Part shown: positions 1-64,000 of the stretch, in pieces | Numbering within the stretch: position 1 is the stretch's first letter | How the letters are laid out: each line of letters begins with the position of its first letter | Made by a program: the position numbers and the translations under genes | Assembly: GCA_964520655.1 (NCBI GenBank) | Contig: CAZFNI010000010.1 | Span: 371-64,370 of the forward strand | Length of the DNA: 64,000 bases | Source: an uncultured Planctomycetales bacterium | GTDB lineage: Bacteria; Omnitrophota; Gorgyraeia; Zapsychrales; Fredricksoniimonadaceae | Direction: 5' to 3' | Notes under the pieces: generated by a model | Databases searched by the model: none | What the model was told of the DNA's origin: nothing | What the model saw: the letters and a program-made list of their open reading frames with translations, nothing else

Positions 1-3000
1 TTTCCGAAAATATAAACCCCATTTCGGATTCTCCTTCTTTTGCCTCGCAGCCAACACCCAAAAGCCGCTTTAGTCTCTGGACCCGTTCTGTTGCGCTGTT
101 TGTCTTAACAGTCTTTATTCCCGACCAGGTCAGCTGGGCGTTTAATTATAATCCGAGTGTCCTCTGGGGCGAAAAAGCCGGGCTGGTGCGTTATGCCCAG
201 CAAGATACGGGGCCTGCTGTTCCTGCGGCTGCCCAGGTCAGCGGTTCTGTCCGTTATTTACTAAATCAATTATCTAATAACAAAGAATCCCTTAATGTTT
301 TAATTAATCTAGATGCCTCAAAGAAAAACGCCCTAAAGTTACAGACCCGCACCGGTTTTGACCAGGCCAAGATCCAAAGCATCATCAAATGGATCAATGC
401 CCCGGGCATACACCCGATCAACTGTGCCTCTTACAGTTTAAAAGACATTGCCGACAGCAAGCATTTAAACCGCACCGTTGAAGAGATCGCGGTCCTCAAT
501 ATCGCGACCGACTTGATGAGCGACATCATTAAAGTCGGTGAGCCGCAATTAAAAACAACATTGTACGCGATCAACAAAGTCGGCCAGGCTTTGGGGATTG
601 ACTATGTCAGCATCAAGACAGCCCGCGAAGACGTCTTAAAACTGCAGACGCCTTTTATTGCCCACTTAAAAGGCGAGCATTTTATCACCATCACCAAGGT
701 GACGGATCAGGATGTGCATGTCAATGATCTGGGACGTCTGCAGGTGGTCAATCGTGCAGACCTGCAGGATAAGCTAGACGGAATTGCCTATGCCCCGGAT
801 CCCTCCAAATCAGAGTCTACTAAGACAATAGAGTTTGAGTATGTGCCCAAAACCCTTCAGGCGTTTGCCTGGGGCGATAAGTGGGTGGATAAAAGCAAGA
901 ATTTGCCGGGGCTTGTCAGTGATAAATCTGTTTACATGAATTTGGCGATCACGGTGGCGGCGACCCTTTTGCTTCCAGGTTCTAATGGACTCACGGGAGC
1001 TGGTGCGGTGGCGATGGCTTTGGCCACTTCCAGCCTTGCTTCCACGGTGGCCACAATATGCGTGCAAAAAGGGGCGTGCAGCGCTTCAGGAGCGTTTATT
1101 TTATCCGCCGCGATCAGCATGGGGGTTGGGAGCATTGATTGGGGCAGTGGTGGTTCTGCCGCAGGATCGGCCGCGTCTTCTTCAACCACTTCGGCATCCA
1201 ATCTATCATTCTTAGACACGCTGAAAGAATTTTTCGACAAGCTTTGGAGCGGGATAAAAGAAGTGTTTGGAGGCGAGCCTCCTGTTACTGGGAGCGCGCC
1301 GCCAGCAACAACACCAGTTGATCCAAGCGTTACATCGCCTCCTCCCACAGGCAATACAGGCTCAACGCCTTCGCCAGATGTTCGGCCAGAGGGAACCCCT
1401 CCAACAGGTGCTGCGCAGACCGCTAAACCGTCAGCCCCAACCAGGGTGGTCAGGCCGTGGTATCAAGCTTTTGCTATTGGGTTTGTTGGCGGCGCTGTTA
1501 CGGGATGGGTGAAGTATAAAGTCCTTTCATATATCAACAATAAAATGTGCGGCGAAAAAGGCTGCACCGGCACACGAGAGATTATCAAGGACGCGTTGGG
1601 CATTATCGCATCTTCCCTGGCTTCTGCTGCTGTTCTTCGCGCAGGTTCATCATTGGTCGATCAGGCCACGAACAATGAATATAAGATCAGCGAATTCTTT
1701 GGATACGCCAAATCTGAAGAGGCCCAAAATGAGGCCATGGGTAAATACACTGTTGAAAAAGATGGGAAAATAACAAGGACGGGCGTCTATGGAGCTATTC
1801 GCGAGATGTCTTTTGAACAGGTGAGGGATGAATTAATTGCAAAATTAAAAAGTGATGATCCTGGTTTTGTTTTGAAAGGTTGGAAAATAGATGATGAGGG
1901 GAATCTTCTTGCTGAAGCTGTTGGTGGAGAAAGCAAGAAGTGGTCCAAGAAAGATTTTGAAGCGTTGGTTGATTCTCGGGAAGAGTATAACCTCAACAAT
2001 TACATAAAGCTGGATGATCAAGGCAATGTTTTTCTGACCCAGGCTAATTTAAGAGGGATCTATGCCCGCGGCTATACCCAGGCTTTTGGTAAGTTACAAG
2101 TTAATGAAAAGGGCAAGATAGAGCTTCTTATTAAGGATTCACGTCCTGAAACCCTTGGGGAAGCATTGGTTGCTGCCCTTAAGGGAGAAGTCCCCAGCAT
2201 GGCTGGACAGTTGGCGTTAATGGCAACGCGGATTTTCTTATTAAAAGCATTTAAAACTAAATCCGACAATACATCGGCTCAAGCATTAAGCCAACTCATG
2301 AGTTTTGCGGCCAGCGCATCAGCAGATCAATGGATGGCCACGGGCAGCACAGGAGATCTATTTAGGGGAGAGGACAAGGCTTTTCTATCCAGTACAGTTG
2401 GCAAGGCTATGCAATTCGCGCTTTATCAAGCTATTTTTGGCGCGCTGTTCAATTCTTTGGAAAGATCTGTTATTGGGAAAGATGACGGGACTCATTCTTA
2501 TGAGTATCGTGATAAGAGAGCGCAATTTAGAACGACGATGTTCATGCTTTCTTCTGTATTGGCTGGATCGTTAAACTATGCATTAAACAGCCCTGACACG
2601 GACACAAAGGTTGGTTTTGGGAAATCTTTGTACAATGAATTGGTTGGCGGCAAAGGCGTTAAAGGGTTAGCGGCACCCGGGCTTGATTCTTTCTTTGGGG
2701 TCTCCTTAAGCAATCAATATCAGCAGGACGGTAACTGGGGATCTGGTAAAAACTTTTTAGCTTATCAAGATACAATGGCCGGTTTATCCGGATTTACCGC
2801 GGAGTGGGCGGTCCAAGCTGAGAACTTGGAGAGACAATATAAAGCTCAAGCGGCTGCGGAAGGAAAAGAGTATAATCGCGACCAATTCCTGTTGGCTTTG
2901 TGGGGCAATAAAATGTTGACCCCCGGCTTGATGAGCGTGGAGTATATATCTGCCACTTTTGCCGGACCTATCTATGACAATTTAAAAGATATCTTCATCA

Positions 3001-6000
3001 ACATTCCGTGGTCAGCGATTATTTCAGCGCCTAAGAGCAAGGCTGATTTGGAGGTATCAAAACTACAAATGGCGAGAGTCGAAAATCGAAACACTACGAA
3101 GATAGCCTCGTCTTTAAATGAAACAGTTCCTGATGGGGTTGCGGTTGATGCCTTGACTGAAGCCTCTGCACCAAATCCCAACAATGAAGGTGAAGACATA
3201 ACAACAAAATTAGTTGTGGCAAAAAAAGCCTCCGCGACCGCATGGAATAACTGGTGGAAAGACGTCCAGACCATGAGCAATTGGGGGTTGACGTTTAGAG
3301 GGTATACCTTCTTCTATACAGCCAATGATGATAAGAAGGATAAGGATGCTGCATCCAAAGCGACCCCACTCTTGGCCATCAACTTGATATCTCAGGGTGA
3401 CTGCAAAGACGGCAAGTGTACGGTGGCCGGGTTTAATGAAAAAGATTACTTCACCATGTCTGCTGTTCAAAATAAAAGCGGGGATTTTGTTTTTTCTAAT
3501 TTCTTCGCGGATATTTCCCGCAATAGCCAAAAGGCCTTAGGGTTAAAATATTTGACGGATTCCGGTTGGAGAACCGTTGCCATGGATGAGGTTAAGGATG
3601 GAAAGTCAAGTTTCATGGCAGAGGGCAATGTTCAGCTTACAGGTGCTAACGGCAAGGGATTTCGGTTAACAGGCAGTTCTATCGGCGAAGGCTTCCAAGA
3701 TATCCTGGGCCCGGCACAAGTGACGATCATTGACCGCCAGGGCGATGGCACAGGTGATCTAACCACCAACACATACTCTGATAACCGCCTTGTATTAAAC
3801 AGCGCTTCAGACAGCCTCAACATATATAGAAAGGACGGAGGTGTTTACAGCGGCCAATGGGACCAGAATGATCCCAAGAAAAAACGCCAGGGCGCGACAC
3901 AGGATATCGCTTTTGATGGGAATAGGGTTTCCTTAATACAGCGAGATCTGAATGAGGCCAACGGGCAGATGATGAGGGGATGGGTTGCTACTGTTGGCTT
4001 GAATGGCGAGACATCGCCAAGCGATTTGGCCAGGTTCGGATTTCTTAAAACAGGCGGCATTGTTAAAGATATTAGGGATAGTTTGAAAGAGTTGCAGGGG
4101 AAGCTGGGAGAAAAAGCTACACTTGAACAGATCACGACAAAATTGTTAGAGGCTGGTTACAGCGCGGAAAGTGTGAAATTTATTACATCCATAGGATCTG
4201 CGGGAGCTGCTATTCAAACAATTGATTTTGGGGCTGGAGAGGATGAAAAGAACCCTAATTATTTCTCCATTAAAGGGGCTGTTTCCAAAGGAAACTTGAT
4301 TAGCACACTTATGTTTAGCCCATCAATGGGGAAGAAAGATGATCTCAGTGTAGTGCGTTTAAGTGGTCAGGATGTCGGGATTCTTGATTTGGTGACACCT
4401 AATTTATCCCAGGCGCATTATGCAACTGTCGTAGGCGCGAATTTATTGGGTAATGCCGTACAAGGCGGTAGCGTTCTCGATGCGGCAGCGTTGACGTATT
4501 CGGATGGAAAAACGATCTTTAAACCGACCCTTGCGGCTAATATTCAACCCAGCGGCATTTCAGCAGAACAGGCGAAGTTATTTGAGGCTAATGGTTTATT
4601 GCCCAATGGAGAAGAGGTTGGCGGAAAGCCAGCCAAGACTCAGAGAGTTTCTTCCGAACAAGCCAGATTTTATGAAGCTAATGGACTGTCAGAAGATGGC
4701 TCAGATATTGCGCTAGATTTCTATGGACCGGGAAGCAATGCGACTCGCCGTTTATTGAAGGGCAAGGACGATGGATTCATGCAATTTACCCGCGGTGAGG
4801 CGAAGACTGACGGGAAAGGGAATTGGAGTTTTGTGTTAGCAGGGGGCACGGGATCCTACATTAATAACAGGGACGGAATCCCAGAAATGTTTGAGGCGGA
4901 AAAAGGAAAGAAATTTGCGGTTGGCGGGAAAGAATATGATCAAGGGGTGATTGTCAATGATGCCGGTGTGTTTACGAATTGGGGCGTGTTTAGATATCTG
5001 GATCAGGCAGGCAGACACGATGCATACACAGCGCTTAATAAGGCCTATAGTTCCAATGGAGCTATGGCGGAAGCTATGAATATGTATGCGGTGGTCGGCA
5101 AAGACGGCAGCGTCAAACATTACGGCCTCAATGGAACAGATATTGTAAATCCTAAGATTCTTGAACAAACGCCTAATCTACAGGATGGCACGTTAACAAC
5201 GATCATTGAACGGCCGGTACCACAGTTTATTTTCCAACAAGGATTCCTGAAAGAATCTAAACTCTATGATTCAATGAATAGTTATGACGCATTTGGAACG
5301 CCGATAACGAAAGTGCAAGAAACGAAAATAGAATCTATTGTCAAAGAAGACCTTGTATTAAGGGCGCATGGTTTGCCTGGAACAATGTTGACAGCAGATC
5401 AAGGCGGCGAATTAGGGGCATTTGATGTTGTATCTGGTAAAGTTCAAGACTTAAGGGGCGATGTGTTCTTGGATGGCGTATGGACAAAAATGCTTACCCC
5501 TAGAGAGGTTGTTGATCAAGACGGCAATCGAGTGAATAGTGATGATTCAACGGTGGTGCTTCGTAACGGGGTCAAAACCCTGGCGTCTAGCTGGACGGTT
5601 AAAGACATCACCATCGATCCGTATTACTTGAAGGTGGCCCAGGATAAAAAGGGCGGCGAAAAAGGTGCAAAGACAGGAAAGCCCAACGAAGAAGCTAATA
5701 CGCTGGTTCGTTTGGATGGAAGTATTGGCGCCGCGGATGGTTACACCGCTGTTCAAGTAAACGGGGTTAATGACGAGTATCGGTATACTCCGTATAGAGA
5801 TAAAATTACAGGGAAGATCGGGTATGGTCTTTCTGGTACGGGTCTTACGGATGGTTATCTCGGATTTAACGATGATTGGTCTAAGGGTGCACAAAGCTTA
5901 AGTCAAGATACACATTATATTCGTATTCTTTCGACAGAGGATATGACTAGGGCGGATGGTTCAAAGCTTTATACAGAAAAGACCCGGCCTAGTATTGGAA

Positions 6001-9000
6001 TTGATATTGTCGAAGGGCAATGGTTCATTGATGATGGCACATTAACGGGGGTTTCCAGGGATATTAACCAGAGGACGGCTAAGGGCAGCGTAGTCGGCAA
6101 TACGTTTGTATTGGCAAGATATTTAAATAACACCCCAACGCTTGTTCTGAACAAAAAGTTTGATGTCACTGAGAACAGAAAAGGGGAAGAATTTAATATC
6201 GTAAAAAGTAAATTTGGGGTTACGGCAAAAGGTGATGCGGCAAGCTATATGTTTTTGTTAGCCAACGGCGATGTTTACGTTCCAGCGTGGATGAAGAAGG
6301 TTGGTGTTCAAGGAACTGAGCAACAGATCAATTCTAAAACAGGAGCAACGCCGGGAGTTGTTTCTTTGAACGGATTTATAAGAAATAGATCCGGATTGTT
6401 ATCTGAAAGCTGGGTATTAGGGACGGGCGGGTATGTCGGGGATAGCGTTATGAATAAAAATGCCCCAACTGAAGATGGAAAAGAAGGCAAGAAGGAAAAA
6501 GGACGAGGGACAGGACATATTACGTTTAATGAGGACAAGGTTGGGAATGAATATGCATCGAATAATGCCAATATGGTAGAAATGAGCGCATATGGCAATA
6601 AGACATTATATAGCGCAGGAGCAGCACAGTTAGGGAATTTTAGAAATTTTAAGACAGCAAAAACATTTAGAGCATTAGATGCCCAAACAGCAAAAATGCA
6701 GGGAGATGAAGGGTCTGCGGCATTTGTTGTTGAGGTGGTAAGAAAGTCTGATTCGACCAACAGCCGTCTGCCATTTAAGATCGGTTCGGGTGCCCTTACT
6801 TTTGATCCCAGTCAAGTGGATGTCTTTACCGTTAGCTCTGCAACAAATGAAGCAGCGCCGCTTAATACAAAACGTTCGACGGTTGTTGAAAATAATGCCG
6901 GTGAAACGGGCAAGTTAAGCATTTCTTCAGATATGGATATTGCCAGAAGAAAGGGTGAGGCTGATGCTTTAGTCGGGCTTGTCACTATGCCGACGTACTC
7001 TGACGTTTCTGGTAATGTTCGCGGAGGAGAACAGCTTTTGGTTGGTACGGGCAGCGTCTCAGCGCGTGTTAATGAACTTATTCTTAATGGCAATGTCAAG
7101 ATTGCACGAGATGATAATAAGAATTGGGTGGCGGGAACAACGATAGAACCGATCAAGATCACGTCTAATGGATTCAGCGCTCTTTTAGATACTTATCTTG
7201 GTGTTTATCCTTCCCGAGAAGATGCTTTTAATATTTTAAGCGGAAAAGTGAGAACTGGGTGGGATGCCGATCACCCGTTGGATGCCACTGTTCTTAAAGT
7301 TGTGTTTGGTGAGAAAACAGATGAAGCATTAATGAGGAATGGGGATACTCGCGGTATTTCCTGGGGATTCTTATTTTCAGGGAATATGCTGCAAGCGACG
7401 AATTTAAGCACCACCCCCCTTGAAAAGCCATCTTCAAAAACGGTTGGTCCTGAACAGAGGGCACAGGAATTTGTTCGCAGGAATCTAAGTGAAGATGATT
7501 TCTATGCAAAAGCAAAAGCGTTAGGAATCGATTCTTCCAAAATACGGAACATTGTCTTTAATCCAGAGAAAAATGGCCGCGTTGAGGCGGTGGTTGAATT
7601 TACCGATTATCGATCCGTAACAGGCATAAGATTTAGAAATATTTCTTTGGATACCGTACAGGGAGCAACACCGTACTCAGTTGCAACCGCTAAAGCGGTA
7701 ATGTACACCCCAGATTACGTTCAATTGTCTGCAGATGGAACGACAAACGATGGGAAGCCAAGAGGGATGTTCCTAGCCTTTAATCAACAGACTGGAACTT
7801 TGACAGCCAATTCGGCTACAAAGATCGAATCTAATGGAGCGCTTTACGCATTGTCTCTTGATGCAGATAAAAAGGGAGATAAGCAGGATGCATATTTTAG
7901 AATATCAGAAAAGGATGGCAGCATTTCTTTTAAACCAGAAGTGCTCACAACGTCAAATGCTGATGGAGAACTGGTTCCTTCTATTAATAATGACGGAGCC
8001 TTAGGCAGCCCAATTCGGGCAATTGAAAAAATTCGCGCGGGTGAGGATCAGCAAACAGGAAATTATAAATTTGCGATCATTGCAAAAGACGATGTCTTTA
8101 TCAGCGACTATATAGCAAAAAATAATGCCGCTGCTCAAGTAAATTATTCAGAGTATGCGGGAATATCTCCTGAAGATGCTGCGGCGATGGATTTTGCTGC
8201 AACGCAGAGAATGAGTCACGAACAGTATTTAAGGAATGCCAATCAAGCATATGATCTGGTCTCGGGTAAAGCCATCCAGAACAAGCTAACGATAAAAACA
8301 GGAACCGATGAATATTGGACCTTTGAACCAAGCGATGTTTATCAAGAAAAAACACGCTGGTATCAATCAATAACACACGGCATCAAAGGAGAGGGCAGGC
8401 AAACAGAATTTAAAGACAGACTAAGGACTTCGTTTAATTTTTCAGATGATCAGGCGGATAAGTTAGATGCCAGCAACATGTCTATTTTAGGAATGGCCAA
8501 TACAGCTTTAATGGCCGCCGGTGGTATTGGTTTTCTAACAAAAGGCGTTGCGGCAGCTGAAGGGGCCTCAGCGTTGACGCGAACAGCTGCTGTAATGACA
8601 AATGGATTTTTAGATGTCGGCAGAGCAGTGGTTGTTCAAAACGGTGTTGGTTTTGGATTGTCAGCAGGGGTGACTTGGCTGACAACCGATGGAACAACCG
8701 ATCGCAGGGCACAAGAAATTTTTGCTTCAGGCGTTTCCGGTGCGAAAGACACAGGTTTAATTGTCGGAGGATTGGGGCTCGCGGCTAAAGCAGTCGCGCC
8801 TTTAGATAATCTAATTGCGACAAGGATACTAACACAAGACTCCAAGATCACGAATTTTATAACCAGTTCATACATGCCCCTTGTTACCACCACTATTGGT
8901 GGCGGGACAATCAATGCTTTGCGAGGGGCTACAGAAAATTATTTGAACGGGAAGGATTTCAGCGCTTCTCAAGTAGCTTCTGATTTTGGAACAGGCGCGG

Positions 9001-12000
9001 GGTATGGATTTGGCTTCGCTCTTCTAAAAACGAAAACAGGGGCGTTTGGAAATAAGATTAGTAATAGCCCTTGGTTGAATGGTATTGGATACTCAGGTAT
9101 ATCCGTTTTAGGAGCGATGACAAGTGCTGGCGCTGACTATAGTTTCAAGAATTTGCCATTTGATGCAACTTTTGGTTTGTTGGCAGGGAGATATTTGGTT
9201 GCCGGCGCTCCAAAATGGCTTGGTGCAGGTGCTTTTCCGAGAACAGCCGCACAAGTAGAAAGAATAACAGCAACCGTTGAACCAGTTATGGCAAGAACGG
9301 CAACGGAATTAACGTTTACAGATAAGATCATTAAGGCAACAAATGCTAAACCTGTTGCGGTTGGAGTTGTTTCTGGAGCAGCATTAGGCGCAGCAACCGG
9401 TTTAAGATCTGACGGGGATTTGTCAACGATTGGTAGTTATGCATTAGGCGGTGCTCTGCTAGGCGGGGTCGTTGGTTCTGGGTTGCCAAAGTTTGCCTTC
9501 ACTCGTCCCGACATCACAACAGCAGCAGCAACTAAAGCAAATGCCGTTCTTTCTTTGGGGGGGGCGACAGGCATCGCCGCGCGTCTCACAACCGGGACCA
9601 TTCTGGGCGGGTTAAGCGGATTTGCTTTATCTTACGCTGATTCTAATTTGCAGAATGCGGATTTTTCAAAGAGATTGAACCATGTGGCCTATGGAGCATT
9701 GGCTGGACTTTCTTTGAGCGGTCTAGGCATGATGCGCAGCAACATGCAAAGTTGGGCACAAACAGGAAAAGTTGGCGGTCAGGTAACAGGGGGATCAATG
9801 CTGGAGAAGATCGCAGCTAATCCGATGATCTTGCCGAGACTTTCTGTTGTTGGCGCGGCCGATTTTGGTGCGATGATGCCGGCATGGAGCATGGTCGACG
9901 TTCCAATCCGGGCGTTGGTTCAAGGCGGGGGGATACAGAAGGCCTACACAGATCATTTTGCGAAAGACCCCAAGACAGGTGGAGTCATTAAATCTGAAGA
10001 TTTATTGGGTAAGAAATTTTTATCGGATATTGCGGGCGGCGTAGAGATGGGCAAGACATTAAATATGTGGATGCCGATCGCCCAGATGCCGCTTAGTGCT
10101 GTGGCCCCCAAAGCATTTACTGCGAAGATGGAAGGAGAGTGGTATAGCAGTTTATCTAATATAGGAAGAACCCTTGCTACGGGGGAACGACTGGTCCTTG
10201 AAACAATTGCGATCAAGGGCCACTCAATGCCGATCACAATTTTGCAGTTAGATGTCACCGAGAACCTGGCGCATAAGTTTCTAAATAATCAAGATGGATT
10301 GCAATTGCGTTTGAATAATGAGGGACGGGAGTTGGCGAGGATTAGTGGGTATACAAATGAATTTGATATCGCGCTTGAAGCCCAGAAATACCAGGAACAA
10401 AAGACACAAGAATTGTCACAAAACATTGCTTTTTACAGCTTGATGTTGAAACCCTCTGGCGCAACCGAAGCGCAAACAGCAATGTCCGAAGCCAGACGGC
10501 TTCGTGAACAGGGTAATTATCAGGGTGCACAAAAGGCCATCGACCTGGCCATGGCGATCGCTCCCAAGGGGACAGCAGAGGCGGAGTATTTAAATTATGC
10601 TAATACTCTGGATTTGACAAGAAACAGTAAGGACGATGCCGCAGTCCAGCAAGCCCGACAACAGGCTTATTCTTTAGTGGTACAAAAAGTCAATACGATT
10701 GTTGATCAAGGCGGCAGCGTTGAAACGCTTTTTGGTGCAGGGAAGGCGGATGCGCTGACATTGGCTGCCCAGACGGAGGGATTGCGCGCTGAAAGTCTTT
10801 GGATGAGCGGTAATAAGGAAGAGGCTCTCAAAGCTGAGAAGTCACAGGATGTTTTGATCGATCGTGCGCAGGATGCTTTCGGCAAATTTAGTGTGATGCA
10901 CGCCGAACTTGGTAAAGTCAAAGACATGCTTCCGGCGGCGCGTATTGTCAACGAGATCCAGTCCCTTGTCAATAAGAACGAATTGACACTGGCTGTGGCC
11001 AAAGCCCAGGAATTTTCTAACCGTCCCGACCTACTTCCAGAACAATTTGTTGCAGGGAAATTATTGCTTTCCGATGTAAGCCTTGCGTTAAGCAGAGACA
11101 TGGGGAATAAGTCTAAGAATTCTGGATTGGAGATGGATGGGCCTGTTTATGAGCAAAAGGCAGTTAAATTGCAGCAGGATGCCGCAGCTGCGCTTCAAGA
11201 GGCGTATGGATTTTTAAAGACAGGAAATGACGCCGGAAAATTACCCAGCGTTTTTCAGAGAGCCCAGATCCTTAATCGTATGGCAGGCATTGAAATGATG
11301 AAAGATGGCTCGGATTTAGAAAACGGCTTGGCATTTTTAGACAGCAGGATACAGGCTGATCCTAAAGAATCTTCTTTATATCTGGCCAAGATCCAAATGT
11401 TAAGCGGCAAGGCTTCGAGAGGCGGCGAAAGTAATTTGAACCGGATCAATGCGGTTGTGGAATTAGCCAGAACCAATGGCGTAGGCCATATTGATGCGAT
11501 GCAAAAGATCGCTGACCTTGTTCACGTGGACAATAAGATGGCAAGGATTTCAGAGATCTATGATAGAGAAGGTAAGCGTGATAGCGACGATTTGGTTGAA
11601 GTTATTAAGGCGGCTGATGAAGGGTTGAAAAAAGCACCAGATGAGCCGATGTTATACATAGCTCGCGCCGAGGCGCGTTTCGCTTTGGAAGGAGAAACTT
11701 CCCAAGTATCGACGGATTTGGTAAGAGCTGCACAATTGGTTAAGGTATCTGGGCGCATAGAGGCGGAAATTGAATTGGCTACTTTGCAGGGCAAGATCGC
11801 TCTTTATAAAGCGGCAGAACGTCCTGCGCAAGAGCAGCAGAAGCTGTATCAAAGAGCATTAAGAGAATTCGATAGGTCCGTTGAATTGTCTGGGGAGAAT
11901 GTTTCGGCCGAACAGTTGTATAATCAGGCGTTAGCACTGCATTTGACAGGCGAGCTCAGAGAAACGCAGCCACCAGTTCAAATATTGGAAAAGGCGTTAA

Positions 12001-15000
12001 AGATCACCCAAAACAGCGAATTAGAAGGAAGCATCAAAGAGTTGATGTCAACAGTCAGCGTTGGCGGCAGCGACAATTTACAAGGGCAGCAATTGACTCA
12101 GCAGCAAAAAGAGCAGATCGGTCAAGTTGTTTTAGCTGTGGCGGCCAAACAGGAAAACGCACCTACTAGAAAAGAGATCAAAGACAAGGAAGGCAAAGTT
12201 ATTGCGGTTCTAGAAGTGCACAGGAATGCGGATACCGCAGAGTTAGGTAGGGACGGTGCATTTGCGATCATTGAAGGGCAGGACGGCGTAAAGAAAATTG
12301 TTATTGTAGCCAAGAATAATCAGGCAGCTCTCCATGAGTTTGGTGAATTGCGCTCTAAAAGACAGATCGACCTTATCGAAGGGAGCGTTGAAGGAAAGTC
12401 ATTAAAGGATCTAGGAAAAGATACAATGGCGTTATTAGGATTTGAGGAAGGCGCTCTAACGTCTGATAAATCTCCCCACACTATTGCGGAACAGTTATAT
12501 GGTAAGGGCCAAGAAGCCCCGGCGGGGTTGACGCGCGCACCGCCGACTGAGGTCGCATCCGGACGCATTTTAGATGCCGGAGCTTCTGATAACGCCCTCG
12601 TTGCAGCACCCGAAACTTCCCCGTCAGTTCTAAAATCTACCAAAGATTTAATCGGCACATTCAGGCCTGGTTCATGGTCCAGAATGACGGCAAAGATCGA
12701 TTCATTGGTCCGTCAATTAGGATTAGGGCATTTGGTCGATAGAAATGACGTCGTAAGAACTGAAACAAAGTATTTAGAAACAATGGGGACAAAAGAGATC
12801 AAGGCAGCTCGTTCCGAGCAGATGAAAGAAGCTAATGTTAGGGAAGAATCGTTGATCAAAGCGTTCAATGAAATGTCAATAGAGGGGGGCAATATTGCTC
12901 CAAAAGCAATTATTGAAGCTGCCGTAAGAAATTATACGGGAGAACAGAAAGAGCAATTCCGGTCTCACTTAGAGAAATGGTTTGCGGAGAAACCTTTAGG
13001 GAAGGAAAGCACAGTCACCCGCGGAGAGATGATGGGTGAATTCTTTGGGGCATTTAGATCGTCTATCGGCGGGAAAGATCTTAAGTGGATCGAGGGTCAG
13101 GTCGCGGTGGTCAGCAAGATCATTGATTTTTCATTCGGTAAGAAGCCGGTGGACGGTTCCATGTTAACGGCAATTTTGAACATGGGCGGCGGTAAGACAG
13201 ATATTGCCGTTAATATGATGCCGATCATAGCCAAGTACGCAAAAGAAAAACAGGCTATTTATATTGTCCCCGACAAGCTGGTTCATGACATGGCAGGAAA
13301 AATTTCAGGCGCTCATGTAGTTGAAGGGGCAGTTGGAGAAAGCCTGCAATTTAAAAATGATGTCGTCAATGTCATGGGGCAGACACAAGCTAAAACAATT
13401 TTATTGAATTTGCAGAGCGCAAAACCAGGTGAGATTGTCCGCAATCCATTTAAAGATTCCATTGTGTTTGGTGATGAAGCGCATCTTTTCTATACACTGC
13501 CTTCTTTGATCATCGGCGGAGATTCATCGGCTGGTCAGCACCGGGTAGCAGAAATGAAAGCCACAGAAAAAGGCCGCAGCGAACTTCAATTCCAGGGCGA
13601 GAAGATGCTCGCGTTGCGTGACATCGTGGCAACGATCTACGACGCTGTCGAACAAGTTAAAACCGATGGTTCTTTTAGAGACGCAGTTGTTACGCTGAAG
13701 GTTGGGGAGAAAGAATATAACGGTGCCTATGACCTTGCGCAAAACATAAAAGAGATCGTTAAGCAAAAGCACGGCGAGGCCATAAAGAAATACTTTACCA
13801 AAGAGGCGGGGGTTGAAGAAATGGAGCATTTCTTCCGCGGCGCCGCTTCTGTGTTAAGTGCGGTTGAACATAAAACCATCCGTTTTAATGTTGATAAGCA
13901 AACAGGCTTGAAGATCGAATATGACCCATTCGACTTGCAGACAACAGGTGATCCGCAGTTAAACCGCATATTCACTGACCAGCAAAAGATCAACGCCCAG
14001 GCCAAAGTGATCGTTGCGTTATTTTCTTTAGATAGGGCTCCGTTAAAAGAAATGGCCGGCGCCACATTAAAGATGACCGATGCTTCCGGTAAGAGTGTCT
14101 CAAAAGAAGGGGAGGCAGTGTGGGCTCAGCATACAGGAAAAGAAGATCCTCGCAAGGCCAGCGGTGTTGATGTTCTAAATTCTATACGTGATAATGGCGG
14201 AAGGGTGCTTTTGTTGACTGGTTCGCCGGGTGAATCTTTTGCGGCCATGCGCCAAATGGGGACATCCATCTGGCAGTTGAGAAAAGCGGCTGATTTAGCT
14301 GATATCAACTATGCACCTGTGATTAAAAGCAAGACTGGGTTTATGGATGCCATTGAAGGCTATGCGAAAGAGTACTCATCTGACCAGGGGCAGTATGGGG
14401 ATGCTTTGGTCATCAATACCAAGATGTTGGCGAGTTTAACACATTATTCCCAAGCAGAGCTAAGTGCGTTTGTACAGAAACTTGAGAAAGAAGGAAAGAG
14501 AGTTGATGTTTGGTCTTCTGAACAAGCACAAGGTGGCTTTAATAAACTCAAAGAGGAAGTTAAAGAAGCGGTTGCAAAGGTGACTATTCAGGAAAAAGAC
14601 ATTGTTACAAAAGAGCCTGGTGAGCAAAGAAATGCTGAAATAAAGGCACTTGCGGAGCAGGCAGCAAGAAAGATCGTTAAGGAAGTCCTTAGTGGAAGAG
14701 TTATCATCACATCCATGGTGGAAGGCGTTAACCCAACTGTCGGTCGCAATGTTGATGTTCAGGTCAAAATCGAAGGGGAGGACAAATCTGTTGAACCCGT
14801 AGTTGAACAAGTGAAAGTCGACAATATCTTTTCTGTTGATCACGTGGTTTTGGGGACTCGTTCCGTAGATGCGGGATTACAAAGTATGACCCGTTTCAAT
14901 GCGTATGAAAAAGATACCGACTTTGCCAGCCAGAGTGAACGTACCAAGGCCAGCCGTACACGGCAAGTTTTCCTTACAGATGCTGATCCTGAGTTGGGAG

Positions 15001-18000
15001 ATCGTCAAATTACACGTTTAAAAGAGATCGAAAAAAGGTTGAGCGACGGAAAGCCGTTAACCGAAACAGAAAGAAAAGAAATAGAAGCTATTGCTCAAGA
15101 ACGTTCTGCGGAATTATCCGATCGTGGTGCGATTGCAGTAACCATGGCGGTTCCCCATACGAGTCCTGAGCTTAGCAACGATGCCATTAGAGAAAGTCAT
15201 CAGTCGAATTTGGAACAACGTTTAGCCTCTTCTTTGGCTGTGGAAAGATCTTCAGGATACAGAACAAGAGTCGGAGGACAGGAAATTGTTCTGGATAAGA
15301 ATCAATCTGTTTACATGAATTCAGACGGTACAGCGCGCATTGTGGAAGAGAATCCGCTTTCCCGCAAACAAACATTGAGTGATCGATATGTGGTGGTGTT
15401 TAGCACGCCGTTAGTTTTTGATAGTAATCAAAGTCAAGGATTCCTGGGACAAGTTCAGTTGGAAAATAGTGTTTGGGATACTCAGACGGGTGAGGTTTTC
15501 ACGATCAACGAATGGAACAAGGGAAAAGGAGTTCGTCAATTTGACAGGGTTATTCAGCAAATGGATGTTGTTCGTGATGATTCTGAACGGGGAGTGTCGC
15601 CGCAAGCTGCAGCAACGGAAAAACGTTATGTTGCCTTTGATGTTAAAAAGGATGGAAGCGGATATATTGCTCAGCACAACACAACGGTCATTGATACCGT
15701 TACAGGTGAGCGTCACGAACTTAGATTGACAGCGGCATATAACCAACATTATCAGCAGATCACATTCCCGGAACAATTAAACAAATCCGTTAAGATGATC
15801 TCTAGGGATCAAAGCGGCAAACAGACGGAACGCACATTCAGCGTTAAGCAGGGGCAGGTTGCCGGCAGCCGTTCGCCCATGTTGATCTTAAACGCTGCGG
15901 ATAATTCTAGCCAATATGTTTTGTTTGAGGGCCAATTGATGGATACGGCCAACAAAGAACGTATGGCAACGTCCGCAAAAGTCAGGGTCTATTTCGACAA
16001 GGAAAGAGGTTGGGATGACCTGACGGTTAAACGCGTTTGGGAATTTGATGCGGACAAGGGAGAAATGAGATCCACCCGCAGTGAAGTTGTCTTGCCGGGC
16101 GCCACCATGCGCAATGCCCGCGTTGCGTTTGAACAGGGCGACCGGTTGATCGAAAAGGTGAATAATGCCCAGGGTGATGAGATCTGGGAGGTTCATGATA
16201 AGAACGGGCGTCAGAAAGGTTTATTAATCAATGGCAGCCTGGCGCGCATTGCCGATAAAACCGCAGTGACAACGCGGTATGAAACAAAGATCGTTGTTGC
16301 GGACAAGCCATCTTCTGATACGGCGATGAATCAACCGGTACGCAATGTCACGGTGACATTGCCGACTGAGCATCGTTATGAATATTCCAAAGAGAATGAC
16401 ACTTGGGAATCTCAGGAGGTTGTTTTAAAAACAGGCGCTTTTGAAGGCATACAGGCCGGTGATGTGATTAAGGATGGCGCGGTACGCACGCCTAGAGGGA
16501 CGATTAAGTTCGTTAAGTTCATGGATCAGATCGCCGGTGTTCAAAACGATCAAGTGACCCTAGACTTAAAGGCTAACAAGGGCATTTGGTCAGATAATCT
16601 GCAAGCCCTTGGATATAAGAAAGAAGATCTTGGTAAGGAAAGAATAACTTTACCGGTAAAGGAATTGATGGCGCGGATCAAGGCGCATGAAAACGATCTG
16701 GCCTATTTGAATCAGCGCAGGGCATTGATCAGCGGTAAGGAAACGATCGATCAAAAGGCCATTGCGGAAATGTTATTAAAGGTAAAAGAAATGGCTGGGC
16801 GGTTTAATCTTGGGGCAGAGCTTGTGGTTGGTAAAGAGGCCGTGAAGGGATCAGAGAAATGGTCTGTTGAACAATTAACCCAATACTTGGCTGCTAATAA
16901 GAATACGGAAGTTGTATTGAAGTTCACCCATAATGCCGGTGCGAACAATGCTATGGCGGATATGATCCATACGTTGATGGGGAATAATATTTTAGGTAAT
17001 GGCTTTGAAGAACAGGCCCGGCAATTGATCGCATTCAAGCCGAACAGCACTGAGGTTGAAAAGGAACAGATTATTCATGACGCCAAAGATAAGATCCAAA
17101 AGTTCTTGCAAGATAAACCGATCGATGTTGTTTATGACCCCTACATGGAAGCCAGGAATACGGCAGGGTTGGCGGATAATAAACGATTTGGGTTGGGCAC
17201 CAACGCCATGTTGTATGTAATGGGCATGGGATGGAAGCTTCCTGAAGCGGGTGTTCCCAACCATGAGCGCGCGCACATTTTTGACCGCGTTGCCCGCATG
17301 GTCGGGGTAGAAACGATCTTAGGGGCTTCACGCGTTAACATCAAGGAAGATCTGGCAGAAGGGTTAAACAGGGGTATTTATAACCTTGGAGGATACGCCC
17401 TGGGCGAAATTTATACACACCTGATAGAAGGCTGGGGTAAATTAGACAATGCGTTCCGCGCTCAAGAACTTGGTGATGAGCAGGGTTTTGTTTCTTTTAC
17501 CTCGGAGGCCAAGAAAGTATTTGAGCGCAGTCGAAATATTTCCATTGCCAGTTATCAAGCGGCCTCGGGTGCTTTGAACGCAGTTAACCAGGATATCGCT
17601 AACCCCCACAGTGTTAACGTGTCCATTGCGGCAGATGATGAAGTCTCCAAAGATGGCCTTGTCGATAATCCTGAAGAGCTTCAGGATGCGAACATTGATG
17701 TTTTTGATTCCGATAATCAGCATCTATATACCTATACATTGAAACTTCCTTTGGCCTATGAAGGGAAAAAGGTTGTTGATATGCCGCACGAGGACAAGCT
17801 GAAACTTGCTAAAGGCCTTCTGGAACAGACAGTTCGTGCGATGGAAGTCAAAAGCGTGGAAATGGATATCACTGTCAGTATTGCCGCAGAACATATCCAA
17901 GATGACACATTACGCAGCCTTGCTCAGAACATACAGAAAAGTCGGCTCAAAGAATCCGACCCAGTAAAACTGAAAGTATTAGCCGCGCTGCTTAATAACA

Positions 18001-21000
18001 AACCTGTCATTAAAACCAATGATGACGGCAGTAAAACCATAACACATGAAGGTAAAGACGTTCTGGTTACAATTGACAAGGATGGACAGATATTGAAGGT
18101 TGAAGGAAATCAGACGGCTTTTGCAGCCAAGGATTTTGAAGATACCTTTACACATATTTCTAGAGAATATGCGGAGGCGCTTCATCAGAGGTCCAATGAT
18201 TTTACTAAGCTGGCCCGTCTTTCTGCTGAAGGCGCTAAAGAAGTTTCTGCGATCGATCCAGATGATAAGGATAATGCTGTTGAAAAAGCTGTTGAAAGGA
18301 TCACGAAAGGTCAATCAGCTACAGCCGTTTATCAAGTGGTTGATGGAGTTTATGGAGTTATCACTAATGAAAGAGTTGGCAAGGCGATGTTCAACCGCAT
18401 GATGGTCCATCGCGAAGGCAATGACAAGATCGCCAGAGGGACAGTGATCACGCCGCAAACTTCTTCCACCATTGGTTTTCGCGGAGCGAACCATTCGACG
18501 GCTAGCATCATTGCGTTCTTAAACGATACTGATCAGCAGAAAGTAAGATTGACACCTCAGGAACAAGATATTGTTGATCTAATGGTGACAAAAGGTCTTA
18601 TTGCCAAGAAGGAAGATGGCGTCTGGATGGAATTAAAGAAAGGCGCGGTGTTCGGCGTCTATGTAAACCCAGTCAAGAATGATCCACAGGATATAAGAGA
18701 AGCATATCAGCATGAATTACGCCACAGCATCGAAGAAGTTGATCCTCAATATCAGAGAGACAATGACGCTACCCGTGCAGCATTCGATTCTAAAGCTAAC
18801 GGTGGCGAGGCAAAGGCGGAAGTTCCTGTTTACGATGCACAAGGGAAAGCGCAAGAACAAACGATTAACTTGATGGATGTAGCTAAAGATTTCCTGGTGT
18901 TTAAAGGTTACAGCAAAGAAGATGGTGAACTTATTCGTCGGGAATTGCCGGCATGGTTGAGTGATCTACCGAGCATGCAGCGGGAGATCAGTGATATTTA
19001 CGAACAATTTAAGACGCCTGATGAAATTGTGAAAGCATTTGGTAAAGAAAAAGCTGTAATGATCGTGAAGCTGCTTCCTTTGATACAAAAAGAATATCAG
19101 ACTAAATGGCAGGAGATCGAGCAGGCCTTTGCGGGAAATTATACAAAAGCTAAAGAACGGGCTGTGGTAAATACTCAAACGTCCGCAAAAGATTCTGGAT
19201 TAAAACCGGTCGTTCAATCGATAAGCCCTGCTGGCGCGCTTCCCACTGTCACCATTACAACACCTGCTCGCGTTGCGGCACCAAGCCCGGTATCGATCGC
19301 GCCAATAGCACAGACCAACTCAGCGCCACAAGGACAAGCGGCACAAACACGTTATGTGCCGGCGACAGCATCCCCGAGCGTTCCATTGAAATCCAACGAA
19401 CTCTATGACACCAAGACCGGCGAGATCTTCACGGCGCCGACTCCGGAAGCGGTCGGCGGCACGGCAACAATGCCCGCGCAGGCATTGCCGCATGCGGTCA
19501 TTGTACCTAATAATGCGTTGATGAATTTAGGTTTAAGTGCGGCTTCCGTAAAGGATCAGCCGGAAGCGATCCGTCTGGAGATCACACCTGCGGCAGGACA
19601 AGAAGGGCAATATGTCGGCACAGTGGTGGCCCGCGCGGTTGATCAGACCAGCGGCGATATCTTTGAGATCCCGCATGCGATCATTTATGATAGCAAGACC
19701 AATCAAATAGTACCTGCTGCCCCAGAACCCGTCACGGTCACGGTGGTTAAAAAGACAGGAGAAGCGCAGGCCCTTCCTCAGAAAGTCACGGTCGCTCAAG
19801 CGGCAGGGATCGATGCGCAAGCACCGGTGTTTGAAATGAGAGACGCTCTTGGAGCGCCCGCAGCGTTGATCAAGGATGGTCAAGTCATTGCTGTTTACAA
19901 TAATATTGCAGCACCAGCCGCGGCGCCAAAGCAAATGGAAATAAAGACGGCTGCCGGTCCGGTCAGCGTTACAACGGCTGATCGTTATGAATATGTTCCG
20001 GCAGAAAGATCATGGCGGACAGCCGCGGTTGTTGCAAGCGGTGCCGAGGGCATTGCCGCAGGCAGCGTCATCCGCAATAATTGGATCTTTGCCAATGACA
20101 ATGCCGCGCCGCAAGCTGTCATCCTCAACGGGCACGTTGTTCCTTTGGCAAACAGGAATGTGTCTGAACAAACAGCTCTCATGGGCTTGGCCGCGGGATC
20201 CTCTCAAAAGGGTAATACAGTGACCATCAATGGTCAGCCGGCCGTGATCACGCCAAACGGCGATATCACTGTCCCACTCGCGCAAAAAGAAGCGTTTAAT
20301 TCATTGCCTGTCACAGAGGCGACTTATCGGATGGTCCAACCAGATACGTCCATAGCGCCCCGGGTTGAAGTTCAACAATATCTTGTGGCCAGAACACCTG
20401 AGATCGAAAGTGCTCTGGCACAATTGCAGGCGGCAGAACCGCAAGCGTTCAAGATGCCTCAGGTGCAGCAATCAGCCGACAACGTTGAATATGTCGCTTT
20501 GGCCCCTGATCAAGTCGAGCCCGTCATTCGTGCCATTGCCCAAAATACGTTAACTCAGGCCAATGCATTGACGGCCAAACCTGTTGCCGCCGCAAGGCCG
20601 CAGGTTGCTATGCGGGAATTGACCATTGTCCCGCCGGCGGGATCCGCTGATAAAGATATTCTGCATGTGACCTATGCTGTTCCTGTCCAGGCTGGCAGCG
20701 AAAAAGCAGCTCCCAAGCTTGTGCGCGTGGAAGCGCTGGTGACGGGGACGATACAGAAAGTATTAGAAACTGTTCCCGGCATTGCAACGCCAAGGAATAT
20801 TGACGGCGGACAGCAAGTGATCGATGTGGCCCCGGAATTATTCACGGCGATCAAGCAGGCGGGTATGACCCTGATCCAGTCTGAGGCTGCCGGAAGAACA
20901 GTCGATGTTGCTGCCTTAAGAACCGCATTAATGAATGCCGTGCCCAAAGCGGCTGTGCCTGTATCGCTTCCTGTGTTAACGGAAGTGATCACCCCGGCCG

Positions 21001-24000
21001 AGCAGGTGATGGGTGCATTTCAATTTGCTTTTGGTCAGAAGGCAGCCGAAGCTAGTGCAGTGGTAAAGCCGGAAGCTAATATCGGCGGGATCAGTATTGA
21101 CCGTTTGTTAAGTCTTAGAGAAGACAGCGAAGTTAAAGCGTTCTTAAGCGCGAATAATATCGGTGCTTCTGACATGGATAAGGCCCTTGAGATCGTCCGC
21201 CGGTTAAGTGCGGATCCTGTGGTTGTTAAGGCGAAAGCAGAAGTCAGTCAGCTGCCTGCGGCACAGGCTGAGGCTCGTTTGCGGGAGGTGGCTTTAGCAA
21301 GGTTAAATACAATGGTGTTGGAAAATGCATTACCGGTTGCTAATTTATCGCTTGGGGTTAAGCCGGCCCAGGCAGTGATGCCTGCAGCCCAAGACACAAC
21401 ACCTGCGGTTGAGCCGGTTGCAGCGCCTGCCATTGAACCCGTGGCCCCTGTTCAACAACAACAGCCGCCAGCCGGCGTTGAATTACCGGTCCTTCGCTTC
21501 GTGCCGATGGCTCAGGTTCCTCAAATAGATGTTCCGCAAACCACCGGTGAGATCGTGGATATCAAGTCAGGTCTTGTTTATCCGTCGATGCCAACGCCCG
21601 AGAATAATACGGCGCCAACCGCGGTGGTTGTGCGCGGCGAGCGTTTCTTGAACCAGGTGGGATTGACCCCGACCGCTGGTGATAATCCGCAATTTGTCAG
21701 GATCGAGCTTGAACCAGCCAGCACGGGAACCCAGGAATTTAGAGGTTCATTCCCCATCAGCATCAATGGCAAGGATGTTGCCGCGCCGGTTGTGGTCAAT
21801 ACGGCAACCAATAAGATAAGCTTGGTGTCTAACACCATTGAATTACCTCAAACGGAAGAACGCGCCATCAATGATCTATCCGTTCCTGTCCGTCCGGTCA
21901 TGGTCTTTAATCCTGCTGCTAAGACTTGGGAACGCCGGGATATTGTTGTGAGCGCTCCTGTACAATTGGAGAGCGCCGGCTTGGTCCCGGGGGCTGTGAT
22001 CAAAGAGAATGGGAAAGTATATGCCAGCACCGACAGTAAGGATGTTGTCGCGGTTGTGGCCGAAGATAAGTTGATCAGCATTAAAGACATGCCGGTGATC
22101 ACAACAGAAGTTTCTCAGACAAGAGTTGTCCCGCAAAATCTGCCGGTTTTAACCGATGTGATAGAGCCAGTTTTTGTCAACGATACGCCGGTCGTGCCTG
22201 TTGTCAATACAAAGGCACAGAGACGCGAAGTAACGATCACCAGGCCCGCAGCTGCCAAAGAAACGCCGTCAGGTGTCGTCGCGGTGACCTACTCTTTACC
22301 GATGCACGCGGAAAAAGGTGAACGGGTAACCCCAATACCGGTACGTTTTGCGCTGGCCGCCACAGAGGCTGTGACCACCGCTTTAGCAGAAATGAATATG
22401 TCTCCAACGAAAGGCCAGGAAGCCGGAACACCGGTTGTTTATCTAGCTCCATGGGAATTGGGCCGGGTCATGGCATCTCATCCTGGATTAGCGCAGGTAG
22501 ATAGTTATGCCCAGCAATTCATGTCATTGTCAAATAAAGCAATGGCATCTGACAAAGCCATGTCACCTAAAACAGTGATCGCGGTCGCGGCGGCTTCCTT
22601 AATATCGACAGGCAGCGTGCCTGTCGCAAATGCGCCTGTTGTTGCCCCCGTCATTGAACAGCAGCCCGCGCCAACGTCTGTTCCTCTGAATTTAGTTGGT
22701 GTTAAAGATGTGCCGGCAACGCTGCCGGTAAAAGACATCACGGTCAATCAAGCGATGATCAGCAACACGGGCATGCCAGTGGCTGTTGTAAAAGACGCCG
22801 CGCAGACAGCTGTGGCGGTGGTCATGGATGGTGCTTATGTGCCGATCAAAGATAATGCCGCAGAAGCAGCCTCCGTTGAACGCATGAGCGTGATCGATAA
22901 CGGTGTTGATCATAAGGTCCCAGTCCTTTCTGTGATCAGGAATATGCCGGAAGGATTCATTGCGGAGAAAGTCGTAGCGATCGGGGCGGGGACACTTAAG
23001 CGCGGGGATGTGATCCGTAATAATGTTGTGTATGGCAAAGACAGTAAAGAGGCCAAGGCGGTGATTGTAGACAATCGCGTGGTTCCATTAAAGAATATGG
23101 ATGTGCTTGAGCAAACGGCCTGGAAGGCGCTGGCAGCAGGAACGGCGACAGTCTTAGTTAACGGCGCGACGGTCAAGGTTGCGACCGATGTCGACGGGCA
23201 GAAGGAAGTGGTGATACCTAATAAGATAGACGCGGTGACATCCGCCGCTGTGCCGGTAGCTGAGGTCAAGTATACGCTGCAGACTAATAATGAAACGGTA
23301 AGCGTTGAGCCGGTTTATAAGGTTCAGGCAACACGGGATGTTTTAGCCGCGACGACGGCAACAACAGTTAAGAGCGCTGGTAAAGATCAAGACGGCAAAG
23401 AATACCTGCTGCTGGACCGTGACACAATGCCTCGTGTTGTGCTGAGCGTCGTGGACAACAAGATCGCCCAGGTAAAAGCCCAGGTGGCAAGCGGCGCGGA
23501 CATGGGAGCATTGTTAACACAGGCCATCGCCCAACAACATGATGTGCCCACACAACAAGCTCTGCGCCAGGTCCAGGTCAAGATCGCGGCGCTGACAGAA
23601 ACTTACAAACAGTGGCATCAAGCCCTCGCCGTACAAGCTCCCGGATCAACGATCAATGAATTTAAGACACGCATCTCTTCTCTCGTCAACCAGATCAAGT
23701 TTGTTGATCCAAGAGCAGCAGCTATCGCTGATGTCCCGGCGTTAATGAAAGTCCAGGTTGCTCCCTTGCTTAACCTGGCGCCGGATACCAGTATTCGTTA
23801 CATGCCCATGACCCAAATGCCGGCTTCTTTTAAGGGGACGTTGGATGCTAAAGATGCAGTTGTCGACGTTCAGACAGGGATGGTGTATGCCAGCAGCACG
23901 GATGTCTTCGGCAATATCCAGCCGCAGTCGGTGATCATTCCAGCAAGCGCGATCGACCGTTTAGGATTAAGCAAAGAAACCAAGGGCACATTGACCTCTG

Positions 24001-27000
24001 CGCCGCTTGTGCCGGTGGCAGGAATGCCGGATTTCTTTACGGCCACAGCCAAGGTCAATGTTGCTGATCCTCAAACGGGCGTTAAGACAGAGGTGCCGGT
24101 TGCCTTGACCTTCAATAAATTGACAGGCACCGTCAATGTCGCCAAAGACCAGCCGCGGCAGGAAATGACAGTTGCTCCGGCGTTTATGCTCAATGAACAG
24201 CCGGTCTATCAGGTGGCCCAAAACGGTCAGCCGGCAGCGGCCATCATGCAGGGTGCATCACTTCCAGTCAGCTACAGTTCGACGGATAATAGCTATGCGG
24301 TGACAGTACCGGCGACCGCGCAAGAAACAGCAATGTTTGGTTTATCCGGCACAGAATATCTGATGCCGACAATAATGGAAAAAACATTGGGTACAAATCC
24401 ACAGGCACAGGTTAGCGCCTATGTGCTAGATCTAAATGTACCGGATGTGAAAGAATTCATCGTCAAAATTCAAAAGAGAGCCGACAGCAGCAAGGTTAGG
24501 ATTGTCAAAGACGCCGGCGGTGAACGTGCGTTGATCGCACCAGCGGTATATCGTGCATATGTCGTCAATTCGACCGTTAAAGGGATTGAACAGGCAAGTG
24601 CGGCCCCGTTAAATTCGGCCGCGATCAAACAATTGGAGACGCGTTTACAGAAAGTGATGTTGATGGCGGCTGCGGCACAGGATAAAGATGCCGCTGCGGC
24701 CCTGCGTGCCCTTGAACCTCAGGTTGAACGCATTAGAAATACCCATGAAACGTTGACGTCTCAGGCTGCCGCGGCCCTTAAAGTTGCTCAGAATGCGAAT
24801 GATACACAAATGATCGATGTCTTGGCCCCCATTGTTCAACAGCTCAATGACACAGCCGCGCCGTCAGCCTTACCCCAGCTTAAAGATATCCAGGAGGTAA
24901 CGTTCAATCCCAAGGTCATTGAACAGCAAACGGCATTGAATGACGCGGGTATTTATAGAACGCTCATGCCAGCGATCCGTACCATTGTCAACGCTCCGGC
25001 GGATGCCAGCGATGCGGCCGTGGAACGTTACTTAAATAGGACCGTCAGTGCCAAGGATGCTGCGTCTCAAGAAAAGGTTGCCGCGGTCACAGCTGAGATC
25101 GAGAATGCGCTGGCTAAGACCCTGCCATCTCTAACAGTGGCAGAGCGCAAGAATATTGCCAATATTGCCGCGGGCGGGCGTTTAGAGGTCTTAAAGGGCA
25201 GCAGTAAAAAAGAAGTTGCCGCGGCCATGCAGTTTACTCAAACAGCCAGAACATCACAGCCCAGCCAGCGTTTAAGCGCAGTTGTGAATTTATTCACTTT
25301 TGTCACCGGCCAGCGACCCTCTGATGAAGTTGTCAAGAGCATTGAGAATGTGGTATTAGCTGCTGTTTCCAATACGGGCTCAACAAAGACGCAGTTCACC
25401 AATTTGCCTGAAACATTGCTGTTGCGTGTATTGACAGAGAATAAGGCAACATTGAGTGCTGACCAAGCGGTCAAATTAAAGACATTGCTTGCAAAGAAAT
25501 TGTCAAGGCCGGAACAGCAGAGAGAGTTGCGGAAAGGATTGGAGGAAGTTGAAAAGATCTTGGCTGGCACAGAAAGGTTGGCAAGGGAAGCGGGCAAGCC
25601 GATTCCCGTCGTAAAAGACCAGGCCATGTCTGCCGGCATCATGAAGACCTTAGCTGCCACGGCGTTTGTGTCTGCGCTAAGTTTGACAGGCAGCAGCGGT
25701 AGGAACGATATTCCGGCAGCATCCAAGCAGGATCCGGTTGTTTCCATTATGCTTAGCGGCAAAGATGAGAGCGTCATCCGTCAGGATGTAGCGCGGTATA
25801 TTAAGGCAAGCCCCTTAAGCGATGAACATAAAGCGCGCGCTGTCAGGGTCATGGATCAGGTCTTAGTCCAGGATGATACCGTTAAGACTTTGCGTGAAGC
25901 TGCGGCCAATGCTCCTGAAGGACAAGAAAAGGCCGAGGCTATTGCGCGTTTGACTACTGCCCTTAGCGCTGCGGTTGTGGAAGGGGTAAATCAAGACATT
26001 TTCCGTTCTGTAGAGTTAGCTACAGCTCCTCAGGTGTTGGCTGCGCCAGGGCAATATGTACCGATCGATAACAGACAGTTAAGCTATCGGGAAGCTCCGC
26101 CGCTGCGTACGGGTGAAGCGTTGGTCATCGCTTTGGATCCTCGATCAAAGAGCACAGTTGGGACCGCACTGATCACACCGCAAAGCGAACGTCCTGTGGC
26201 TGAACAGATCGCCGCGATAAAAGCCAATGTAGCGGGCAATGATATCCGTTATTTTGTGGTCTTTGCTTCACCGCAAGGTAAAGTCCCGGCCGTGATGGGT
26301 GCGATAAAAGAAAATTTAGTCAACATTCAAGAACGTCCGGTTAAAGAGAATGCTGTGGTCGTTGCGGCCAATAACAATTCGATCGCCATCAGAACGACCG
26401 GCGGTGAAGAAATTCAAGAATTTGGTGCCAATAAAGAGCTGCGTGTCCGGGCCGCTGGGCATGGCTGGCAGGAGGTCAAGAATTTCGCGCAGGATGTGTA
26501 TGCCCAATTGACAATGCCCAAAGACCAGGCGATGACTGCGGGCCGAGTGGCTCCAGCAGTAAGCAGCGCGCTGGTCAAGGTCACCGAACAACTGGCAACA
26601 GAGCAGGCACAGCAATGGGTCGATATTCTCTTCCCTGTCCAAAAGGCATCCATGACTCAGCGCGTACTGGGTATGTTTGGGGCCGGTACTAAAGAAGATA
26701 TGGTTGTTGCTTCACCATTGACAGGAAGCCTGAGCATGAAGCTGCAGCAGGAAGGATTAACCGGTGATCATTTGATCCAGGCTGTGGCAGAGATCACACA
26801 GGTCATCGGGAAAGATCCATCTGTTCGGAAATTCACCGGGGAGTATCAGGCTTCTTTAGGCCGGCAGATCGATCCATTTAATAAAGTAAAGAGCGCTCAG
26901 GCAAAGGAAGCGGTTATTTCTAATGCCAAAGCTCTTTTAGCCCATGTGTTCGCGCAGGCGTTGAAAGAGAGGATCGGTAAGACAGAACCGACATTGTCCA

Positions 27001-30000
27001 ACAGTATTGTGAATATTCCGGATGCTAAAAGCATTCCGGTCCAGATCTTCAGGGCGTATCACGAGGTCACCCAGCCGAATTCATTTGCTGTTCAACGTAT
27101 CGGCAGCACGCTGGTTGTGTTGATGCCTAAAGAAGCCGGCGCCAAACATTTTGACCGCTTCATCAGATTTGTCCGTGAGAACGAAAATGCTGCGTTTGCC
27201 GGCAATACACTGACGGTCCAGCAAGTGGTGAATTATCTAAATGACAGGAATGTTCAGAATTACAAACAGGCATTGACCAATGAAGAACAGGAGTTCTTGA
27301 AGATCCTGATGGTGCCGGGCCGGGAAATGATCCGGCAGGATGAAGGATTCAAATGGGATGTCATTGTGCCGGGTAACGTGGTCATGGTTGCGGTTGACAG
27401 GAATAGTCCGCAGATGGCTTCGAAACAGATCGTTCCGGCCGTCGCTCTTGTTTCAAAATTGTATCAGAACGAACAAAAAGGCGAAGCGGCCGACAGCGCC
27501 ATGTCTTCAACTGTTAGGGCTGTATTTGCGTCCTTGTTAGCTTCAGCTTCTTTGACCGCAAGTACGCCAAGTACGACAGCGGTGACAGATAAAAATGTCC
27601 CAGCGTCTGACGTTAAGGCTGATCAGGCCAATGAACAGGCCATGATCACGACGGGAACGCGCACGGTTGAACCTAAAAAGGTTGAACGCCGTGATGAAGG
27701 TGCCGGCGGCGGCGCGGGTGGTGGTACAGGCAGTGCCGCAAGAGTGGAATTGGTCAAAGCCTTAACGGCAGGATCACCGGCAGCAGCGGCAAGCATCATG
27801 ACCGCTAACAGCAGTCTCTCGGTTGAGGGCGTCAGGGCGGTTGAGAGCGTCGTTGCCCAAGTCATGAGGACGCCGGCATTCCAGACGGCATTAAACGATG
27901 TGCGCAAGGCTCAGGTGGAAAAAGGTGATGTTCCAGCGGCAGCGAATGTTCTTTTAAAGGTCTTTGCCCAGGAAAGCACCAGCGTCATCGACGCACGGAC
28001 AACGCGTACTGTCAGAACTGCGCAGGCTGCCCCAACACCAGTGACAGCCGCTGTACATCAAAAAGACGCGAATAATGTGGCGGCGATCCTCACGGGAACA
28101 ACACCCAACAGCATTGCTTCTCTGAAAGCCGAAGAAGATATCCCGGCGATCACTAAATATAGAGAAGGCGTCCAAGCACAGCAGGCGATCGACAACATGG
28201 TCTCTGAACCGAGCGTATTGTCTTCAGACGCTTTTGTCCGCGGCAATTTCGATCAGATCACGGATGTTGTGACCAAGGGTCTTAAAGGTACGACCAAAGA
28301 AAAGACAGCGAATATCATTAAAGCCCGTCTGCAAGATGTGTACAGCATGCCGGATGTTGTCCGTCAGTGGAATGTGATCAAGACTCAAACGCCTTCGGCT
28401 AAAGAAAGAGAAGTCTTCAATGCATTTGTCATGCAGAAGATGTCAGCCTTGCAGCCGAGTTTTGCTAAAGCGGTGATCTTGGCGTATGCGCAAAGCGTCG
28501 AGAATATGACACGAACAAGTGAGCATGTCGGTACGGATATCATGGGCGTTATCGACGCTGTTTTCACCCGTCCGGATCAGCTCATAGAAAAGCAAGCCGC
28601 TCAAGCTGCTGCCCAGACCTACTTTGATCGCAGGGAAAATATTGAAAAGAATCAATACTATAAGAACAAGGTCGCGGCTGATCCATCCTACGCGATTGGT
28701 GAATGGGCAGCCACATTAAGAGATATTGCCACGCGCATGCCGGATACGATCGTGGTGGAAGCGCCGAAGGCCGTCGCAGCGCCTGTTGTAGAGGCTGTTG
28801 CTCCTGTTGCGCAGCAAGTAACGGCTCTAGTAAAAACGGTTGTTCCTGTTCCAGTGGTTGTCCCGAATGCCTCAACGTTAGTTGATGGCAGACAACAAGC
28901 CGTGCCGGCAAAGATGGTCAAGCCCGCTGCCAACAATGATTCCTGGAAAAATAGAGTAGTCGACGCCTTAGAGAAAGTCTCACCGAGGGTTGCCGCGTTG
29001 GGCGCGGCCATTTTGCTTGGTTCCACACCAGTGGCCCAAAAGCAATTAAGTGGCACACAGGCTGTCGGTTCTGCTCCAGCGGTCGCGGTCATGCATCAAG
29101 GGCAAGAGGCACAGCTGCCAACCCTGACCGCAATGCCGATCCCTTCCACCAGCATGCCGGCAGCGTCAACAGTCAATAATGGTCCGGCGGCGGTTGTTAA
29201 TGCTTCAGGCAGCGTCGCGCCTCAAGCGAAATCCATTGCCGTGGTCCACAGCGTTGAATTGACCCGGGATGTTTCACAAGCTATTGCGAAATTACCGCAG
29301 GCGTTAAAAGAAGAAGTGTTCAGTAACCCCAGTGGCAGCGGTGCGATCGTCAGTGACCGTGTGTATCAAGTCATCAAGCCGGCCGTGGAGAAAAAAGATC
29401 TCAGTTCCCGTTTAAGCGCCTCTATAGCGGAAGCCAGCAATGCCGCAGCCGGGGCGCTGCTCATGGTCTTAGGCGGACTTGGGGTAGGCAAAAGACGCGA
29501 ACAGGCCCAAACAAAAGCACCGCAGCAAGCAGAGATCAAGACAAAGCCTGTGACCGCTTCCTTAAATGAACAGATCGCGGCCGTCAAGAATGCGGTCGCC
29601 CTGCACGCCAAGACATTACCGGATGCTGATCCAGCCAGGGTCAAGGCCGAACGTCTGGTGAAAGTATTAGACACCATGCGTTCTGTCGTGATCCCGGGCG
29701 CCGCCAATGAAGCTGTCATCAAACAGTTCGCCGCAACCGAGATCCCCGCGATCTCTGAAGATATTGTTGCCGCCTTGCCGGCCAAGGATCAAGAGACATT
29801 CAGATCCGTGGTGCAGTTCAGAGCTGCAGAGAAAGCCGAATATGAACGTCAGGAGCAGATGAAAGTTGAAACTGCCGCGAAGAAAGAACAGCAGGATATC
29901 CGCGATGGGCGTCTGCAAGCTCAGACGCAACGCGTGATGCAGGCGGGTGCTGATATAACATCGAAGGATCTGGTGGCGGCCGGGATCGCTGAAACAACAG

Positions 30001-33000
30001 TTGGCGCATCCGTCGTGAAGTGGCAGGATACACCGGATGTGAGAAATGCCCTTGAGGTCATCAAGGCAGCAGGGGAAGATATTTCGGATGTCACTTATGT
30101 CAAGGGTGAATACACGGCTCCGCTAAAACCATCAGCCCAGATCGCGATCGTGCAGTTGGCTACGGCGTTTGACCAGACAATTGAGCAGGCGGCGCAAGGG
30201 CGGCCTGTTTTGGCGGCAACAGCTCAGCAGATCAGGAACCTGGCGCGCGTGGCTATGGTGGCCGGCTATAAGGCAGAAGAACCTGATTATGTGGATCATG
30301 TGATCGCCCTCATGCCGCAAATTGAGCAGATCGAACGCGCGGTCTTTGCCTTACCGCAGGCACAGCTGGTTTTGAAGGTTGTGGAATATAATGGAAAGCC
30401 GGCGGATATTTCTTCCGCCCGCATCGTTGTTGACCGTTTAAAGCAATTTGAAACCACAGGCCAGATCGAGCCCGCCCAGGTCAAAGCGGTCTTAAATGTC
30501 GCGCCGAAATTAACGAAAGCCCAGCTGGATGACATGTTGAATTTACGCCAGGTCAGCCAGATCGCGTATCAGACGGTTCGCCAGGAAATGGCCATCTTAA
30601 AGGGCAGCCTCCCGGCAAAAGAGATCATTCAAAACAGAATTGCACAGTTGCTGCCGGCGTCGGTTAGAGGCGCGGCAGATATTAGCCGCAGCATTGCCGA
30701 TGCTGTTGTTGCCCCAGGTGCCGATCAGGTGGAATTGCCGGGCATCAGCGAAGCTGAACACAAGGTCATGACCGCGATCATTAATGATCCGCAGATCAGC
30801 GCGATCGGTTCTTTGGCAAGCGTGATGGATATGGGCGCAAAGAAAGCCGAAGGTTCCGTCGATCAGGCCCAGGTTTCTACAGCCATAAAAGTAATGGCCG
30901 CAGCCGCGGCTGCATCAACGGTGCTGTCGATCCCCAGCGCAACATCTCAACGGGAAATCAATCAGGTCTCACCGGCTGTTGTGGCGCCGGCACCCGTTAA
31001 GATCAGAGAGGTTGTGGCTCCGGTGATGGTGGACACAATGGTCCCGCAGGTGATCGCGCCGACCCAGACAAGATTTGACGTCAGCACGCCGGTCATTGAC
31101 AGGTTCAAGGGAGGGGTTGTCATCGTCGCTGTTGATGTGACAACAGGCAAACTAAGCGGCATTGCGCAAGTTGTCCCCGGCATTGACGGGCAAGTGGAAT
31201 CCTTCAAGAAAAGCCTTCCGAATGCCGAGAGCGTAAAATATGAAGTCTTCTATTCAGGTCCGCGTCCAAACTTTGTCAGCACGGTGATCAATAAGCTGGA
31301 TATCTTAAAGTCAGAAGCCAGACAAGTTGGCGGCGCATCTGCTCCGGCCCAGTTCATGGTGAAGGCCAATGAACAAGGGCTGTATGTTGTGAACTCTAGA
31401 AATGATAAGATCCATGAATACCGCTACAGCAGCAAAGGTCTGGAAAAAGCCGATCAAGCCATGGCTGCGGTCGCAGAAGTGGTTATAGAGAAAGGGATCG
31501 CGCCGGAAATATTGGCCAGGGGAGGCGCGGAATTAACCGCTGCATTAGGATCTATCGGGTTGACCGGGAATGAATTAGATGCCGTGAAGTTATCCGTTAA
31601 TCAAGTCAATCAGGACCGTCCGGCTGTTACGGCCGCGGTACAAAGAATTGAAACCGCCCGTGCTACCGGCGATACCCAAGCGGTCACGGCCGCTGTTGGG
31701 GCCTTAAATGAGATGTATCAAGGGAAGGTCCCAGAGGCTGTGTTAACAGCGCCGACGGTGCGCGGCATTCGTCTGGATGACGGTACCAGTGTCCCGGCGG
31801 TGTATAATGCCCAGCAAAAAGCCTATATCGCGGTTGCCCAAACACCTAAAGCACGCATCGCGTTGAATGCCGGCATCATCGAAACGACCTATCGCATTGT
31901 GCCGGCAGCTAAAGGCGACTCAAAACCGGAAGCTGTGATGTACACCTTGGAATCAACGCCAGCCGTCAACAAGGCCTATGCCCAGGTGATCGCGTCGTTA
32001 ACGGATCAAGAAAGAGTACAGTTGCCTCCAAGTACAGCCAAAACGATCAAGGCGACCCCACAATTGTTAGGTCGTATCTTCAATGTTCAGATCGCCAATG
32101 CTGTTAATGAACTGATCGCCGGAAAATCCTTCGAGAGCGTCAATGACGGCCGTATGGGGGCATTGCTCAATCAAGCGTTGGCCTTGGCTCAGGAAAACAA
32201 TGATACCGAAACTGTTGCCAAGATCAATGAACTTCAACCTCGCATTATTTTACTGCAAAAAGCGTACAGCGAATTAAATGCCCAAAGCGCGTTAGCCCTC
32301 AAAGTCGCATTATTGAGCAAAGATCCTCGAACGATCGCCCAGGCCCAGGCGGTTGTCGACCAATTGACCCAAATGAACGCCGACGGCCGCTACAGCAAAG
32401 ATGTGTTGACGCAATTGAAAGATGTTCAATTCCCGAAGATCAGTAAAGAAATGCTGGCTGTGTCGGTTAAGCTCAATGGGGCCAGCGCCTATACGGTTGT
32501 GATGTCCGCATTGCGCGGCCTGCTTGGGTTAAAGACTAAGGGCACGGATGCCCAGGATGAAGAAGCCGTCAGTCAGGCCATGAAAGATCCCGGCAAGAAT
32601 GACCAGATCACCGCGGCTATTGAAGAAGAATTAAGATCACTTGGCTTGACCGAGGGCATTAGCGATATTGCCATCGCCGTTGTCCAAAGCGGTAATCTGA
32701 AATTACTGCAAGGCATGACCAAAGAAGAAGCGCGTGCCTATGAAAAGATGATGCGCAGCCCGAATAATCAAGCGGTGGTCACTATTCTGGATTTCTTCGG
32801 ATTCAAGGGTGACGAGATCTTCGCCGGTGATAAAGCGATGGCAGTAAAGCCGCAGGAAAAAACGGCTGCCAGTATGCGCGAGATGTTCAATTTAGGCGCG
32901 GTAGGCAAATACATTGCCCAAGCCATAGGCCAGGGATACAAGACCAACAAGACCAGCGTGATCGCTTTTGATCCGGATGATCAAGCACAAATACGCGCCC

Positions 33001-36000
33001 TGAAAGACATGGTCATCACGATGGGCCGTAAACCGCTGGACATCACCTCGGCCAATATCACCAAGGCGGCAACCGATCCTAAGGCGTATGTGTTCTTAGT
33101 GCCCAATAACAAGGATATCCGGCGTGAACTGGCCAATGATCCAGAGGCCATGAAGGCGCTGGAATTGATCACCGATGTCCATGATAACAACGTCCGCACG
33201 GGAAGCGAGCTGTTCGCCGCGCAGGAAAAACTCATTAAAACGAATTATGTCGATCATTTGACCGGGATCGGCACGCAGGCGGAACTCAAACGCAGCGTCC
33301 AGGACATGATCAAGACGATGATGATGGGGACTTCATTAAGGTCCCGCGTCGCCCCGGCCAAAGAACCAACAGAGCGCAATGTTGCCTTCACTTATATCAT
33401 GTTCGACGGCAATAAATTCGGTTCGACCAATGTCCTCTTCGGGTTTGAGAATGGGGATGCGGTACTGGCCAAATTAGGCGAGATCGTTCGCGGCAATTCC
33501 CGTGAATCAGATATCTTGGTCCGCTGGGCGGGGGATGAATTCGTGATCGTTTTGCCGCAAGCCGGCAGAGAAGAAGCGGCCGCCTATTTGACCAAATTGA
33601 CTAAGGCCATTAACGAAGCCTCGTTCGTGCCGGAAGTCTTTGGCCGCAGCGCGGTATTAGAGAGATTACAGGCGAAACAGAATGATGACCTCTCCGAAGG
33701 CGACCAGGAAAAGATCCGTACCGGTTTGATCGCCCAGCTGAAGATGCAGAATCCCGGCAAGGAAGTCCCGGCGGATATGACCACTGAAATGGCTGTCAGG
33801 GCGATCAAGGCAGATCAATACGCCTTTGACCGCTGGATCGTTTCCATCACCGCCGGCGCAGCGGTGGTCAATAAATCTATTGAAGAGATGAAAGACAAAG
33901 ATCCAGAAAGCCTGCGACTGGAAGTGGAAAAAATGGCCGATACCGCTCTTGAAGGCGCTAAAGGCAACGGCAAAAGCTTTGATATCGTCAAAGACGGACA
34001 GCATTTTGTTTCCAATGAACCAACGGTGCTGGCGTTTGAGTCCAAAGAAGAACCTGTCGCGTATGCCGACCGCGTGGCTGGCCGCGGTGTGCTCGAAGGG
34101 TTAATGGATGAATCCATCCGCTGGGCGGAGAAGAATCATACCGTTCCTGTGCTGACCTATACTACAGGCGATCAGCTGGCAGGCATTAAAACATATTTGG
34201 CTAAGGAACATCCGGATAAAAAAGTTCGGAGCATCTATGATGCGAATTCGATCGGCGCGCTGGTCAATAATCCAGCGCTGTCACAGCAAGTGATCGTCAT
34301 CCCTGAGACGATGAAATTCAATTATCTAAAAGATTCTCCAGAGCTGCTGGCTGATTTTGAACGCATCACCGGTGTGCATGATGCCAAACTAACCGCTGAG
34401 GCCTGGTATGAATCTCAGCGCCGGGAGATCGATACTCCGGGGACAGACTTGTTGACAGGCTTGAAGAATAATGCCGGATTGAATCAAGCTGCCAGACAAT
34501 CCTTGAAGGAAATGGGCCGTATTATCGAGGCCGGGACCCCGGCCCGCATGGCCGCGGTTGTTGTCACCCTGCGTGATTTTAAGGCCGTCAATGACCTCTT
34601 CGGACATCATGCCGGCGATGCAATTTTAACGCTGGCCGGAAATTCTTTGAAAGCAGCGTCGCGCTTGACGGACAGCGAGGGACGTTTGGGCGGCGATAAA
34701 TTTGCCGCGATCCTGCCGAATACGGGAGAAGAAGGGATTGGCGCTTATGTCAGCCATGTGGTTGAACGTTTTAAGAAAGATCAGACACAGGATGCAGAAG
34801 TCGCCAGGATCTTAAGCAGAGACAATGTGGCTGACGTGTTGACACATATCTTGATGGATCCAACCACGACGGAGGAGAAAAAGATCAAGGTCTTGGGATG
34901 GGTGAAGACGCAGTTGAAGATCCAGAACCCCGGCAAAGAAGAGAAGATTGATGCGATTACAAAACTTTGGGATGCGATGAATGTGATCGACGAAAATAGC
35001 GACTTGACGTTCGACCGCTGGGTGATTGAATTAACGGCGGGCGCAAGCGGGATGACCCAGGTATTGCCGCAGAAGATCACCGATAAAGACGGCCGCCAGA
35101 TCTATGAGAAATTGATCACGGAAGCAAAGACCGCTGTTGCCCAGGCACAGAAAACAGGGGAGGTCGTAAAGCTTGGCCAATTTGATATCGCCTTAGAGAA
35201 AGCTCAGGCCGCCAAGCAGGAAAGCAGCGACAAGGCCCAGATCGCACGGGAAAAAGCACAGGCGGCCTCAGAAAAAGCTATCGAGAATGCCCGTGAGGCC
35301 CGCGATAGAGCGCAGATGGCTGCATATAATTTCAGTGCCCTGCGCAGCGCGGCAGTCCGTGAAGGCAAGTCCTACTTTAGTATATTGAAGGATGCTGTTT
35401 CAAACGGCCGTTTTGCCCAGAAGGCTAAGGATTACGGGGAAAATATCCGCGCCAAGATCTTGGATAATTCCTCCATCGCCAGGATCTTAGCGGCGATCGA
35501 GCAGCATAGGGCCTTTTTGAATGACCACCTGCAGGCCGTCAGAGGCCAGGTATTTAAGAAAGACGGCCAGGTCGGTTCTTCCGTCCAGACTAGCGCCGAT
35601 TCTTCGCAGGATCCCAATGACGCCACATGGTTTGAATATTTGATCAAGAAGATCAAGGATGCCGCCGATCAGGTGGTCTTTATCCTGGCGCGCCGCACCG
35701 CTTCATTCTTTAAGCCGGTATTCACCGCGGCCAATAGTTTCGCCGAGAACGTGGATTATGCGGCCTTAAAGGGCACCCGCGACATTGTCCGGGGCGTGCT
35801 GGCCTTCTTTGATCTGAATTCTGACGCCAAGATCGTTGACGTTTTTGCCGGCATCATTTCCCGTAATAAGGAAGCTTTGGCCAAGGCCAAGAACTTGCGC
35901 ACGATGCTCGTTGAGATCATTGAGATCGTCAAGATCGGGGACAATGACAACGAGGAGCTGCAGGAAGTTCCGGCCGATGCCGCGCAGATCGCCAACACTT

Positions 36001-39000
36001 TGGCCGATCAGATCATCGCTAAGTCCGGTATTAATTCATCCGCCTCCGCGGAAGATAATATGATCTTGGCCGTAGATCGTCAGACATTCAATGCCTACAA
36101 AGCGCTGCATTTGGAATTAATGGCCGCGGCAAGCAATCCGGCAGAGAAAGATGAAGCCATCCAAGCTTCCACGCAATGGTTCATGCGCTGGAAGATCAGC
36201 CCGCTCAATGCCCAGATGATCGTTGCCGGTTTAAATAACGGTAAAGGATTCACAGATCTTAAATCCTTATTGATGATCGATAAGAAGGATTCTTACTATA
36301 AGGCCAAGGATATCCAGCCGGGCCACAGCGTTGAAGGTGTGGAAGAAGTTGAAGAAGTTGAAGAAGTCCCGGCGGCAGTGCAGCCTGCGGATGTTCCTCA
36401 AGGCCCGTCTTACGCCGATCAATTCAATACGGAATACGGCGCGGAAGAGACCCAGACGATCGATGTCGAACCAATGGCGCCGCCAGCACCAGCCGACCGC
36501 AACAATATCAATGATTTCGATAATGAATTGCCGGTCATGCCGCAAGCGCCGCTGCCGCCAGCACCGAATAATATTCTGCCTAAAGTCGGTCCTTTATCCG
36601 ACGCCACAAATGATGTGCAATATGATAATGTCATTGAACTCTCGGCCGTGATGGCTGCGGGCAGGAGAAACACCGCGAAGTTAGAAGGCGAAGGCGGCAT
36701 TGCCACCGATGCCATGCCGGCGACCGGAACAGGCGACGAAGCGATGACATCTGTCGATCCCAACGATCCTTTGAAAGATAAGAAAGCTGTATTGCCCCAG
36801 ACCAATAAAAGCGGCAAAATGCCGCTGGATGAAGGCGGCACCACCGCTCCCATGAGGACCCCGACACTGCCAGGACCCATCGGCAACCCTGTGTCTGTGC
36901 CAGGCACAGCTGCGGCGCAGCCCACAGGTCCAGTGGCTGCCAATAATCCATTAGAACCAGCAGCACCTGAGGCGCCCGCGCCCAACACAACACCGATGGC
37001 TCAAAATAGTCCTTCGGCCCAAAATACTCAGGCACGGGTTGCGGCACCAACACCTTCTCCTGTACCAACTCCGTCCGCGGCAGGCGGAGCCCCGGCTGTA
37101 CCGCGCGCATTGACTGGCCCGCAAACGCCGCTGGGAATAACCTATAATCCGAGTGCTGTTGGATCCCAGGCTGAAGCGCCGCCTCCAGGGGCCTCACAGA
37201 CAACAAGAACAGCTCCTGCTGAACCGGTCAGTGAGCCAATACCATTACAATCACCTATTCCAGTGCCCGCGCAACCTTCTGGGGCTGGGTCAGGCTTAGT
37301 ACCGATCGTTTATGCGATCAGGCAATTGAGATATCAAGTCACAGAACCAGTTCCTACCGGTTCAAGATTAAGGGGGTATAATCCGTTTGCCAGAGTGCTT
37401 TTAAAAACGGCGCCGGATCACGCCCCGGGTCGTAACCCATCTGTCAGCGATTTCTCCGATCGCTCCGACAGAAGAAATGTAGGAAATGGAGAAAATGTAC
37501 AAACGTTTGCAGTACAAGCAGTTGCAGCAAAATCAGTAGTTTCTGTAAAATTAGCAGAAAATGACTTAGCGCAAGCTATGTCATCAAGCAAAAGCAGCAC
37601 AAAAGCAGTACAAGCAGCAAATCGTAGCGCCGAAGTAGCAGCAAGTGTCAACGCAGTACAGGTAGTACGTAGTGTTGCACAAAGCAGTAGTAGTAACAAT
37701 GTCCAAACTGGTAATAAGTCCTCCCTTAGGGGTAGGATGGCAGCGCAAGTAGCAGAAGCAAGAGCTGTAGTGTCAATGGACATTATGGCGGAAACACCTA
37801 GATCTGACAGGACTGTTTATAATAACAGTGCCGCTGGTAATAGTAATAGCAGCAGAGTACATATAGGAAATACTGCATCAAGCCTACGTGCAAGAAGTGT
37901 GCGCATAGACTCTGGGCACGGTATAGATAGTGTAGGTAGACTGTCTAGTGCTAGGGCTATATACACAGATACTGCCATAGGTGTGAGTGCTCGAGATTTG
38001 CCAACCGGGCTTGCCGGGGATGGTCTGCGTATGGGGACTGTTTCTGGAGGTTCAAGAAGTGTTGGCTTCTATTCGTTATTGTCAAAACGAGCACTGACAT
38101 TCAGCCAAACTAATCTCACACAAGCACAATTAAGTATCATCCGTTTCATCCATCAAAAGGGGAGGTACGTATGGTTACCGAACTTAAAATTAACCACATT
38201 ATCCGCGTCCGCGACGACGACTCCAGGATCGCAACCGCACGCGACGCAAACAACAAGATCCACATTTACCGCATCAGCAAACTGGGCATCATCACCAAAC
38301 ATAACGGGCTTAAATCCACATGGGATCCTGTTGAGGCCAGGATCAAGGAAAGTCTCCGCATTCTTATTGACGCCGCAAGCAAATTCGGCCGCAGTTACAA
38401 GATCGACCACGTCTGATCCATCACTCAATTCTAATAATGTTTTTGATCATGCGCGTATTTGGCTAGCCAAACAAAGCCAGGGCCGCTTTGTGTTTGACAG
38501 GGCACAGCGCGCATCCTGGAAAGACGCGCTCCAATCTATCCGCAGAGATCTATGGCAATACATCGCTGTTGCGGTGGGGGGCGTGATCGGTTCTGCGGTG
38601 ACGGTTGTCGCCATAGAAAAGGGATGGATCTCGCCGCGGGCCATCGAGATCATCCGCGTCAATACCTGGATTGTTTTAGGCGTATATGCATTTAAGGTAT
38701 TGATCGACCGCGTTTTTGGTAAGAACGATCGATCAGCTTCTTCCAAAGAAGAAGGCACAAAGAACGACGAAGACAAGAAGATATTGTCCGTCGCCTTGGT
38801 TTTAGGCACCGGGGCGGCCTTGATGTCTGTTTTAGGATTTACACCTGACGCCGAGGCGGCGCAGGCGCATTTAACACAACACAACGGAGGTGCACTATGG
38901 TTAAGATCACCAACATCATCGACATTCCCAGCACTAACAGCCACATTGCCACGGCCAGGGATGAACGCAACAAGGAGCACATCTTCTGCATTACCGATGA

Positions 39001-42000
39001 CGGTCAGGTCTTTAAACGCAAAGGCCGCAGTAAATGGGAAGAACTTACGGGTGAGCGCGCCAAACGCGTTATCTATACCACCTACGAAGAGTTCTGCTCC
39101 AGCGGCGAGAAAAGACACAGCGTCGAGGGCTATGTCGGCGTTCCGCTCTTTATGGCTGCAAAATAATCTGCGTGATGTGGGTGGCATGACCTCGCCCCTG
39201 TTAGGAACAGGGGCCGGCCTGGGAATTGTTCTGTTGGGGCTTGGTTTAAGAGCGCGCCGTCTCAGTGGCGCGCTTGGGGCAGGCGGATATTGGGGCAATG
39301 TCAGTGACGACCTGGAGAAACAGATCAGGTCCGTTCTACCCCGGGCCAGGGACATTAAAGGCCGTCGCCTGCCGGTGGAATTCAACGGCGTGCCTGTTCA
39401 GCACAAGTATTTCGAAAAAGAGTTTTTTGAGAAAAAAGATGTTTCATTTATCTGGGCAGCTAAGAGCCGAGGGAAACTGGTCATTTATTTTTCTTCATAT
39501 GGGCTCTTTACGCAATTGACCCGAGAGTTCCCCCATGAAAAGGAGTTAGAGAAAGCGCTCGAGATGGTTTATTACCACGAGATCAGGGAACAATATTATT
39601 TATCACGCGGGTGGGGGCGCGGCGACAGCCACCGGTTTGCCGTGACTGGCACCCGTATCCAGTATCTGCGTGAGAAGGACATTCTCTCTAGAATAGAATC
39701 CCTGATCGATCCTCTGCCAGCAGCAGCTAAGGACCATGTGCGCGTCCACATTGGCAAGAATGACGCCGAGGAGCTGGATCTAGGCGCTGCGCGTGCCGAT
39801 GCGATCGTACGGCAGCAAAAGGGACGAATCAATATAGCTGTCGGCGGCGGGGAAACAGTCCCGGCACTCCTGGATGCCTGGGTGAGGTTGATCGCAGAGA
39901 ATCTGCCGCTCTACAAAAGCATCATCTCCAGGATGCATGTGTTCATGGTGTATGAATCCAGGAACAGCAACACGCATCAGGTGGTGATTGATAGATTCAT
40001 CACCCCGCTTAAGGCCATGGGCATCAGCGTTGACAGCAAACAGATCCATGCCGTAAATTTACAAAACGCGCATACGCTTGAGGAATACAAAAAGATCGCG
40101 AAGGATTACACCATCGCCATGAGGAATTCGTTAGGTCCCAAGGACCAGTTCGATCTGATCTTAAGCGGGGTTGGCCAGCACGGTGAATTCGCCGGTTTTG
40201 AATCCAATTCACCGGTCATTTATGCCGCCAAGCCGGTGATGATCGCCTTTGAGCGGCGTGACGGTGTTTTGATGACCTCACTGACACCGGATGTGTTCCG
40301 TAAGGCCAGGAACATTATCCTGGTATTGATCGGGCCCCATAAGCGCGGAGCGCTGCTGGATATGATCGCCCCCGAAGGGTCCATCGGTCAGTCCCCGGCC
40401 AGGGTGATCCATGAACAGTACTGGGGCCAGACGGACATTTACACCGATCGTTCTTCCAAGCGCTGGCCGCAAAAAGAATTTTTATTGGATGATGGGACTG
40501 TATTTTTCGCGGATGTGCATGAGGGGCTTAAAGGATCGGATGTGGTCATTTTTATTCCTGGCTTTCATGACCATAATTATGACCAGCAGTTCCGCGGCCT
40601 GCCATATGCCGAGACCATCGTTGTGCGCCGCGACGATCTGCCGGTGAGATTAGGCAAAGATGAGGTGATGGCGTATTACGCACAAAAGATCAAGGCGGTC
40701 ATCAAATATTATCAGGACCAAGGCCGCCGGATCAAAGTGGTGACGCATTCTGACGGGAATGAATTCTTTGGATATTTCCTGGCGCATGCCGCCATGGATA
40801 TTCAGCCGATCGCCGCGCTTGACCGCATCAGCCCATGGAATGCGGCGGATATCGCTTTTGTTATTGAGCGGTTTGCTCAACATAAGCTGGGCCCCGCGGC
40901 TTTTGGGATCGGTTATGTCTCCCCATTGCTGGCATCGATCATGAGCTCGTCCTGGGGATGGTTGCCGATGCTTGGGCCCGCGGCCAATGAAATGCTGCGC
41001 TCATTCATCGCTTCGAACATGGATGCCTTCAGCAGCCTGTTTGACCAGGAGGATGCCACGTTAAGCGGTCAGCTGCGCCGTGATGACCTGGAGTCATCCA
41101 TGGAGATCCCGCTGGAATTGCTGTTCGCGGAATTGTATGCCGTGTCTCATCAAGACAAGGAAGTCACGACCAAGGCACAGGAACGTCTGATCGCCTGGGG
41201 AACGTTCGTGACCACGATCGCGCCTAAAGAGGACAATATTAGCAATGTCAAACGCATCGCGGAGGAACATCAACGATTTATCAGCATGAAAGGGAAAGGG
41301 GAACTTGTTGAATTATCAATCGATCCTAAAGGCGGCAGTTCATTTACGCAGGCCCATTTTATTCACCGTTTTGCGGCGCGGGTGAATGCCTTGATCGCCA
41401 GATTCCCCGGCGATGAAACGATCGTGCCTTCTGCGGAGACAGCGTTTGAAGGGATACAGGCAGCCTTAAGCATATCAAGAGAGAAGGGCCATACATTACT
41501 GCGTATTCATTTTGGTCAGGATGAGATCGACGTGCGGGCGCTTGCGGCTAATGTGGAAGATGCACAGATATATATTGATGATCTCACGACCCACCAAAGG
41601 GTTGTCAATTACACCATTGACCAAACCCGCCGGTATTCAAGCTCGGTGACGCTGCGTTTTAAGGACGGTGAATTACCCGCGGCGTTCTGGATCAAGATCG
41701 GGCAGGGGATCGAGAACACCATCGTGACAAGAGGGGCGGTCGATAAGAAGCTTCGTCCGTATTCATTCTTTGTGACTAAGGATGCCCATGGTCAGCCGTT
41801 CCCGCAAAGTCCAAGAACCGCGGAAGAAGCGTATGGGCTGATGCAGTCATATCGGATATCTGACGATGAAACCCAGGACCATGCCATCAGCGCGTCAGGA
41901 CAGATACTGGCAAGCACGGTCAATAATCATTTTGCTGCCAGGTTTATCCGGCATGCCGATCTGATCCAAAAGATCAACCGCTATTTAGGCCGCGGCGACC

Positions 42001-45000
42001 CGTTGGGAGCGCCGCTGGCGGTGCGCGAAAAAGGTCGGGTAAAATGGTTTGTGGAACCGGACCGTCTGGTGACCATATTATCGCAAGAACTTTCCGAATC
42101 AGAGAGAATAAGCGTTGTTGAAGCGCTTTCCGTTGTCCGCAGCTTTCTCCTTCATGAGTCACGACCGACGGAGAAAGAGGGTATTGCTGCCCAGATCACT
42201 GGGTTTATCCAGGAAGAAGAGATATCCAGAACACGTGACGCTTATGCGACGATCCAGGCGGCCGCGCGTCAGGGCGGTATCAAGACCCTGCAGCAGCTGG
42301 AGAAAAAATATCGCAAAGACCAAACCCTGATGTTCAGATTTGAACACCGTACCGCAGAAAATGTCATTATTTTGTACCGCTGGCCAACGCTCTTTGACGT
42401 ACCGGAAGTCCATAAGGTTCACAATGATATTTGGTTCAAATTCCCCAAAGAGCAGATGTCGCTTTTGCAGGTATACGCTCAGATCCAGAATTATCAGCGC
42501 GGGCATGTTGTGGCGGAAGTTTTTGATTTAAATGTCCCTGGCCGGCAGTACATTTACGCGCCGATCTGGAGCGTGCGGGTCAATGTGTCTCGTGATCTGG
42601 CCCGTCGACTGATGTTTTCTGATGTGGCAGGAACGATGTTTCAAACAGTAGATGCCTTGACCAATGACAAGACGCTTGACGGCGTCGTATCCGTTGACGG
42701 CCAATGGACGTTTAATTATGCCACGGGTCTACCGACAACCAAAGTCGCCAATCAGGACGCGGTTGCCGGGTATCTTGTCAAGGGCAAGCCGCTCAAAGGT
42801 ATTGATGATGGGTTGGTCATGACCCAGGCGTACCAGCAGCACCGCGACAGGATACGGTTCTTAAGAACATACAGCCCGATCACCGCGCTTGGCCTGCATT
42901 GGAAAAAAGGCGCGTTCAAATTTAATTTTGGTGAGATTCCCGATGGAAGATACCCTGGGGCGCATGCGATCATCATGGCCTACCCCTGGCATGATTTTAT
43001 GACCATTGGCAAAGGGCGCTTCTCTGAGAAGCTTTCCAGGGTAGTGATCGTGCCTTCGTATCGTTTTGGCATTGACCGCATCGCTTCACCGGTCGATCCG
43101 GATAAGGAAGAATTGGTCATTCGTGTCGCGGTTCCCGGGTTCAAGCAGGCCTTGCCGCGCAATAACCCGCTGCGCCGTCCTTTTGTGAAGGTTAACAAGG
43201 ATCTGATCCTCAGGAATGGGAATAATCATTACCGTGTTCCTGAGATCTTTAACATGACCGCGGTCGGACATGCCAAAGCATTGCTTAAACGGTATTTAGG
43301 GTTGGATACCATCACCTTGGCATCACTGCCTGAGCACAACGGCATGAAGCTCACCGTCGCTGTATTAGGTGACCATGAGACCCGCTCATTTAAACCGTGG
43401 ATCAATTTTGGGGTGATCAAAGCTCTGCTTAAGAACCGTCAGATCAATACGGTGGTCACCGCAACGACAGGAAATCAGGGTATCGCGCTGGCCTGGGCCG
43501 TGCGCATGCTGGCTAAGACCATGAAGAGGGAAGATCTGAAAGTGATCGTCTATGTCGGTGTTAATACGTCAGAAGCGAAGATCGCGCGCATGCGGGAGTT
43601 CGGCGCCATCGTCATTGGGGATCCTTCCCGCAACCCGGATGTTGTTTTCGAGAATTATGAAGCAGCTTATCAGGCGGCGCTTAAATTCTCCCAGATCCCC
43701 GAGATCAAGGAAAAGACATATTTTGTGGAACATGCCAACCGTGCGGCGATCTTGGGGTATGCCGCATTAGGATCAAGGGTTTTGGAGATCTTGCGTTCAC
43801 AGGATAACGCAGATCATTTGGCTATTATTGTACCCGTCGGGGCCGGAGGTCTGGCCAGCGGCTTTGCAGTTGCGTCACGATTGGAGAAAGATCCGACCAA
43901 GGTGTATATAGTCCAGACAACACGGACAAAGCATGCGTACATCTCGTTGTTGACCGGTAAGAGGGTCGTATTTGCCATGCCTCAAAGTCAAGAGTACGAC
44001 GAGAACGGCATCGACACTAAGAGTCTTGAGCCAATGGCATTAAAGACACTGCGCACTACCGCTGATGGTTTGGCGTTAGTTGACCCGACGCTGATACCTC
44101 AGACGATCGCATATTATCGCGCCCAGGGGATCATTGCTGAGGGGGCCGCGGTATTGCCATATTTGGCGCTGGAGGCCTTGAAGGAAGAATTGGCAACCAA
44201 AGGCATCACCCATGTTCTTTTGGTCGCAACCGGCAGCAATGTCAGCGATGCTGCGCAGAGTTCTCGGGACATCATGAGGCATGAAAGGGCGGCGGCACAT
44301 CGTTTGTACCAGGCCACAAGGAATTTGGAAAAGAAGCGCGCCAAGAACGGGCTGATGCCGATCGTCTCTGTTGGGGCGGCCACGTTTGAGCAGGGCAGGA
44401 GCGTGCATACGGCTTTCAATGATTTTAGCGTGCACGCTGAGGGGAATCTTGTTTTTGATGTGTTGGCCAGTCAGGTTAAGAAGGCACATCCAGCACTTCA
44501 AGAGCCATTAGACCGTCTCTATGCGCTAGTTTCAATGAGGAAGCTGTCCCGTGATCAGACGTCATTCAAACGCCTGGTCAAAATATCCGCGCAATTGGGC
44601 CATCCCATGAAGGGGCTGGATGTGATCGTGACATATGAACCTTGCCCGAGCTGCTTTAATCTCCTTTTCTCCGTCGGTGTTCGCAAGGTATTTTATATCG
44701 ACGCGCATCCTAATGATGAGTTCGCGCAAAAGCGCGGGCATGCCGGCCTTATGAAGGTACAGTTGGAAAGCTTGGCCAGGAAAAGCTTGATGAACCAAAG
44801 GTATAAGCACTTAGTGGCGCAGGACCAGATGGCATTTAGCGATGATCAGCGGGCAGCGCAGGATGTCTTTGCCAATTCATTCAGGCAATGGTTCAAAGAT
44901 CATTTGAATGCCAGCATTGCCGATGTCAGGGGGATGAAAGAACAAATCGGGAATGTTAGCGGCGCAATGTTTTGGAAGATGCCGCGCGGTGACAAGGGGA

Positions 45001-48000
45001 TGGCCTCTCTGAAGCCTGGAGTGCATTCTGGGTCATTGTCCTGGATCGATGGCTTACGATCGAATATCCGCATTCTCCACAATTGGTCCGCCGAGGAACA
45101 GATATTTGCGGCTGATCTATACCGCAGTCAGCCGGAAGTAAAGAAAGCATTTTTGAAAAATGCGCGCATCACCATGGATCTGGAAGCGTATTTAAATTCG
45201 AAAGGAATGCTCCCATTGGGGGTCATTGCCCGCCGTGAGAGCATTAGAACCAAAGTCAAGGATCTGGACCTGGGGTGGCGATGGCTTATCCGAACCGACA
45301 GTCATGAGAATGCAGAAGATGTTATTTTTAGAGTATTGACCCAGGAGCTTCCGGAGGATCAGCAGTTGACGCCGCGTGAAGCGTTGATGTTCATCGCCCA
45401 GGTCAAAGCACATGAAGAAGGAAAAAGCGAAGCGAAAGGCATTGTCCGTCAATACAGAGACATTAAGGCCCGCAATGCTGTTGAACCGAAATTGCGCATT
45501 GATCCGGTGTGGGCCAAGTCGGAGCAGATTAAGGATAGGATCAGGAAGCTTATGAATGTTCTGTGGCATGTGATCATAGGGATGGCATTTATTGCGCCGG
45601 TGATTAATTCAGAACTTTGGATCGTGGCTGCAGTGTATACGGCAGGCATGTGGCTTGCGGCTGCTTTTTGGATATTGATGTTATATTTCTCTGAGGTCCT
45701 GATGGTTATTGGCTGGGGGATCCTGGGGCTGTTTGTCTCTCCGGTGCAAGCCAAGATGGAGTTTGTTAACAGGATATTGACCGCGGCTTTTGCGGCAGCG
45801 ACCGGGATCGCGGGCTATCAGGTGTGGAATATGCCCAACGACGCCAGATCATGGCTTGTTTTGATATTTTTGGGGATCTTTACACATCGGAATCTTTCGG
45901 TGGATATCACCATCAAGCAGGATAATGATGCGCTGGACCTCACCCCCGTCTATGACTTAAGGTCAGGCAAAGAACGCAGCAACATCACCACCGCCTTTGA
46001 TAAGACCGAGGGGATCACGCTCCCCTGGATATACGGATTTAGTCCACAAGGCGGTCATACCGACGAGGACATCAACACGGCCTTACAGTATCTTAAGCGT
46101 ACAGCGCCCCGGAAAGCCTTGTTGCTTAAAACGCTGGTGGACGAAAATCGTTTGACTTTTGGGGCTGACGAAGCGTTCCACTCGGCCTGGGTGACTAAGA
46201 ATGGCCAGCAATACTTGTTGATAAGCGTGATGGAGTCCGAGGACAAGGCCAGGGCTCTGGTGCGTGCGATCGCCGGAAAAGAAGCGGTTTCAGGCTTTGA
46301 CCAGCTTAAGCGTGTAAAACAGACGATCTCCTCATCGGGAGGCGCCTTGGTCAATATCAGCAGCGGCGGGGCCATTTTAGATGTTGTCGCGGCCTATTAT
46401 GAGAACACAGATGCCGGGAAATTCAGCCGTTTCTGGTCGCTGGTTGACCAGAAGCAGATCTATATAAGCCGGCAGGTAGAGCAAACCCGATGGGAGGGCG
46501 ATGAGCTGCTGGTATCATTGTCCAATGATAAAGAACTGTCGCATGAGATCGTGGGGGCCATGGCTGTCCAAGGCGAAACAGCGCAGGGAGAGATCGATCG
46601 ATTGAGGCGGTGGCTTGAGGATCACACATCTGGCAAGGGACTAATGGCAAGTTGGGGCATGTCGGATCAGCAGATCGCTCAATTATCTTCCTGGGGCAAA
46701 GAGCAGCTGTTGAAGATATTCAAGATCGCCTGGCCGGAAGACATGGTGTTAAGTCTGCCAGCTGGGACTACGGGGAATTTGATCTGCTTTGAGCCAGTAC
46801 TCTATAAGATCAACCGTCCAGTGTTTAGCGGTGACCTGCTCTTGGTCCAAATGGCGGTCCTGGCTCAACGCAGGCGGCTGACAGGTATTATTGACGAGAA
46901 GGCGCGTTATGCCGCGGCGCTGTTGACTACGGCAGTTCCTTATTTATTAGACCTGCGTCGCGATGAGGATAGAAAGCAGGCGCTGATCACAGCCCTGGGG
47001 CCTGGGAATATGGGAGAGCAGGATACTCTGGCGACTTTTTACCGTCGGGTGTTGAACGATACGGCTTTGCAGAGGCCGGAAGATCTTCTTGTGCATCTTG
47101 CCGGAATTTTTGACTTGGATGAGGATTCCGTTGGAATGATCGGGACTGTTGACCATGCCCAGGCATCTGTAGTGCCGGGGGATAGTTTTATTGATCCCGC
47201 GCGCAGTGAGCCGCCGCTGGCCGTCTCGCATCAACCTTTGGTCATGAAGATCGCGCAGGAGCATATCCATACACATATGACCCCGTCACATTTGGATATG
47301 ATACGCGACGAGGATGGGCACGTTCAAGAGGATGCCTATACGGGAATGCGCAGGGATATTGAGAGATTCTTAAGGCAGATCGGGGATCTGCGGGCCCTGC
47401 GCATTTTTCAGGGAACGGTCATCCTCCCGTTTACGCCGGGTCTTCAGGACAGCTTGCAGGAAACGTTTTGGGGTGCATACACATTCCAGGGGTTAAACGG
47501 GACCTGGCAGAGAAACGCGGAAACATATCCAGTCATCATTGCCAATGATGCCGAATCGATCGTCCATGAGCTGTATGCTTTAAGCGGCAGGGAACATCAT
47601 CTGGCGCATGCCCATGAACAGGCGGAATATAAGGCTAAAATATTCACACAATGGCTGGAGTCACATAATGATTTTAATATTTTTTATTCCGGGCCCAAGC
47701 CGCATCGCATGGGCGCTTTAGGGTTGCTGAAAAAGATCATCCCGAGAATGGCGTCCGCATTTGCCGCCCAAGGTCAAGAGGCAAGGATTAATGTACTTTC
47801 CTGGGGAGGGGTGAGGCACCTGGAGCTTCCGGTGAGCACTGAGGGGCTGAGGGTCCTGATGTATGTGCTTGAACACAACCGCATGAATCTTAGTCAGTGG
47901 AACAATGTCCGTCTAACCCCGGATAATTTTAAGATCACTGTTGTTGCCGACCGCTTGGACACGCTCGATGCCAAAGCGTTTAAGATACACCTGAACCATT

Positions 48001-49187: not shown

Positions 49188-49189
49188 AT

Positions 49190-49212
49190 AAAGGGGACGG
49201 TCCCCTTTATCC
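49190..49212 (+). terminator. rho-independent terminator-like hairpin after the giant ORF
   Basis: aaagggg acggt cccctttat: a 7-bp GC-rich stem, 5-nt loop and T-rich tail, starting 3 nt after the TAG. Confidence 0.5.
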
Positions 49213-49246
49213 TGAATTTTCTCCTGATTTCATTAGACATTCTCCA

Positions 49247-49984
49247 TTGGGCCGTGGCATAATCCCTCCCATGGAATTATCATTAAAAGAACTGCGTCAG
49301 AAATTACGTTCACATGCCAACCCGGCTAAAGCAGAGGTCTATAAACGTTTCTTTAAGACAGGCAAAGGCCAATACGGCCACGGGGACCGGTTTATCGGAC
49401 TGACCGTTCCTCTTCAGCGTTCGCTTGCCAAACAGTTCGTGCATTTAGGTCTAACGGATATTGACGCGCTGCTGCAAAGCCCTATCCACGAGGAGCGGTT
49501 GACGGCGCTGCTGATCTTGGTGGCGCAGTATAAGAAAGCCCCCCAGCGCCAGCGGAAGGTTATCTTTGAATTCTATTTGAAGAGATCCGCCCGGGTCAAT
49601 AATTGGGACCTGGTGGACCTAAGCGCGTATCATATCGTCGGGGCGCATTTGGAAGGCCAGCCGCATGATATTCTTTTCAAGCTGGCCAGGTCGAAGAATT
49701 TATGGAAGCGGCGCATCGCGATCGTGGCGAGTTTTCATAATATCACCCGCGGTAAAAGCGAGCCGACGCTTATTTTGGCCGCGATGCTGCTCAAAGACAA
49801 AGAAGAGTTGATCCATAAGGCTGTTGGCTGGATGTTGCGCGAGGTGGGCAAACGGGTGGGGCGGGATGTTCTGGAAGATTTCCTGTGCCGCAATTATAAG
49901 CGCATGCCCCGGGTGATGCTGCGTTACGCCATCGAACGCCTGCCGCTGGAAAGACGCATAGCCTACCTGAAAGCGGAGTTGTAA
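49247..49984 (+). CDS. DNA alkylation repair enzyme (AlkD/AlkC-like HEAT-repeat DNA glycosylase); probable true start ATG 49271
   Basis: PAKAEVYKRFFKTGKGQYGHGDRFIGLTVPLQRSLAKQF and HEERLTALLILVAQY match the DNA_alkylation family signature (..YFKTG.GQYG.GD.F.G...P..R.LA). Confidence 0.7.
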   Translation: MGRGIIPPMELSLKELRQKLRSHANPAKAEVYKRFFKTGKGQYGHGDRFIGLTVPLQRSLAKQFVHLGLTDIDALLQSPIHEERLTALLILVAQYKKAPQRQRKVIFEFYLKRSARVNNWDLVDLSAYHIVGAHLEGQPHDILFKLARSKNLWKRRIAIVASFHNITRGKSEPTLILAAMLLKDKEELIHKAVGWMLREVGKRVGRDVLEDFLCRNYKRMPRVMLRYAIERLPLERRIAYLKAEL

Positions 49985-50011
49985 ATCGGGGGTTGTCCAG
50001 GTCCCTTTTTT

Positions 50012-50428
50012 ATGTATAATACGTTCATGATGAAATTTTTACTGATCATTCTTGTTGTTGCGGCTGGGGCGGGCTGTGCTTTTAATGAGACGTATAATCC
50101 TGTTGCTGCCTCGACCTCCGGCACTTTTGAGCTTAATCAAAGCGCGTTGAAAAAAGTGACGCTTGGCATGCTCCAACCCCAGGTCCACCAGCTGATGGGG
50201 GAGACGATCATTATCGGATATAATTATGCCGATGATGTTCACGGGACGGCCACGCCGTTGACCTTGCAGAATCCTTACAAGACATCTGTGGCGGCGGATG
50301 GGTGTGTGGTGGAATATTATGCCACATCCGTGGTTGTTCCCGACGGTGTTGTCAGCGACGCGGAGCTTTTGCCGCTAAAATTCTGTCAGGGAAAGCTTGT
50401 CGCCAAAGGATGGGATAGCGCCAAGTGA
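50012..50428 (+). CDS. BamE/SmpA-OmlA-like small lipoprotein
   Basis: Signal peptide MKFLLIILVVAAGAGC with a lipobox-like Cys. KKVTLGMLQPQVHQLMGE matches the BamE motif (..GMT..QV...LG.P). Confidence 0.5.
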   Translation: MYNTFMMKFLLIILVVAAGAGCAFNETYNPVAASTSGTFELNQSALKKVTLGMLQPQVHQLMGETIIIGYNYADDVHGTATPLTLQNPYKTSVAADGCVVEYYATSVVVPDGVVSDAELLPLKFCQGKLVAKGWDSAK

Positions 50429-51354
50429 CACCGTTGTATGTGACACTGAAACCCTATCTGGATGCGGCCGTGCTTGACAGGCCTGTCAACTGGCAGCACA
50501 TTTTCGGCAACGCCAACCCTTTAGAAGTTGAGATCGGCATCGGCAACGGGGAATATTTAGCCAGGATCTGCGGCGAGAACCCTCGGGTCAATTATGTCGG
50601 TTTTGAGGAATATTGCGAACGCGTCAGCCGGTCGCTGCGCAAGTTAAGCCGGGTTTCTTCTGCGAATGCCCGGGTGATGCGCATGGATGTCCGTCCGGCT
50701 TTGGAATATCTGTTCGCTCCCAGAAGTGTCCGGTTCTTTCATTGTCTGTTTCCAGCGCCGTGGCCCAAGAAGTCTGATATCAAGCACCGGCTGATGAGAA
50801 CAGATTTTTTACGTCTGGTCAACAGCCGCCTGTGCGACGGCGGCGGACTTAAAGTTGTTACCGATTTTAAGCCGTATGCGACCTGGGTCAAAGAGCAAGT
50901 TTTAGGCAGCGGGTTTAGCCTGATTGAGACTGTGATCGGAGCCAATTACGGGACCAAGTTCGAACGTAAATGGCAGGAGTCAGGCCAGAAAGAATTCTAC
51001 GAACTGTTGTTGACCAAAATAGAACATTGCGATGTTCCCATCAAGAAGGCGGCGGATATTCAACATTACACGTTACCTGATTTTAATCCCGATCGTTTTT
51101 CCATGCCGGATGTGACAGAAGGAAAATGCGCGGTTGTCTTTAAGGAATATCTTTTTGATCCCAGGCAGGCCAAGGCGCTGGTCTATGTGCTTGTTTCCGA
51201 CGAGGAATTGCTGCAGCATGTACGGGTGTCGGTCGTGAAGACAAAAGCAGGATGGCACGTGGGGCTGGCGCAAGGGTCGATGCAGATGCCGACCCCAGGC
51301 ATCGCCAGGGCTATCGCGTGCGTGCGCGACGCGGTCATCAAGAGCGTGGCATGA
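50425..51354 (+). CDS. trmB: tRNA (guanine46-N7)-methyltransferase TrmB with ~100-aa C-terminal extension
   Basis: EVEIGIGNGEYLARICGENPRVNYVGFEE is the SAM-binding region. FHCLFPAPWPKKSDIKHRLM is the TrmB PDPWPKK.H.KRR motif. GTG start overlaps the previous stop. Confidence 0.8.
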   Translation: MTPLYVTLKPYLDAAVLDRPVNWQHIFGNANPLEVEIGIGNGEYLARICGENPRVNYVGFEEYCERVSRSLRKLSRVSSANARVMRMDVRPALEYLFAPRSVRFFHCLFPAPWPKKSDIKHRLMRTDFLRLVNSRLCDGGGLKVVTDFKPYATWVKEQVLGSGFSLIETVIGANYGTKFERKWQESGQKEFYELLLTKIEHCDVPIKKAADIQHYTLPDFNPDRFSMPDVTEGKCAVVFKEYLFDPRQAKALVYVLVSDEELLQHVRVSVVKTKAGWHVGLAQGSMQMPTPGIARAIACVRDAVIKSVA

Positions 51355-52181
51355 TCAGACGCGTTCTCATCGGCATATTGATCATCTCTTTGGCTGCGCC
51401 TCCAGAAGCCTTTGCCGCGAAGAACCGCCGTAAGAAACACCGCTCCCGCGGTTCATATTCCGCATCCACACTTTTGCTCAAGGATATCACAACGAATACG
51501 ACTTTGTATGGAAGAAATGCCCAGCGGCCTGTTTATCCGGCGAGCACGACCAAGGTCATGACCGCGCTTTTGGTGTTGGAAAAGCTCCCGCTCGACGCGC
51601 TGGTGACGGTTTCTGCCTCAGCGATCAATGTCCCGGAAACAAAGCTTGGGCTGATCCCCGGCGAGCAATACCGGGTCAGGGACCTGCTGTTCGCGATCTT
51701 GCTAAAATCCGCTAACGATGCGGCCAATGTACTGGCGGAAGCTGCCGGCGGTTCCCAGATGAAATTCGTGAGCCTGATGAATGCCAAGGCCAAAGCGCTG
51801 GGGGCCTCGCGCACGTGTTTTAGCAACCCCAGCGGCCTGCCTTCAGCGACGGTTCAGTATACAACCGCCAGCGACATGGCAATAATTATGCAAGAAGCCT
51901 TGAAAAACCCGGTTTTCTGCAAGATAATATCTTTCAAATACCGGATCATCTATTCCAAAGATGGCCGCAGGTTCTTTTTGAAATCTCACAACCGTTCGCT
52001 GTTCCTGCGCTGGAAAAGGGATGTCTACGGAAAAACAGGCTACACGCGTCAGGCGCAATCCTGTTTTATCGGGTATGTCCAAAAGAACGGGCATATGCTG
52101 GTCATTGCTGTCTTTGACAGCCGCCGGCGCTGGGAAGACGTAAAACATGTTATTGAACGTTATGGAAAAGTGGATCTATAA
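51351..52181 (+). CDS. D-alanyl-D-alanine carboxypeptidase (peptidase S11, low-MW PBP, short form)
   Basis: Signal peptide MIRRVLIGILIISLAAPPEAFA. SxxK (PASTTKVMTA), SxN (KSANDAAN) and KTG (GKTGYT) motifs. The ORF track begins at 51252, but an ATG at 51351 overlaps the trmB stop (ATGA) and precedes the signal peptide. Confidence 0.8.
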   Translation: MIRRVLIGILIISLAAPPEAFAAKNRRKKHRSRGSYSASTLLLKDITTNTTLYGRNAQRPVYPASTTKVMTALLVLEKLPLDALVTVSASAINVPETKLGLIPGEQYRVRDLLFAILLKSANDAANVLAEAAGGSQMKFVSLMNAKAKALGASRTCFSNPSGLPSATVQYTTASDMAIIMQEALKNPVFCKIISFKYRIIYSKDGRRFFLKSHNRSLFLRWKRDVYGKTGYTRQAQSCFIGYVQKNGHMLVIAVFDSRRRWEDVKHVIERYGKVDL

Positions 52182-52196
52182 ACCAGGAGGAATTGT

Positions 52197-53027
52197 ATGA
52201 ATAATATTTTCACGGTGATCATATCAGTGTTGATAGGGATCGTCGCAGGTATCAGTTTGCTGCTGGGGATCAATTCGACCGTCATGAACGCCAATATGCC
52301 CATGTATGTGCAGATCAAGGAATTGACGACCCATTCTGCCGAGCTTCAGAAAAAGATCGATGTGATCAAGGAGCAGGTCGCGGCGCAGGATAATCTATTA
52401 AAGTCGCTGGTGACTAAGGGCGACAAGCTCATCCAGCTTTCCCAACAGCGGCCGGTTGCGGCTCCAACACCTTCTCCAGTAGCCGCACAGCAGCCTCCGG
52501 AAGAGGACATGGACAAGGTCTATACGATCCCCGATGGCGGCTCTCCCATCATCGGCAAGAAGAACGCGCCTGTTACCATCGTGATGTTCTCTGATCTTCA
52601 ATGCCCGTTCTGCAACCGTTTCTATCCGCCCGTACGGGATGTGCTCAAAGCTTATCCGGATAAAGTGCGTTTGATCATCAAGCACTTCCCGCTGCCGTTC
52701 CATCCGAACGCGCGTCCGGCGGCAAAGTTGACGCTGGCAGCCAATGAACAGGGGAAATTCAAGGAAGTGATGGAATTATTATTAGAGAACGGCGCGGATG
52801 TTTCCGAAGCGAAGGTCAAGGAGTACGCCACGAAGGCCGGATTGAATCACACCCGTTTGGTCAATGACTTAAAGAACAATGACGCCAAGTATGAAGCCCA
52901 GCTGGAGGAAGACGCGAAATTGATCAATTCCAGCGACGTGCGCGGGACCCCGACATTCTTTATCAATGGTAAAAAAGCACAGGTCCGTGACTTAGACGGT
53001 TATAAAGCGATCATCGATAAATTATAG
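52197..53027 (+). CDS. membrane-anchored DsbA-family thiol:disulfide oxidoreductase
   Basis: N-terminal TM anchor. Thioredoxin-fold CPFC active site (SDLQCPFCNRF). DsbA-like C-terminal region GTPTFFINGK. GGAGG RBS at 52186-52190. Confidence 0.75.
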   Translation: MNNIFTVIISVLIGIVAGISLLLGINSTVMNANMPMYVQIKELTTHSAELQKKIDVIKEQVAAQDNLLKSLVTKGDKLIQLSQQRPVAAPTPSPVAAQQPPEEDMDKVYTIPDGGSPIIGKKNAPVTIVMFSDLQCPFCNRFYPPVRDVLKAYPDKVRLIIKHFPLPFHPNARPAAKLTLAANEQGKFKEVMELLLENGADVSEAKVKEYATKAGLNHTRLVNDLKNNDAKYEAQLEEDAKLINSSDVRGTPTFFINGKKAQVRDLDGYKAIIDKL

Positions 53028-53092
53028 TTGCCAAAAAAGCCTCTCTGCGGTATAGTATGGGCTTTCAAAAAGACGTTAGGGAGGAGTGTTTT

Positions 53093-53347
53093 ATGGGTGG
53101 TCGTGTTGGTGGTATAACAAGTAAATATTATAGTGAAACACGCGGGATGAAGGTTTCCGGCGGTCAGAAAGTCAAGTCCGGGACCGTGTTGACCCGTCAG
53201 GGGCAGATCTGGAAGCCCGGCATTAACGTGAACGGTCAAAGTTCATTGACCGCGGCTGTGGACGGGGAAGTGTATTTCACCCGTAAAAAGAACAGCTATA
53301 AAAAAGTGGTCACGTTGATCAATATCAAACCAGCAGCAAAAAACTAA
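53093..53347 (+). CDS. rpmA: ribosomal protein bL27-like (divergent N-terminus)
   Basis: GGQKVKSGTVLTRQGQIWKPGINVNGQSSLTAAVDGEVYFTRK aligns with E. coli L27 [46 protein letters not shown]. GGAGG at 53080-53084 precedes ATG 53093 (ORF track starts at 53057). It is not adjacent to rplU and lacks the AHKKGGG N-terminus. Confidence 0.55.
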   Translation: MGGRVGGITSKYYSETRGMKVSGGQKVKSGTVLTRQGQIWKPGINVNGQSSLTAAVDGEVYFTRKKNSYKKVVTLINIKPAAKN

Positions 53348-53356
53348 GATACGTTT

Positions 53357-55186
53357 ATGTGCGGTATCGTCGGCTTTATCGGCGTCAAGGATGCGACGCC
53401 AATCTTAATCGATAGTTTAAAAAAGCTCGAATACCGCGGCTATGATTCAAGCGGCGTCGCTGTGCTCAACAACGACGCCGTTTTGTTTGTCCGCAAATCC
53501 AAGGGCAAGATCGCGAACTTAGAAGGGCTGCTTGCGAAGGACCCGCTTCCTTTTTCCAGAGTGGGCATCACCCACACCCGCTGGGCGACGCACGGGGGCC
53601 CCAGTGATATCAATTCCCATCCGCATACGGATGCCAAACATCAATTCGCCGTTGTGCATAACGGCATTATCGAAAATTATTTAGAGATCAAAGAACGGCT
53701 CAAGGCCAAAGGCTATAAGTTCGTCTCCCAGACCGATACCGAGGTAATTGCCCATTTATTGGCGCTGCACTATAAAGGTGATTTTGCCCAGGCCGTGCGT
53801 AAGACATTGTCTGAATTGGTTGGGGCTTTTGCGGTGGGGATCATCTGCCGCGATCATCCCGGCGTGCTCATGGCGGCCCGTGTCGGTTCGCCGTTGATCA
53901 TTGGTTTAAGCGATCAGGGTAATTATATCGCCTCCGATGTCCCCGCGATCATCGAGCGCACCCGTCGTGTTATTTATTTACAAGACGGGCAAATGGCTCA
54001 GATCACCGCGGACAAGATCCAGGTAAGTACATTCGACGGTAAAGCGGTCAAGCACAAGGTGGACACGGTGGCTTTTTCCATCGAAGCCGCGCAAAAGAAC
54101 GGTTTCGCCCATTTTATGCTCAAAGAGATCCACGAACAGCCCGGCGTCATCGGGAATATGCTGGATCTGCGCATCAAAAAGGGAAAGCTTAATATGGAAG
54201 GGCTGGGGCTTTCAGCCAAGGCCTTAAAAGCGTTCCGCAAGATCACCATCGTTGCCTGCGGTACAGCCTACCATGCCGGCCTCGTCGGTAAATATGCGTT
54301 AGAGGAGATCGCCCGCGTCAGTGTTGAGATCGACACTTCCAGTGAATTCCGTTACCGCAACCCGATCGTCGACAAGCAGACGCTCATCATCGCGATCAGC
54401 CAGTCGGGCGAGACGGCGGATACTCTGGCGGCGGTCAAAGAAGCCAAAAGACGCGGCGCGAAAGTCTTGGCCATTTGCAACGTGATCGGATCGTCTCTGG
54501 CCCGTGAGGCCGACGGTGTTTTGTACACGCATGCCGGCCCGGAGATCGGGGTGGCCTCGACAAAAGCTTATACCGCCCAGCTGCTGATGATGTATTTATT
54601 GACCATTCATTTAGGGCAGACCCGCGGCACGTTAAAAAGCGCGGACGCAAAGGATCTTATCAAGAATATTTCCCGTGTTCCGTCGCTGTATAAAACGATC
54701 CTGGAGCATCGTGCCCGTATCCAGAAAGTGGCGGAAGCCAATTCTCATTTCGGCTGCTTCCTTTATTTGGGCCGTAACATCAATTTCCCCTCAGCGCTGG
54801 AGGGGGCGCTTAAACTCAAAGAGATCTCGTACATCCCGGCAGAAGGCTATGCGGCCGGTGAAATGAAGCATGGTCCCATTGCTTTGATCGACGAATACCG
54901 CGCGGTCGTCTGTATCGCGCCTCAGTCCCATGTGTATGAGAAAATGGTCTCGAATATCCAGGAGATCAAGGCGCGTAAGGGGACGGTCATTGCGGTCGTT
55001 TCCGTCGGTGATACGCATGTGCACAAGGATGCGGATTACTGCCTGGAAGTGCCTCAGATCGATGAGATCCTGTCTCCGTTGCTGGTCGTTTTGCCGCTGC
55101 AATTGATGGCCTATTATGTCGCGGTCAAGCGCGGATGCGACGTCGACCAGCCCCGCAATCTCGCCAAATCCGTCACCGTCGAATAA
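53357..55186 (+). CDS. glmS: glutamine--fructose-6-phosphate aminotransferase
   Basis: N-terminal MCGIVG with the Cys1 nucleophile. Two SIS domains. Ends in the C-terminal ...KSVTVE motif. 609 aa. Confidence 0.95.
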   Translation: MCGIVGFIGVKDATPILIDSLKKLEYRGYDSSGVAVLNNDAVLFVRKSKGKIANLEGLLAKDPLPFSRVGITHTRWATHGGPSDINSHPHTDAKHQFAVVHNGIIENYLEIKERLKAKGYKFVSQTDTEVIAHLLALHYKGDFAQAVRKTLSELVGAFAVGIICRDHPGVLMAARVGSPLIIGLSDQGNYIASDVPAIIERTRRVIYLQDGQMAQITADKIQVSTFDGKAVKHKVDTVAFSIEAAQKNGFAHFMLKEIHEQPGVIGNMLDLRIKKGKLNMEGLGLSAKALKAFRKITIVACGTAYHAGLVGKYALEEIARVSVEIDTSSEFRYRNPIVDKQTLIIAISQSGETADTLAAVKEAKRRGAKVLAICNVIGSSLAREADGVLYTHAGPEIGVASTKAYTAQLLMMYLLTIHLGQTRGTLKSADAKDLIKNISRVPSLYKTILEHRARIQKVAEANSHFGCFLYLGRNINFPSALEGALKLKEISYIPAEGYAAGEMKHGPIALIDEYRAVVCIAPQSHVYEKMVSNIQEIKARKGTVIAVVSVGDTHVHKDADYCLEVPQIDEILSPLLVVLPLQLMAYYVAVKRGCDVDQPRNLAKSVTVE

Positions 55187-55204
55187 AGGGGACGCTTACC
55201 TTTT

Positions 55205-55867
55205 ATGTTGTATATTGTTTCGACCCCCATAGGGAATCTCAAGGATATAACGCTGCGCGCTTTGGAGGTGTTAAAGGATGTTGATGTGATCGCCGCGGAA
55301 GATACGCGTCACACCAAGATCCTGCTGGAGGCCTACGGCATCGTCAAACCGCTGGTCAGTTTTTTTGAACATAACCAGACCCGTAAGACCAAAGATATTA
55401 TCGCGCTGCTTAAGGAAGGTAAAAAAGTGGCGTTAGTCAGCGACGCGGGCACTCCGGGGATCAGTGATCCAGGCTACCCGTTGATCGAGGCCGTACTGGC
55501 GGAAGGCGTTCCACTTGAGGTAATTCCCGGGCCCTGTGCGGCCATTACCGCCTTGACAGCGTCGGGGATGCCGGCGCATCGTTTTTCATTTGAAGGTTTC
55601 CTGCCCGTGAAAGCGGGGGCGAGACGCAAACAACTAGCGACGCTTAAAGACCAGAACGGCACAACTATTTTTTATGAATCTCCGCATCGCTTGCTTAAAA
55701 CGCTGGAAGATATTGAAGGCGTCCTACCGGAAGCGGATGTTGCCTGCGCCAGGGAATTGACTAAAAAGTTCCAGGAGGTTAAACGCGGCAGCGCGAAAGA
55801 ACTGCGGGAACACTTCACCGCCCATCCCCCCAAGGGCGAGTTTGTCATTTTGATCAACGCGGGATGA
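55205..55867 (+). CDS. rsmI: 16S rRNA (cytidine1402-2'-O)-methyltransferase
   Basis: MLYIVSTPIGNLKDITLRALEVLKDVDVIAAEDTRHT is the canonical RsmI/TP-methylase N-terminus. 220 aa. Confidence 0.9.
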   Translation: MLYIVSTPIGNLKDITLRALEVLKDVDVIAAEDTRHTKILLEAYGIVKPLVSFFEHNQTRKTKDIIALLKEGKKVALVSDAGTPGISDPGYPLIEAVLAEGVPLEVIPGPCAAITALTASGMPAHRFSFEGFLPVKAGARRKQLATLKDQNGTTIFYESPHRLLKTLEDIEGVLPEADVACARELTKKFQEVKRGSAKELREHFTAHPPKGEFVILINAG

Positions 55868-57247
55868 TCAGTGACGATCATTCATTTTTTTTCGCAATTC
55901 GGCGAGGTCTTTCTTTAGCGCGTCGATCTGATTCTGCTGTTGTTTGATGGCTTCGATCAAGGCTCCGACAAGGTTCTCCATAAAAACGTGTTTAATGCCT
56001 TTTTTATCCGTAAAGACAAGTTCCGGGAACACTTTTTCCACGTCCTGGGCGATCACGCCCAAAGATCTTTTTTTGTCTTTCTTCCAGGTAAAGGTAACGC
56101 CTCGCAGCGCTCTTACCTTATTTAAGGCATCGGTGATAGGCGTGATGTTCTCTTTCAAACGTTCATCGGAGGGGGCGCCGTAATAATACCCGCCGCTTAA
56201 GTTGTAAATATCTCCGTCAACGCCCATGTCGCCTAAGACATACAAGCGATAAGAAGCGTTCGGTGCCGCGCCGACCCCGACGCTGCCGCTTAAGGTGGTT
56301 GTGCCGACAGCAACATTTAAGGCTCCGCCCGCAATGGTGACCCCGGCATTGAAAGTGGCCAGGCCGGTGGTGGATAATGTTCCCCCGACGGTGGTATTGT
56401 TGGATAGGGTGGTAACGCCCGTGACACCAAGTGTGCTATTGACCTGCGTGGCCCCGCCCAGGGTTGTTGCTCCGGTGACATTTAACGTGCTGTTGACCGC
56501 GGTAGCGCCATTTAAAGTGCTTGTGCTTCCGGCGGTGAATGTGCCGGGACTGGTGACAGAAAGGGCGGTGGAAACATTGGCTGTGGCAAGGGTTGTTGTC
56601 CCGCTGACACGGGCATTGCCGGTGACATCCAGTTTCTGGGTTGGAACCATGCCGATCCCAAGTCCCGTTGAGGTTAGCCGCATTTGCTCCGCGCTATTAG
56701 TGTAAAAGGTAAGTGTATCAGCCGCGGGGTAGCTTAAATAAGTCGTTGTTCCGCCAAGATACAGGTTTGGGTTTGCGGCACTTAAGATCATATTGCCGTT
56801 GACGTCGAGTTTCTGAGCAGTAGCACCGGCGGGATTGATGCCCAGATTGCCGTTTGCCTCAAGGGTCATCTGGTCAGCGCCGTTGTTGATCCGAAAGTGT
56901 ATGGCCTGCCCAGCAGGGCGGTTAAAGTACAAGGCTTGGTCAGCCGTGCTGCTGCGGATATGCGCATTGGCGCAAGTCCGGTCGCCGGCCAGTCCTATTC
57001 CCACAAAACCCGCGCAGCCGGTTGCTTCTCCGATAGCAACATTGGTCGCTACCGTCACGTTTGAGCCGGCGTTGACGGTGCCGACACCAATATTATTAGC
57101 CGTTAAGATGTCATAATTGCCTGTTGGTGCCGGATAATAGGTGTTGATCGTATTGGATCCGGCAGCTGATGCCGTTAAGGGGGCCGCGAATACCGCCGTT
57201 AACAGGAACATCAGTAGTCGTTGTTTGGTCATCCAGGAATATGCCAT
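55868..57247 (-). CDS. secreted tail-fibre-like repeat protein with C-terminal Peptidase_S74 intramolecular chaperone domain (paralog 1)
   Basis: Signal peptide, then Thr/Gly/Asn/Ala-rich beta-repeats (TGATTLGGATQVNSTLGVTGVTTLS...). The last 100 aa, SDERLKENITPITDALNKVRALRGVTFTWKKD..., match the SDxRLKxNI auto-cleaving chaperone signature (nt 55871-56170). Confidence 0.7.
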   Translation of the reverse strand: MAYSWMTKQRLLMFLLTAVFAAPLTASAAGSNTINTYYPAPTGNYDILTANNIGVGTVNAGSNVTVATNVAIGEATGCAGFVGIGLAGDRTCANAHIRSSTADQALYFNRPAGQAIHFRINNGADQMTLEANGNLGINPAGATAQKLDVNGNMILSAANPNLYLGGTTTYLSYPAADTLTFYTNSAEQMRLTSTGLGIGMVPTQKLDVTGNARVSGTTTLATANVSTALSVTSPGTFTAGSTSTLNGATAVNSTLNVTGATTLGGATQVNSTLGVTGVTTLSNNTTVGGTLSTTGLATFNAGVTIAGGALNVAVGTTTLSGSVGVGAAPNASYRLYVLGDMGVDGDIYNLSGGYYYGAPSDERLKENITPITDALNKVRALRGVTFTWKKDKKRSLGVIAQDVEKVFPELVFTDKKGIKHVFMENLVGALIEAIKQQQNQIDALKKDLAELRKKMNDRH

Positions 57248-57265
57248 AGAGGAGGCCTCGCCGAT

Positions 57266-58648
57266 TTATTTGTTAAGGGTCATTTTCATTTGCTCGATCT
57301 CTTGTTGAATTTTGTCGAGCTGCTGCTGCTGGTCTTTGACATCCTCGATTAAAAGGCCGACCAGGTTTGGGTACTGCACATGTTTAAATTTTTTTCTGTC
57401 TTGATAGACCAGTTCCGGGAAGTTTTTCTCCACGTTCTGCGCGGTTAGGCCCAGGGCTCTTTTCTTGCTGTCTTTCCAGGTGAAGTAAACCCCTTTAAGT
57501 GATCTGGTCTTGGTTAATGCGTGTGTGATGGGAAGGATATTGTCTTTAAGCATCTCATCCGATGGTGCCGGGCCGTATTTGTATTCACCACTGATATTAT
57601 AAAGGTCTCCATCAATGCCGACCGCCTCAATGATGCCTGCTTCCTTGACGATCAGTCGATAGGGCAATGTGGGGGCTATTCCCATCCCGGTGCTGCCCGT
57701 TAAGGTGGATGTGCCGGCAACGCTTAGATCGCCCCCGGCAATGTTGATCCCGCCCGGGTTAAAGGTGGCAAGCCCGGTTGTGAGCAGGGTGCCTGTGACC
57801 GAGGCATTGCTTGATAAAGTGGCAATGCCAGTAACGCCAAGCGTGTTGTTGATCTGCGTGGCCCCGCTTAAGGTTGTTGCGCCGGTAACGGCCAGCGTGC
57901 TGTTGATGGCTGTTACCCCGTTTAGAGAACTGGTGCCTCCGGCGGTGAATGTGCCGGGATTGGTGACGGCAAGAGCGGTGGAAACATCAGCGGTCGAAAG
58001 AGAAGTGGTCCCGCTGATGCGGGCATTGCCATTAATATCGAGCTTTTGTGATGGGGCATAGCCAATGCCAAGACCGGTTGAATTCAGGCGTATTTGTACG
58101 AGGCTGTTGGTGTTAAAAGTTATGCTATTCGCAGAAGGGGAAGTTAAAGAGGTGGTCGCGCCTCCGAAAAAGAGGCTTGGGGCGGCTGAGCTTAAGATCA
58201 TATGACCGTTGACATCTAGTTTCTGAGCAGCAGCGCCACCGGGATTGATGCCCAGATTGCCGTTTGCCTCAAGGGTTATCTGGTCGGCGCCATTGTTGAT
58301 CTTATAATGGATATTCTGCCCAGTTGGCCGGTTGATATACAGAGCGGTGTCTCCCGAACTGCTGGAGAGTTGATAACTGGCGCAGGAAGCACTACCCGTA
58401 AATCCGATAGCGCCATAACCGCCGCATCCTTCTCCAATGACGGCATTATTGGCAATGGTCAGGTGGTCGCCGACAGTTGTTGTGCCCACCCCGATCGACC
58501 GGGCGTATAAATTATCATAATATGTCCCTGGTCTGGGATAATAGGTGACCATGGTCAAAGAGCCGGCATAGGTGATCAAAGGGAGGATGAGGACGGCGAA
58601 AAGCACAGCAGGCCATAATTTCAGTTTCATATTTAAAGTATACGACAC
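57266..58648 (-). CDS. secreted tail-fibre-like repeat protein with C-terminal Peptidase_S74 intramolecular chaperone domain (paralog 2)
   Basis: Same architecture as paralog 1. SDEMLKDNILPITHALTKTRSLKGVYFTWKD at the C-terminus (nt 57269-57562). The N-terminal TYYPRPG.YDNL...IGVGT block is shared with paralog 1. Start may be the internal MKLKL at ~58630. Confidence 0.7.
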   Translation of the reverse strand: MSYTLNMKLKLWPAVLFAVLILPLITYAGSLTMVTYYPRPGTYYDNLYARSIGVGTTTVGDHLTIANNAVIGEGCGGYGAIGFTGSASCASYQLSSSSGDTALYINRPTGQNIHYKINNGADQITLEANGNLGINPGGAAAQKLDVNGHMILSSAAPSLFFGGATTSLTSPSANSITFNTNSLVQIRLNSTGLGIGYAPSQKLDINGNARISGTTSLSTADVSTALAVTNPGTFTAGGTSSLNGVTAINSTLAVTGATTLSGATQINNTLGVTGIATLSSNASVTGTLLTTGLATFNPGGINIAGGDLSVAGTSTLTGSTGMGIAPTLPYRLIVKEAGIIEAVGIDGDLYNISGEYKYGPAPSDEMLKDNILPITHALTKTRSLKGVYFTWKDSKKRALGLTAQNVEKNFPELVYQDRKKFKHVQYPNLVGLLIEDVKDQQQQLDKIQQEIEQMKMTLNK

Positions 58649-58681
58649 AAAAGGGATATGGCAAGGAAAGGATTTGAAAAC

Positions 58682-58710
58682 TTGCTTATTCCAGCAAATA
58701 ATGGTATATT
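58682..58710 (+). promoter_or_regulatory. sigma70-like promoter for pyrR-pyrB-pyrC
   Basis: TTGCTT, a 17-nt spacer, then TATATT, read directly about 65 nt upstream of the pyrR ATG. Confidence 0.4.
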
Positions 58711-58741
58711 CTCAATCAACATTTGTGATCCTTTACCTTTA

Positions 58742-58766
58742 ATCCGGTTCCGAGAAGCCGGGAAGG
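58742..58766 (+). promoter_or_regulatory. candidate PyrR-binding hairpin overlapping the pyrR Shine-Dalgarno
   Basis: TCCGG-ttccgagaag-CCGGGAAGGG: a 5-bp stem with the loop UUCCGAGAAG, resembling the PyrR RNA site consensus (UCCAGAGAGGCU). The 3' arm runs into the GGAAGGG SD. Confidence 0.3.
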
Positions 58767-58773
58767 GACTTAA

Positions 58774-59310
58774 ATGACCATACACCCCATTTTAGACCAA
58801 GACGCTATCCGCCGCTGTATCATGCGCATGGCCCACGAGATCTGCGAGAAGCAGGAGCAGTCCCCTCTGGCCTTAGTCGGCATCCGCACCCGCGGGGTTG
58901 TCCTCGCCCAACGTTTAAGCAAAGCTATCGAAGAGATCGAAAAGATCAAGGTTCCCGTTGGCATTCTTGATATCACCTTGTACCGCGATGATCTGACATC
59001 GGTCGGCAGCGCGCCTCTGGTGCGCGAGACATTGATCGATTTTGATATCACCGATAAACGCATCGTCTTAGTTGACGACGTGTTCTTTACCGGACGCACC
59101 ATCCGCGCGGCGCTGGATGCCTTGACCGATTTCGGCCGTCCTGCGAAGATCGAGCTTGCGGTCTTAGTTGACCGCGGCCACAGGGAATTACCCATCCGGG
59201 CGGATTTTGTGGGCAAAAATATCCCGACTTCCAAGGGACAGAACGTGAAGGTTGATCTAGGCGAGACTGACGGCAAGAATGACGCGGTGACCGTTGAGGA
59301 GGGGCGATGA
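58774..59310 (+). CDS. pyrR: bifunctional pyrimidine operon regulator / uracil phosphoribosyltransferase PyrR
   Basis: 178 aa. PRTase motif [34 protein letters not shown] is typical of PyrR. Confidence 0.9.
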
Positions 59311-60236
59311 GCACGTGGACGCGCAAACATTTACTGGGTTTATCTGATCTAAGCAAAGAAGAGATCGAGCTTATCCTGGAAACTACACGGTCGTTCAAAG
59401 AAGTTTCGTCGCGCGATGTTAAAAAAGTCCCGGCACTTCGTGGTAAAACGGTCGTCACCCTGTTCTTTGAACCTTCCACCCGCACGCGGGTGTCTTTTGA
59501 GCTGGCGGCCAAGCGTTTGTCGGCGGATACGCTCAACATCGCGGCGAATGTGTCATCGACGACCAAAGGCGAAACGTTATTGGATACAGCCAAGAATATC
59601 GAGGCGATGAGCGTGGATGCCATGATCGTGCGTCACGGTTCTTCCGGCGCGCCCATGATCCTGGCGGAGGGTTTGAATTGTTCGGTTATCAATGCCGGCG
59701 ACGGCTGCCGCGAACATCCGACCCAGGCGCTGTTAGACATGTTCACCTTAAAAGAAAAATTCGGACGCATCGATGGTCTTAACGTGGCGATCGTCGGAGA
59801 CATTTTGCATTCCCGCGTGGCGCGTTCCAATATCTGGGGATTGACCAAGCTGGGGGCCAAGGTCACTGTCTGCGGTCCGGCGACGCTCATTCCCCGCGGT
59901 GTTGAGGCCATGGGGGTCAAGGTCTGTTACGATATCAAGCGCGTCATCAAGGATTCGGATGCGGTCATTGCCCTGCGCCTGCAGAAAGAACGCCAGCAGG
60001 ATAAATTCTTACCGTCGCTGCGCGAATACGGCAGGCTGTTTGGGATCAACGCGGCCAAATTAAGCGAAGGGACAAGCGATCTGATCGTCATGCATCCGGG
60101 GCCGACCAACCGCGGTGTCGAGCTCTCCGCGGAGGTCGCTGACGGCAAGCAATCAGTCATTTTAGACCAAGTGACCAACGGGGTGGCGGTGCGCATGGCC
60201 GTTCTGTATCTGGTCCTGGGAACAAAGGCGGAATAA
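59307..60236 (+). CDS. pyrB: aspartate carbamoyltransferase catalytic subunit
   Basis: FFEPSTRTR (carbamoyl-phosphate binding STRTR), HPTQALLD and the HPGP.NRG motifs. 309 aa. Start overlaps the pyrR stop. Confidence 0.92.
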
Positions 60237-61514
60237 ATGGGACTTTTGATCAAGAACGCAACGATCGTCAACAACGACAAGATCTGGGATAAACCACAGG
60301 ATATTTTATGCGAGAACGGTACGATCATAAAGATCGCACCGTCCATTTCCAATGACAAACATGAGATCGTCGACGCCAAGGACCGTAAGGTCATGCCGGG
60401 CTTGATCGACATCCATGTGCATTTGCGCCAGCCTGGACGGGAAGATAAAGAAACCATTGAGACCGGTTCAAAAGCCGCGGTCAAAGGCGGTTTCACCTCG
60501 ATCTTTTGTATGCCTAATACTACCCCAGTCACTGATAATGCCATGGTCGTGGAATTCATCATCCGCGAGGCCAAACGCGTCGGGTTGTGCAACGTTTATC
60601 CGATCGGGGCGATCACCAAGGGACAGAATGACGGCGAGCTGACCGATATGTCGGAATTAAAGAACGCGGGCTGTCTGGCGCTCTCCGATGATGGTAAGTC
60701 GGTCTTAAACAGCCGGTTGTTCCGTCTGGGGATGGAATATGCCAAGATGCTGGATCTGTTGATCATAGAACACTGCCAGGATCCGCTGTTGACCGGCGGC
60801 GGGGTGATGAATGAAGGCGCGGTGTCGACCAGGATCGGCTTAAAAGGCGACCCGGGCATCGCCGAGACCGTCACGGTCGCGCGCGACATTGAGATCGCCC
60901 ATTATTTGGATGCCCGCGTGCATCTGGCGCACATGTCCTTAAAGCGCTCCATTGAATTGATACGTCAGGCCAAGAAACAGGGCATTAAAGTGACGGCGGA
61001 GGCCTGCCCGCACCATTTTGCCTTGACCGATGAGGCTTGCGCGAGCTTTGATACATCGACAAAGGTTAATCCGCCGCTGCGCACTCAAGCGGATGTGGAT
61101 GCTATTAAAGAAGCGATCGCCGACGGGACCATTGACTGCATTGTCACCGACCACGCGCCGCATACGAATGAAGATAAAGAGGTTGGGTTTGACGGGGCGC
61201 CTTTTGGATTGATCGGTTTGGAAACATCATTAGGGTTGACCATTAAAGAACTGGTCAAGCCGGGATTCATTGATCTGCCCAAATTAGTGGACAGGATGTC
61301 GGCCGCGCCGGCACGGATCACGGGATTGTCGACTAAAGGGGTGATCAAAGAAGGGTTTGACGCGGATATCGTGATCATTGACGATGATAAAGAATGGAAA
61401 GTCACTAAAGAAGGGTTTGCTTCGAAATCCAAGAATTCCCCCTTCATCGGTTGGACGCTGACGGGAGAAGTCAGCACAACCATTTGCGCGGGGAAAGTCG
61501 TCTATAAGAAATAA
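60237..61514 (+). CDS. pyrC: dihydroorotase
   Basis: MPGLIDIHVHLRQPG metal-binding HxH, DHAPH motif. 425 aa. Confidence 0.9.
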   Translation: MGLLIKNATIVNNDKIWDKPQDILCENGTIIKIAPSISNDKHEIVDAKDRKVMPGLIDIHVHLRQPGREDKETIETGSKAAVKGGFTSIFCMPNTTPVTDNAMVVEFIIREAKRVGLCNVYPIGAITKGQNDGELTDMSELKNAGCLALSDDGKSVLNSRLFRLGMEYAKMLDLLIIEHCQDPLLTGGGVMNEGAVSTRIGLKGDPGIAETVTVARDIEIAHYLDARVHLAHMSLKRSIELIRQAKKQGIKVTAEACPHHFALTDEACASFDTSTKVNPPLRTQADVDAIKEAIADGTIDCIVTDHAPHTNEDKEVGFDGAPFGLIGLETSLGLTIKELVKPGFIDLPKLVDRMSAAPARITGLSTKGVIKEGFDADIVIIDDDKEWKVTKEGFASKSKNSPFIGWTLTGEVSTTICAGKVVYKK

Positions 61515-61733
61515 GAGTTTTAGACTTGCAGAAGGTTGCGATTAGCTGCGAAGCAGCTAAAAGGGGATTATTAAGGGGAAAGATTGTTTCTCCTTAAGGG
61601 TAGCGGAAATTATGGTAGGAGGGGTTTGACAGTCAGGACAGAACGAAGTGATGTCGTGACGCCAGAAGGGGAACCGTAGGTTCCCCTAATGGAAAATGAG
61701 CCCCCCGCAGAAAGAACGTAGAAGGCTCATTTT

Positions 61734-61805
61734 GCGCCCGTGGCCTAATGGATAAGGCAGCAGCCTCCGGAGCTGCTGATGCAGGTTCGAATCCCGCCGG
61801 GCGCG
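61734..61805 (+). tRNA. tRNA-Arg (anticodon CCG)
   Basis: Cloverleaf read by hand: acceptor GCGCCCG/CGGGCGC, D-arm GCCT-AATGGATA-AGGC, anticodon arm GCAGC-CTCCGGA-GCTGC (U33, CCG, G37), variable TGAT, T-arm GCAGG-TTCGAAT-CCCGC (one A.C mismatch), discriminator G. No encoded CCA. Confidence 0.85.
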
Positions 61806-61825
61806 TTTAAATTCAAGGAAAGCTC

Positions 61826-62299
61826 ATGAGAAAACAAAAAATATCCATATCCGTCATTGGTGGGAGCTCGATCAGCACCAGGGTGGAAGAATTGGCCATG
61901 AAGGTTGGTGCGATGATCGCCTCTTTAGACTGTGTTTTAGTCTGCGGCGGCTTAGGCGGGGCCATGGAAGCAGCTGCCGAAGGGGCCAAGAAAGCCGGCG
62001 GCCTGACGATCGGCATTCTCCCGGGTAAAGACAAGGATGATGCCAATCCGTTCATTGACATTGCCTTACCGACGTCGATCGGCTATGCCCGTAACACGAT
62101 CGTCGCTTGCTCGGCGGATATCGTGGTCGCGCTGCCCGGTAGTTACGGCACGAATTCCGAGATCTGCTATGCGCTGGTCTACGGCCGTCCGGTCATTGAC
62201 CTGGGGAATTGGAATTTGGAGGGGATGATCAGCGTTAAGAATGTGGAAGAAGCGCAGGAAAAAATAAAGAAGATCATCAAAAAACTGCACCATGCCTGA
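61826..62299 (+). CDS. TIGR00725-family / LOG-like (SLOG Rossmann) protein
   Basis: SVIGGSS...LVCGGLGGAMEAAAEGAKKAGGLTIGILP...RNTIVACSADIVVALPGSYGTNSEI follows the GG.GGVM.A...GA...GG..IGI ... RN ... SD..I.L.GG.GT.SE family pattern. Confidence 0.6.
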   Translation: MRKQKISISVIGGSSISTRVEELAMKVGAMIASLDCVLVCGGLGGAMEAAAEGAKKAGGLTIGILPGKDKDDANPFIDIALPTSIGYARNTIVACSADIVVALPGSYGTNSEICYALVYGRPVIDLGNWNLEGMISVKNVEEAQEKIKKIIKKLHHA

Positions 62300-63095
62300 G
62301 CTCCCTGAAGTTGAGACTATCCGCAAAGACTTGTCGCGCTGTCTTTTACGAACGCGTATCATATCGGTTGACGTCAAAGACGCCCGAGTGCTGCGCCAGC
62401 CGGAAAATGATTTTATCCGCCGATTAAAAGGAAAAATAATACAGCGTATCGAGCGGCGGGGGAAAGCGCTGATCATCGATTTAAGCGGACGGGAATTTCT
62501 CGTCGTCCAGGTCATGATGACCGGGCAGCTGGTTGTCGACGGCGCAATTGAGAAACATACTCGGCTGGTGTTCAAGCTGGATAAAAGAACATTGGTGTAC
62601 AATGACCAGCGCGTGTTCGGGCAGCTGCGCGTTGTGGGCGACTTGGCGCAGGTCCCTCATCTAAGAAAACTTGGGCCTGAACCCTTTGGGGGCGCGTTTA
62701 ATGCGGATTATGTCACGGAGTATTTAAGTCGGACGACGCGCGCGATCAAGACGGTCTTATTGGACCATGTGTTTGTCGCCGGTATTGGTAATATTTATGC
62801 CAGCGAGATCCTGTTCCGCTGCGGCATTGATCCGCAGCGTTCGTCGGCAAAGGTCAAGAAAACGGAGGTCCAACTGCTGCTTGAAAGAACGCGGGAGGTG
62901 CTGCAGGAAGCGATCGATCTGCGCGGATCATCCATGCGCAATTACCGCGACGGCCGGGGACAAAAGGGGGATTTCACCAAGGCGATCCGTGTGTATGCCC
63001 GGGAAGGTCAGCCTTGCATGGTTTGCCAGACGCCGATCGTGCGTGTTGTTCTTGGTGGAAGAAGTACATTTTATTGCAGGAAATGCCAAAAGTAA
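62292..63095 (+). CDS. mutM: formamidopyrimidine-DNA glycosylase (Fpg/MutM)
   Basis: N-terminal MPELPEVE with catalytic Pro2/Glu3. H2TH region. C-terminal zinc finger CMVCQTPIVRVVLGGRSTFYCRKCQ. Confidence 0.9.
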   Translation: MPELPEVETIRKDLSRCLLRTRIISVDVKDARVLRQPENDFIRRLKGKIIQRIERRGKALIIDLSGREFLVVQVMMTGQLVVDGAIEKHTRLVFKLDKRTLVYNDQRVFGQLRVVGDLAQVPHLRKLGPEPFGGAFNADYVTEYLSRTTRAIKTVLLDHVFVAGIGNIYASEILFRCGIDPQRSSAKVKKTEVQLLLERTREVLQEAIDLRGSSMRNYRDGRGQKGDFTKAIRVYAREGQPCMVCQTPIVRVVLGGRSTFYCRKCQK

Positions 63096-63119
63096 TTTGT
63101 TATACTAGACCCTGTCCAT

Positions 63120-63896
63120 ATGGAAAAGATCCAGAATATCTATAAGGTTGTCAGCAACGAGCAATTATGTCCGCAGTATTGGCGGCTGGTCTTTGACGCG
63201 CCTCCTTTGGTCCGCGAGGTCAAACCTGGACAGTTCGTTCACATCCGCACCAATGAGAAGGGGCTTGAGCCATTCTTCCGCCGGCCGTTCTCTGTTTATC
63301 GTGCCCAGAAACATGTGGAAATATTCTATGATGTCAAAGGCCCGGGGACAAAACTTCTTGCGGCCAAGACAAAAGGCGATACGCTCGATGTGCTGGGGCC
63401 GCTAGGCAAAGGTTTTGTGATGCCTCCAAAGGGGACCAAGCAGGTGGTCATGGTCGCTGGCGGCATCGGTGTAGCCCCCATGCTCATCCTCTCGGATGAG
63501 CTTAAACCATTGAAATATCAGCTGGTCCTTATTTACGGCGGACGCTCCCGCGCCCACGTTTATCCGTTAAAAGAATTCAAGGATAATGGTGTGACCGTGC
63601 ATATCGCGACCGATGACGGTTCCGTAGGGTTTAAGGGAAGAGTCAGTGGTTTGTTCGATAAGATCAAGCTGGATCCCCAAACAACGTTCGTGTACACCTG
63701 CGGACCAAACCCGATGATGAAGGCGGTGCAGGACTTTGCCGCAACGCATCAATTAAAAGGACAGGCGGCCTGTGAAGAGATCATGGCCTGCGGCCTGGGC
63801 GCGTGCCTGGGATGTTCGATCGAAACAACCAAAGGTTTCAAGACGGTCTGCTACGACGGGCCGGCGTTTCCTTTAGACGAGGTCAAGTTCCACTGA
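63120..63896 (+). CDS. pyrK: dihydroorotate dehydrogenase electron-transfer subunit
   Basis: FAD/NAD-binding ferredoxin-reductase-like fold (RPFSV, MVAGGIGVAPM). C-terminal 2Fe-2S cysteines CGLGACLGC...C. 258 aa. Confidence 0.85.
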   Translation: MEKIQNIYKVVSNEQLCPQYWRLVFDAPPLVREVKPGQFVHIRTNEKGLEPFFRRPFSVYRAQKHVEIFYDVKGPGTKLLAAKTKGDTLDVLGPLGKGFVMPPKGTKQVVMVAGGIGVAPMLILSDELKPLKYQLVLIYGGRSRAHVYPLKEFKDNGVTVHIATDDGSVGFKGRVSGLFDKIKLDPQTTFVYTCGPNPMMKAVQDFAATHQLKGQAACEEIMACGLGACLGCSIETTKGFKTVCYDGPAFPLDEVKFH

Positions 63897-64000
63897 TGAA
63901 TATTTCCATCCGCATAGGCAGCGCGATTTTCAAGAATCCGGTCACGGTCGCCTCCGGCACCTTCGGCCATGCCGAGCGGTATTTTGATCTGGAAGAGGTT
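63896..64000 (+). CDS. pyrD: dihydroorotate dehydrogenase catalytic subunit (class 1B), 5' fragment truncated by window end
   Basis: ATG overlaps the pyrK stop (TGATG). MNISIRIGSAIFKNPVTVASGTFGHAERYFDLEEV is the typical PyrD N-terminus. Confidence 0.7.
   Translation, partial: MNISIRIGSAIFKNPVTVASGTFGHAERYFDLEEV

Follow-up and report, generated by a model that had tools for sequence, protein, structure and literature searches.

A 49-kb open reading frame for a C39-headed giant protein, very probably from a member of the Omnitrophota

Omnitrophota are tiny, probably predatory cells, and the 'archaeovorin' of V. archaeovorus was reportedly described by Kizina in 2022. The giant genes considered by Seymour in 2023 are longer than 20 kb (PMC10066038). 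Giant Omnitrophota proteins have been reported that carry an N-terminal signal peptide together with a C39 domain, a divergent SecA_DEAD domain, GGDEF domains and transmembrane helices, and a T2SS/Tad-like locus was reported upstream of their genes; a predatory or epibiotic lifestyle and the use of a Tad machine are supported for these organisms, and in V. archaeovorus a 3-fold rise in peptides of its giant protein was seen in attached cells (10.1101/2023.11.21.568195; PMC10066038). West-Roberts et al. proposed a signalling link from the GGDEF domains to PilZ proteins encoded downstream (10.1101/2023.11.21.568195). Counting Omnitrophota genomes of their own together with those from NCBI, Nielsen and Lui (2026) listed 5,761 proteins that reach 10,000 aa or more; among the 779 long proteins of their 916-protein catalog that had a Pfam match, a group with C39 architecture was one of the two largest, and 46% of the long Omnitrophota proteins are transmembrane-only, with the bulk predicted to lie on the cytoplasmic face (10.64898/2026.06.07.730766).

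The window analysed here is a stretch of 64,000 nt deposited under the name of an uncultured Planctomycetales bacterium (GCA_964520655.1, CAZFNI010000010.1:371-64370). An earlier note on this DNA had described a giant open frame that extends past the 5' edge and is not low-complexity filler, and both statements were borne out. Starting at nt 3, frame +3 holds no stop before the TAG at 49185-49187 (49,185 nt in all); it runs past the 5' edge of the window and is incomplete there. Over the same span, 872 stops occur in frame +1 and 1,159 in frame +2, and the next-longest stop-free stretch in the window measures at most 612 codons. Since the random stop rate is about 4-5% per codon, an open run of 16,394 codons cannot be ascribed to chance. 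No tandem repeats were found in the ORF by Tandem Repeats Finder, self-BLAST of the protein gave only 9 internal matches, all of them weak, and GC1 exceeded GC2, the coding-type pattern, in each 3-kb block. The end of the gene looks real, because a terminator-like hairpin lies directly 3' of the stop (the stem itself spans 49187-49211). At the 5' edge, the loss was estimated at no more than about 35-90 codons: window residue 1 aligns with residue 34 of the stop-to-stop frame of the closest ortholog (L003), and it is this alignment, together with the opening of the window just 5' of the conserved signal-anchor, that indicates a short missing N-terminus. The 49-kb ORF is thus confirmed as real, and it is very probably one chromosomal gene, whose product would measure about 16,400 aa (Table 1).

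Table 1 Features of the giant gene and its 3' end (aa, residue numbers from the start of the window frame; nt, positions in the window)
Feature	aa	nt	Strand	Remarks
Giant ORF		3..49187	+	16,394 sense codons and TAG stop; 5' end just off the window
Conserved N-terminal core	1 to ~6,420	3..19262	+	Collinear with other Omnitrophota contigs
Hydrophobic signal-anchor or signal peptide	29-47	87..143	+	SVALFVLTVFIPDQVSWAF; preceded by K/R residues
Peptidase C39 (double-glycine peptidase fold)	~95-265	285..797	+	Pfam, fold, invariant Cys/His
Conserved hydrophobic Cys-pair region	335-552	1005..1658	+	Pairs C353/C359 and C516/C521
P-loop NTPase, two RecA-like lobes, SF2 helicase or SecA-like (putative)	~4,330-4,980	12990..14942	+	
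CARDS-toxin D2 beta-trefoil (weak)	~6,175-6,233	18525..18701	+	Below threshold
Lineage-specific central region	~6,420-10,960	19263..32900	+	Ala/Val/Thr/Pro/Gln-rich
GGDEF domain 1	11,043-11,339	33129..34019	+	Motif AGDEF at aa 11,176-11,180
GGDEF domain 2	11,442-11,732	34326..35198	+	Degenerate motif GGDKF at aa 11,563-11,567
About 3 transmembrane-like segments	12,850-13,084	38550..39254	+	Hydropathy
NagB/Pgl-like domain (glucosamine-6-P isomerase or 6-phosphogluconolactonase)	~13,270-13,471	39810..40415	+	
Possible alpha/beta-hydrolase	~13,500-13,760	40500..41282	+	T-H-S-D-G, nucleophile-elbow-like; below threshold
PLP-dependent fold-type II enzyme	~14,442-14,744	43326..44234	+	Serine racemase/threonine dehydratase-like
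Zinc deaminase, CDA/dCMP-deaminase type	~14,789-14,900	44367..44702	+	
3-4 transmembrane-like helices	15,182-15,250	45546..45752	+	Hydropathy
C-terminal HD, RelA/SpoT-hydrolase-like	~16,170-16,340	48510..49022	+	Below family thresholds
Terminator-like hairpin		49187..49221	+	11-bp stem and T-rich tail, directly after the stop

The protein opens with a hydrophobic anchor, at which the motif F-x-P-x-Q-x-x-W-A is 96-100% conserved in 52 relatives. The domain that follows matched Pfam PF03412 with an E value of 3.4e-8 (33.8 bits, cutoff 22), the match spanning profile positions 41-107 of 133. When its AF2 model (pLDDT 72) was compared with the PDB by Foldseek, the best 23 matches were all C39 domains (PCAT1, ComA, LahT, HlyB CLD; prob 1.0, TMt 0.63-0.70, about 135-145 columns). 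The catalytic residues, Cys141 (nt 423-425) and His226 (nt 678-680), were invariant (100%) in the 47-52 sequences compared. The domain thus has the same fold as the C39 of the peptidase-containing ABC transporters PCAT1, ComA and LahT and the C39-like domain of HlyB, with Cys and His at the expected places. In contrast to these, it has no ABC transporter attached, a domain for which Pfam scans of the giant protein gave no match; it has its own extra helical N-terminal extension of about 50 aa, and it sits after a membrane anchor, probably outside the cytoplasm.

The anchor and C39 head, with its invariant and presumably catalytic dyad, is the hallmark of a family found at 53 genome loci, nearly all of them in MAGs labelled Omnitrophota; no relatives were found in a viral collection. 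The best identity of the head to any of these 53 relatives was 69%, and 51 of the loci had a frame with no stop before the fetched DNA ended, over up to about 3,700 codons. Because the relatives of the head are almost all from Omnitrophota MAGs, the host of the window gene is very probably a member of the Omnitrophota and the gene a member of their C39-headed giant-protein family. No recorded sequence matched the window's GlmS exactly. The likeness to Omnitrophota giant genes, which had been suggested before, very probably amounts to membership of that family. The accompanying description of such proteins as essentially uncharacterised overstates their novelty, as the family was already published, with the C39 group among the two largest (10.64898/2026.06.07.730766). 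The window gene is very probably a new member of an already described, still unexplained kind of Omnitrophota giant gene.

In common with the described giant genes, the window gene consists of one ORF exceeding 10,000 codons, with an anchor beside a C39 domain, a putative, divergent helicase/SecA-like P-loop region, GGDEF domains, scattered transmembrane clusters and a mostly unannotatable, sequence-unique body. In the relatives, a Tad/T2SS-like locus also lies directly upstream: of the 46 loci that extend far enough in the 5' direction, 40 have a same-strand TadB/TadC-like (T2SSF) pair just upstream of the head. For the window gene this context is taken from these relatives only, as the window begins inside the giant gene. 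The gene differs from the described ones in that its product has no Pfam SecA_DEAD match, which was reported for 'most' members, and, unlike in the majority, no PilZ genes lie directly downstream, none being present among the window genes 3' of the ORF. About 8-10 transmembrane segments were counted, fewer than the 22 that proteins of 10,000 aa or more were reported to have on average. Two described types were considered and, in their strict sense, rejected on Pfam scans of the whole protein at E<=0.5: the 'Archaeovorin' type (West-Roberts 2023), since HEAT repeats and GT5/GT1 glycosyltransferases gave no match, and the 'Dockerin' type (West-Roberts 2023), since dockerin, TSP3 and CBM repeats gave none. 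A further comparison is offered by TadG and the other large proteins whose genes close the tad (tight adherence) loci at their 3' end; the giant gene of the relatives also lies directly after tadB-tadC-like genes and its product also starts with a hydrophobic anchor, whereas neither a vWA domain nor an N-terminal domain like that of TadE/TadG was found and the protein is roughly 30 times larger.

On comparing the protein with other Omnitrophota contigs, it was found that its first 6,400 residues or so are collinear with L003, L056/P0004 and L057, at 35-45% identity over about 3,500-6,400 codons. L003 is 65% identical to the window protein over aa 1-375 and, further on, 40% identical over aa 486-3536; for P0004/L056 the identity is 35% over aa 254-5241, going on to aa 6407, and for L057 it is 40% over aa 4566-6421. 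By these alignments the giant frame is conserved in evolution, its core of about 6,400 aa aligning collinearly with at least three other contigs. The core contains a Walker A motif (GGGKT, aa 4395-4399) and a DEAH motif (aa 4491-4494), accompanied by LTGSPGES and TSMVEGVN, which we take to resemble SecA motifs. The AF2 model of this region is of low confidence (pLDDT 55), and with it Foldseek matched XPB, INO80, UvrB and SecA (3dl8_A, E 1e-3), the SF2 and SecA scores being similarly weak. Pfam SecA_DEAD (PF07517) gave no match even at E<=5 in the window protein or in its relatives P0004-P0008, and a profile search against PDB sequences gave none. Only 5 relatives of the region were found among 1.84 billion representatives. 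P0006 is a stand-alone homolog of the ATPase region that starts with a signal peptide. The P-loop/DEAH call that had been made for this part is therefore kept at the level of motifs and fold, as a putative ATPase of SF2/SecA-like type, while a Pfam match to SecA_DEAD is lacking. Near the end of the core, a CARDS-toxin D2 match was seen with Pfam (E 1e-4, 22.6 bits, cutoff 26) and with PDB entry 4tlv (E 0.028).

For the central part, of about 4,500 aa, no matching family turned up; in the orthologs this part is shorter, by about 2,450 aa in L056 and about 3,800 aa in L057. In the C-terminal part, of about 5,400 aa, a string of enzyme modules is found with transmembrane clusters between them. 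The two GGDEF stretches (PF00990, E 7e-35, 120.7 bits) are paralogous, with 30% identity and an insert of about 60 aa in each; measured against the active-site motif GG[DE]EF, the first is a variant and the second is without the acidic residue. A Ser/Pro/Ala/Thr-rich stretch (aa ~12,000-13,000) precedes the first transmembrane cluster. The NagB/Pgl-like domain matched PF01182 (E 2.1e-14, 54.4 bits) and TIGR01198 pgl (E 1.4e-8), and the adjoining hydrolase candidate matched Pfam LCAT (E 0.016, 14.9 bits, cutoff 21) and had no PDB match by sequence. The PLP domain gave PF00291 at E 9e-29 (101 bits, cutoff 35), serine racemases in the PDB at E 4e-6 and the IlvA-type NCBIfam at E 5e-20; it has S-F-K at aa 14,462-14,464, with Lys14,464 as the Schiff-base lysine, and the Gly loop VGAGGLASG. 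In the deaminase, the zinc motifs are intact (HAE at aa 14,811, PCPSC at aa 14,880-14,884), and PF00383 scored 27.1 bits (cutoff 25) when the domain was scanned alone and 20-23 bits inside longer chunks; its PDB match, 4p9c, was weak. The HD region contains the motifs AH...HPL...ALLHD...DRIDN, that is, H...HD...D in SpoT-like contexts, so that a SpoT-like resemblance is plausible. Its scores were sub-threshold: Pfam HD at E 0.0038 (17.9 bits, cutoff 22), TIGR00691 spoT_relA at E 0.059 and, over matching positions, the SpoT/RelA structure 6s2t at E 0.63.

In HMM searches, most of the domain calls made in the earlier note proved significant: those of a C39-like peptidase, two GGDEF domains, a Pgl/NagB-like domain, a PLP fold II enzyme and a CDA deaminase. 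The several transmembrane blocks it had named are present by hydropathy, while its SpoT-type HD, alpha/beta hydrolase and TPR repeats returned sub-threshold hints. Pfam gave no significant match to adhesin, lectin or glycoside hydrolase families (glycoside hydrolases being scanned at E<=0.5), and beta-trefoil and transglycosylase matches were sub-threshold. No description of the C-terminal set of PLP enzyme, zinc deaminase, NagB-like domain and SpoT-like HD was found in the literature on Omnitrophota giant proteins, and the word 'deaminase' does not occur in 10.1101/2023.11.21.568195 or 10.64898/2026.06.07.730766.

The amino acid composition bears on where the protein resides. Its Cys content is 0.061%, as against 1.57% in the neighbouring genes, a 26-fold depletion (P about 1e-95), and the median in 40 relatives is 0.125%. 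The last 5,400 aa contain only 3 Cys, of which 2 are the zinc ligands of the deaminase. Three close pairs occur near the N-terminus, C353/C359, C516/C521 and a third at aa 1134/1139. Among the relatives, both members of C353/C359 are present in 24, neither in 21 and a single one in 2; for C516/C521 the corresponding numbers are 7, 40 and 0. The pairs thus appear to be gained and lost together, as is expected of disulfide partners. A hydropathy scan, from which alone the transmembrane calls were made and the topology was read, marked the N-terminal anchor, aa 335-376, aa 534-552, the cluster at aa 12,850-13,084 and the block at aa 15,182-15,250. The basic residues before the anchor, the Cys depletion, the paired Cys, a nearby DsbA-like gene and the signal peptide of P0006 together point to envelope targeting.

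The reading that we favour, though with only modest assurance, is that of an envelope-targeted giant C39-family protein which works with the Tad machine in attachment and in interaction with a host or prey. The N-terminal anchor would target the protein to the cell envelope, the first 1,100 aa or more would lie outside the cytoplasm, and the later transmembrane clusters would hold the protein in the inner membrane. Together with the Tad/type-II-secretion-like machine, it could form a device for attachment and for host or prey interaction, in which the C39 domain may cleave behind Gly-Gly-type sites, either in the polyprotein that contains it or in its partners. A surface or host-interaction role, which the earlier note had suggested, would fit both the published hypotheses and the Cys data. 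The GGDEF, P-loop ATPase, PLP, deaminase and HD modules use cytoplasmic substrates, and this fits poorly with a mostly extracytoplasmic chain. The lack of a significant adhesin, lectin or glycoside hydrolase match and of PilZ genes on the 3' side also speaks against the favoured reading.

Alternatively, the protein might be a mostly cytoplasmic multi-enzyme and signalling scaffold tethered to the inner membrane, with only the head and short loops outside; its modules would then act in the cytoplasm of the producer, where they might, e.g., link metabolism and signalling of the c-di-GMP or (p)ppGpp type with the adjacent Tad machine. We regard this as possible, yet rather unlikely. Every recognisable C-terminal module is a cytoplasmic-type enzyme needing nucleotides, PLP or zinc, the P-loop region requires ATP, and at the hydrophobic stretches of aa 335-376 and aa 534-552 the chain could cross back into the cytoplasm. 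The 46% of transmembrane-only long Omnitrophota proteins, mostly on the cytoplasmic face by prediction (10.64898/2026.06.07.730766), would agree with such a topology, as would the GGDEF-to-PilZ signalling of West-Roberts et al. (10.1101/2023.11.21.568195); however, GGDKF in GGDEF domain 2 is without the catalytic Glu and a PilZ gene is missing downstream in the window. The Cys depletion, moreover, runs along the whole chain, enzyme modules included, which is odd for cytoplasmic enzymes when the neighbours have 1.6% Cys. The co-varying pairs at aa 353-521 suggest an oxidising compartment exactly where the scaffold needs membrane helices, and the signal peptide on the homolog of the ATPase region also argues against it.

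It is less easily believed, and in our judgement improbable, that the protein is a self-processing multi-effector polyprotein, exported largely unfolded, with the Tad/T2SS-like machine assisting, into a host or prey in the manner of a MARTX toxin. Its own cysteine peptidase would cut the chain, and the cyclase-like, hydrolase, deaminase, PLP and HD modules would act in the target, on its pools of nucleotides and metabolites. In its broadest form this reading would cover the C39-headed giant proteins of Omnitrophota as a whole, taken as cysteine-free polyproteins, and the strategy would be MARTX-like but of independent origin, at three or more times the size. Cys avoidance is known from proteins secreted unfolded, and the avoidance here is extreme. 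The catalytic residues of the peptidase head appear intact, as do the zinc site of the deaminase and the AGDEF motif, the unrelated enzyme domains form a modular string whose substrates are intracellular only, and the ATPase-region homolog bears a signal peptide. The predatory or epibiotic lifestyle and Tad use published for Omnitrophota would also suit an exported protein (10.1101/2023.11.21.568195; PMC10066038). On the other hand, several transmembrane clusters suggest retention in the membrane of the producer, no known secretion system exports a substrate of 16,000 aa, no immunity-like gene was recognised downstream, the Bd3614/MafB19 deaminase matches reached only E of about 0.2, and RTX repeats, a C80-type CPD and known toxin families gave no match in the scans. 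In a weaker form of this reading, the family-wide Cys avoidance and the co-varying pairs would settle the disputed topology, with most of the chain extracytoplasmic.

The likeness to the MARTX toxins consists in a very large, Cys-poor chain with a cysteine peptidase and unrelated modules, one of nucleotide-cyclase type and possibly an alpha/beta hydrolase. The window protein, unlike them, has no RTX or glycine-rich repeats, no C80 CPD and no type I secretion genes; its peptidase is N-terminal rather than internal, it is three times the size of a MARTX toxin and it contains internal transmembrane clusters, so that the likeness is one of design and not of homology. Membership of the MARTX toxins was rejected, as RTX-type repeats and an internal C80 domain appeared in none of the scans.

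The codon composition changes along the gene. GC3 is 0.53 in the first 500 codons, 0.36-0.48 over aa ~500-6,400 of the core and 0.58-0.65 near the 3' end, where it resembles that of housekeeping genes (0.64), and the RSCU correlation with housekeeping genes is 0.30 in the first 20 kb and 0.77 in the remainder. Since the change falls where collinearity with L056 and L057 stops, one could suppose that two giant genes, one from a lower-GC and one from a higher-GC population, were joined in frame during assembly, the true genes being shorter or otherwise different. Such an artefact is very improbable. The change is a gradient of more than 10 kb and not a step, and homology to the same orthologs, L056 and L057, resumes at aa 10,378-12,805, indicating that both ends belong to one orthologous gene. 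Furthermore, assemblers join at shared sequence and the giant ORF contains no repeats, errors tend to interrupt long frames and seldom produce them, and equally long open frames occur in three independent contigs. The GC3 gradient tracking the conserved core is a new lead, as are the 26-fold Cys depletion and the co-gained and co-lost Cys pairs.

That the ORF is real and still yields no single chain of 16,394 aa, owing to internal starts or to frameshift switching at homopolymers, is hardly credible, for while the head (1,251 aa) and body of L001 are separate frames meeting at a G9 run, the L056 ortholog shifts frame twice, once at an A7 run, with homology running across the breaks, and the giant ORF itself has a G8 run at nt 9557-9564, the frame is unbroken in the window and in 51 of the 53 genome loci, such breaks are also typical of sequencing error, and homopolymer runs are under-represented in the giant ORF (2 observed, 10.4 expected).

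On the 3' side of the ORF, the window continues with genes for a DNA alkylation repair protein, a 138-aa protein of unknown type, TrmB-like, DacA-like and DsbA-like proteins, GlmS and others; the flanks of the giant ORF are ordinary chromosomal genes.

The giant open reading frame (ORF) is genuine, and the observation of an earlier note on this DNA, that one frame stays open over the first 49,187 nt and past the 5' edge, was confirmed. Frame +3 is stop-free from nt 3 to a TAG codon at 49185-49187 and comprises 16,394 sense codons; within that interval, frames +1 and +2 are interrupted by 872 and 1,159 stops, and the next-longest stop-free stretches within the window are all of 612 codons or fewer. 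GC1 exceeds GC2 in all 3-kb blocks of the ORF, which is a coding-type pattern. As the note had also stated, the ORF is not low-complexity filler: no tandem repeats were detected in it by Tandem Repeats Finder, and in a self-BLAST of the protein the internal matches were weak and numbered only nine, with the top one pairing its first and second GGDEF domains (GGDEF-1 and GGDEF-2). Repeat-driven expansion of the gene was ruled out by this lack of tandem repeats and scarcity of internal repeats. The 3' end is marked by a terminator-like hairpin (49187-49211; 49187-49221 in the Table), which begins at the last base of the stop codon and has a stem of 11 bp. At the other end, the window translation includes a hydrophobic signal-anchor (...KSRFSLWTRSVALFVLTVFIPDQVSWAFNYNP), and residue 34 of the stop-to-stop frame in the closest ortholog, the relative locus L003, aligns to window residue 1; hence, a few tens of N-terminal codons are absent.

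A search with aa 1-1,200 gave three proteins, one each from a JGI metagenome, an Elusimicrobia-labelled and an Omnitrophota-labelled source, and in the contigs of two of them the giant gene is preceded by two T2SSF (TadB/TadC-like) genes and small pilin-like genes. When an alignment of the head, i.e. the signal-anchor and C39 peptidase domain, was scanned against 185,579 species genomes, 53 loci were obtained (best identity 69%), almost all from Omnitrophota-labelled MAGs and some labelled 'uncultured Planctomycetales'. In 51 of these loci, no stop interrupts the head-initiated frame before the fetched DNA ends, over up to ~3,700 codons; the two exceptions contain masked Ns. Upstream DNA exceeds 2.5 kb at 46 loci, and 40 of these have a same-strand T2SSF pair just upstream. 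The head defines a family of giant genes. In L003, the usual tight Tad linkage is broken, and the TadB/TadC-like pair is separated from the giant gene by an AAA_14/DUF4143 ATPase gene and a 1,352-aa ORF of unknown product. The peptidase dyad, Cys141 and His226, is invariant across 47-52 sequences. The AlphaFold model of the head (pLDDT 72) had C39 peptidase domains as all of its top 23 Foldseek matches, among them PCAT1, ComA, LahT and the HlyB C39-like domain (probability 1.0, TMt 0.63-0.70).

On comparing the relatives along their length, it was found that most share only the first ~375 residues with the window protein, and longer collinear homology was seen in L003, in L056/P0004 (a relative locus and protein on the same contig) and in L057, which came from the metagenome scan (Table). 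Homology ends past aa ~6,420 and returns patchily at aa 10,378-12,805. Between aa ~6,420 and 10,378, relatives are ~2,450-3,800 aa shorter, the central region of L057 being ~3,800 aa shorter. The order of modules is also reversed: in L057 (9,989-12,424), the counterpart of window aa 11,749-12,284 precedes a single GGDEF domain, whereas in the window (aa 10,967-12,284) two GGDEF domains precede that segment. The giant protein therefore divides into four parts: a head found throughout the family, a core of ~6,400 aa shared by the subfamily, a lineage-specific centre and C-terminal modules that are partly shared and shuffled. That the frame stays open across thousands of codons in independently assembled contigs of 35-45% identity strongly indicates its translation. 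At this level of amino-acid identity, synonymous sites are saturated, which bears on any dN/dS estimate.

Features of the giant protein, its relatives and its flanks (aa, residues of the window translation; L-handles, relative loci)
Feature	Position	Strand	Details
Ten cysteines of giant protein	353/359, 516/521, 1134/1139 (close pairs)		1 C39 nucleophile; 2 deaminase zinc ligands; 6 in the close pairs
Peptidase_C39	aa 181-245		Pfam, E 3e-8
GGDEF-1, GGDEF-2	aa ~11,043-11,339; 11,442-11,732		E 7e-35
Glucosamine_iso (NagB/Pgl)	aa ~13,270-13,471		E 2e-14
PALP, PLP fold-II family	aa ~14,442-14,744		E 9e-29
dCMP_cyt_deam_1	aa ~14,789-14,900		27.1 bits vs cutoff 25, domain scanned alone
L003	aa 1-375; aa 486-3,536 (limit of fetched DNA)		1.34-Mb contig; 65% and 40% identity, respectively
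L056/P0004	aa 254-5,241, onward to aa 6,407		JGI contig; 35% identity (aa 254-5,241)
L057 (JACCDT011306633.1)	aa 4,566-6,421		1.02-Mb contig; 6,936 codons open end to end; 40% identity
AAA_14/DUF4143 ATPase gene in L003	8,251-9,420	minus	opposite giant gene
Terminator-like hairpin	49187-49221		11-bp stem, GATAAAGGGGA-CGG-TCCCCTTTATC
Downstream genes	within the 15 kb that follow the giant ORF		AlkD-like DNA repair, TrmB-like, DacA-like, DsbA-like, GlmS, PyrR/B/C/K, Fpg, tRNA-Arg(CCG)
Two paralogous adjacent genes	55868-57247; 57266-58648	minus	~460 aa each; C-terminal Peptidase_S74 intramolecular-chaperone domain

The domain content was examined by Pfam and NCBIfam scans of the whole giant protein, in pieces of 4,200 aa, 1,000 aa and domain size. 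The earlier reading of a mosaic megaprotein proved largely right: besides the giant ORF itself, its C39-like peptidase (by profile, fold and invariant dyad), two GGDEF domains, Pgl/NagB-like domain, PLP fold II and CDA deaminase were all recovered (Table), while its SpoT-type HD, alpha/beta hydrolase and TPR repeats fell below threshold. The PLP domain retains the S-F-K lysine and the glycine loop, and in the PDB it comes closest to serine racemases and threonine dehydratases. The HAE and PCPSC motifs of the deaminase are intact. GGDEF-1 carries the motif AGDEF and GGDEF-2 carries GGDKF; from its motif, the latter is probably inactive. The HD region shows H...HD...D motifs in SpoT-like contexts and scored 17.9 bits against a Pfam cutoff of 22, with sub-threshold SpoT/RelA matches (E 0.06 in NCBIfam, 0.63 in PDB). 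Likewise sub-threshold were an LCAT-type alpha/beta-hydrolase signal (E 0.016), TPR (E about 0.01), a CARDS-toxin beta-trefoil (E 1e-4) and a transglycosylase. Across the ~10,000 residues of aa 300-11,000, no Pfam family reached its curated cutoff and no PDB sequence matched at E < 0.01; the TPR and beta-trefoil signals were the sole hints in this stretch.

The P-loop/DEAH region of the note was upheld in its motifs and fold and not by any HMM. A Walker A motif (GGGKT, aa 4395-4399) and a DEAH box (aa 4491-4494) are spaced by 95 residues, and the motifs LTGSPGES and TSMVEGVN recall MTGTA and TNMAGRGTDI of SecA. No SecA_DEAD or helicase HMM matched the giant protein or the five relatives of this region; a profile of the region found no PDB sequence, and jackhmmer against all fetched loci no match. 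Word-indexed homolog searches with aa 4,300-4,950 and aa 1,850-2,500 returned no relatives, and exhaustive HMMER with aa 4,250-5,000 yielded only five among 1.84 billion representatives. The AlphaFold (AF2) model built from this five-sequence alignment was poor (pLDDT 55), and Foldseek matched it about equally to the two-RecA-lobe ATPases XPB, INO80, UvrB and SecA (3dl8_A, E 1e-3). Given the negative Pfam and PDB profile searches and the similar matches of this poor model to all four ATPases, aa ~4,330-4,980 is described as a putative SF2/SecA-like NTPase region rather than as SecA, to which it may still belong. A stand-alone homolog of this region, the 871-aa relative protein P0006, starts with a classical Sec signal peptide (MKLKNIFLLGIAYFTLNSARAQ), which implies that the ATPase-like module would be exported in at least one organism.

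Cysteine exclusion is typical of exported proteins. Only 10 of the 16,394 residues of the giant protein are cysteine (0.061%), against 1.57% in the neighbouring genes, a 26-fold depletion (binomial P about 1e-95); the median across 40 related giant ORFs is 0.125%. Across relatives, C353/C359 are both present in 24 sequences, both absent in 21 and single in 2, and C516/C521 are both present in 7, both absent in 40 and never single, all of these counts being inflated by sequence relatedness. Such joint gain and loss is as would be expected of disulfide partners. The first hydrophobic segment is preceded by basic residues, and 3 kb downstream of the giant gene lies a gene for a DsbA/Thioredoxin_4 protein (52197-53027) with an N-terminal extension of ~110 aa, which is relevant to the putative disulfide pairs of the head. 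The basic residues before the anchor, the cysteine depletion, the paired cysteines and the nearby DsbA-like gene together suggest that the head, along with no fewer than the first ~1,100 residues, lies outside the cytoplasm and bears small disulfide loops. The whole chain would be under export-type cysteine exclusion, and later transmembrane clusters at aa 12,850-13,084 and 15,182-15,250 may tether it to the membrane. That the C39 dyad is invariant suggests a working protease, which would cut either the polyprotein itself or partner proteins, and the constant position after tadB/tadC-like genes suggests that the giant protein works with a Tad-like machine.

An extracytoplasmic placement meets one main difficulty: the substrates required by the ATPase, GGDEF, PLP, deaminase and HD modules are cytoplasmic. 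Two alternatives follow from this requirement. In the first, most of the chain is cytoplasmic and the topology proposed here is wrong; the substrates would then be at hand, and the depletion and pairing of cysteines are the observations that it has to face. In the second, by analogy with MARTX toxins, the modules would be delivered to another cell and act inside it, where their substrates exist in the cytoplasm of the target.

Codon usage changes along the gene. GC3 is 0.36-0.48 at aa ~500-6,400, 0.50-0.56 at aa 6,500-10,000 and 0.58-0.65 beyond, the housekeeping genes having 0.64, and the RSCU correlation with these genes rises from 0.30 in the first 20 kb to 0.77 in the remainder, the shift falling around nt 18,000-22,000. 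The low-GC3 stretch is the conserved 6,400-aa core, and the known orthologs of the core are found in low-GC genomes (GC 0.39-0.42, GC3 0.23-0.36). The core could have been acquired or exchanged from a lower-GC relative by recombination or horizontal exchange, or translational selection could vary along the gene. A chimeric assembly is the least likely source, as GC3 changes gradually and not in one step, matches to the same orthologs recur further along the gene, no repeats offer the assembler a mis-join site and independent contigs carry equally long open frames. The window ORF has two homopolymer runs of at least seven (A7 at 3221 and G8 at 9557) against 10.4 expected. In two relatives, the giant gene falls into different frames, with homology carrying on past the breaks; these lie in L001 at a G9 run (13,740-13,760) and in L056 at an A7 run (~18,750-18,760) and at ~3,560-3,700; the splits at homopolymers may be either sequencing error or slipped-strand phase variation.

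Giant ORFs of more than 20 kb, with TadBC genes, were reported in most Omnitrophota classes (Seymour 2023, PMC10066038). Giant proteins were described whose C39 domains lie close to N-terminal signal peptides and which have GGDEF and divergent SecA_DEAD domains, many transmembrane helices, a T2SS/Tad-like locus with class-III-signal-peptide genes upstream and PilZ genes downstream (West-Roberts et al. 2023, 10.1101/2023.11.21.568195). Combining their own and NCBI genomes, Nielsen and Lui (2026, 10.64898/2026.06.07.730766) counted 5,761 proteins of at least 10,000 aa, the longest of 147,155 aa; these were mostly sequence-unique, a 'multi-enzyme' class was named, and the PF03412 (C39) architecture group was one of the two largest. 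The window gene fits this documented kind, and the phenomenon is already known. Unlike the published Omnitrophota giants, it lacks HEAT, glycosyltransferase, glycoside hydrolase and dockerin content, has no PilZ neighbours and encodes fewer transmembrane segments; no description was found of its set of PLP enzyme, deaminase, NagB-like and SpoT-like HD modules. The word 'cysteine' is absent from West-Roberts 2023, Nielsen and Lui 2026 and PMC11573180, and these three giant-protein papers do not mention cysteine depletion, cysteine co-variation, an invariant C39 dyad or a codon-usage gradient.

Omnitrophota giant genes have been a recognised puzzle since 2022-2023: how chains of 10,000-147,000 residues are handled from ribosome to membrane, whether they are cut and what role they have. 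The window locus is one more sequence-unique member and alone leaves the overall picture unchanged. It is useful in that the gene is near-complete, wanting a few dozen N-terminal residues and having its 3' end set by a stop and a terminator-like hairpin; in that at least three collinear orthologs separate the conserved core from the variable modules; and in that cysteine depletion, cysteine pairs, the C39 dyad and the codon-usage gradient bear on topology and processing. All of these signals can be checked, with no further experiment, on the giant proteins already published in their thousands, and those from cysteine and codon usage are modest new leads on where giant proteins go.

The 15 kb 3' of the giant gene holds ordinary chromosomal genes (Table), and the locus is part of a bacterial chromosome rather than of a phage or plasmid. 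The viral collection yielded no relative of the head domain, a result that, together with the housekeeping flanks, argues against a phage or mobile-element origin. Within this neighbourhood, the two adjacent paralogs end in a Peptidase_S74 domain, of a kind known from the tail spikes and fibres of phages; one of them, when translated, showed a signal peptide and a Thr/Gly/Asn-rich repetitive body, and by sequence the pair looks like secreted, trimeric surface fibres. Just upstream of glmS, a 96-aa ORF (53057-53347), distant from any ribosomal operon, gave a partial Ribosomal_L27 match (E 1e-8, profile positions 17-75 of 79).

Follow-up and report, generated by a model that had tools for sequence, protein, structure and literature searches.

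Two GGDEF motifs lie 1,161 nt apart in one reading frame of a 64,000-nt stretch of DNA (the window; contig CAZFNI010000010.1), and the question raised by this locus is what such a pair might do in the interior of a protein of more than sixteen thousand residues. The giant proteins of Omnitrophota are largely unannotated and carry dozens of enzyme modules that must in some way be coordinated. The open reading frame concerned is:

186..49187, + strand: giant ORF of 16,333 aa (ORF list; translation with a single terminal stop)

Both motifs, AGDEF at aa 11115 and GGDKF at aa 11502, are in frame within it. A Peptidase_C39 domain is found at its N-terminus (aa 120-184; 31.2 bits against a Pfam cut-off of 22), and the further Pfam matches along its length are the two GGDEF domains, Glucosamine_iso, PALP, a weak deaminase and a weak HD match; SecA-DEAD, glycosyltransferase, HEAT, NUDIX and dockerin domains gave no Pfam match at E <= 0.01. 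Old internal duplications other than the GGDEF pair are also present in the protein.

A preliminary description, made from the sequence alone, had read the locus as two complete, tandemly duplicated GGDEF folds, and this reading is borne out. The units and their principal elements are:

33129..34067, + strand: GGDEF unit 1 (aa 10982-11294), comprising a helical stalk, the core with AGDEF, an insertion and the C-terminal third (paralogue alignment, Pfam, model, Foldseek)
33501..33512, + strand: unit 1 I-site RESD (aa 11106-11109), 5 residues ahead of AGDEF (canonical RxxD column)
33528..33542, + strand: unit 1 motif AGDEF (aa 11115-11119; sequence, alignment)
33834..34019, + strand: unit 1 C-terminal third (aa 11217-11278), with the WIVSITAGAA strand and the ADTALEGAKGNGK helix (alignment, model)
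34326..35246, + strand: GGDEF unit 2 (aa 11381-11687), comprising a stalk helix, the core with GGDKF, an insertion and the C-terminal third (Pfam, model, Foldseek)
34662..34673, + strand: unit 2 I-site RLTD (aa 11493-11496; sequence, alignment)
34689..34703, + strand: unit 2 degenerate motif GGDKF (aa 11502-11506; sequence, alignment)
35019..35198, + strand: unit 2 C-terminal third (aa 11612-11671), with the WVIELTAGAS strand and the EAKTAVAQAQKTGE helix, phosphate-binding residues lost (alignment, model)

Unit 1 scores 58.6 bits (E 8.6e-16) and unit 2 69.0 bits (E 5.3e-19) with the Pfam GGDEF profile (PF00990; gathering cut-off 23.8), so that neither E-value lies above threshold, and with NCBIfam TIGR00254 the scores are 58.7 and 62.6 bits (cut-off 37.4). 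When phmmer was run against solved structures, 34 and 44 GGDEF chains were matched by units 1 and 2, respectively. The AlphaFold models have pLDDT >90 across core and insertion in both units, and Foldseek searches of the PDB returned isolated GGDEF domains at E 7e-12 with target-normalised TM scores of 0.80-0.86 for unit 1, and at E 1.4e-11 with scores of 0.73-0.79 for unit 2; the best matches of both are WspR, PleD, SiaD and DgcR. In unit 1, ITAGAA aligns on the canonical SIGxA and ADTALEGAKGNGK on ADxALYxAKxxGR, and in model 1 the C-terminal third of the fold has a strand (residues 308-318) and a helix (327-347). As modelled, both units are structurally complete GGDEF domains of the palm-like diguanylate cyclase fold, including the SxGxA strand and the ADxALYxAK helix.

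What sets these domains apart is a stretch inserted in the fold itself:

33633..33833, + strand: unit 1 intradomain helical insertion (aa 11150-11216, 67 aa; alignment A2, model 1)
33735..33764, + strand: QLKMQNPGKE within the unit 1 insertion (sequence)
34800..35018, + strand: unit 2 intradomain helical insertion (aa 11539-11611, 73 aa; alignments A2 and A3, model 2)
34911..34940, + strand: QLKIQNPGKE within the unit 2 insertion (sequence)

Each fold had been described as followed by a homologous ~80-aa segment, QLKMQNPGKE...FDRWIVSITAGAA and QLKIQNPGKE...FDRWVIELTAGAS, serving as a conserved linker. Both segments are present and homologous, but they lie inside the fold, as insertion plus beta4; what was taken for a linker comprises a helical insertion of 67-73 residues and, after it, the C-terminal third that belongs to the fold. 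The end originally placed at 35060 falls ~60 residues short of where the second fold finishes. The insertion separates the helix that follows the GGDEF hairpin from beta4, the strand that comes next, and is predicted to be helical in both models (residues 236-295 in model 1, with pLDDT 92-95, and 226-291 in model 2). It is missing from 20 canonical GGDEF domains (alignment A2), and in 120 database GGDEF proteins most domains have 30-49 residues between GG[DE]EF and the SxG strand, where the units here have 97-105. QLK[MI]QNPGKE and FDRW are kept nearly identical between the two units. Each insertion begins a few residues past the I-site residue R390 and, going by known GGDEF topology, would lie adjacent to the I-site. 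The Pfam match of both units ends at about profile position 112 of 161, the rest being recovered by alignment and structure; the profile thus spans just two thirds of an insert-bearing domain, and automated annotation understates its extent and invites the linker misreading.

A sensor domain ahead of each unit, as in WspR or PleD, was also considered. The regions in question are:

32925..33128, + strand: region upstream of unit 1 (aa 10914-10981), possible small alpha/beta element (model 1 residues 1-68)
34119..34325, + strand: region upstream of unit 2 (aa 11312-11380), possible small alpha/beta element (model 2 residues 1-69)

Neither has a Pfam match. The first is modelled with pLDDT mostly <65, and the second, at pLDDT 47-71, with strands at residues 11-14, 35-38 and 57-62 and a helix at 17-30. 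A REC-like domain was rejected, as there is no Pfam Response_reg match at E <= 1; the low pLDDT also counts against it, and so does the fact that the two upstream regions are not significantly similar.

Over an alignment of about 310 aa, the two units (aa 10982-11294 and 11381-11687) are 29% identical (E 3e-30), and there is no third copy in the giant protein. A nucleotide comparison had been suggested for dating the duplication, but it proved unusable, the DNA similarity having decayed almost wholly: blastn between the units finds one 31-nt patch (87% identity), which covers QLK[MI]QNPGKE. A recent tandem duplication was rejected on this evidence and on that of TRF, which reports nothing in the window. 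By its divergence, the duplication that gave rise to units 1 and 2 is old.

To compare the active sites of the units, we use PleD numbering and what we take to be the corresponding residue roles; R446 states come from manual remapping of the shifted AKxxGR column. Unit 1 has D327, N335, D344 and K442, an RESD I-site and both acidic residues of the GG[DE]EF signature (AGDEF), with Gly at K332, Lys at R390 and R446, and the further differences H340F and D336V. In unit 2, K332, N335, D344, RLTD and R390 are kept, whereas D327 is Thr, D329 Arg, E371 Lys (the second acidic residue of the signature, hence GGDKF), K442 Gln and R446 Glu. Over the set D327/K332/K442/R446, unit 2 therefore reads T, K, Q, E and unit 1 D, G, K, K, with K332 alone missing from the latter. 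The alignment proposed earlier for checking the I-site and the catalytic residues thus finds RxxD in both units and the catalytic losses mainly in unit 2. Four catalytic or substrate-phosphate residues are gone from that unit (the metal-binding D327, E371, and the phosphate-binding K442 and R446), and its cyclase activity has very probably been lost. Since N335, D344 and the RxxD I-site are nevertheless kept, the receptor or scaffold role already suggested for GGDKF is reasonable: unit 2 has the pattern of degenerate receptors, in which catalytic residues are lost and RxxD and R390 retained. The description of AGDEF as degenerate, on the other hand, does not necessarily follow. The V. cholerae cyclase VCA0965 carries AGDEF and is active (PMC3974145), and unit 1, whose main defect is K332G, keeps nearly all other catalytic residues and could be weakly active.

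We consider it probable that the pair are anciently duplicated, insert-bearing GGDEF domains that work mainly as a c-di-GMP-binding regulatory switch. What points to c-di-GMP binding is the conserved RxxD motif and R390.

Homologous insertions occur in five other large proteins, P0121, P0122 (HPN56380.1), P0126, P0132 and P0226 (MBF0511833.1). P0122 and P0226 are the relatives that come with an organism name, and both are annotated as Candidatus Omnitrophota. Tandem units are found in four of the five (P0121, P0122, P0126 and P0132, with 2-3 units each); P0226 has a GGEEI unit upstream of the one compared here. The relatives share the insertion consensus K[IV]xxA[IV]xxQ[LFM]xxQ ... [FL]x[RK]W[VI][VI]xx[ST]AG, and their Pfam GGDEF match stops at about position 115 of 161, as in the window units, to which they are only 21-34% identical. 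GGEE[FIL] and the DxD metal site are kept in most of them, and most are probably active. The sole relative that is degenerate like the window pair is P0132 (GGKEF and NGTTSEEI), whose RLTDS..RLGGKEF is very similar to RLTDSEGRLGGDKF of the window in its Lys-substituted motif and I-site context. Insert-bearing, usually tandem GGDEF domains form, on these alignments, a small subfamily that is so far confined to large or giant proteins and both of whose named members are Candidatus Omnitrophota.

Closer relatives of the module were not recovered. The 710-aa pair, searched against 5.8e9 proteins in a word-indexed collection, returned generic GGDEF domains at <=31% query coverage, and a scan of GTDB genomes gave no orthologue. 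A profile of the insertion by itself found nothing and missed the known relatives too, so the index is of limited sensitivity here; a metagenome scan with a 4-sequence insertion alignment had no match. A scan with the two window units as query returned a single locus (L081), which was rejected as an ordinary 345-aa GAF-GGDEF protein without the insertion, and the top scorers of a full-unit profile (153-188 bits) as generic two-GGDEF proteins with summed scores and the normal ~40-residue spacing. Searches of protein, GTDB and metagenome collections found no orthologue of the 16,333-aa protein itself.

Could the pair instead be an active diguanylate cyclase, in which unit 1 synthesises c-di-GMP with unit 1 of a second molecule, or asymmetrically with unit 2, the latter serving only as the allosteric partner for product inhibition? 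The metal ligands of unit 1 (D327 and D/E370), together with E371, N335, D344 and K442, would allow it, as would the competence of AGDEF in VCA0965 and the stalk helix ahead of each unit, which resembles that of dimerising cyclases. K332 of PleD is thought to stabilise the transition state and is absent from unit 1, which also differs at H340 and D336; yet K332G recurs in both P0126 units and in P0226, whose motifs are otherwise intact GGEE[ILF], and the subfamily may therefore tolerate the loss. Synthesis also requires two competent half-sites: unit 2 offers none, and the module therefore cannot supply both. Dimerisation of an anchored 16,333-aa protein is putative. On balance we regard an active cyclase as unlikely, though it is the alternative to the switch that deserves most weight.

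The surroundings of the giant ORF bear on a different alternative. Its 3' neighbours encode a DNA-alkylation repair enzyme, a BamE/DUF3192-like protein, TrmB, a DD-carboxypeptidase, DsbA, an L27-like protein and GlmS. No PilZ, EAL or HD-GYP domain was found in the giant protein or in the 15 kb downstream, so that no local c-di-GMP circuit is visible. The units might then be evolutionary relics, no longer able to bind nucleotide, with a purely structural, spacing role in a very long scaffold protein, a reading that gains from the other old internal duplications of this protein and from the abundance of old, diverged domain repeats in long proteins of Omnitrophota, 65% of which have a repeated Pfam domain (Nielsen & Lui 2026; long proteins being those of >=10-kAA, of which Omnitrophota have 5,761 in that catalogue). 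However, at 29% identity both units retain N335, D344, R359, D362, R366 and, within the motif, its second Gly; QLK[MI]QNPGKE and FDRW are nearly unchanged, and P0132 comes very close in both its Lys-substituted motif and its I-site context. Since ligand-contact and insertion residues have been kept through such divergence, continued selection on them can be argued, and we hold relics to be improbable, more so than an active cyclase.

The flanking genes also speak to the source of the DNA. The best GTDB matches of the flanking GlmS are Omnitrophota MAGs, at only 56-65% identity; the window contains no rRNA or other marker gene, and exact look-ups of GlmS and the alkylation-repair protein gave no record. 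The giant protein probably comes from a member of Candidatus Omnitrophota.

Might the units make or sense some other nucleotide, as Hypr-GGDEF cGAMP synthases or as sensors of GTP or (p)ppGpp? By eye, the HD region at the C-terminus of the giant protein resembles SpoT/MESH1 hydrolases; this similarity is not significant (E 0.2-0.7), and the region scores 17 bits against the 22-bit Pfam cut-off. An HD-GYP phosphodiesterase at this place was rejected, the GYP motif being missing and the HD match below cut-off. The PDB does hold PleD with ppGpp and pppGpp bound (9g85, 9g86), and GTP sensing by degenerate GGDEF domains is known, for example from PdeA/CC3396. In Hypr enzymes of the GacA type, however, the signature is a Ser or Thr in place of the guanine-specifying Asp, D344 of PleD, and this Asp is kept in both units; as for GTP sensing, the residues that would bind metal and phosphate, and are needed to hold the ligand, are missing from unit 2. 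That the units make or sense another nucleotide seems very unlikely.

Returning to the c-di-GMP-binding switch, we can set the pair beside known systems. With the canonical cyclases WspR, PleD, DgcR and SiaD it shares the fold (Foldseek E about 1e-11, TM up to 0.86), the DxLTG lead-in, N335 and D344, an RxxD 5 residues before the signature and the preceding helical stalk. It differs from them in the ~70-residue insertion, in the signatures AGDEF and GGDKF, in the loss of D327, E371, K442 and R446 from unit 2, and in being an intramolecular tandem within a 16,333-aa protein and not placed behind a REC, PAS or GAF sensor. Degenerate GGDEF domains that act as c-di-GMP receptors include PelD, PopA and SgmT. 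Another, Bdellovibrio CdgA, binds c-di-GMP with a Kd of about 2 uM and acts in predation at the prey-contact pole (PMC3271064). Receptors of the CdgA type have likewise lost catalytic residues and kept the RxxD I-site, and the predatory setting of CdgA recalls, in ecological terms, those Omnitrophota that are predatory or episymbiotic; unlike these receptors, unit 2 is embedded in a giant polypeptide with a near-intact paralogue beside it and bears the insertion, which they do not have.

Although the preliminary description held c-di-GMP modules to be unusual in a megaprotein, GGDEF domains have already been published in many giant proteins of Omnitrophota ('Archaeovorins') and in actinobacterial ones (West-Roberts et al. 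2023). The window protein has in common with the Archaeovorins and the long proteins of Nielsen & Lui (2026) an N-terminal C39-like peptidase, embedded metabolic-enzyme domains, GGDEF domains, ancient repeats with decayed nucleotide similarity and the status of a sequence singleton. It is shorter than the Archaeovorins (>30,000 aa; West-Roberts et al. 2023), has no Pfam match to their SecA-DEAD, glycosyltransferase, HEAT and NUDIX domains, and shows no PilZ directly downstream, a feature of their majority that is not strictly defining. By the >=10-kAA definition of Nielsen & Lui it does count as a long protein, and its architecture is like that of their C39 group. As far as the two papers could be searched, no description of the insertion, the tandem pairing or the motif states was found in either. 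The structural variant, an insert-bearing GGDEF domain, is thus new, whereas the domain and the class of giant protein were already known.

How might such a switch operate? Going by a crude hydropathy scan, the part of the giant multi-enzyme protein that holds the pair would be cytoplasmic. Bound at the I-sites, intercalated c-di-GMP could cross-link or re-orient the two domains, and their re-orientation might be passed on as a signal to adjacent parts of the polypeptide, by analogy with product-inhibited PleD and WspR or with the receptors CdgA and PelD; unit 1 might add weak local synthesis of c-di-GMP. In relatives with both units intact, the tandem would probably act as an intramolecular cyclase dimer, an arrangement that would suit a membrane-anchored giant protein for which homodimerisation is difficult. 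Extending this, we tentatively propose, as a possibility well short of even, that the tandem is an Omnitrophota-associated cassette, an obligate intramolecular dimer that makes c-di-GMP locally when intact and senses it when degenerate, the insertion being a new regulatory subdomain by which the I-site is gated or linked to neighbouring enzyme modules.

If true, a built-in cassette for sensing or synthesising c-di-GMP would give a giant protein a regulatory element that is concrete and open to experiment, and an insertion by the inhibitory site, combined with the repeated pairing of GGDEF domains within one chain, would represent a new answer to the dimerisation requirement.

Both GGDEF segments lie in frame within a single uninterrupted ORF that takes up three quarters of the window and encodes the giant protein, and the structural description of the pair that follows is nearly certain. 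Its features are:

nt 186-49187, + strand: giant ORF, 16,333 aa, containing both motifs
nt 33528, + strand: AGDEF motif of unit 1 (aa 11115)
nt 33633-33833, + strand: insertion of unit 1 (aa 11150-11216)
nt 34689, + strand: GGDKF motif of unit 2 (aa 11502)
nt 34800-35018, + strand: insertion of unit 2 (aa 11539-11611)

Units 1 and 2 score 58.6 bits (E 8.6e-16) and 69.0 bits (E 5.3e-19) with Pfam GGDEF (PF00990; gathering score 23.8), and 58.7 and 62.6 bits with NCBIfam TIGR00254 (cut-off 37.4). The preliminary description had named HMM scores failing the GGDEF threshold on both segments as the outcome that would count against it; as both lie far over the two cut-offs, its observation of two GGDEF segments stands, and its interpretation holds in part. 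With phmmer, the units matched 34 and 44 solved GGDEF chains among the PDB sequences, including PleD, WspR, DosC, DgcZ and SiaD. The end originally assigned to the pair, nt 35060, leaves out the last ~60 residues of unit 2.

What had been described as a conserved linker behind each fold is instead an insertion within it. In both units the Pfam match is limited to positions ~3-112 of the 161-position profile because the insertion interrupts the fold, as alignment, spacing and structure indicate. When both units were aligned with 20 canonical GGDEF domains, ~70 additional residues per unit fell between the helix after the GGDEF hairpin and the following strand; ITAGAA (unit 1) and LTAGAS (unit 2) line up with the SIGxA strand of the canonical domains, and ADTALEGAKGNGK with their ADxALYxAKxxGR. 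The distance from motif to strand is 30-49 residues in 113 of the 134 spacings from 120 database GGDEF proteins, and 97 and 105 in the window units. In AlphaFold2 models of the single units, pLDDT exceeds 90 over core and insertion; the insertion forms three to five helices (H236-295 in model 1, H226-291 in model 2), after which the strand and long helix come as expected. Foldseek searches of the PDB with both models matched diguanylate cyclases only (E about 1e-11), and the target-normalised TM on isolated GGDEF domains (0.80-0.86 for unit 1, 0.73-0.79 for unit 2) indicates that the fold is complete. Each unit has a helical stalk ahead of its core.

The catalytic and regulatory residues of the two units differ. 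PleD numbering and residue roles follow the PleD/WspR literature.

Residue states of units 1 and 2 by PleD position; R446 was remapped manually, four positions past K442 in AKxxGR
D327 (metal): unit 1 D; unit 2 T
D329: unit 1 N; unit 2 R
K332 (transition state): unit 1 G; unit 2 K
N335 (guanine): unit 1 N; unit 2 N
D344 (guanine): unit 1 D; unit 2 D
R359/D362 (I-site RxxD): unit 1 RESD; unit 2 RLTD
Signature motif: unit 1 AGDEF; unit 2 GGDKF (E371 is K)
R390 (I-site): unit 1 K; unit 2 R
K442 (phosphate): unit 1 K; unit 2 Q
R446 (phosphate): unit 1 K; unit 2 E

Unit 2 has lost four metal- and phosphate-binding residues and is therefore very probably dead as a cyclase, which extends the earlier argument from E371K. 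Its guanine-contact residues are kept, and the I-sites of both units are intact. Judged by its residues, unit 1 is only mildly degenerate and near-intact, and VCA0965, a cyclase that also carries AGDEF, has activity both in vitro and in vivo (PMC3974145). The K332G change is also found in two of the relatives described below (P0126 and P0226), both otherwise intact-looking.

GGDEF cyclases require two GTP-loaded half-sites, so that an intact tandem can work as an intramolecular dimer. In the window pair two competent sites would not be available, since unit 2 is predicted to be dead; that the pair is an active cyclase, as the state of unit 1 taken by itself might suggest, seems unlikely. An inert relic is more doubtful still, the guanine-contact and RxxD residues of both units having been kept, and with D344 present in both units a different nucleotide appears very improbable. 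We somewhat favor a c-di-GMP receptor or switch, in which the pair would most likely bind c-di-GMP at its RxxD sites, much as in product-inhibited PleD and WspR, and binding would shift the two domains against each other and so signal to neighbouring modules. The insertion begins a few residues past I-site R390 and, from its topology, could thus plausibly modulate that site. The proposed role resembles that of CdgA, a predation-linked degenerate GGDEF receptor with a Kd for c-di-GMP of about 2 uM (PMC3271064).

No PilZ, EAL or HD-GYP domain was found in the giant protein or 15 kb downstream, and no SecA-DEAD, glycosyltransferase or HEAT domain was detected in the protein, which has these other matches:

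nt 543-737, + strand: C39-like peptidase (Peptidase_C39; aa 120-184; 31.2 bits vs 22), with no obvious signal peptide ahead of it
nt 39810-40415, + strand: Glucosamine_iso/6-PGL (6-phosphogluconolactonase; aa 13209-13410; 58.9 bits)
nt 43326-44234, + strand: PLP-dependent enzyme domain (PALP; aa 14381-14683; 97.1 bits)
nt 44361-44696, + strand: cytidine-deaminase-like, sub-threshold (20.2 vs 25)
nt 48603-49010, + strand: weak C-terminal HD region (aa 16140-16275; Pfam HD 17 bits vs 22)

HD-GYP was rejected for the C-terminal region, which has no GYP motif and a weak HD match; by eye it has SpoT/MESH1-like motifs (..AH.....PY..HP.. / LLHD..EE / DRxDN; PDB E 0.2-0.7). A CARDS-toxin D2 beta-trefoil match is sub-threshold (nt 18525-18701, aa 6114-6172; 21.5 bits vs 26, E 2e-4). 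In a crude hydropathy scan, weakly hydrophobic N-terminal segments (aa 275-293 and 466-484) lie before the GGDEF pair and a strong pair of such segments (aa 12792-12884) after it, an arrangement that would allow a cytoplasmic location. Over the initial ~20 kb of the giant gene (window 1-20000) G+C is 0.43-0.48 and GC skew is strong (0.13-0.23); window 20000-64000 has a G+C of 0.50-0.54 and skew mostly <0.1, suggesting that the N-terminal third of the gene is compositionally distinct.

The duplication itself is old. Unit 1 (aa 10982-11294) and unit 2 (aa 11381-11687) share 29% identity in a single BLASTP alignment (E 3e-30), Tandem Repeats Finder reported nothing on the window, and at DNA level they remain similar only in a patch of 31 nt (87% identity) that encodes the peptide QLK[MI]QNPGKE, so the nucleotide dot-plot proposed for dating the event cannot do so. 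There is no third GGDEF copy elsewhere in the giant protein. It has at least two further old internal duplications:

nt 19350-20576 and 21495-23489: aa 6389-6797 and 7104-7768, 31% identity, best E 1e-13
nt 24870-25301 and 32406-32804: aa 8229-8372 and 10741-10873, 26%, E 3e-6; the second copy is a short way upstream of unit 1

These agree with the published set of Omnitrophota proteins of >=10,000 aa, 65% of which have a repeated Pfam domain, with nucleotide tandems "dissolved" and 80% of sequences singletons (bioRxiv 10.64898/2026.06.07.730766).

The giant gene is flanked by ordinary chromosomal genes (glmS, trmB, DD-carboxypeptidase, dsbA, pyrB, pyrC, fpg and tRNA-Arg), and GlmS is nearest to Candidatus Omnitrophota MAGs (56-65% identity). 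Two adjoining paralogous ~460-aa genes, at 55868-57247 (-) and 57266-58648 (-), both end in a Peptidase_S74 domain (73.6 and 45.6 bits), an endosialidase intramolecular chaperone of the tail-fibre type, and within 61733-62299 tRNA-Arg(CCG) is directly followed by a SLOG cluster-4/lysine-decarboxylase-like (LOG family) gene (139 bits).

With GGDEF-region queries, the giant protein was not found in a 5.8e9-protein database, GTDB representatives or JGI metagenome contigs. A word-indexed search of the 5.8e9 proteins with the 710-aa pair gave generic GGDEF matches only (<=61 bits, <=31% coverage), and scans of GTDB and JGI metagenomes gave no orthologue of the module; one locus, L081, was rejected as an ordinary GAF-GGDEF. 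A HMMER search of 1.84e9 representatives with a two-unit profile returned 346,359 GGDEF matches, and among the 150 listed at least five proteins carry the same insertion:

P0121 (ENA), 1008 aa: two insert-bearing units
P0122 (HPN56380.1, [quoted passage not shown]), 1885 aa: three insertion copies; occupies a whole 5.7-kb contig
P0126 (Logan), 2096 aa: two units, signal peptide
P0132 (Logan, locus L084, 113-3217), 1034 aa: two GGDEF units, insertion in the second, both motifs degenerate
P0226 (MBF0511833.1, [quoted passage not shown]), 1409 aa: one insert-bearing unit (GGEEF), GGEEI motif upstream

The insertions share the motif K[IV]xxA[IV]xxQ[LFM]xxQ, a variable loop and [FL]x[RK]W[VI][VI]xx[ST]AG. 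P0121, P0122, P0126 and P0132 have two or three tandem GGDEF units. In the proteins examined, units are closest to their partner in the same protein (54% in P0121, 34% in P0126, 29% in the giant protein), pointing to repeated duplication or concerted evolution. In P0122, aa 571-966 form one GGDEF unit with two insertion copies in succession, joined by a half-GGDEF ("RWVSTSGQEGEDFAISIPG"), an arrangement indicating partial duplication inside the domain. Two other very large proteins, P0123 and P0124 from JGI (2393 and 3887 aa), lack the insertion; their GGDEF domains are canonical and form tandem pairs, which are repeated beside metallopeptidase-like (HExxH) modules. Their names at source were "two-component system cell cycle response regulator" and "poly(A) polymerase".

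GGEE[FIL] and DxD are intact in most insert-bearing relatives; P0132, with GGKEF and NGTTSEEI, resembles the window pair in being degenerate. Its first unit gives the best match to window unit 2 ("TRLTDSLARLGGKEF" against "SRLTDSEGRLGGDKF"; E 9e-21 at 34% identity), with an almost identical I-site context, and its second aligns with window unit 1 across the insertion (E 2e-13). A Lys inside the acidic pair may be a variant that recurs and is under selection.

The GGDEF family and its degenerate receptors are already known, and West-Roberts et al. (2023) report GGDEF domains in many giant proteins of Omnitrophota and in actinobacterial ones, so that c-di-GMP modules are not unusual in a megaprotein of this class, contrary to what had been proposed. 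We found no description of the insert-bearing tandem GGDEF subfamily, or of the motif states in the window, in the searchable literature, and the subfamily appears to be undescribed. By sequence, its cassette recurs in other large proteins, at least five among the matches listed, and the named ones are from Omnitrophota.

Follow-up and report, generated by a model that had tools for sequence, protein, structure and literature searches.

How a single reading frame of 49 kb comes to change its codon usage abruptly in its interior, and whether the deviating stretch was acquired from elsewhere, is the question raised by a giant gene in the window, i.e., the 64,000-nucleotide stretch of DNA analyzed here. 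A preliminary description based on the letters alone had proposed either an inserted coding cassette or a disordered, hypervariable linker. The host frame (positions 186 to 49187, forward strand, like all features below) comprises 16,333 codons without an internal stop and, as a single ORF, is longer than the 20 kb that characterizes Omnitrophota-type giant genes. Near the N terminus of its product, Pfam detected a Peptidase_C39 domain (PF03412; amino acids 120 to 184, E = 2.3e-7, exceeding the gathering score); further modules are two GGDEF domains, Glucosamine_iso, PALP, and a deaminase-like domain, together with a weak HD match. GGGKT (13185) and DEAH (13464) motifs are also visible, and in a check for a divergent SecA DEAD-like helicase domain, Pfam returned no match in 12786 to 14600. 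The host was assigned to the Omnitrophota, as every named homologue of the neighboring glmS at 63 to 70% identity is from Candidatus Omnitrophica/Omnitrophota and two relatives of the nested genes described below, L008 and L009, are located in Omnitrophota MAGs. As in the Omnitrophota giant genes portrayed in three reports (10.1101/2023.11.21.568195; PMC10066038; 10.64898/2026.06.07.730766), the ORF far exceeds 20 kb, has its C39 domain at the N terminus, and combines GGDEF domains with tiled enzyme modules and numerous hydrophobic helices; term searches of these reports found no mention of internal out-of-frame genes, a junction module, or compositional islands. A literature search for overlapping genes in Omnitrophota returned nothing relevant.

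Sliding-window GC3 and RSCU analyses confirmed the sharp change in codon style. The island (37476 to 38045) is a low-complexity stretch of the giant frame rich in Ser, Ala, Val, Arg, and Asn, with rare A/T-ending codons and a GC3 of 0.27 to 0.35, and the remaining two forward frames are closed over it. The same range holds for the giant ORF at 37.1 to 38.0 kb, compared with 0.55 to 0.70 in the flanks. In 300-nt windows of the giant frame, GC3 was 0.29 to 0.34 across 37236 to 37836, 0.55 to 0.71 upstream (35586 to 36186), and 0.57 to 0.69 downstream (from 39186), and the 600-nt window at 37386 (GC3 0.30) represents the minimum of 162 windows over the ORF (mean 0.51, standard deviation 0.086). 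The onset placed at about 37470 has to be moved upstream, with GC3 already declining from about 36.9 kb on, within a Pro-rich block. Another GC3-poor block lies at 5886 to 9486 (GC3 0.35), and the island is therefore extreme but not unique. Along the whole giant ORF, GC3 forms a mosaic of blocks.

Within 37470 to 38169, GCA accounts for 59% of Ala codons, GTA for 56% of Val, AGT for 35% of Ser, ATA for 56% of Ile, and CAA for 92% of Gln, and RSCU correlates at -0.26 with the downstream 10 kb and at -0.01 with 19 to 36 kb. The reported Ala/Val/Ser-rich low complexity with a short internal repeat was found as well: the island consists of 16% Ser, 14% Ala, 11% Val, and 9% Arg, and the 13-mer GCAGTACAAGCAG is present at 37509 and 37605. 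Two accompanying statements did not hold. The DNA is not AT-rich (GC of 0.44 to 0.48), and the stop-free frame, considered very unlikely by chance, is expected here because the stretch sits within an ORF of 16,333 codons. Among strains, 21 SNP sites were counted in 868 nt of the island and 53 in 6116 nt downstream; read in the giant frame, the 21 island sites comprise 8 synonymous and 13 non-synonymous ones. The island evolves under relaxed constraint. Strain contigs are collinear and without indels over 37178 to 45282 (strain contig L023 spans 37178 to 39229), so that of the suggested hypervariable linker, low complexity and relaxed constraint stand, while length variation does not.

The island is part of an ordered series of elements. 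It follows a Pro/Ala/Thr-rich low-complexity block of the giant frame (36369 to 37313; GC1 and GC2 up to 0.7) and is followed by a box, GGSRSVGFYSLLSKRALTFSQTNLTQAQLSIIRFIHQKGRYVW (38046 to 38174), whose counterparts in L007, L008, and L009 end in ..TFI[HQ]..GG..W. Next come the two small ORFs with ribosome-binding sites that had been noticed at the end of the island. Both are real; what had been missed is that they are nested out of frame and that the giant ORF continues through them to 49187. ORF-A (38171 to 38416, 81 amino acids) lies in the -1 frame relative to the giant ORF, and its Shine-Dalgarno sequence GGAGG (38161 to 38165) is 5 nt from the ATG. ORF-B (38897 to 39166, 89 amino acids), a paralogue in the same -1 frame, has its GGAGG, read as Gly-Gly by the giant frame, at 38886 to 38890, 6 nt from the ATG. 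Over ORF-A, the giant frame encodes a Ser/Thr/Pro/Ala-rich peptide without conservation. Between the two ORFs, the giant-frame segment X (38417 to 38896) encodes three hydrophobic helices (38550 to 38615, 38661 to 38717, and 38781 to 38840), and no start codon with its own ribosome-binding site was found in it. At an ATG 7 codons past the ORF-B stop, the giant frame begins a transmembrane-like helix with basic residues, MTSPLLGTGAGLGIVLLGLGLRARR (39186 to 39260), with the first hydrophobic 19-residue window 9 codons beyond that stop; with this helix begins the next segment, whose first module is Glucosamine_iso. In our best reading, an Omnitrophota-type giant gene would carry a conserved junction module at 36.4 to 39.3 kb, located at a segment boundary, with the putative giant-frame order Pro-rich spacer, Ser/Ala/Val-rich island, box (Gly-Gly-x-x-Trp), unconstrained linker, and transmembrane helix.

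Several lines of evidence indicate that ORF-A and ORF-B are genes. Each is a complete same-strand ORF with its own Shine-Dalgarno sequence and ATG (38171 and 38897), and start, stop, and ribosome-binding site are conserved in other organisms. Their -1-frame products are paralogues (blastp E = 1e-10), and the peptides that the giant frame encodes over them show no similarity to each other. GGAGG is under-represented in the giant ORF (33 observed versus 76 expected), and GGAGG followed by ATG after 4 to 9 nt occurs at two sites in the 49 kb, exclusively those of ORF-A and ORF-B. These are also the only places in the 49 kb where another frame outscores the giant frame in codon likelihood, and their codons are GC3-rich (0.66), like the rest of the genome. 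The start-site windows are among the least RNA-structured ones (97th percentile in the window, 99th in L008 and L012, and 70th in L009). In every comparison of homologues, amino acid identity in the small frame exceeds that in the giant frame, and substitutions follow the order small-frame position 3 > 1 > 2 in most comparisons, position 3 being the most variable in all but one. L023 was retrieved via ORF-A and is therefore an unbiased sample for ORF-B; its three SNPs in ORF-B are all synonymous in the small frame and non-synonymous in the giant frame. These comparisons show the small frame to be the one under protein-level purifying selection.

A search of 1.84 billion sequences with an A+B profile yielded 21 other small proteins of 75 to 102 amino acids (E of 1e-15 to 6e-4) and no long protein carrying the small domain in frame; nested ORFs read from DNA encode 71 to 95 amino acids. 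AlphaFold predicted the small protein with a pLDDT of 80.5 and a pTM of 0.69, and the model of ORF-B contains five beta strands and a C-terminal helix. No significant match of the small protein to a Pfam model or to a solved or predicted structure was detected; Pfam found nothing in ORF-A or ORF-B, and the family alignment gave scattered single-member matches (best E of 0.0086). The best reading is a family of conserved, previously undescribed, and, according to the models, folded proteins, with about 80 to 95 amino acids encoded by each small gene. All 13 members examined, from 12 loci, are nested and start with an ATG at optimal spacing from a Shine-Dalgarno sequence, and nesting is tandem in the window (A+B) and in L012 (two copies). 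Family contexts are mostly short contigs of 0.5 to 2 kb, with several kb of host ORF in the window, L008, L009, and L012 only; across these contexts, the whole family appears to exist solely in nested form.

The conserved stop-free giant frame over both small ORFs had escaped the first reading of the locus. The +1 phase of the nested ORF, which is the giant phase, is free of stops between contig ends in 13 of 13 members (12 loci); in two Omnitrophota MAG contigs among these loci, identified by tblastn, this phase stays open for at least 3542 and at least 6736 codons. In 1141 codons, the giant frame has 0 stops and a control frame 101, and the equivalent phase of ordinary genes of the window shows 0.049 stops per codon. 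Synonymous resampling with host codon usage gave a summed log10 P of -27.9 (n = 9 members). Under the most conservative null, for which codon usage was pooled over the family itself, the 13 members jointly gave P = 5e-4; per gene, P was 0.43 to 0.74 and most single-gene significance was lost, so that the case is carried by the joint result and by the contrast to host and housekeeping usage. A choice of pyrimidine-ending codons in the small genes keeps the giant frame stop-free in every member examined. The substitutions fit selection on the small frame, with the giant frame over the nested genes just kept open.

The elements upstream of the nested genes recur in other loci. In L008, GC3 falls to 0.33 to 0.37 at -1016 to -566 (flanks of 0.55 to 0.68), and the dip before the nested gene is weaker in L009 and also in the metagenome contig L012, over the length that this contig covers. 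The upstream segments share high GC2, low GC3, and G-poor third positions. A Pro-rich followed by a Ser/Ala/Val-rich segment precedes the nested gene in L008 and, less clearly, in L009 and L012; L008 and L009 carry a Pro-rich block of the window's kind, and amino acids 1068 to 1363 of the L008 giant frame align to 37179 to 38063 of the window (E = 3e-4, weak homology). The order Pro-rich block, low-complexity segment, short box, and Gly-Gly-x-x-Trp is shared, and a transmembrane helix usually lies downstream in the giant frame.

This distribution bears on the idea that the island, ORF-A, segment X, and ORF-B were horizontally acquired as a cassette and placed in frame into an older giant gene. 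The sharp shift in codon use relative to both flanks and the GC3-block mosaic of the ORF would agree with such an event. However, distant Omnitrophota giant ORFs possess the module with a matching compositional signature, the finding that the preliminary description itself had set against an insertion; the strains are collinear in the region, and the codons of the small ORFs are genome-like. Flanking direct repeats, proposed as a check, are absent around the region, Rfam gave no match there, and Pfam over 36000 to 40400 found no mobility or foreign domain, its sole match being the host's Glucosamine_iso downstream. We consider acquisition highly improbable and likewise discarded a mobile element, given the lack of repeats and mobility genes and the presence of the module in distant giant ORFs. 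The odd codon use would instead be a property of this type of spacer, arising from amino acid composition and relaxed codon selection. That the small ORFs are chance or annotation artifacts, with the giant frame alone being real, would be compatible with its openness throughout and with the lack of a credible Pfam match for the nested ORFs or the family alignment. This explanation has a practically negligible probability in view of a family conserved across at least 21 other clusters with E down to 1e-15, a substitution pattern that fits small-frame coding, a confident fold prediction, and the coincidence of ORF-A and ORF-B with the only two Shine-Dalgarno-plus-ATG sites and the only other-frame wins in codon likelihood.

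Most probably, the locus represents a boundary between segments of giant proteins at which conserved dual-coding genes are nested. A linker would be written over one or two small -1-frame genes, each with a strong Shine-Dalgarno sequence, an ATG, and its own stop. Free ribosomes would initiate internally at these starts, yielding the small protein as a separate product, and ribosomes in the giant frame would read through the overlap, producing a throw-away linker; the upstream and downstream segments would therefore remain one polypeptide, with segment X lacking its own start. The small protein probably works with the membrane-anchored segment downstream of it. Programmed recoding would instead include the small ORF in the giant protein as a recoded domain, through a -1 slip near GGAGG/ATG and either termination at its stop or a +1 return. 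Shine-Dalgarno-like sequences promote frameshifting in dnaX and prfB, and an in-frame X_XXY_YYZ heptamer, A_AAG_GGG (38156 to 38162), lies just 5' of ORF-A. Yet the heptamer is missing at ORF-B and missing or out of phase in other loci, all 13 ATGs are optimally spaced, the start region is unstructured in most long loci, and ribosomes leaving the giant frame would make the openness seen in 13 of 13 members unnecessary. Recoding is thus very unlikely, and without a conserved in-frame slippery heptamer, a programmed -1 frameshift site was rejected. The nested ORFs could also serve mainly to recruit, at a strong internal site, ribosomes that, after the small stop, re-initiate on the transmembrane-helix segment, so that the downstream giant part could be made independently of the 12,600 upstream codons. 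ATG 39186 lies 19 nt past the ORF-B stop at the start of the helix, gene callers pick it as start on broken contigs, and ATG, GTG, or TTG occurs 4 to 16 codons beyond the last nested stop in 8 loci. By our estimate, though, chance alone would supply such codons in about 70% of cases, and more often in Leu/Val-rich helices; ORF-A and L012a lack one within 25 to 60 codons, and neither the conservation of sequence and fold of the small protein nor the open giant frame is explained. Such a re-loading role, compatible with nested dual-coding genes, is unlikely.

Bacteria rarely have long overlapping genes on the same strand, and few of these have been characterized. In phage lambda Rz/Rz1 and other viral embedded genes, a complete gene lies out of frame within another, and the products cooperate at the envelope; lambda, however, has a compact genome under size pressure, whereas the nested genes here reside in a 49-kb host gene on a bacterial chromosome. 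Other parallels are comS in srfAB of Bacillus subtilis and gndA in gnd of E. coli, small same-strand genes in another frame that lie wholly within a larger gene and have their own ribosome-binding site and start, comS also being located in a very large multi-module gene. There, a conserved domain is specified by the host frame, onto which the younger nested ORF (36 to 46 amino acids) was overprinted. The polarity here is the opposite, with the nested frame conserved and predicted to be folded (71 to 99 amino acids) and the host frame just open. Also unlike comS and gndA, the arrangement is present in every family member examined, in divergent hosts between which the giant proteins cannot otherwise be aligned, and can be tandem (A+B; L012). 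Products of nested genes are thought to act in the process of the host gene (PMC11230408).

An embedded gene that is constrained within a host frame that is just open would be an unusual form of overlap and would imply selection on the continuity of the giant reading frame itself. The nested genes may mark at least one boundary between giant-protein segments and name candidate partner proteins hidden from current annotation, as the small ORFs are called only where a contig is too short for an intact giant ORF. The family profile could serve as a simple marker for such junctions in thousands of unannotated giant ORFs. In addition, the locus illustrates that horizontal transfer is not a necessary inference from a sharp intragenic codon-usage island.

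A more far-reaching scenario, which we regard as possible if doubtful, is a programmed subunit boundary of giant polyproteins that arose by reverse overprinting. An older free-standing small gene would have been read through when its neighbors fused into the giant ORF. Identical nucleotides would then encode the small protein, its ribosome entry site, and a giant-frame Gly-Gly that is cut by the protein's own N-terminal C39 peptidase, after which come a disposable linker and the next segment's signal-anchor helix; the small protein would be a dedicated partner of the membrane segment, as an assembly factor or lectin-like subunit. That giant proteins might be cleaved into pieces by C39 domains has been suggested by West-Roberts et al. 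(10.1101/2023.11.21.568195). With regard to C39 double-glycine processing, the giant protein here starts with such a domain, and the residues before Gly-Gly have no clear match to the leader consensus. Gly-Gly (GGA GGT) stands in the giant frame exactly at the nested Shine-Dalgarno sequence in 10 of 13 members (all except ORF-A, L012a, and L022), because GGAGG in that phase automatically reads so.

Within the giant ORF (186..49187, plus strand, 16,333 stop-free codons), a compositional island at 37476..38045 precedes two small ORFs nested in the -1 frame. The preliminary description had reported an abrupt switch in codon style here, and giant-frame GC3 indeed falls from 0.55-0.71 to 0.27-0.35 at ~37.1-38.0 kb and recovers afterwards. 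The 600-nt window at 37386 has the lowest GC3 among 162 along the giant ORF. Codon comparison of 37470-38169 revealed a preference for GCA, GTA, AGT, ATA, CAA, and AGA, with usage uncorrelated to that of the flanks (r = -0.26 and -0.01), and the repeated 13-mer occurs twice in the island as described. The drop assigned to ~37470 is real, but its onset lies earlier, near 36.9 kb inside the Pro-rich block. Likewise, the island is the GC3 minimum of the giant ORF but shares its low GC3 with a further block at 5.9-9.5 kb, and its DNA, previously called AT rich, has a GC content of 0.44-0.48.

The proposal that the island is a horizontally inserted cassette did not hold, since the same segment is present in other giant ORFs. 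In addition, no flanking direct repeats were found around it; apart from three weak micro-repeats, the repeat search returned nothing beyond short matches due to chance, with no insertion signature. The giant ORF continues past the island and the small ORFs. The window and two loci from Omnitrophota metagenome-assembled genomes (MAGs), L008 and L009, share a common order: the Pro-rich block is followed by a low-complexity block rich in Ser/Ala/Val/Gly/Arg/Asn, then by a short box and, at the nested start, a ...GG..W motif. The GC2-high, GC3-low, G3-poor signature is also found in L008, which aligns weakly with window positions 37179-38063 (E = 3e-4), and is weaker in L009 and the metagenome contig L012. 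Where a locus extends far enough, a transmembrane-like helix starts 0-9 codons past the last nested stop. Strains of the source organism are collinear across the region, and their diversity is raised but mostly point-wise. The island carries 8 synonymous versus 13 non-synonymous SNPs in the giant frame, a pattern that agrees with relaxed selection on a low-complexity linker.

Several other accounts of the island were rejected. Hidden coding is not apparent, as the other two forward frames are filled with stops and antisense ORFs look like low-complexity artefacts. An unstructured standby region for ribosomes spanning the entire island does not match the unusual lack of structure, which is confined to the ~120 nt directly upstream of the nested start. 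Ambush stops upstream in the nested frame, enriched in the window and L008, show no enrichment in L009 and thus are not a conserved feature. A suspected structural variant at 37513, the shared start of three Logan contigs, was traced to strain SNPs clustered at 37503, 37506, and 37512. Scanning 36-40 kb with Rfam detected no RNA family. The Pro-rich block opens with a tandem repeat of GTTGAAGAA in about 4 copies (36330-36367) that encodes VEEVEEVEEV.

The small ORFs, ORF-A (38171..38416, plus strand, 81 amino acids) and ORF-B (38897..39166, plus strand, 89 amino acids), encode paralogous proteins (E = 1e-10), while the same DNA translated in the giant frame shows no similarity between the two. 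In a codon-likelihood scan of the whole 49 kb, the giant frame is outscored by another frame only at these two ORFs. Their starts are also the only two sites in the giant ORF with GGAGG followed by 4-9 nt and ATG. GGAGG occurs 33 times on the coding strand of the giant ORF versus ~76 times expected from base composition (~2.3-fold depletion), which is consistent with avoidance of internal ribosome-binding sites throughout, save at the two nested genes.

A profile of both proteins, searched against 1.84 billion representative proteins, retrieved 21 further small proteins of 75-102 amino acids and no long protein with the family domain in frame. The family has no Pfam match. Its AlphaFold model comprises five beta strands and a helix (pLDDT 80.5), and the search for structural neighbors of the model gave none that was significant. 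The top Foldseek matches, all weak, include WD40 proteins and fucose-lectin propellers. Tectonin-like propeller-blade repeats in the unrelated subtilisin-domain protein P0019 (951 amino acids) match the family profile weakly. The small protein might represent a single propeller-blade-like unit. Neither ORF-B alone against a word-indexed database, nor 39186-40400 against genome and viral sequences, nor JGI metagenome scans with family alignments gave a match, and a protein query spanning 35286-40400 found no relatives, its candidate list probably being filled by low-complexity matches. The family is badly under-represented in protein databases because the giant ORF masks the small ORFs on long contigs. 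Among the retrieved loci L001-L027, gene callers report small ORFs almost only on contigs <2 kb or where contigs begin near them.

The nested arrangement recurs across loci. In L008 and L009, both identified by tblastn, the small ORF lies within a plus-strand frame that is open over the entire fetched locus (at least 3542 and at least 6736 codons, respectively), in the same phase relative to the host as in the window. Eight further members were traced to contigs (L007, L010, L012 with two tandem copies, L016, L017-19, L020, L021, and L022). Without exception, the 13 nested ORFs have a +1 phase that is stop-free across the entire contig, as well as a Shine-Dalgarno sequence, mostly GGAGG with purine-rich variants in L008, one L012 copy (L012a), and L022. 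Ten of the 13 ORFs read from DNA start with ATGGT, over which the giant frame reads TGG (Trp); in the three others it reads TGY (Cys). A as the first base of the nested second codon is excluded because the giant frame would then read TGA. Met-Val starts are found in 18 of 22 aligned family members (A2), a strong preference for Val.

Synonymous resampling under host codon usage yielded per-gene P values of 3e-2 to <5e-5 for the open giant frame (summed log10 of -27.9 for nine members). When the null is instead pooled codon usage of the family itself, which absorbs much of the open-frame signal, the joint P for all 13 is still 5e-4. Over the 13 nested ORFs (1141 codons), the third frame contains 101 stops and the giant frame 0; ordinary genes of the window contain 0.049 stops per codon in the matching phase. 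Third positions of the nine nested ORFs measured are 67-85% pyrimidine versus ~52% in the hosts. Codon choice is the means by which the giant frame stays open.

Substitutions follow the small frame. Position 3 of this frame is the most variable in all but one of the homologue comparisons, with the order 3 > 1 > 2 in most, and identity over the same columns is higher in the small than in the giant frame in every comparison. An unbiased sample of ORF-B is provided by L023, as this locus was retrieved through ORF-A; its three SNPs are all synonymous in ORF-B and all non-synonymous in the giant frame. Contigs fetched via ORF-B are biased by construction, and one of these nevertheless has nine silent differences in 270 nt. 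Over the overlap, the giant-frame peptide lacks conservation even in its composition, being Ser/Thr/Pro/Ala rich when nested codons preferentially end in C and hydrophobic when they preferentially end in T. The host frame is therefore kept open but otherwise unconstrained. These data demonstrate that the DNA is dual coding, that this property is conserved, and in which direction selection acts.

Internal initiation would yield the small proteins, while ribosomes in the giant frame would read through the overlap. Around the nested starts, predicted RNA structure is among the lowest in the window, L008, and L012, and less clearly so in L009. Segment X (38417..38896), between ORF-A and ORF-B, has no start of its own. 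Frameshifting into the nested genes could be suspected from an in-frame A_AAG_GGG of the -1 slippery type at 38156-38162, directly before ORF-A and overlapping its Shine-Dalgarno sequence. However, this route is unlikely because the heptamer is the only slippery one and is not conserved at ORF-B or the other loci, and because frameshifting would make an open host frame needless. Ribosomes may also re-initiate at the downstream helix.

Nested out-of-frame genes are already known, such as comS in srfA and gndA in gnd (PMC11230408). In those cases, a short gene overprints a conserved domain of its host; in the present case, conservation resides in the embedded gene, whose family appears to be nested without exception, and a giant gene serves as host. 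Our search of the available literature for such an arrangement found nothing, and term searches of three Omnitrophota giant-gene papers (bioRxiv 10.1101/2023.11.21.568195, PMC10066038, and 10.64898/2026.06.07.730766) revealed no mention of it.

Pfam matches in the giant ORF comprise Peptidase_C39 near the N terminus, two GGDEF domains, Glucosamine_iso, a domain of PLP-dependent enzymes, a deaminase-like region, and a weakly matching HD domain, an architecture that fits published Omnitrophota giant genes. The ordinary chromosomal genes trmB, glmS, rsmI, pyrB, and pyrC lie 3' of it. All named homologues of glmS (63-70% identity) belong to Candidatus Omnitrophota, and the glmS of the closest relative (85% identity) lies on a 1.34-Mb contig. 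GC3 along the giant ORF forms a mosaic (~0.35 at 5886-9486, 0.4-0.5 up to 19 kb, then 0.5-0.67), and segments of the ORF may vary in age or origin. At ~29440-29500 and 39186-39260, a hydrophobic helix is followed by KRR or RARR, resembling C-terminal or signal anchors; once-separate membrane proteins that have since been joined would fit such motifs.

The first gene 3' of the giant ORF (49247-49984) encodes a DNA_alkylation repair protein and not PilZ, a gene for which lies downstream of many giant genes according to West-Roberts et al. (2023, bioRxiv 10.1101/2023.11.21.568195). Two plus-strand ORFs of 309 amino acids (50425-51354 and 51252-52181) overlap by ~100 nt, and the TrmB match of the former is limited to its first ~165 residues. 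Farther downstream, two adjacent paralogous genes on the minus strand (55868-57247 and 57266-58648) encode proteins of ~460 amino acids, each with a C-terminal Peptidase_S74 (endosialidase chaperone) domain, as is typical of phage tail fibers and self-cleaving adhesins.

Follow-up and report, generated by a model that had tools for sequence, protein, structure and literature searches.

The 64,000-nucleotide stretch of DNA analysed here (hereafter the window) contains two small ORFs located entirely within a 49-kb ORF of the same strand and read in its +2 frame. Judging from their sequences and those of their relatives, we consider it probable that they represent two copies of a small gene that is obligately nested on the same strand, initiated independently and carried in disordered linkers of an Omnitrophota-type giant gene. 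The small proteins and the giant protein appear to share the same coding DNA. There is no direct evidence of translation in either frame, the analysis relying on sequence comparisons, without Ribo-seq, proteomics or transcript mapping for the small or the giant frame.

Nested ORFs and their start signals

ORF1 and ORF2 (Table 1) both start with ATGGTTA and encode paralogous proteins, which are 33% identical across 76 aa according to BLASTP (E=4e-10). Their coordinates, their +2 frame, these starts, a well-spaced GGAGG upstream and their paralogy had all been claimed in an earlier note on this DNA, and all were found as described, the GGAGG being located 5-6 nt before the ATG. No other +2-frame open stretch in the 49 kb is as long as either ORF, and a codon-usage scan of the whole giant ORF favours an off-frame at these two places only. 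Similarly, only two of the 33 GGAGG motifs in the giant ORF are followed by an ATG within 4-9 nt, namely those of ORF1 and ORF2. The nested ORFs are thus confirmed as real and far beyond chance. The earlier note had also suggested checking for an internal promoter, and none of the sigma-70 type was found on the + strand between positions 37300 and 39400.

Table 1. Coordinates of the nested ORFs, their start signals and the surrounding features of the giant ORF
Feature	Position	Strand	Remarks
Giant host ORF (frame 0)	186..49187	+	16,333 codons
Peptidase_C39 and two GGDEF domains of the giant protein			Pfam; Peptidase_C39 at the N-terminus
Low-complexity linker 5' of ORF1	36900..38160 (approximate)	+	P/T/A-rich, then S/A/V/R/N-rich
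Giant-frame peptide SKRALTFSQTNLTQAQLSIIRFIHQKGRYV	38082..38171	+	Immediately 5' of the ORF1 start
+2-frame stop bounding ORF1	38111..38113	+	60 nt 5' of ATG
ORF1 Shine-Dalgarno GGAGG	38161..38165	+	5 nt spacer to ATG
Nested ORF1	38171..38416	+	81 aa, frame +2, pI ~10
Giant-frame segment between nested ORFs	38418..38896	+	Normal frame-0 codon usage
Three predicted TM helices, giant frame	38550-38606, 38649-38705, 38778-38834	+	Inside 38418-38896
+2-frame stop bounding ORF2	38846..38848	+	51 nt 5' of ATG
ORF2 Shine-Dalgarno GGAGG	38886..38890	+	6 nt spacer; Gly-Gly in giant frame
Nested ORF2	38897..39166	+	89 aa, frame +2, ORF1 paralog
Fourth predicted TM helix, giant frame	39192..39248	+	Just 3' of ORF2
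Glucosamine_iso, PALP and dCMP-deaminase-like domains, giant frame			Pfam; 3' of the nested genes

Selection on the nested frame

Among ORF1 orthologs (the window and loci L001, L008 and L009), dN/dS ranges from 0.08 to 0.20 in the small frame and from 1.45 to 2.8 in the giant frame, and substitutions are concentrated at small-frame position 3. Strain SNPs in ORF2 show the same tendency: none of the ten alters the small-frame amino acid, and each is a replacement at giant-frame position 2 (P = 1.3e-5 when only transitions are considered, P = 1.4e-7 with all point changes). In addition, L008 and L009 differ less in the nested ORF than anywhere else in the fast-evolving region around it. These comparisons confirm strong purifying selection on the +2 frame, as the earlier note had inferred. 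The inference had been drawn from largely synonymous differences between ORF1 and ORF2, which hold only inside the conserved motif; elsewhere, at 33% identity, most differences are replacements. The evidence for purifying selection consequently rests on orthologs and strain SNPs, not on the comparison of the two copies. As for the host frame, it exhibits no amino-acid-level constraint over the nested ORFs (dN/dS >1).

One may ask whether the giant protein is the sole product, with untranslated small ORFs that look conserved because of constraints on RNA, DNA or the giant peptide. We give this explanation very little credence. Expression data are lacking, and stop density alone predicts chance off-frame ORFs of ~100 codons about once per 49-kb ORF. 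However, the changes occur at small-frame position 3, which is giant-frame position 2, the opposite of what constraint on the giant peptide would produce, and RNA-structure constraint would not yield such three-base periodicity. Moreover, 53 proteins showing 22-68% identity retain the ORF, the Shine-Dalgarno sequence and the ATG, and the AlphaFold2 fold is confident (see below).

Nested copies at related loci

We examined 13 intact copies from 12 loci including the window, some of them labelled Candidatus Omnitrophota. All 13 show the same +2 nesting in a longer open frame, the 11 other loci coming from different samples and species. A GGAGG or GGGGG precedes the ATG by 5-6 nt in every copy, and along with this invariant Shine-Dalgarno spacing the base following the ATG is G, T or C. 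The small frame is bounded by a stop of its own a short distance 5' of the ATG. The nested ORF is located immediately before membrane-spanning segments in only five of the eight informative cases. As all related loci were found via the small protein, giant-gene orthologs without the nested ORF, or having lost it, would have been missed; a search for orthologs via the giant frame returned none.

This repeated arrangement is relevant to the possibility of an assembly or sequencing artefact, such as indel errors shifting an in-frame domain. Giant genes are hard to assemble and the source is probably a metagenome. Against this, six separate assemblies match positions 37513-45282 at 99.1-99.9% without any indel, the arrangement recurs at the 11 other loci, and frame 0 is open, which indel errors would not produce. 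An artefact can practically be discounted.

Another explanation is a programmed -1 frameshift, stimulated by GGAGG as in dnaX, that would bring giant-frame ribosomes into the +2 frame directly 5' of the small ORF. Termination at the stop of the small ORF would then yield a shortened giant protein with the small domain at its C-terminus. The +2 frame is indeed -1 relative to the giant frame, the window codons CAA AAG GGG before ORF1 form an A_AAG_GGG heptamer, and Shine-Dalgarno-like elements are established frameshift stimulators (dnaX, prfB). However, the heptamer is found only before ORF1 of the window, L001 and others have no slippery sequence, and small-frame stops located 15-27 nt 5' of the ATG in L014, L018, L016, L013 and L019 leave almost no room for a shift. 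Furthermore, an invariant ATG 5-6 nt past the Shine-Dalgarno sequence and followed by G, T or C is a signature of initiation. Frameshifting is thus very unlikely.

The giant frame reads the Shine-Dalgarno sequence as Gly-Gly in 12 of the 13 copies (Gly-Arg for ORF1 of the window). Residues at -7 and -12 before this Gly-Gly are often hydrophobic and the residue at -4 is polar (Q/K/H/N), while L008 and L009 have an acidic residue at -8. C39 double-glycine sites have a leader of the LSxxELxxIxGG type, hydrophobic at -4, -7 and -12.

Openness and composition of the host frame

The giant ORF contains no internal stop in frame 0 between positions 186 and 49187, and its other frames contain 870 (+1) and 1156 (+2) stops. 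Likewise, no host-frame stop was found over the whole contigs or 20-kb loci carrying the 13 intact copies, whose other frames carry dozens. Given the protein encoded, the probability that the host frame is open by chance is 6e-4 to 1e-3 per ORF1-type copy and 0.035 for ORF2. When the nested ORFs' own codon usage is taken as the null, it rises to ~0.5 per copy (product 0.0018); this null is circular, yet it gives a conservative bound.

Codon choice indicates how stops are avoided. NTA and NTG make up 1-2% of the codons with T at position 2 in the nested ORFs, versus 39% in the giant ORF. The base after an NTG is always G, and that after an NTA is always C or T. At the protein level, Met followed by I, M, T, N or K occurs once in 67 cases among the 53 family proteins, versus 19.8 expected. 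The host frame is thus kept stop-free in all intact copies by a specialised selection among synonymous codons.

Composition is also biased where stops are not at stake. C occupies 37-62% of third positions in the nested ORFs, and at codons unable to create stops its share is 53%, versus 23% in the giant ORF (P = 3e-13) and 32% in downstream genes (P = 3e-6). As this excess turns host codons into NCN, the host frame reads as a low-charge linker rich in Ser, Thr, Pro and Ala. S/T/P/A indeed account for 53-54% of the frame-0 translation across ORF1 and ORF2, versus 29% of the giant protein overall, in agreement with the S/T/P/A richness pointed out in the earlier note, and for 39-63% of the host-frame peptide across copies. 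Part of the C excess could, however, reflect expression-related codon bias instead of selection on the host peptide.

The earlier note had left two options: a small-gene cassette that happens to lack frame-0 stops, or small proteins overprinted within disordered linkers of the megaprotein. The improbability of openness in each ORF1-type copy, the near-absence of NTA and NTG and the openness of all 13 copies lead us to reject the former; the latter is the option supported.

The giant frame around the nested ORFs

Two observations support coding by the giant frame on both sides of the nested genes: a conserved motif upstream and the TM segment after ORF1. The motif, ALTS..AQL.II.FI.Q.GG..W, lies in the 38082-38171 peptide and is common to L008, L009, L010 and L012, with codons varying synonymously; conservation of the giant frame thus reaches as far as the Shine-Dalgarno sequence. 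As RNA, the same stretch is the A/C-rich leader of ORF1. A linker of like composition to that preceding ORF1 is found 5' of the nested ORF in L013 and L015. Between positions 37626 and 38165, the frame-0 codon score is among the bottom 1% of the giant ORF, and the frame is still open.

Alternatively, the 49-kb ORF may be an array of cistrons, in which small gene 1 separates an upstream protein from a membrane protein and small gene 2 separates the latter from a downstream enzyme protein. Frame 0 would then not be decoded over the small genes, its openness there being incidental or non-coding in purpose. Several observations fit: small ORFs and downstream parts are called as separate genes on fragmentary contigs, the frame-0 codon score is about zero over the small ORFs and over 37626-38165, and a downstream part could begin at one of two candidate internal frame-0 starts, ATG 39186 or GTG 39177 (ATG in strain variants). 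However, termination of a frame-0 protein requires a stop, which is absent throughout the 49 kb. Between positions 38418 and 38896, no frame-0 start with a Shine-Dalgarno sequence precedes the first predicted TM helix. In addition, openness has a probability of ~1e-3 per copy and yet is seen in 13 of 13, the nested codons exclude every stop-forming combination and the small proteins avoid Met before a codon starting with A. We therefore regard separate cistrons as unlikely and retain a single giant gene with nested small genes as the preferred reading.

The small-protein family

ORF1 and ORF2 are members of a family that carries no annotation and comprises ~53 small proteins (75-107 aa, 22-68% identity), of which 37 were retrieved at E <= 1e-3 by an HMM search of 1.84 billion representatives. 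The family has no match in Pfam, NCBIfam, PADLOC or PDB; neither ORF1 nor ORF2 matches a Pfam family at E<=1, which leaves the KTSC-like pattern suggested in the earlier note without support, and six further members match none at E<=0.1. An AlphaFold2 model based on a 38-sequence alignment (pLDDT 86, pTM 0.73) displays five strands followed by a helix and one last strand. The conserved protein of the small frame is accordingly predicted to fold. The family profile weakly matches two propeller-repeat proteins (E = 4e-4 to 6e-4); no family member has a Pfam match, and the model lacks the four strands of a beta-propeller blade (Hyd_WA, FG-GAP or DUF346-like). A CdiI-like immunity protein was also considered and rejected: CdiI and a toxin-immunity pair are the best Foldseek matches, but with E = 0.36-0.57. 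The Pfam scan of the giant protein, conducted on 1000-aa chunks at E<=1e-4 (so that domains may be split at chunk edges), detected no toxin domain upstream of the nested ORFs.

Database members of the family are located only on contigs shorter than 2.3 kb, except ORF2 itself (P0001), whose longest contig (6,497 bp) starts ~110 bp 5' of the ORF. We infer that this is expected if gene callers report these proteins only when the giant ORF is fragmented. In one member (P0055, locus L020), family similarity and host-frame openness are both lost about halfway along, either because the contig is chimeric, perhaps, or because the copy has decayed.

Proposed expression and origin

We propose that one long mRNA would be produced from the giant gene. 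Ribosomes coming from the giant start codon would pass through the nested region in frame 0, yielding flexible linkers on either side of the three-helix membrane segment, while separate 30S subunits would be recruited by the internal GGAGG and begin translation at the +2-frame ATG. Internal initiation would release a free 9-10 kDa beta-plus-alpha protein ending at its own stop. The small protein would thus be made only when the giant gene is expressed, but it could exceed the giant protein in amount. Finally, the small protein may be a dedicated partner of the giant protein, involved in its binding, assembly or regulation. This is the weakest step, as function is only inferred; it is suggested because the family is seen only nested and, in the five of eight cases mentioned above, directly before membrane-spanning segments.

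Regarding origin, a pre-existing small gene was likely absorbed as flanking coding regions became fused by read-through. The small frame is structured and conserved, while the host frame is unconstrained there except for its openness, and of the two frames the nested one seems to be older.

Comparison with known nested and giant genes

The ORFs described here lie inside a longer same-strand ORF, have their own conserved ribosome binding site and start, are under purifying selection and have a host frame constrained by stop avoidance and composition, and thereby meet the sequence-level criteria for nested genes of the comS/srfA and gndA/gnd type. Rz1 in Rz, the spanin genes of phage lambda, is a same-strand, out-of-frame and wholly embedded gene whose product cooperates with that of its host. 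Rz1/Rz forms a phage lysis cassette and both of its products are small; we found no homology or functional link between it and the present family. In Hepatitis B virus, part of the overlap between nested and host genes falls on a tolerant spacer region of the polymerase. The envelope (S) ORF lies fully inside the polymerase ORF (PMC5604429), as in the present nesting, but this is a viral genome under size pressure, in which the envelope gene is considered the more recent of the two. In the present case, a 49-kb gene of a cellular genome, there is no obvious drive towards compaction, and overprinting seems to have run in the opposite direction.

The giant gene itself also has known counterparts. 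Omnitrophota giant genes with a C39 domain and TM segments ("Archaeovorin"-type) have been described (10.1101/2023.11.21.568195), and the present host ORF matches them: it meets the criterion of at least 7,000 aa (16,333 aa), an N-terminal C39 (Peptidase_C39, E = 3e-8 in Pfam) and TM segments. Its relatives in Omnitrophota MAGs reach 55% identity 5' of the nested gene; for the window itself, this taxon is an inference. It differs in that SecA-like domains of the Archaeovorin type were not detected (no SecA DEAD or preprotein-binding domain in the Pfam chunk scan, within the threshold and chunk-edge limits given above). Neither 10.1101/2023.11.21.568195 nor 10.64898/2026.06.07.730766 mentions nested, out-of-frame or internal genes.

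Cellular nested genes provide further parallels. In Bacillus subtilis, comS is likewise small, out-of-frame and same-strand inside a very large multidomain gene (srfAB, surfactin synthetase), and its expression is tied to the transcript of its host. It encodes 46 aa and is restricted to close Bacillus relatives. It is among the very few characterised bacterial nested genes (PMC11230408). The present family, in contrast, comprises proteins of 75-107 aa with a predicted fold, has diverged to ~22% identity and is nested in every intact copy examined, its host frame being an unconstrained linker and its nested frame seemingly the older one. In Escherichia coli, gndA lies in the +2 frame of gnd, on the same strand and with its own Shine-Dalgarno sequence, and its start and stop are conserved across species (PMC11230408). 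GndA is a UUG-initiated helix of 36 aa encoded over a folded enzyme domain, and its presumed origin is de novo, within gnd, whereas the present gene is ATG-initiated, larger and located over a disordered linker, and it is the host frame that bears the signature of an overprinted sequence (biased composition, dN/dS >1). Compared with comS/srfA and gndA/gnd, the best reading of our results is that the present nested gene is older, larger and family-wide.

Two nested ORFs inside the giant ORF

The two small frame +2 ORFs that the earlier note had described within the giant ORF, here called ORF1 and ORF2, were confirmed. Both open with ATGGTTA and both follow a GGAGG Shine-Dalgarno (SD) motif, with a spacer of 5 nt for ORF1 and 6 nt for ORF2, and their suggested paralogy holds (BLASTP, E=4e-10, 33% identity). 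They are also the two longest frame +2 open stretches across the whole 49 kb. Among the 33 GGAGG motifs of the giant ORF, only theirs are followed by an ATG within 4-9 nt, and these two places are the only ones at which a codon-usage scan, trained on the giant ORF, favours an off-frame reading. Six independent assemblies match 37513-45282 at 99.1-99.9% identity without indels, and the nested arrangement is therefore not an assembly artefact.

No sigma-70-like site was found on the + strand in 37300-39400, a span that includes the place where an internal promoter had been worth checking for (although Omnitrophota promoters may differ). RNA accessibility at the starts shows a modest effect, eight of ten falling below the background mean for structure. 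Six-frame translations of the window and the 20-kb loci, searched with an HMM, contained no further family copy, and no other off-frame SD- and ATG-led ORF of at least 50 aa was found in the related loci L008-L010.

Two other candidate features of the region were discarded. The antisense ORF, which no other open stretch beneath the giant ORF on the minus strand exceeds in length, shares the giant-frame third codon positions and was judged a by-product rather than a gene (codon score -0.03; 4 synonymous versus 15 replacement SNPs). Similarly, two co-linear inverted-repeat pairs flank the block formed by ORF1, the transmembrane (TM) segment and ORF2, but neither a mobile cassette nor a long-range RNA stem is supported, as repeats of this kind can be explained by chance: 11.6% of background segment pairs match the energy predicted for their duplex (-31.2 kcal/mol). 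A 14-nt direct repeat flanking ORF1 does not apparently recur, by eye, around the starts and ends of the other copies.

Features of the giant ORF and its surroundings
Feature	Position	Strand	Remark
Giant ORF	186-49187	+	16,333 codons, no internal stop
Peptidase_C39	near giant-protein N-terminus	+	Pfam
Recurring modules	~18,000-31,000		giant-frame translation, by eye
GGDEF (two)	~34.4-35.8 kb	+	Pfam
Well-conserved segment	35190-36662		giant frame
Low-scoring segment 5' of ORF1	37626-38165 (wider 36900-38160)		~540 nt
Inverted repeat, first pair	38038-38051/39310-39323
Inverted repeat, second pair	38092-38108/39290-39306
Motif ALTS..AQL.II.FI.Q.GG..W	38082-38171		giant frame, up to SD
ORF1	38171-38416	+	81 aa, frame +2
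Antisense ORF	38447-39385	-	312 aa, rejected
ORF2	38897-39166	+	89 aa, frame +2
Giant-frame start candidates	GTG 39177; ATG 39186		right after ORF2 stop
Glucosamine_iso, PLP-dependent enzyme, deaminase-like domains	3' of nested-gene region, giant ORF	+	Pfam
Peptidase_S74 gene pair	55868-57247; 57266-58648	-	~460 aa each

The giant ORF and its genomic setting

Over the length of the giant ORF, stops number 870 in frame +1 and 1156 in frame +2. The genes downstream are ordinary chromosomal housekeeping genes (e.g. glmS-, pyrB-, and pyrC-like). The MAGs behind the related loci are labelled Candidatus Omnitrophota, except for one labelled Planctomycetales. Upstream of the nested genes, the giant-frame protein of these loci reaches 55% identity to that of the window. 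Given this identity to Omnitrophota-labelled loci, the host ORF matches the giant genes of that phylum, which carry an N-terminal C39 domain and TM segments and have been reported on a single mRNA, with some proteomic support (10.1101/2023.11.21.568195).

Other features of the stretch deserve mention. Modules of a few hundred residues recur in the giant-frame translation (such as 'D.KTGEIFTAPTPE', 'DIKSGLVYPSMPTPEN', and 'DVQTGMVYASSTD'); a similar A/V/P-rich stretch comes after each, and the modules have no Pfam match. Two adjacent paralogous genes with a C-terminal Peptidase_S74 (endosialidase-chaperone) domain form a tail-fibre/adhesin-like feature amid the housekeeping genes. Finally, when the well-conserved giant-frame segment was the query of a word-indexed protein search, no match was returned at E <= 1e-10. 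The related locus L009 encodes a segment 55% identical to it, yet the search missed the giant proteins. These proteins thus appear not to be retrievable in this way, and ortholog surveys need DNA-level or six-frame searches.

A small-protein family found nested in every intact copy

A word-indexed search with the small proteins retrieved one ortholog at 68% identity and otherwise only near-identical sequences. When 1.84 billion representatives were searched in full with an HMM, 37 small proteins of 75-102 aa were identified (E <= 1e-3), together with two weak matches to propeller-repeat proteins, and further members bring the family set to 53 proteins. Sequence searches against Pfam, NCBIfam, PADLOC, and PDB gave no match for the family. 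AlphaFold2, run on a 38-sequence alignment, produced a confident model (pLDDT 86, pTM 0.73) in which five beta strands are followed by a long helix and one last strand. All database members lie on contigs shorter than 2.3 kb, except ORF2 itself (P0001), whose 6.5-kb contig starts ~110 bp upstream of the ORF. We infer that this pattern is as expected if gene callers report members only when the giant ORF is fragmented.

Once duplicates were merged (L011 with L008, and L017 with L016), the DNA retrieved comprised 13 intact copies from 12 loci (window ORF1 and ORF2, L001, L008-L010, L012-L016, L018, and L019), which span 22-68% protein identity. All 13 have GGAGG or GGGGG 5-6 nt ahead of the small ORF. 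In all of them, the host frame, one base downstream of the small frame, has no stop over the whole contig or 20-kb locus; the other frames carry many. As every locus was ascertained via the small protein, it is not excluded that some lineages have lost the nested ORF, and an ortholog search through the giant frame, meant as unbiased, returned no match.

The sole family member with host-frame stops is P0055 (locus L020), in which family similarity and host-frame openness are lost at the same point (~nt 255-275), the sequence beyond being GC-rich and unrelated. Judging from this sequence, L020 appears to be either a chimeric contig or a copy that has been rearranged and is decaying.

Selection on the small frame

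Purifying selection on the +2 frame, claimed earlier from the two window copies alone, is borne out. A gap-free alignment of ORF1 and three 81-aa orthologs gives dN/dS values of 0.08-0.20 in the small frame versus 1.45-2.8 in the giant frame. The differences fall mainly on the third codon position of the small frame, which corresponds to the second position of giant-frame codons. When L008 is compared with L009, conservation is highest in the nested ORF, and the region around it is 25-50% identical with indels. No ortholog of ORF2 is present in our data and strain variants were used instead: each of the ten ORF2 SNPs is synonymous in the small frame and a replacement in the giant frame (P = 1.3e-5, counting transitions only). 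Eight of these ten SNPs are private to one variant (L005), lie within 70 nt (38932-39001), and are all small-frame third-position changes; this cluster may reflect a divergent haplotype or a recombination tract.

Two alternatives were considered. If the small ORFs were untranslated, neither the three-base periodicity of substitutions nor the conservation of SD and ATG would be expected, and this hypothesis conflicts with the evidence. A -1 frameshift from the giant frame into the small one can be rejected, because the slippery site is not conserved and, in several loci, small-frame stops lie only 15-27 nt before the ATG.

The host frame is kept open and bland

With every small protein held constant, we resampled synonymous codons according to giant-ORF codon usage. 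An open host frame resulted in only 0.06-0.1% of trials for ORF1-type copies and in 3.5% for ORF2; in ordinary coding sequence, just 0.8% of 82-codon windows have an open +1 frame. When the nested ORFs' own codon usage is taken as a conservative (circular) null, openness has P ~0.5 per copy and 0.0018 jointly.

Stop avoidance is targeted. Among codons with T at the second position, NTA and NTG account for 1-2% in ten nested ORFs, compared with 39% across the giant ORF. The base after NTG (ATG included) is G in all 17 cases, which gives TGG in the host frame, and the base after NTA is always C or T. The protein sequences carry the same mark: residue 2 is Val in 43 of the 53 family members and in none of them an amino acid whose codons all start with A, and Met followed by I, M, T, N, or K occurs once in 67 instances, where 19.8 are expected, the exception being P0055. 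Separate cistrons without read-through therefore conflict with the evidence, as there is also no frame-0 stop.

A second bias goes beyond stops. C occupies 37-62% of third positions in nested ORFs versus 22% in the giant ORF, and the excess persists at codons unable to create stops (53% versus 23% in the giant ORF, P = 3e-13, and versus 32% in the downstream genes, P = 3e-6). C-rich small-frame third positions yield NCN codons in the host frame, and the host-frame peptide, earlier described as S/T/P/A-rich, indeed contains 39-63% Ser/Thr/Pro/Ala and few charges. The host frame is thus constrained too, but only to stay open and bland.

From codon patterns, the host frame can also be read as coding on both flanks. 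Upstream, the giant-frame motif ALTS..AQL.II.FI.Q.GG..W runs up to the SD at ORF1 and in L008, L009, L010, and L012, with synonymous codon variation (e.g. ttt/ttc and att/atc). Downstream of ORF1, a 160-codon segment contains three TM-like helices and is normal in its frame-0 codon usage. As no SD-led frame-0 start precedes the first predicted helix, this segment is most simply reached by ribosomes crossing ORF1 in frame 0. TM helices lie downstream of the nested gene for both window copies, L010, L014, and L015, but not for L001, L008, and L009.

The ~540 nt immediately 5' of ORF1 have a frame-0 codon score in the giant ORF's bottom 1%; frame 0 has no stop there and all other frames are closed. 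The peptide is S/A/V/R/N-rich with short AVQA-type repeats, a composition also found ahead of the nested gene in L013 and L015, and its motif 'SVSDFSDRSD' resembles 'VSDYSDGSKNEGRN' in L013. Past ORF2, the GTG start candidate is ATG in five strain variants, and gene callers choose the ATG candidate when the contig is a fragment. Internal initiation or re-initiation might also yield the enzyme-rich C-terminal part (~3,300 aa) as a separate product.

Proposed mechanism and origin

At the level of sequence, our data establish that two frames overlap, that each bears an evolutionary signature of its own, and that the initiation signals of the small one are conserved. Without expression data, we infer that the giant gene would be transcribed into one long mRNA, that frame-0 ribosomes would cross the nested ORFs and make flexible linkers of them, and that separate initiation at the internal SD and ATG would yield a free 9-10 kDa protein whose output is tied to the giant gene. 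That the small protein is a working partner of the giant protein is more weakly inferred. As the small frame is structured and conserved and the host frame is the one that looks overprinted, the likeliest origin is that the giant ORF grew by read-through fusion across a pre-existing small gene.

A more elaborate scenario, which we consider a long shot, combines three elements: an absorbed operon, in which adjacent genes would have fused through stop-codon loss and been read across a small gene still working in another frame; an SD doubling as a C39 double-glycine cleavage site; and a small protein acting at that junction. GGAGGT encodes Gly-Gly in the giant frame, after the conserved amphipathic motif AQL.II.FI.Q.GG, and this site would be cut by the giant protein's own N-terminal C39 domain. 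If so, the same few bases of RNA would serve as the start signal of the small protein and as the marker of a polyprotein cut site. The SD reads as Gly-Gly in 12 of the 13 copies, with a spacer nearly fixed at 6 nt. The cleavage site itself remains speculative, as position -4 is polar instead of hydrophobic and the C39 catalytic residues are unconfirmed (no match of the domain to PDB sequences).

Significance and comparison with known nested genes

Nested genes go unmentioned in two papers on Omnitrophota giant genes (10.1101/2023.11.21.568195, 10.64898/2026.06.07.730766), and a literature search on overlapping or nested genes and Omnitrophota gave no Omnitrophota paper among the ten top-ranked matches listed. 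Whether giant ORFs yield one polypeptide or many is a question already raised (10.1101/2023.11.21.568195), on which nested genes bear, since they mark linker junctions to be probed for frame-specific peptides, initiation peaks, and possible cleavage. Giant ORFs of Omnitrophota conceal genes that callers report only on short contig fragments, and read-through fusion over retained genes is a suggested route for their growth. The stop-avoiding pattern (no NTA or NTG, Met never before an A-starting codon, C-rich third positions) could be used to search for other hidden nested genes. Found only nested, and with clear evolutionary signatures in both frames, this family ranks among the cleanest natural examples of dual coding in cellular genomes.

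Rz1 in Rz is among the closest known cases. Others are comS in srfAB and gndA in gnd, among just a handful of out-of-frame nested bacterial genes characterised (PMC11230408), and the hepatitis B virus envelope ORF inside the polymerase ORF (PMC5604429). The present family shares with them a nested same-strand geometry and an inferred independent initiation. It differs in size (75-107 aa, predicted to fold) and in its giant-gene hosts. Whereas known nested bacterial genes are short and taxonomically narrow, this family is deep and diverse, with at least 53 diverged members, and is nested in every intact copy examined. Finally, the apparent direction of overprinting differs, as the host frame, and not the small gene, carries the overprinted signature.

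Follow-up and report, generated by a model that had tools for sequence, protein, structure and literature searches.

Same-strand dual coding, with one frame conserved and the other tolerant, occurs in phage and viral overprinting (Rz1 inside Rz of lambda, E in D of phiX174), where one frame dictates the codon composition of the other. In bacterial chromosomes, to our knowledge, only a few nested genes on the same strand have good support. In the Bacillus subtilis surfactin synthetase operon, the small out-of-frame gene comS is located in srfAB, is co-transcribed and leaves the host frame intact (PMC12915044). Very large ORFs are found in Omnitrophota, whose giant proteins typically combine an N-terminal C39 domain with multi-enzyme content and, when at least 10,000 residues long, contain a mean of 22 internal transmembrane helices (West-Roberts et al. 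2023, 10.1101/2023.11.21.568195; class 1 of a 2026 complete-genome preprint, 10.64898/2026.06.07.730766). Only sparse peptides could be mapped to these giant ORFs in the 2023 preprint (10.1101/2023.11.21.568195). Term searches of both papers (10.1101/2023.11.21.568195; 10.64898/2026.06.07.730766) brought up no passage on frameshifts, small ORFs or genes nested in the giant ORFs.

The DNA analysed here (the window, 64,000 nucleotides) carries a giant ORF of 16,333 codons at positions 186..49187 of the plus strand, as are all features described below. Its frame, f0, whose codons begin at positions divisible by 3, contains no stop from 186 to 49187, as the initial annotation had recognized, and none of the 11 strain contigs introduces one. 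The adjoining genes glmS, rsmI, pyrB and pyrC place it on a cellular chromosome; most of the best GlmS matches (57-65% identity) come from Ca. Omnitrophota MAGs, and the best domain match, P0002, is also from Ca. Omnitrophota. Pfam reported an N-terminal C39 peptidase domain (PF03412, aa 120-184, E = 2.3e-7), two GGDEF stretches, a 6-phosphogluconolactonase-like domain, a PALP domain and, under its cutoff, a weak deaminase match. Reading by eye and homology to P0003 added an alpha/beta hydrolase and a C-terminal methyltransferase-like plus HD block. The locus resembles the described Omnitrophota giants in its uninterrupted ORF exceeding 10,000 aa with an N-terminal C39 peptidase domain, in its many differing enzyme domains and orphan-like sequence, and in its internal TM helices at intervals between a few hundred and a few thousand residues, judged here by hydropathy. 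A possible difference concerns the SecA DEAD-like domain, which Pfam did not report at E <= 1e-3 over aa 1-10,000; a Walker-A/DEAH-like stretch was seen by eye in the translation. Terminator and promoter candidates were no more frequent than expected by chance and Rfam gave no match, which speaks against independent f0 cistrons. The coding signal along the locus alternates in the order f0, f2, f0, f2, f0, f2 being the -1 frame relative to the giant ORF.

The two f2 segments correspond to complete ORFs, each with its own start and stop, lying wholly within the giant ORF on the same strand: A1 (38171..38416, 81 aa) and A2 (38897..39166, 89 aa). Both begin with an ATG preceded by a GGAGG Shine-Dalgarno sequence, located 5 nt upstream in A1 (38161..38165) and 6 nt upstream in A2 (38886..38890); these are the best such sequences in the window. 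Among all alternate-frame ORFs of the 49-kb gene, only A1 and A2 unite a five-base Shine-Dalgarno match with an ATG and with a codon score that is positive in their own frame. They are paralogs when translated in f2 (33% identity, E = 4e-10), whereas the f0 reading of the same DNA yields E = 1.2. Strain contigs 98.6-100% identical to the window provided 10 SNP sites in A2, every one of them at an f2 third codon position (chance expectation (1/3)^10) and synonymous in f2, with 0/10 synonymous in f0; A1 has only two SNPs, one synonymous in f2 and one in f0. AF2 run on the two-sequence A1/A2 alignment predicted five strands and a helix for A2 (pLDDT 77, pTM 0.67), as opposed to mainly coil with a single C-terminal helix for the f0 reading (pLDDT 57, pTM 0.19). 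That A1 and A2 might be chance ORFs with f0 alone coding would agree with their lack of homologs beyond their own species and of any Pfam, NCBIfam, PHROG or fold match, but we consider this hardly credible given SNPs, paralogy and a confident fold that all single out f2, and a strong Shine-Dalgarno sequence and ATG on both. A1 and A2 are genuine genes with selected coding frames, presumably initiated separately, and the locus is therefore more than one plain ORF.

The -1 position of f2 would also allow another route into A1, and perhaps A2: programmed -1 frameshifting by ribosomes on the giant frame, yielding a shortened giant protein with an A domain at its end. A heptamer A AAG GGG in f0 phase at 38156, just upstream of A1 and overlapping the SD-like GGGGAGG, would suit such an event. 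However, the ORF contains 53 heptamers of this kind, attributable to chance, and A2 has none ahead of it, a search for an accompanying RNA element found none, and both genes have an ATG at optimal Shine-Dalgarno spacing, which makes frameshifting very improbable.

As complete small genes with their own start, on the same strand but in another frame inside a very large multi-module gene, A1 and A2 resemble comS in srfAB. They differ from it in being two paralogs with a predicted folded beta-plus-helix domain, in overlying a disordered linker and loop beside a membrane anchor rather than an enzyme module, and in having an Omnitrophota-type giant gene as host. Unlike the phage and viral cases, they reside on a cellular chromosome, and it is the nested frame that is constrained, the host frame being constrained only to remain open.

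The f0 reading of A1 DNA (38172..38414) is a stop-free, T/S/A/P-rich linker, and that of A2 with the following spacer (38898..39185) a stop-free, A/S/P/T-rich loop predicted to be disordered. In the giant gene, the +1 frame has 5.3% stops per codon, and the frequency of open +1-frame windows is 0.0055 for a length of 82 codons and 0.0010 for 96. When the codons of A1 and A2 were resampled from genome usage, f0 remained open in 0.13% and 3.9% of trials respectively, and the joint odds under genome codon usage are about 1e-5 to 1e-4. The frame owes its openness to the codon choice of A1 and A2, which favours pyrimidine endings and nearly excludes NTA and NTG: only 1 of 38 codons with T at position 2 ends in A or G, compared to 45% in reference genes (Fisher P = 5e-9). 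Third-position C reaches 0.49-0.54 in the pair (0.54 in A1) versus 0.22-0.37 in all other genes. Codons unable to create f0 stops are C-biased as well (21% A/G-ending versus 48.5%), so that part of the openness could be a side effect of an odd codon usage that has a different cause, and the counts behind the additional bias in T2 codons are small. It follows from these data that f0 is non-randomly open and that a stop-avoiding codon bias is present in A1 and A2. Homolog searches found no relative carrying the junction analysed here.

The initial annotation had proposed, in place of a single polypeptide, an operon in which a small membrane protein is encoded between A1 and A2 and a multi-enzyme protein downstream of them. 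Its recognition of A1 and A2 as genes in another frame was correct; its division of f0 into separate cistrons finds no support. Such an arrangement, following an upstream giant protein and leaving the unbroken f0 incidental, would account for the individual Shine-Dalgarno and ATG of A1 and A2 and for the alternating coding signal, and f0 indeed remained open in 35% (A1) and 100% (A2) of permutations of their own codons. However, without an f0 stop neither the upstream ORF nor the membrane segment can end, and the frame is open in the window and in every strain. The low joint odds given above and the almost absolute avoidance of stop-prone codons in A1 and A2 also speak against four cistrons, a scheme that we judge improbable.

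We consider it probable, from the sequence features taken together, that the locus encodes one Omnitrophota-type giant protein of 16,333 residues from an Omnitrophota-like bacterium, read through and accompanied by two nested out-of-frame genes. A four-helix anchor encoded in f0 at about 38550-39260 would bridge the GGDEF-containing portion upstream and the multi-enzyme portion that follows, A1 occupying the DNA directly upstream of helix 1 and A2 that of the long helix 3-4 loop. Both would be translated independently off the same long mRNA, like comS within srfAB. In the dual-coded stretches, the conserved protein sequence would belong to A1 and A2, and the giant frame would supply a Thr/Ser/Ala/Pro-rich, disordered spacer that is free to drift in sequence as long as it remains stop-free. 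If their codon choice keeps f0 free of stops, giant-frame ribosomes must pass through, and read-through translation of the giant frame thus presumably takes place. Two giant-frame stretches devoid of conserved protein sequence and yet stop-free would constitute sequence-level evidence that read-through matters, and they pinpoint where single-chain translation of Omnitrophota giant ORFs could be put to the test. In annotation terms, neither 38417 nor 39186 is a point at which to divide the giant gene, and two nested CDS should be added.

A1 and A2 may partner the giant protein in an accessory or regulatory role. More tentatively, they could form a lineage-specific folded pair, originated or fixed by overprinting on disordered giant-gene spacers, that acts as dedicated partners (for example in membrane insertion, processing or regulation) and whose synthesis is physically coupled to ribosome passage along the 49-kb mRNA; we hold this to be possible, albeit doubtful. 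Were it true, the stop-avoiding codon bias would become direct population-level evidence for end-to-end translation of Omnitrophota giant ORFs.

The putative anchor consists of four hydrophobic segments in f0: helix 1 (38550..38615, LWQYIAVAVGGVIGSAVTVVAI), with an RR-rich stretch upstream; helix 2 (38649..38705, IIRVNTWIVLGVYAFKVLI), the weakest of the cluster; helix 3 (38781..38840, ILSVALVLGTGAALMSVLGF), with a K/R-rich loop upstream; and helix 4 (39198..39260), comprising LLGTGAGLGIVLLGLGL (39198-39248) followed by RARR. The first three, between A1 and A2, are those already quoted in the initial annotation, and the host-like coding it ascribed to this segment was also borne out, f0 being the only frame with a positive codon score from 38450 to 38800. 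By hydropathy only, 4 of the 12 windows of the giant protein with Kyte-Doolittle values >= 1.6 fall within 38550-39248, and the cluster is far from random. It most likely represents an internal membrane anchor of the giant protein, with a putative in-out-in-out-in topology; the even number of helices is uncertain because helix 2 is weak.

A stand-alone membrane protein at 38417-38896, as had been suggested, fits the sequence poorly. Its stated start is one base off frame (f0 codons run from 38418), f0 contains no stop before 49187 and no ATG upstream of helix 1, and the sole candidate start, GTG 38490, has no Shine-Dalgarno sequence. The missing ATG and Shine-Dalgarno weigh further against separate cistrons.

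The downstream unit had been proposed to begin at an in-frame ATG (39186..39188) preceded by GGTGG. The codon is indeed in f0, 19 nt past the A2 stop, and GGTGG is present at 39180-39184; it lies 1 nt from the ATG and could not serve as a ribosome-binding site because this spacing is too short. The segment from 39186 to 49187 codes for 3,333 aa, one fewer than first stated. A protein starting there would begin with MTSP, 17 hydrophobic residues and RARR. The hydrophobic run agrees with the signal/TM-like N-terminus originally described; its likeness to a signal peptide does not hold: a Sec-type signal peptide at this methionine was considered and, judged by eye, rejected, K/R being absent before the run and the basic cluster following it. 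With positive charges only behind and none ahead, helix 4 resembles an internal anchor. In the read-through model, ATG 39186 would therefore encode a methionine inside the giant protein, where helix 4 begins, and it is most likely an internal Met codon; some additional initiation there is conceivable.

Both modes might coexist, f0 read-through being supplemented by starts at ATG 39186 or 39132, after A2 or through internal binding; these starts would yield a separate C-terminal multi-enzyme product of about 3,333 aa that carries a membrane anchor behind a short N-tail. Reinitiation just past the A2 stop is plausible, gene callers run on short strain contigs are split between starts 39132 and 39186, and the order of short N-tail, helix and RARR would be compatible with insertion as an N-out anchor. 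Nevertheless, a usable Shine-Dalgarno is absent, and the stand-alone homolog that the initial annotation suggested looking for did not emerge from an exhaustive HMMER search, which detected none beginning at 39186. Dual initiation would also leave the openness of f0 over A1 and A2 unexplained, and would supplement rather than replace the read-through giant protein; we regard it as rather unlikely.

The first folded module past the anchor (39285..39785) is un-annotated, carries the conserved pattern GYxGN..FIWA..VIYFSS..HExxE..H and had no match in Pfam or PDB. It is internal in its only detectable relatives, at position 1095 of 1,467 in P0027 and as three copies at positions 3060, 3572 and 4083 of 4,260 in P0004, which is a further argument against a cistron of its own. 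Directly upstream of the first copy in P0004 lie four hydrophobic helices and an RRRRR cluster, a parallel to the anchor described here in which the module corresponds by homology and the helices by arrangement alone.

The giant reading frame (frame 0) is free of stops from 186 to 49187, as the initial annotation had noted for the region studied here, and encodes 16,333 aa. Its neighbors are ordinary bacterial housekeeping genes (glmS, rsmI, pyrB and pyrC). The closest matches of GlmS, at 57-65% identity, were mainly to Candidatus Omnitrophota MAGs. Omnitrophota are known for giant genes with N-terminal C39 peptidase domains and many enzyme domains, and their proteins of at least 10,000 aa contain a mean of 22 internal transmembrane helices (10.1101/2023.11.21.568195; 10.64898/2026.06.07.730766). 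The latter preprint comprises 176 complete Omnitrophota genomes. The 16,333-aa ORF fits this picture. Pfam places a C39 domain at aa 120-184 and two GGDEF stretches 5' of the region 38417-39260; 3' of it lie a 6-phosphogluconolactonase-like domain and a PALP domain, both above Pfam cutoffs, and a weak deaminase match below the cutoff. The C-terminus (47619-49151) carries a methyltransferase-like and HD block, recognized by homology to the 3,669-aa protein P0003 and by eye. A synteny search at Omnitrophota glmS loci found no related giant gene.

Two small ORFs are nested in this gene in frame 2, the -1 frame: A1 (38171-38416, plus strand, 81 aa) and A2 (38897-39166, plus strand, 89 aa). No other alternate-frame ORF of the 49-kb gene has at once an ATG start, a positive codon score and a Shine-Dalgarno match of 5 bases, which in both is GGAGG and located 5-6 nt 5' of the ATG. 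A1 and A2 align to each other in frame 2 as paralogs, with 33% identity and E = 4e-10; translation of the two DNA stretches in frame 0 gave no significant alignment (E = 1.2). An assembly frameshift is ruled out by 11 contigs of independent public runs, which align to the window without indels at 98.6-100% identity. The Logan runs SRR26835473, SRR34753054 and SRR16481182 contain the organism. All 10 SNP sites found in A2 across the 11 contigs are synonymous in frame 2 and all 10 change the amino acid in frame 0; A1 carries only two SNPs, one synonymous in each frame. AlphaFold2, run on the two-sequence alignment, modeled the frame-2 product of A2 confidently as a small fold (pLDDT 77, pTM 0.67) with five strands and one helix. 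Identical treatment of the frame-0 reading of this DNA gave pLDDT 57 and pTM 0.19, the model being largely coil apart from a helix at the C-terminus. We conclude that A1 and A2 are real genes, genuinely selected. A -1 frameshift fusing the giant frame to A1, through an A AAG GGG heptamer at 38156 ahead of A1, is formally possible but was dropped: the ORF holds 53 such heptamers by chance, and A2 has none ahead of it. The longest minus-strand ORF within the giant gene, at 38447-39385 (312 aa), was considered as a gene and rejected, because the A2 SNPs land on position 1 of its codons; more probably it results from the constraint on two plus-strand frames.

Elsewhere in the giant gene, the equivalent off-frame contains about one stop per 19 codons, and its windows of 82 and 96 codons are stop-free at frequencies of 0.0055 and 0.0010. 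When the codons of A1 and A2 were re-drawn by genome usage with the proteins unchanged, frame 0 was left open in 0.13% of the trials for A1 and 3.9% for A2. A frame-0 stop requires a frame-2 codon ending in TA or TG, and among codons with T at position 2 (Phe and Met excluded) only 1 of 38 in A1 and A2 ends in A or G, compared to 45% in reference genes (Fisher P = 5e-9). Third-position C reaches 0.49-0.54 in A1 and A2 as compared to 0.22-0.37 in every other gene. A pyrimidine at the third position of frame 2, which is the second of frame 0, makes frame-0 stops impossible and encodes Thr, Ser, Ala and Pro, the exact frame-0 composition over A1 and A2 and also that of the low-complexity linker upstream. 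Frame 0 is open in 11/11 strain contigs, and codon choice keeps the giant frame open over A1 and A2. Codons unable to create stops show a weaker bias (21% ending in A or G in A1 and A2 versus 48.5% in reference genes), so that part of the effect could be an unusual codon usage of other cause; when A2's own codons were permuted, frame 0 always remained open. The statistics on openness weigh against the operon of separate cistrons proposed in the initial annotation (A1, a membrane protein at 38417-38896, A2 and an enzyme protein from 39186). A true four-cistron operon with frame 0 open incidentally is unlikely, since its upstream and membrane pieces would also be left without means of termination.

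Between and beyond the nested genes, frame 0 encodes four hydrophobic segments on the plus strand according to hydropathy: helix 1 (38550-38615), the weak helix 2 (38649-38705), helix 3 (38781-38840) and helix 4 (39198-39248), which represent 4 of just 12 peaks of at least 1.6 across the entire giant protein. The first three coincide with the segments on which the membrane-protein proposal was built, and frame 0 was correctly described as coding between A1 and A2, the codon score of 38450-38800 being positive in that frame only. The stand-alone gene itself could not be retained: the segment has no stop, and before helix 1 there is no ATG and the sole candidate start, GTG 38490, lacks a Shine-Dalgarno sequence. 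Similarly, the proposed start at ATG 39186 does lie in frame 0, 19 nt past the A2 stop and with GGTGG upstream, but this motif ends 1 nt away, a spacing too short for a ribosome-binding site. Ribosomes that finish A2 might also reinitiate internally at 39186, in addition to read-through. The signal- or TM-like character ascribed to this start holds for the hydrophobic run but not for a signal peptide, as no basic residue precedes the run and RARR follows it; this charge pattern at helix 4 inverts that of signal peptides and is typical of internal anchors. Gene callers on short strain contigs conflict, some placing the start of the downstream piece at 39132 and others at 39186; they mostly skip the membrane segment. 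An apparent new ATG start at 39177-39179 in some strains was discarded: two same-strain SNPs share this codon and change GTG to ATA (Val to Ile), mimicking an ATG if read singly. Terminators and promoters in the region did not exceed chance, an Rfam search of it gave no match and a repeat search nothing meaningful. Most likely, the frame-0 segment anchors a giant protein of Omnitrophota type in the membrane from within the chain, which is nothing out of the ordinary; a new start is not supported.

A Gly-Gly pair adjoins Met 39186 upstream (39174-39188, ..DVGG-M.. in frame 0), and the giant protein has an N-terminal C39 domain. Peptidases of the C39 class cleave after Gly-Gly. One idea is that post-translational cleavage might occur before Met 39186; the upstream residues are off the classic double-glycine leader consensus.

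We searched for relatives of the junction. Frame 0 of 38418-40400 yielded no homolog, nor did 39186-40700 against genome contigs. HMMER, run exhaustively against 1.84 billion representatives, returned domain-level matches only, leaving uncovered the helix cluster, the A2-overlapped loop and the N-terminus at 39186, and no stand-alone homolog starting at the 39186 position was found among them. The first module after 39186 (39285-39785, plus strand, frame 0) is conserved but un-annotated; it reads GYWGN..FIWA..VIYFSS..HEIRE, with the consensus GYxGN..FIWA..(V/I)YFSS..HExxE..H, and has no match in Pfam or the PDB. The His/Glu pattern in it is invariant, which may point to a metal site. A homolog search with the module alignment, including metagenome contigs, found no match. 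The HMMER search places the module in two proteins, once in P0027 (position 1095 of 1,467) and three times in the metagenome protein P0004 (positions 3060, 3572 and 4083 of 4,260), and it is internal in every copy. In P0004 the first copy is preceded by four hydrophobic helices forming two hairpins, the last helix and RRRRR lying about 35 residues before it. The window displays the same order of four helices, Arg-rich cluster (here RARR) and module, the helices being alike by arrangement only and not in sequence. P0003 shares a lactonase-hydrolase block (39705-40787) and the C-terminal block (E = 8e-47 for the latter), both internal in P0003, where they are 236 aa apart versus about 2,280 aa here; this difference in spacing shows that large multi-enzyme proteins have had their modules shuffled.

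Ribosomes translating the giant frame would most likely pass a disordered spacer over A1, make helices 1-3, then an A2-overlapping loop (about 119 residues), helix 4 with its RARR, and finally the enzyme modules. Lys/Arg residues number 5 before helix 1 and 7 in the helix 2-3 loop, with RARR past helix 4, and these charges would be compatible with an in-out-in-out-in path having both flanks cytoplasmic, helix 2 being weak. On the shared mRNA, translation of A1 and A2 would begin separately, each at a site of its own, resembling comS inside srfAB, a nested gene with its own initiation within the larger gene's mRNA (PMC12915044). The arrangement is of a known kind, here found in a new setting. 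What is unusual is the selected out-of-frame pair together with the codon signature keeping the giant frame open; the case bears on whether giant ORFs of this type are translated over their whole length. Searching 5.8 billion proteins with A2 returned only itself, and A1 and A2 had no match in Pfam, NCBIfam, PHROG, PDB sequences or viral contigs, nor their alignment in metagenome contigs. Foldseek comparison of their fold against the PDB and BFVD gave nothing significant (best PmrD, E = 0.4, and a phage protein, E = 0.03). We guess, from their location only, that the two are helpers or regulators of the giant protein.

Upstream of A1, 36500-38170 is a long Pro/Ala/Ser/Thr-rich low-complexity stretch in frame 0, whose codon score is weak yet the best of the frames. 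It has 22 SNPs, of which only 9 are synonymous in frame 0, which identifies it as a fast-evolving disordered linker. Within it, 37263-37513 accumulates 12 SNPs within 250 nt in strain contig L007, and contigs L002, L004 and L006 all start exactly at 37513; this seems to be a strain-variable stretch that breaks assemblies. Elsewhere in the window, two adjacent minus-strand ORFs of about 460 aa each (55868-57247 and 57266-58648), without NCBIfam match, may be paralogs.
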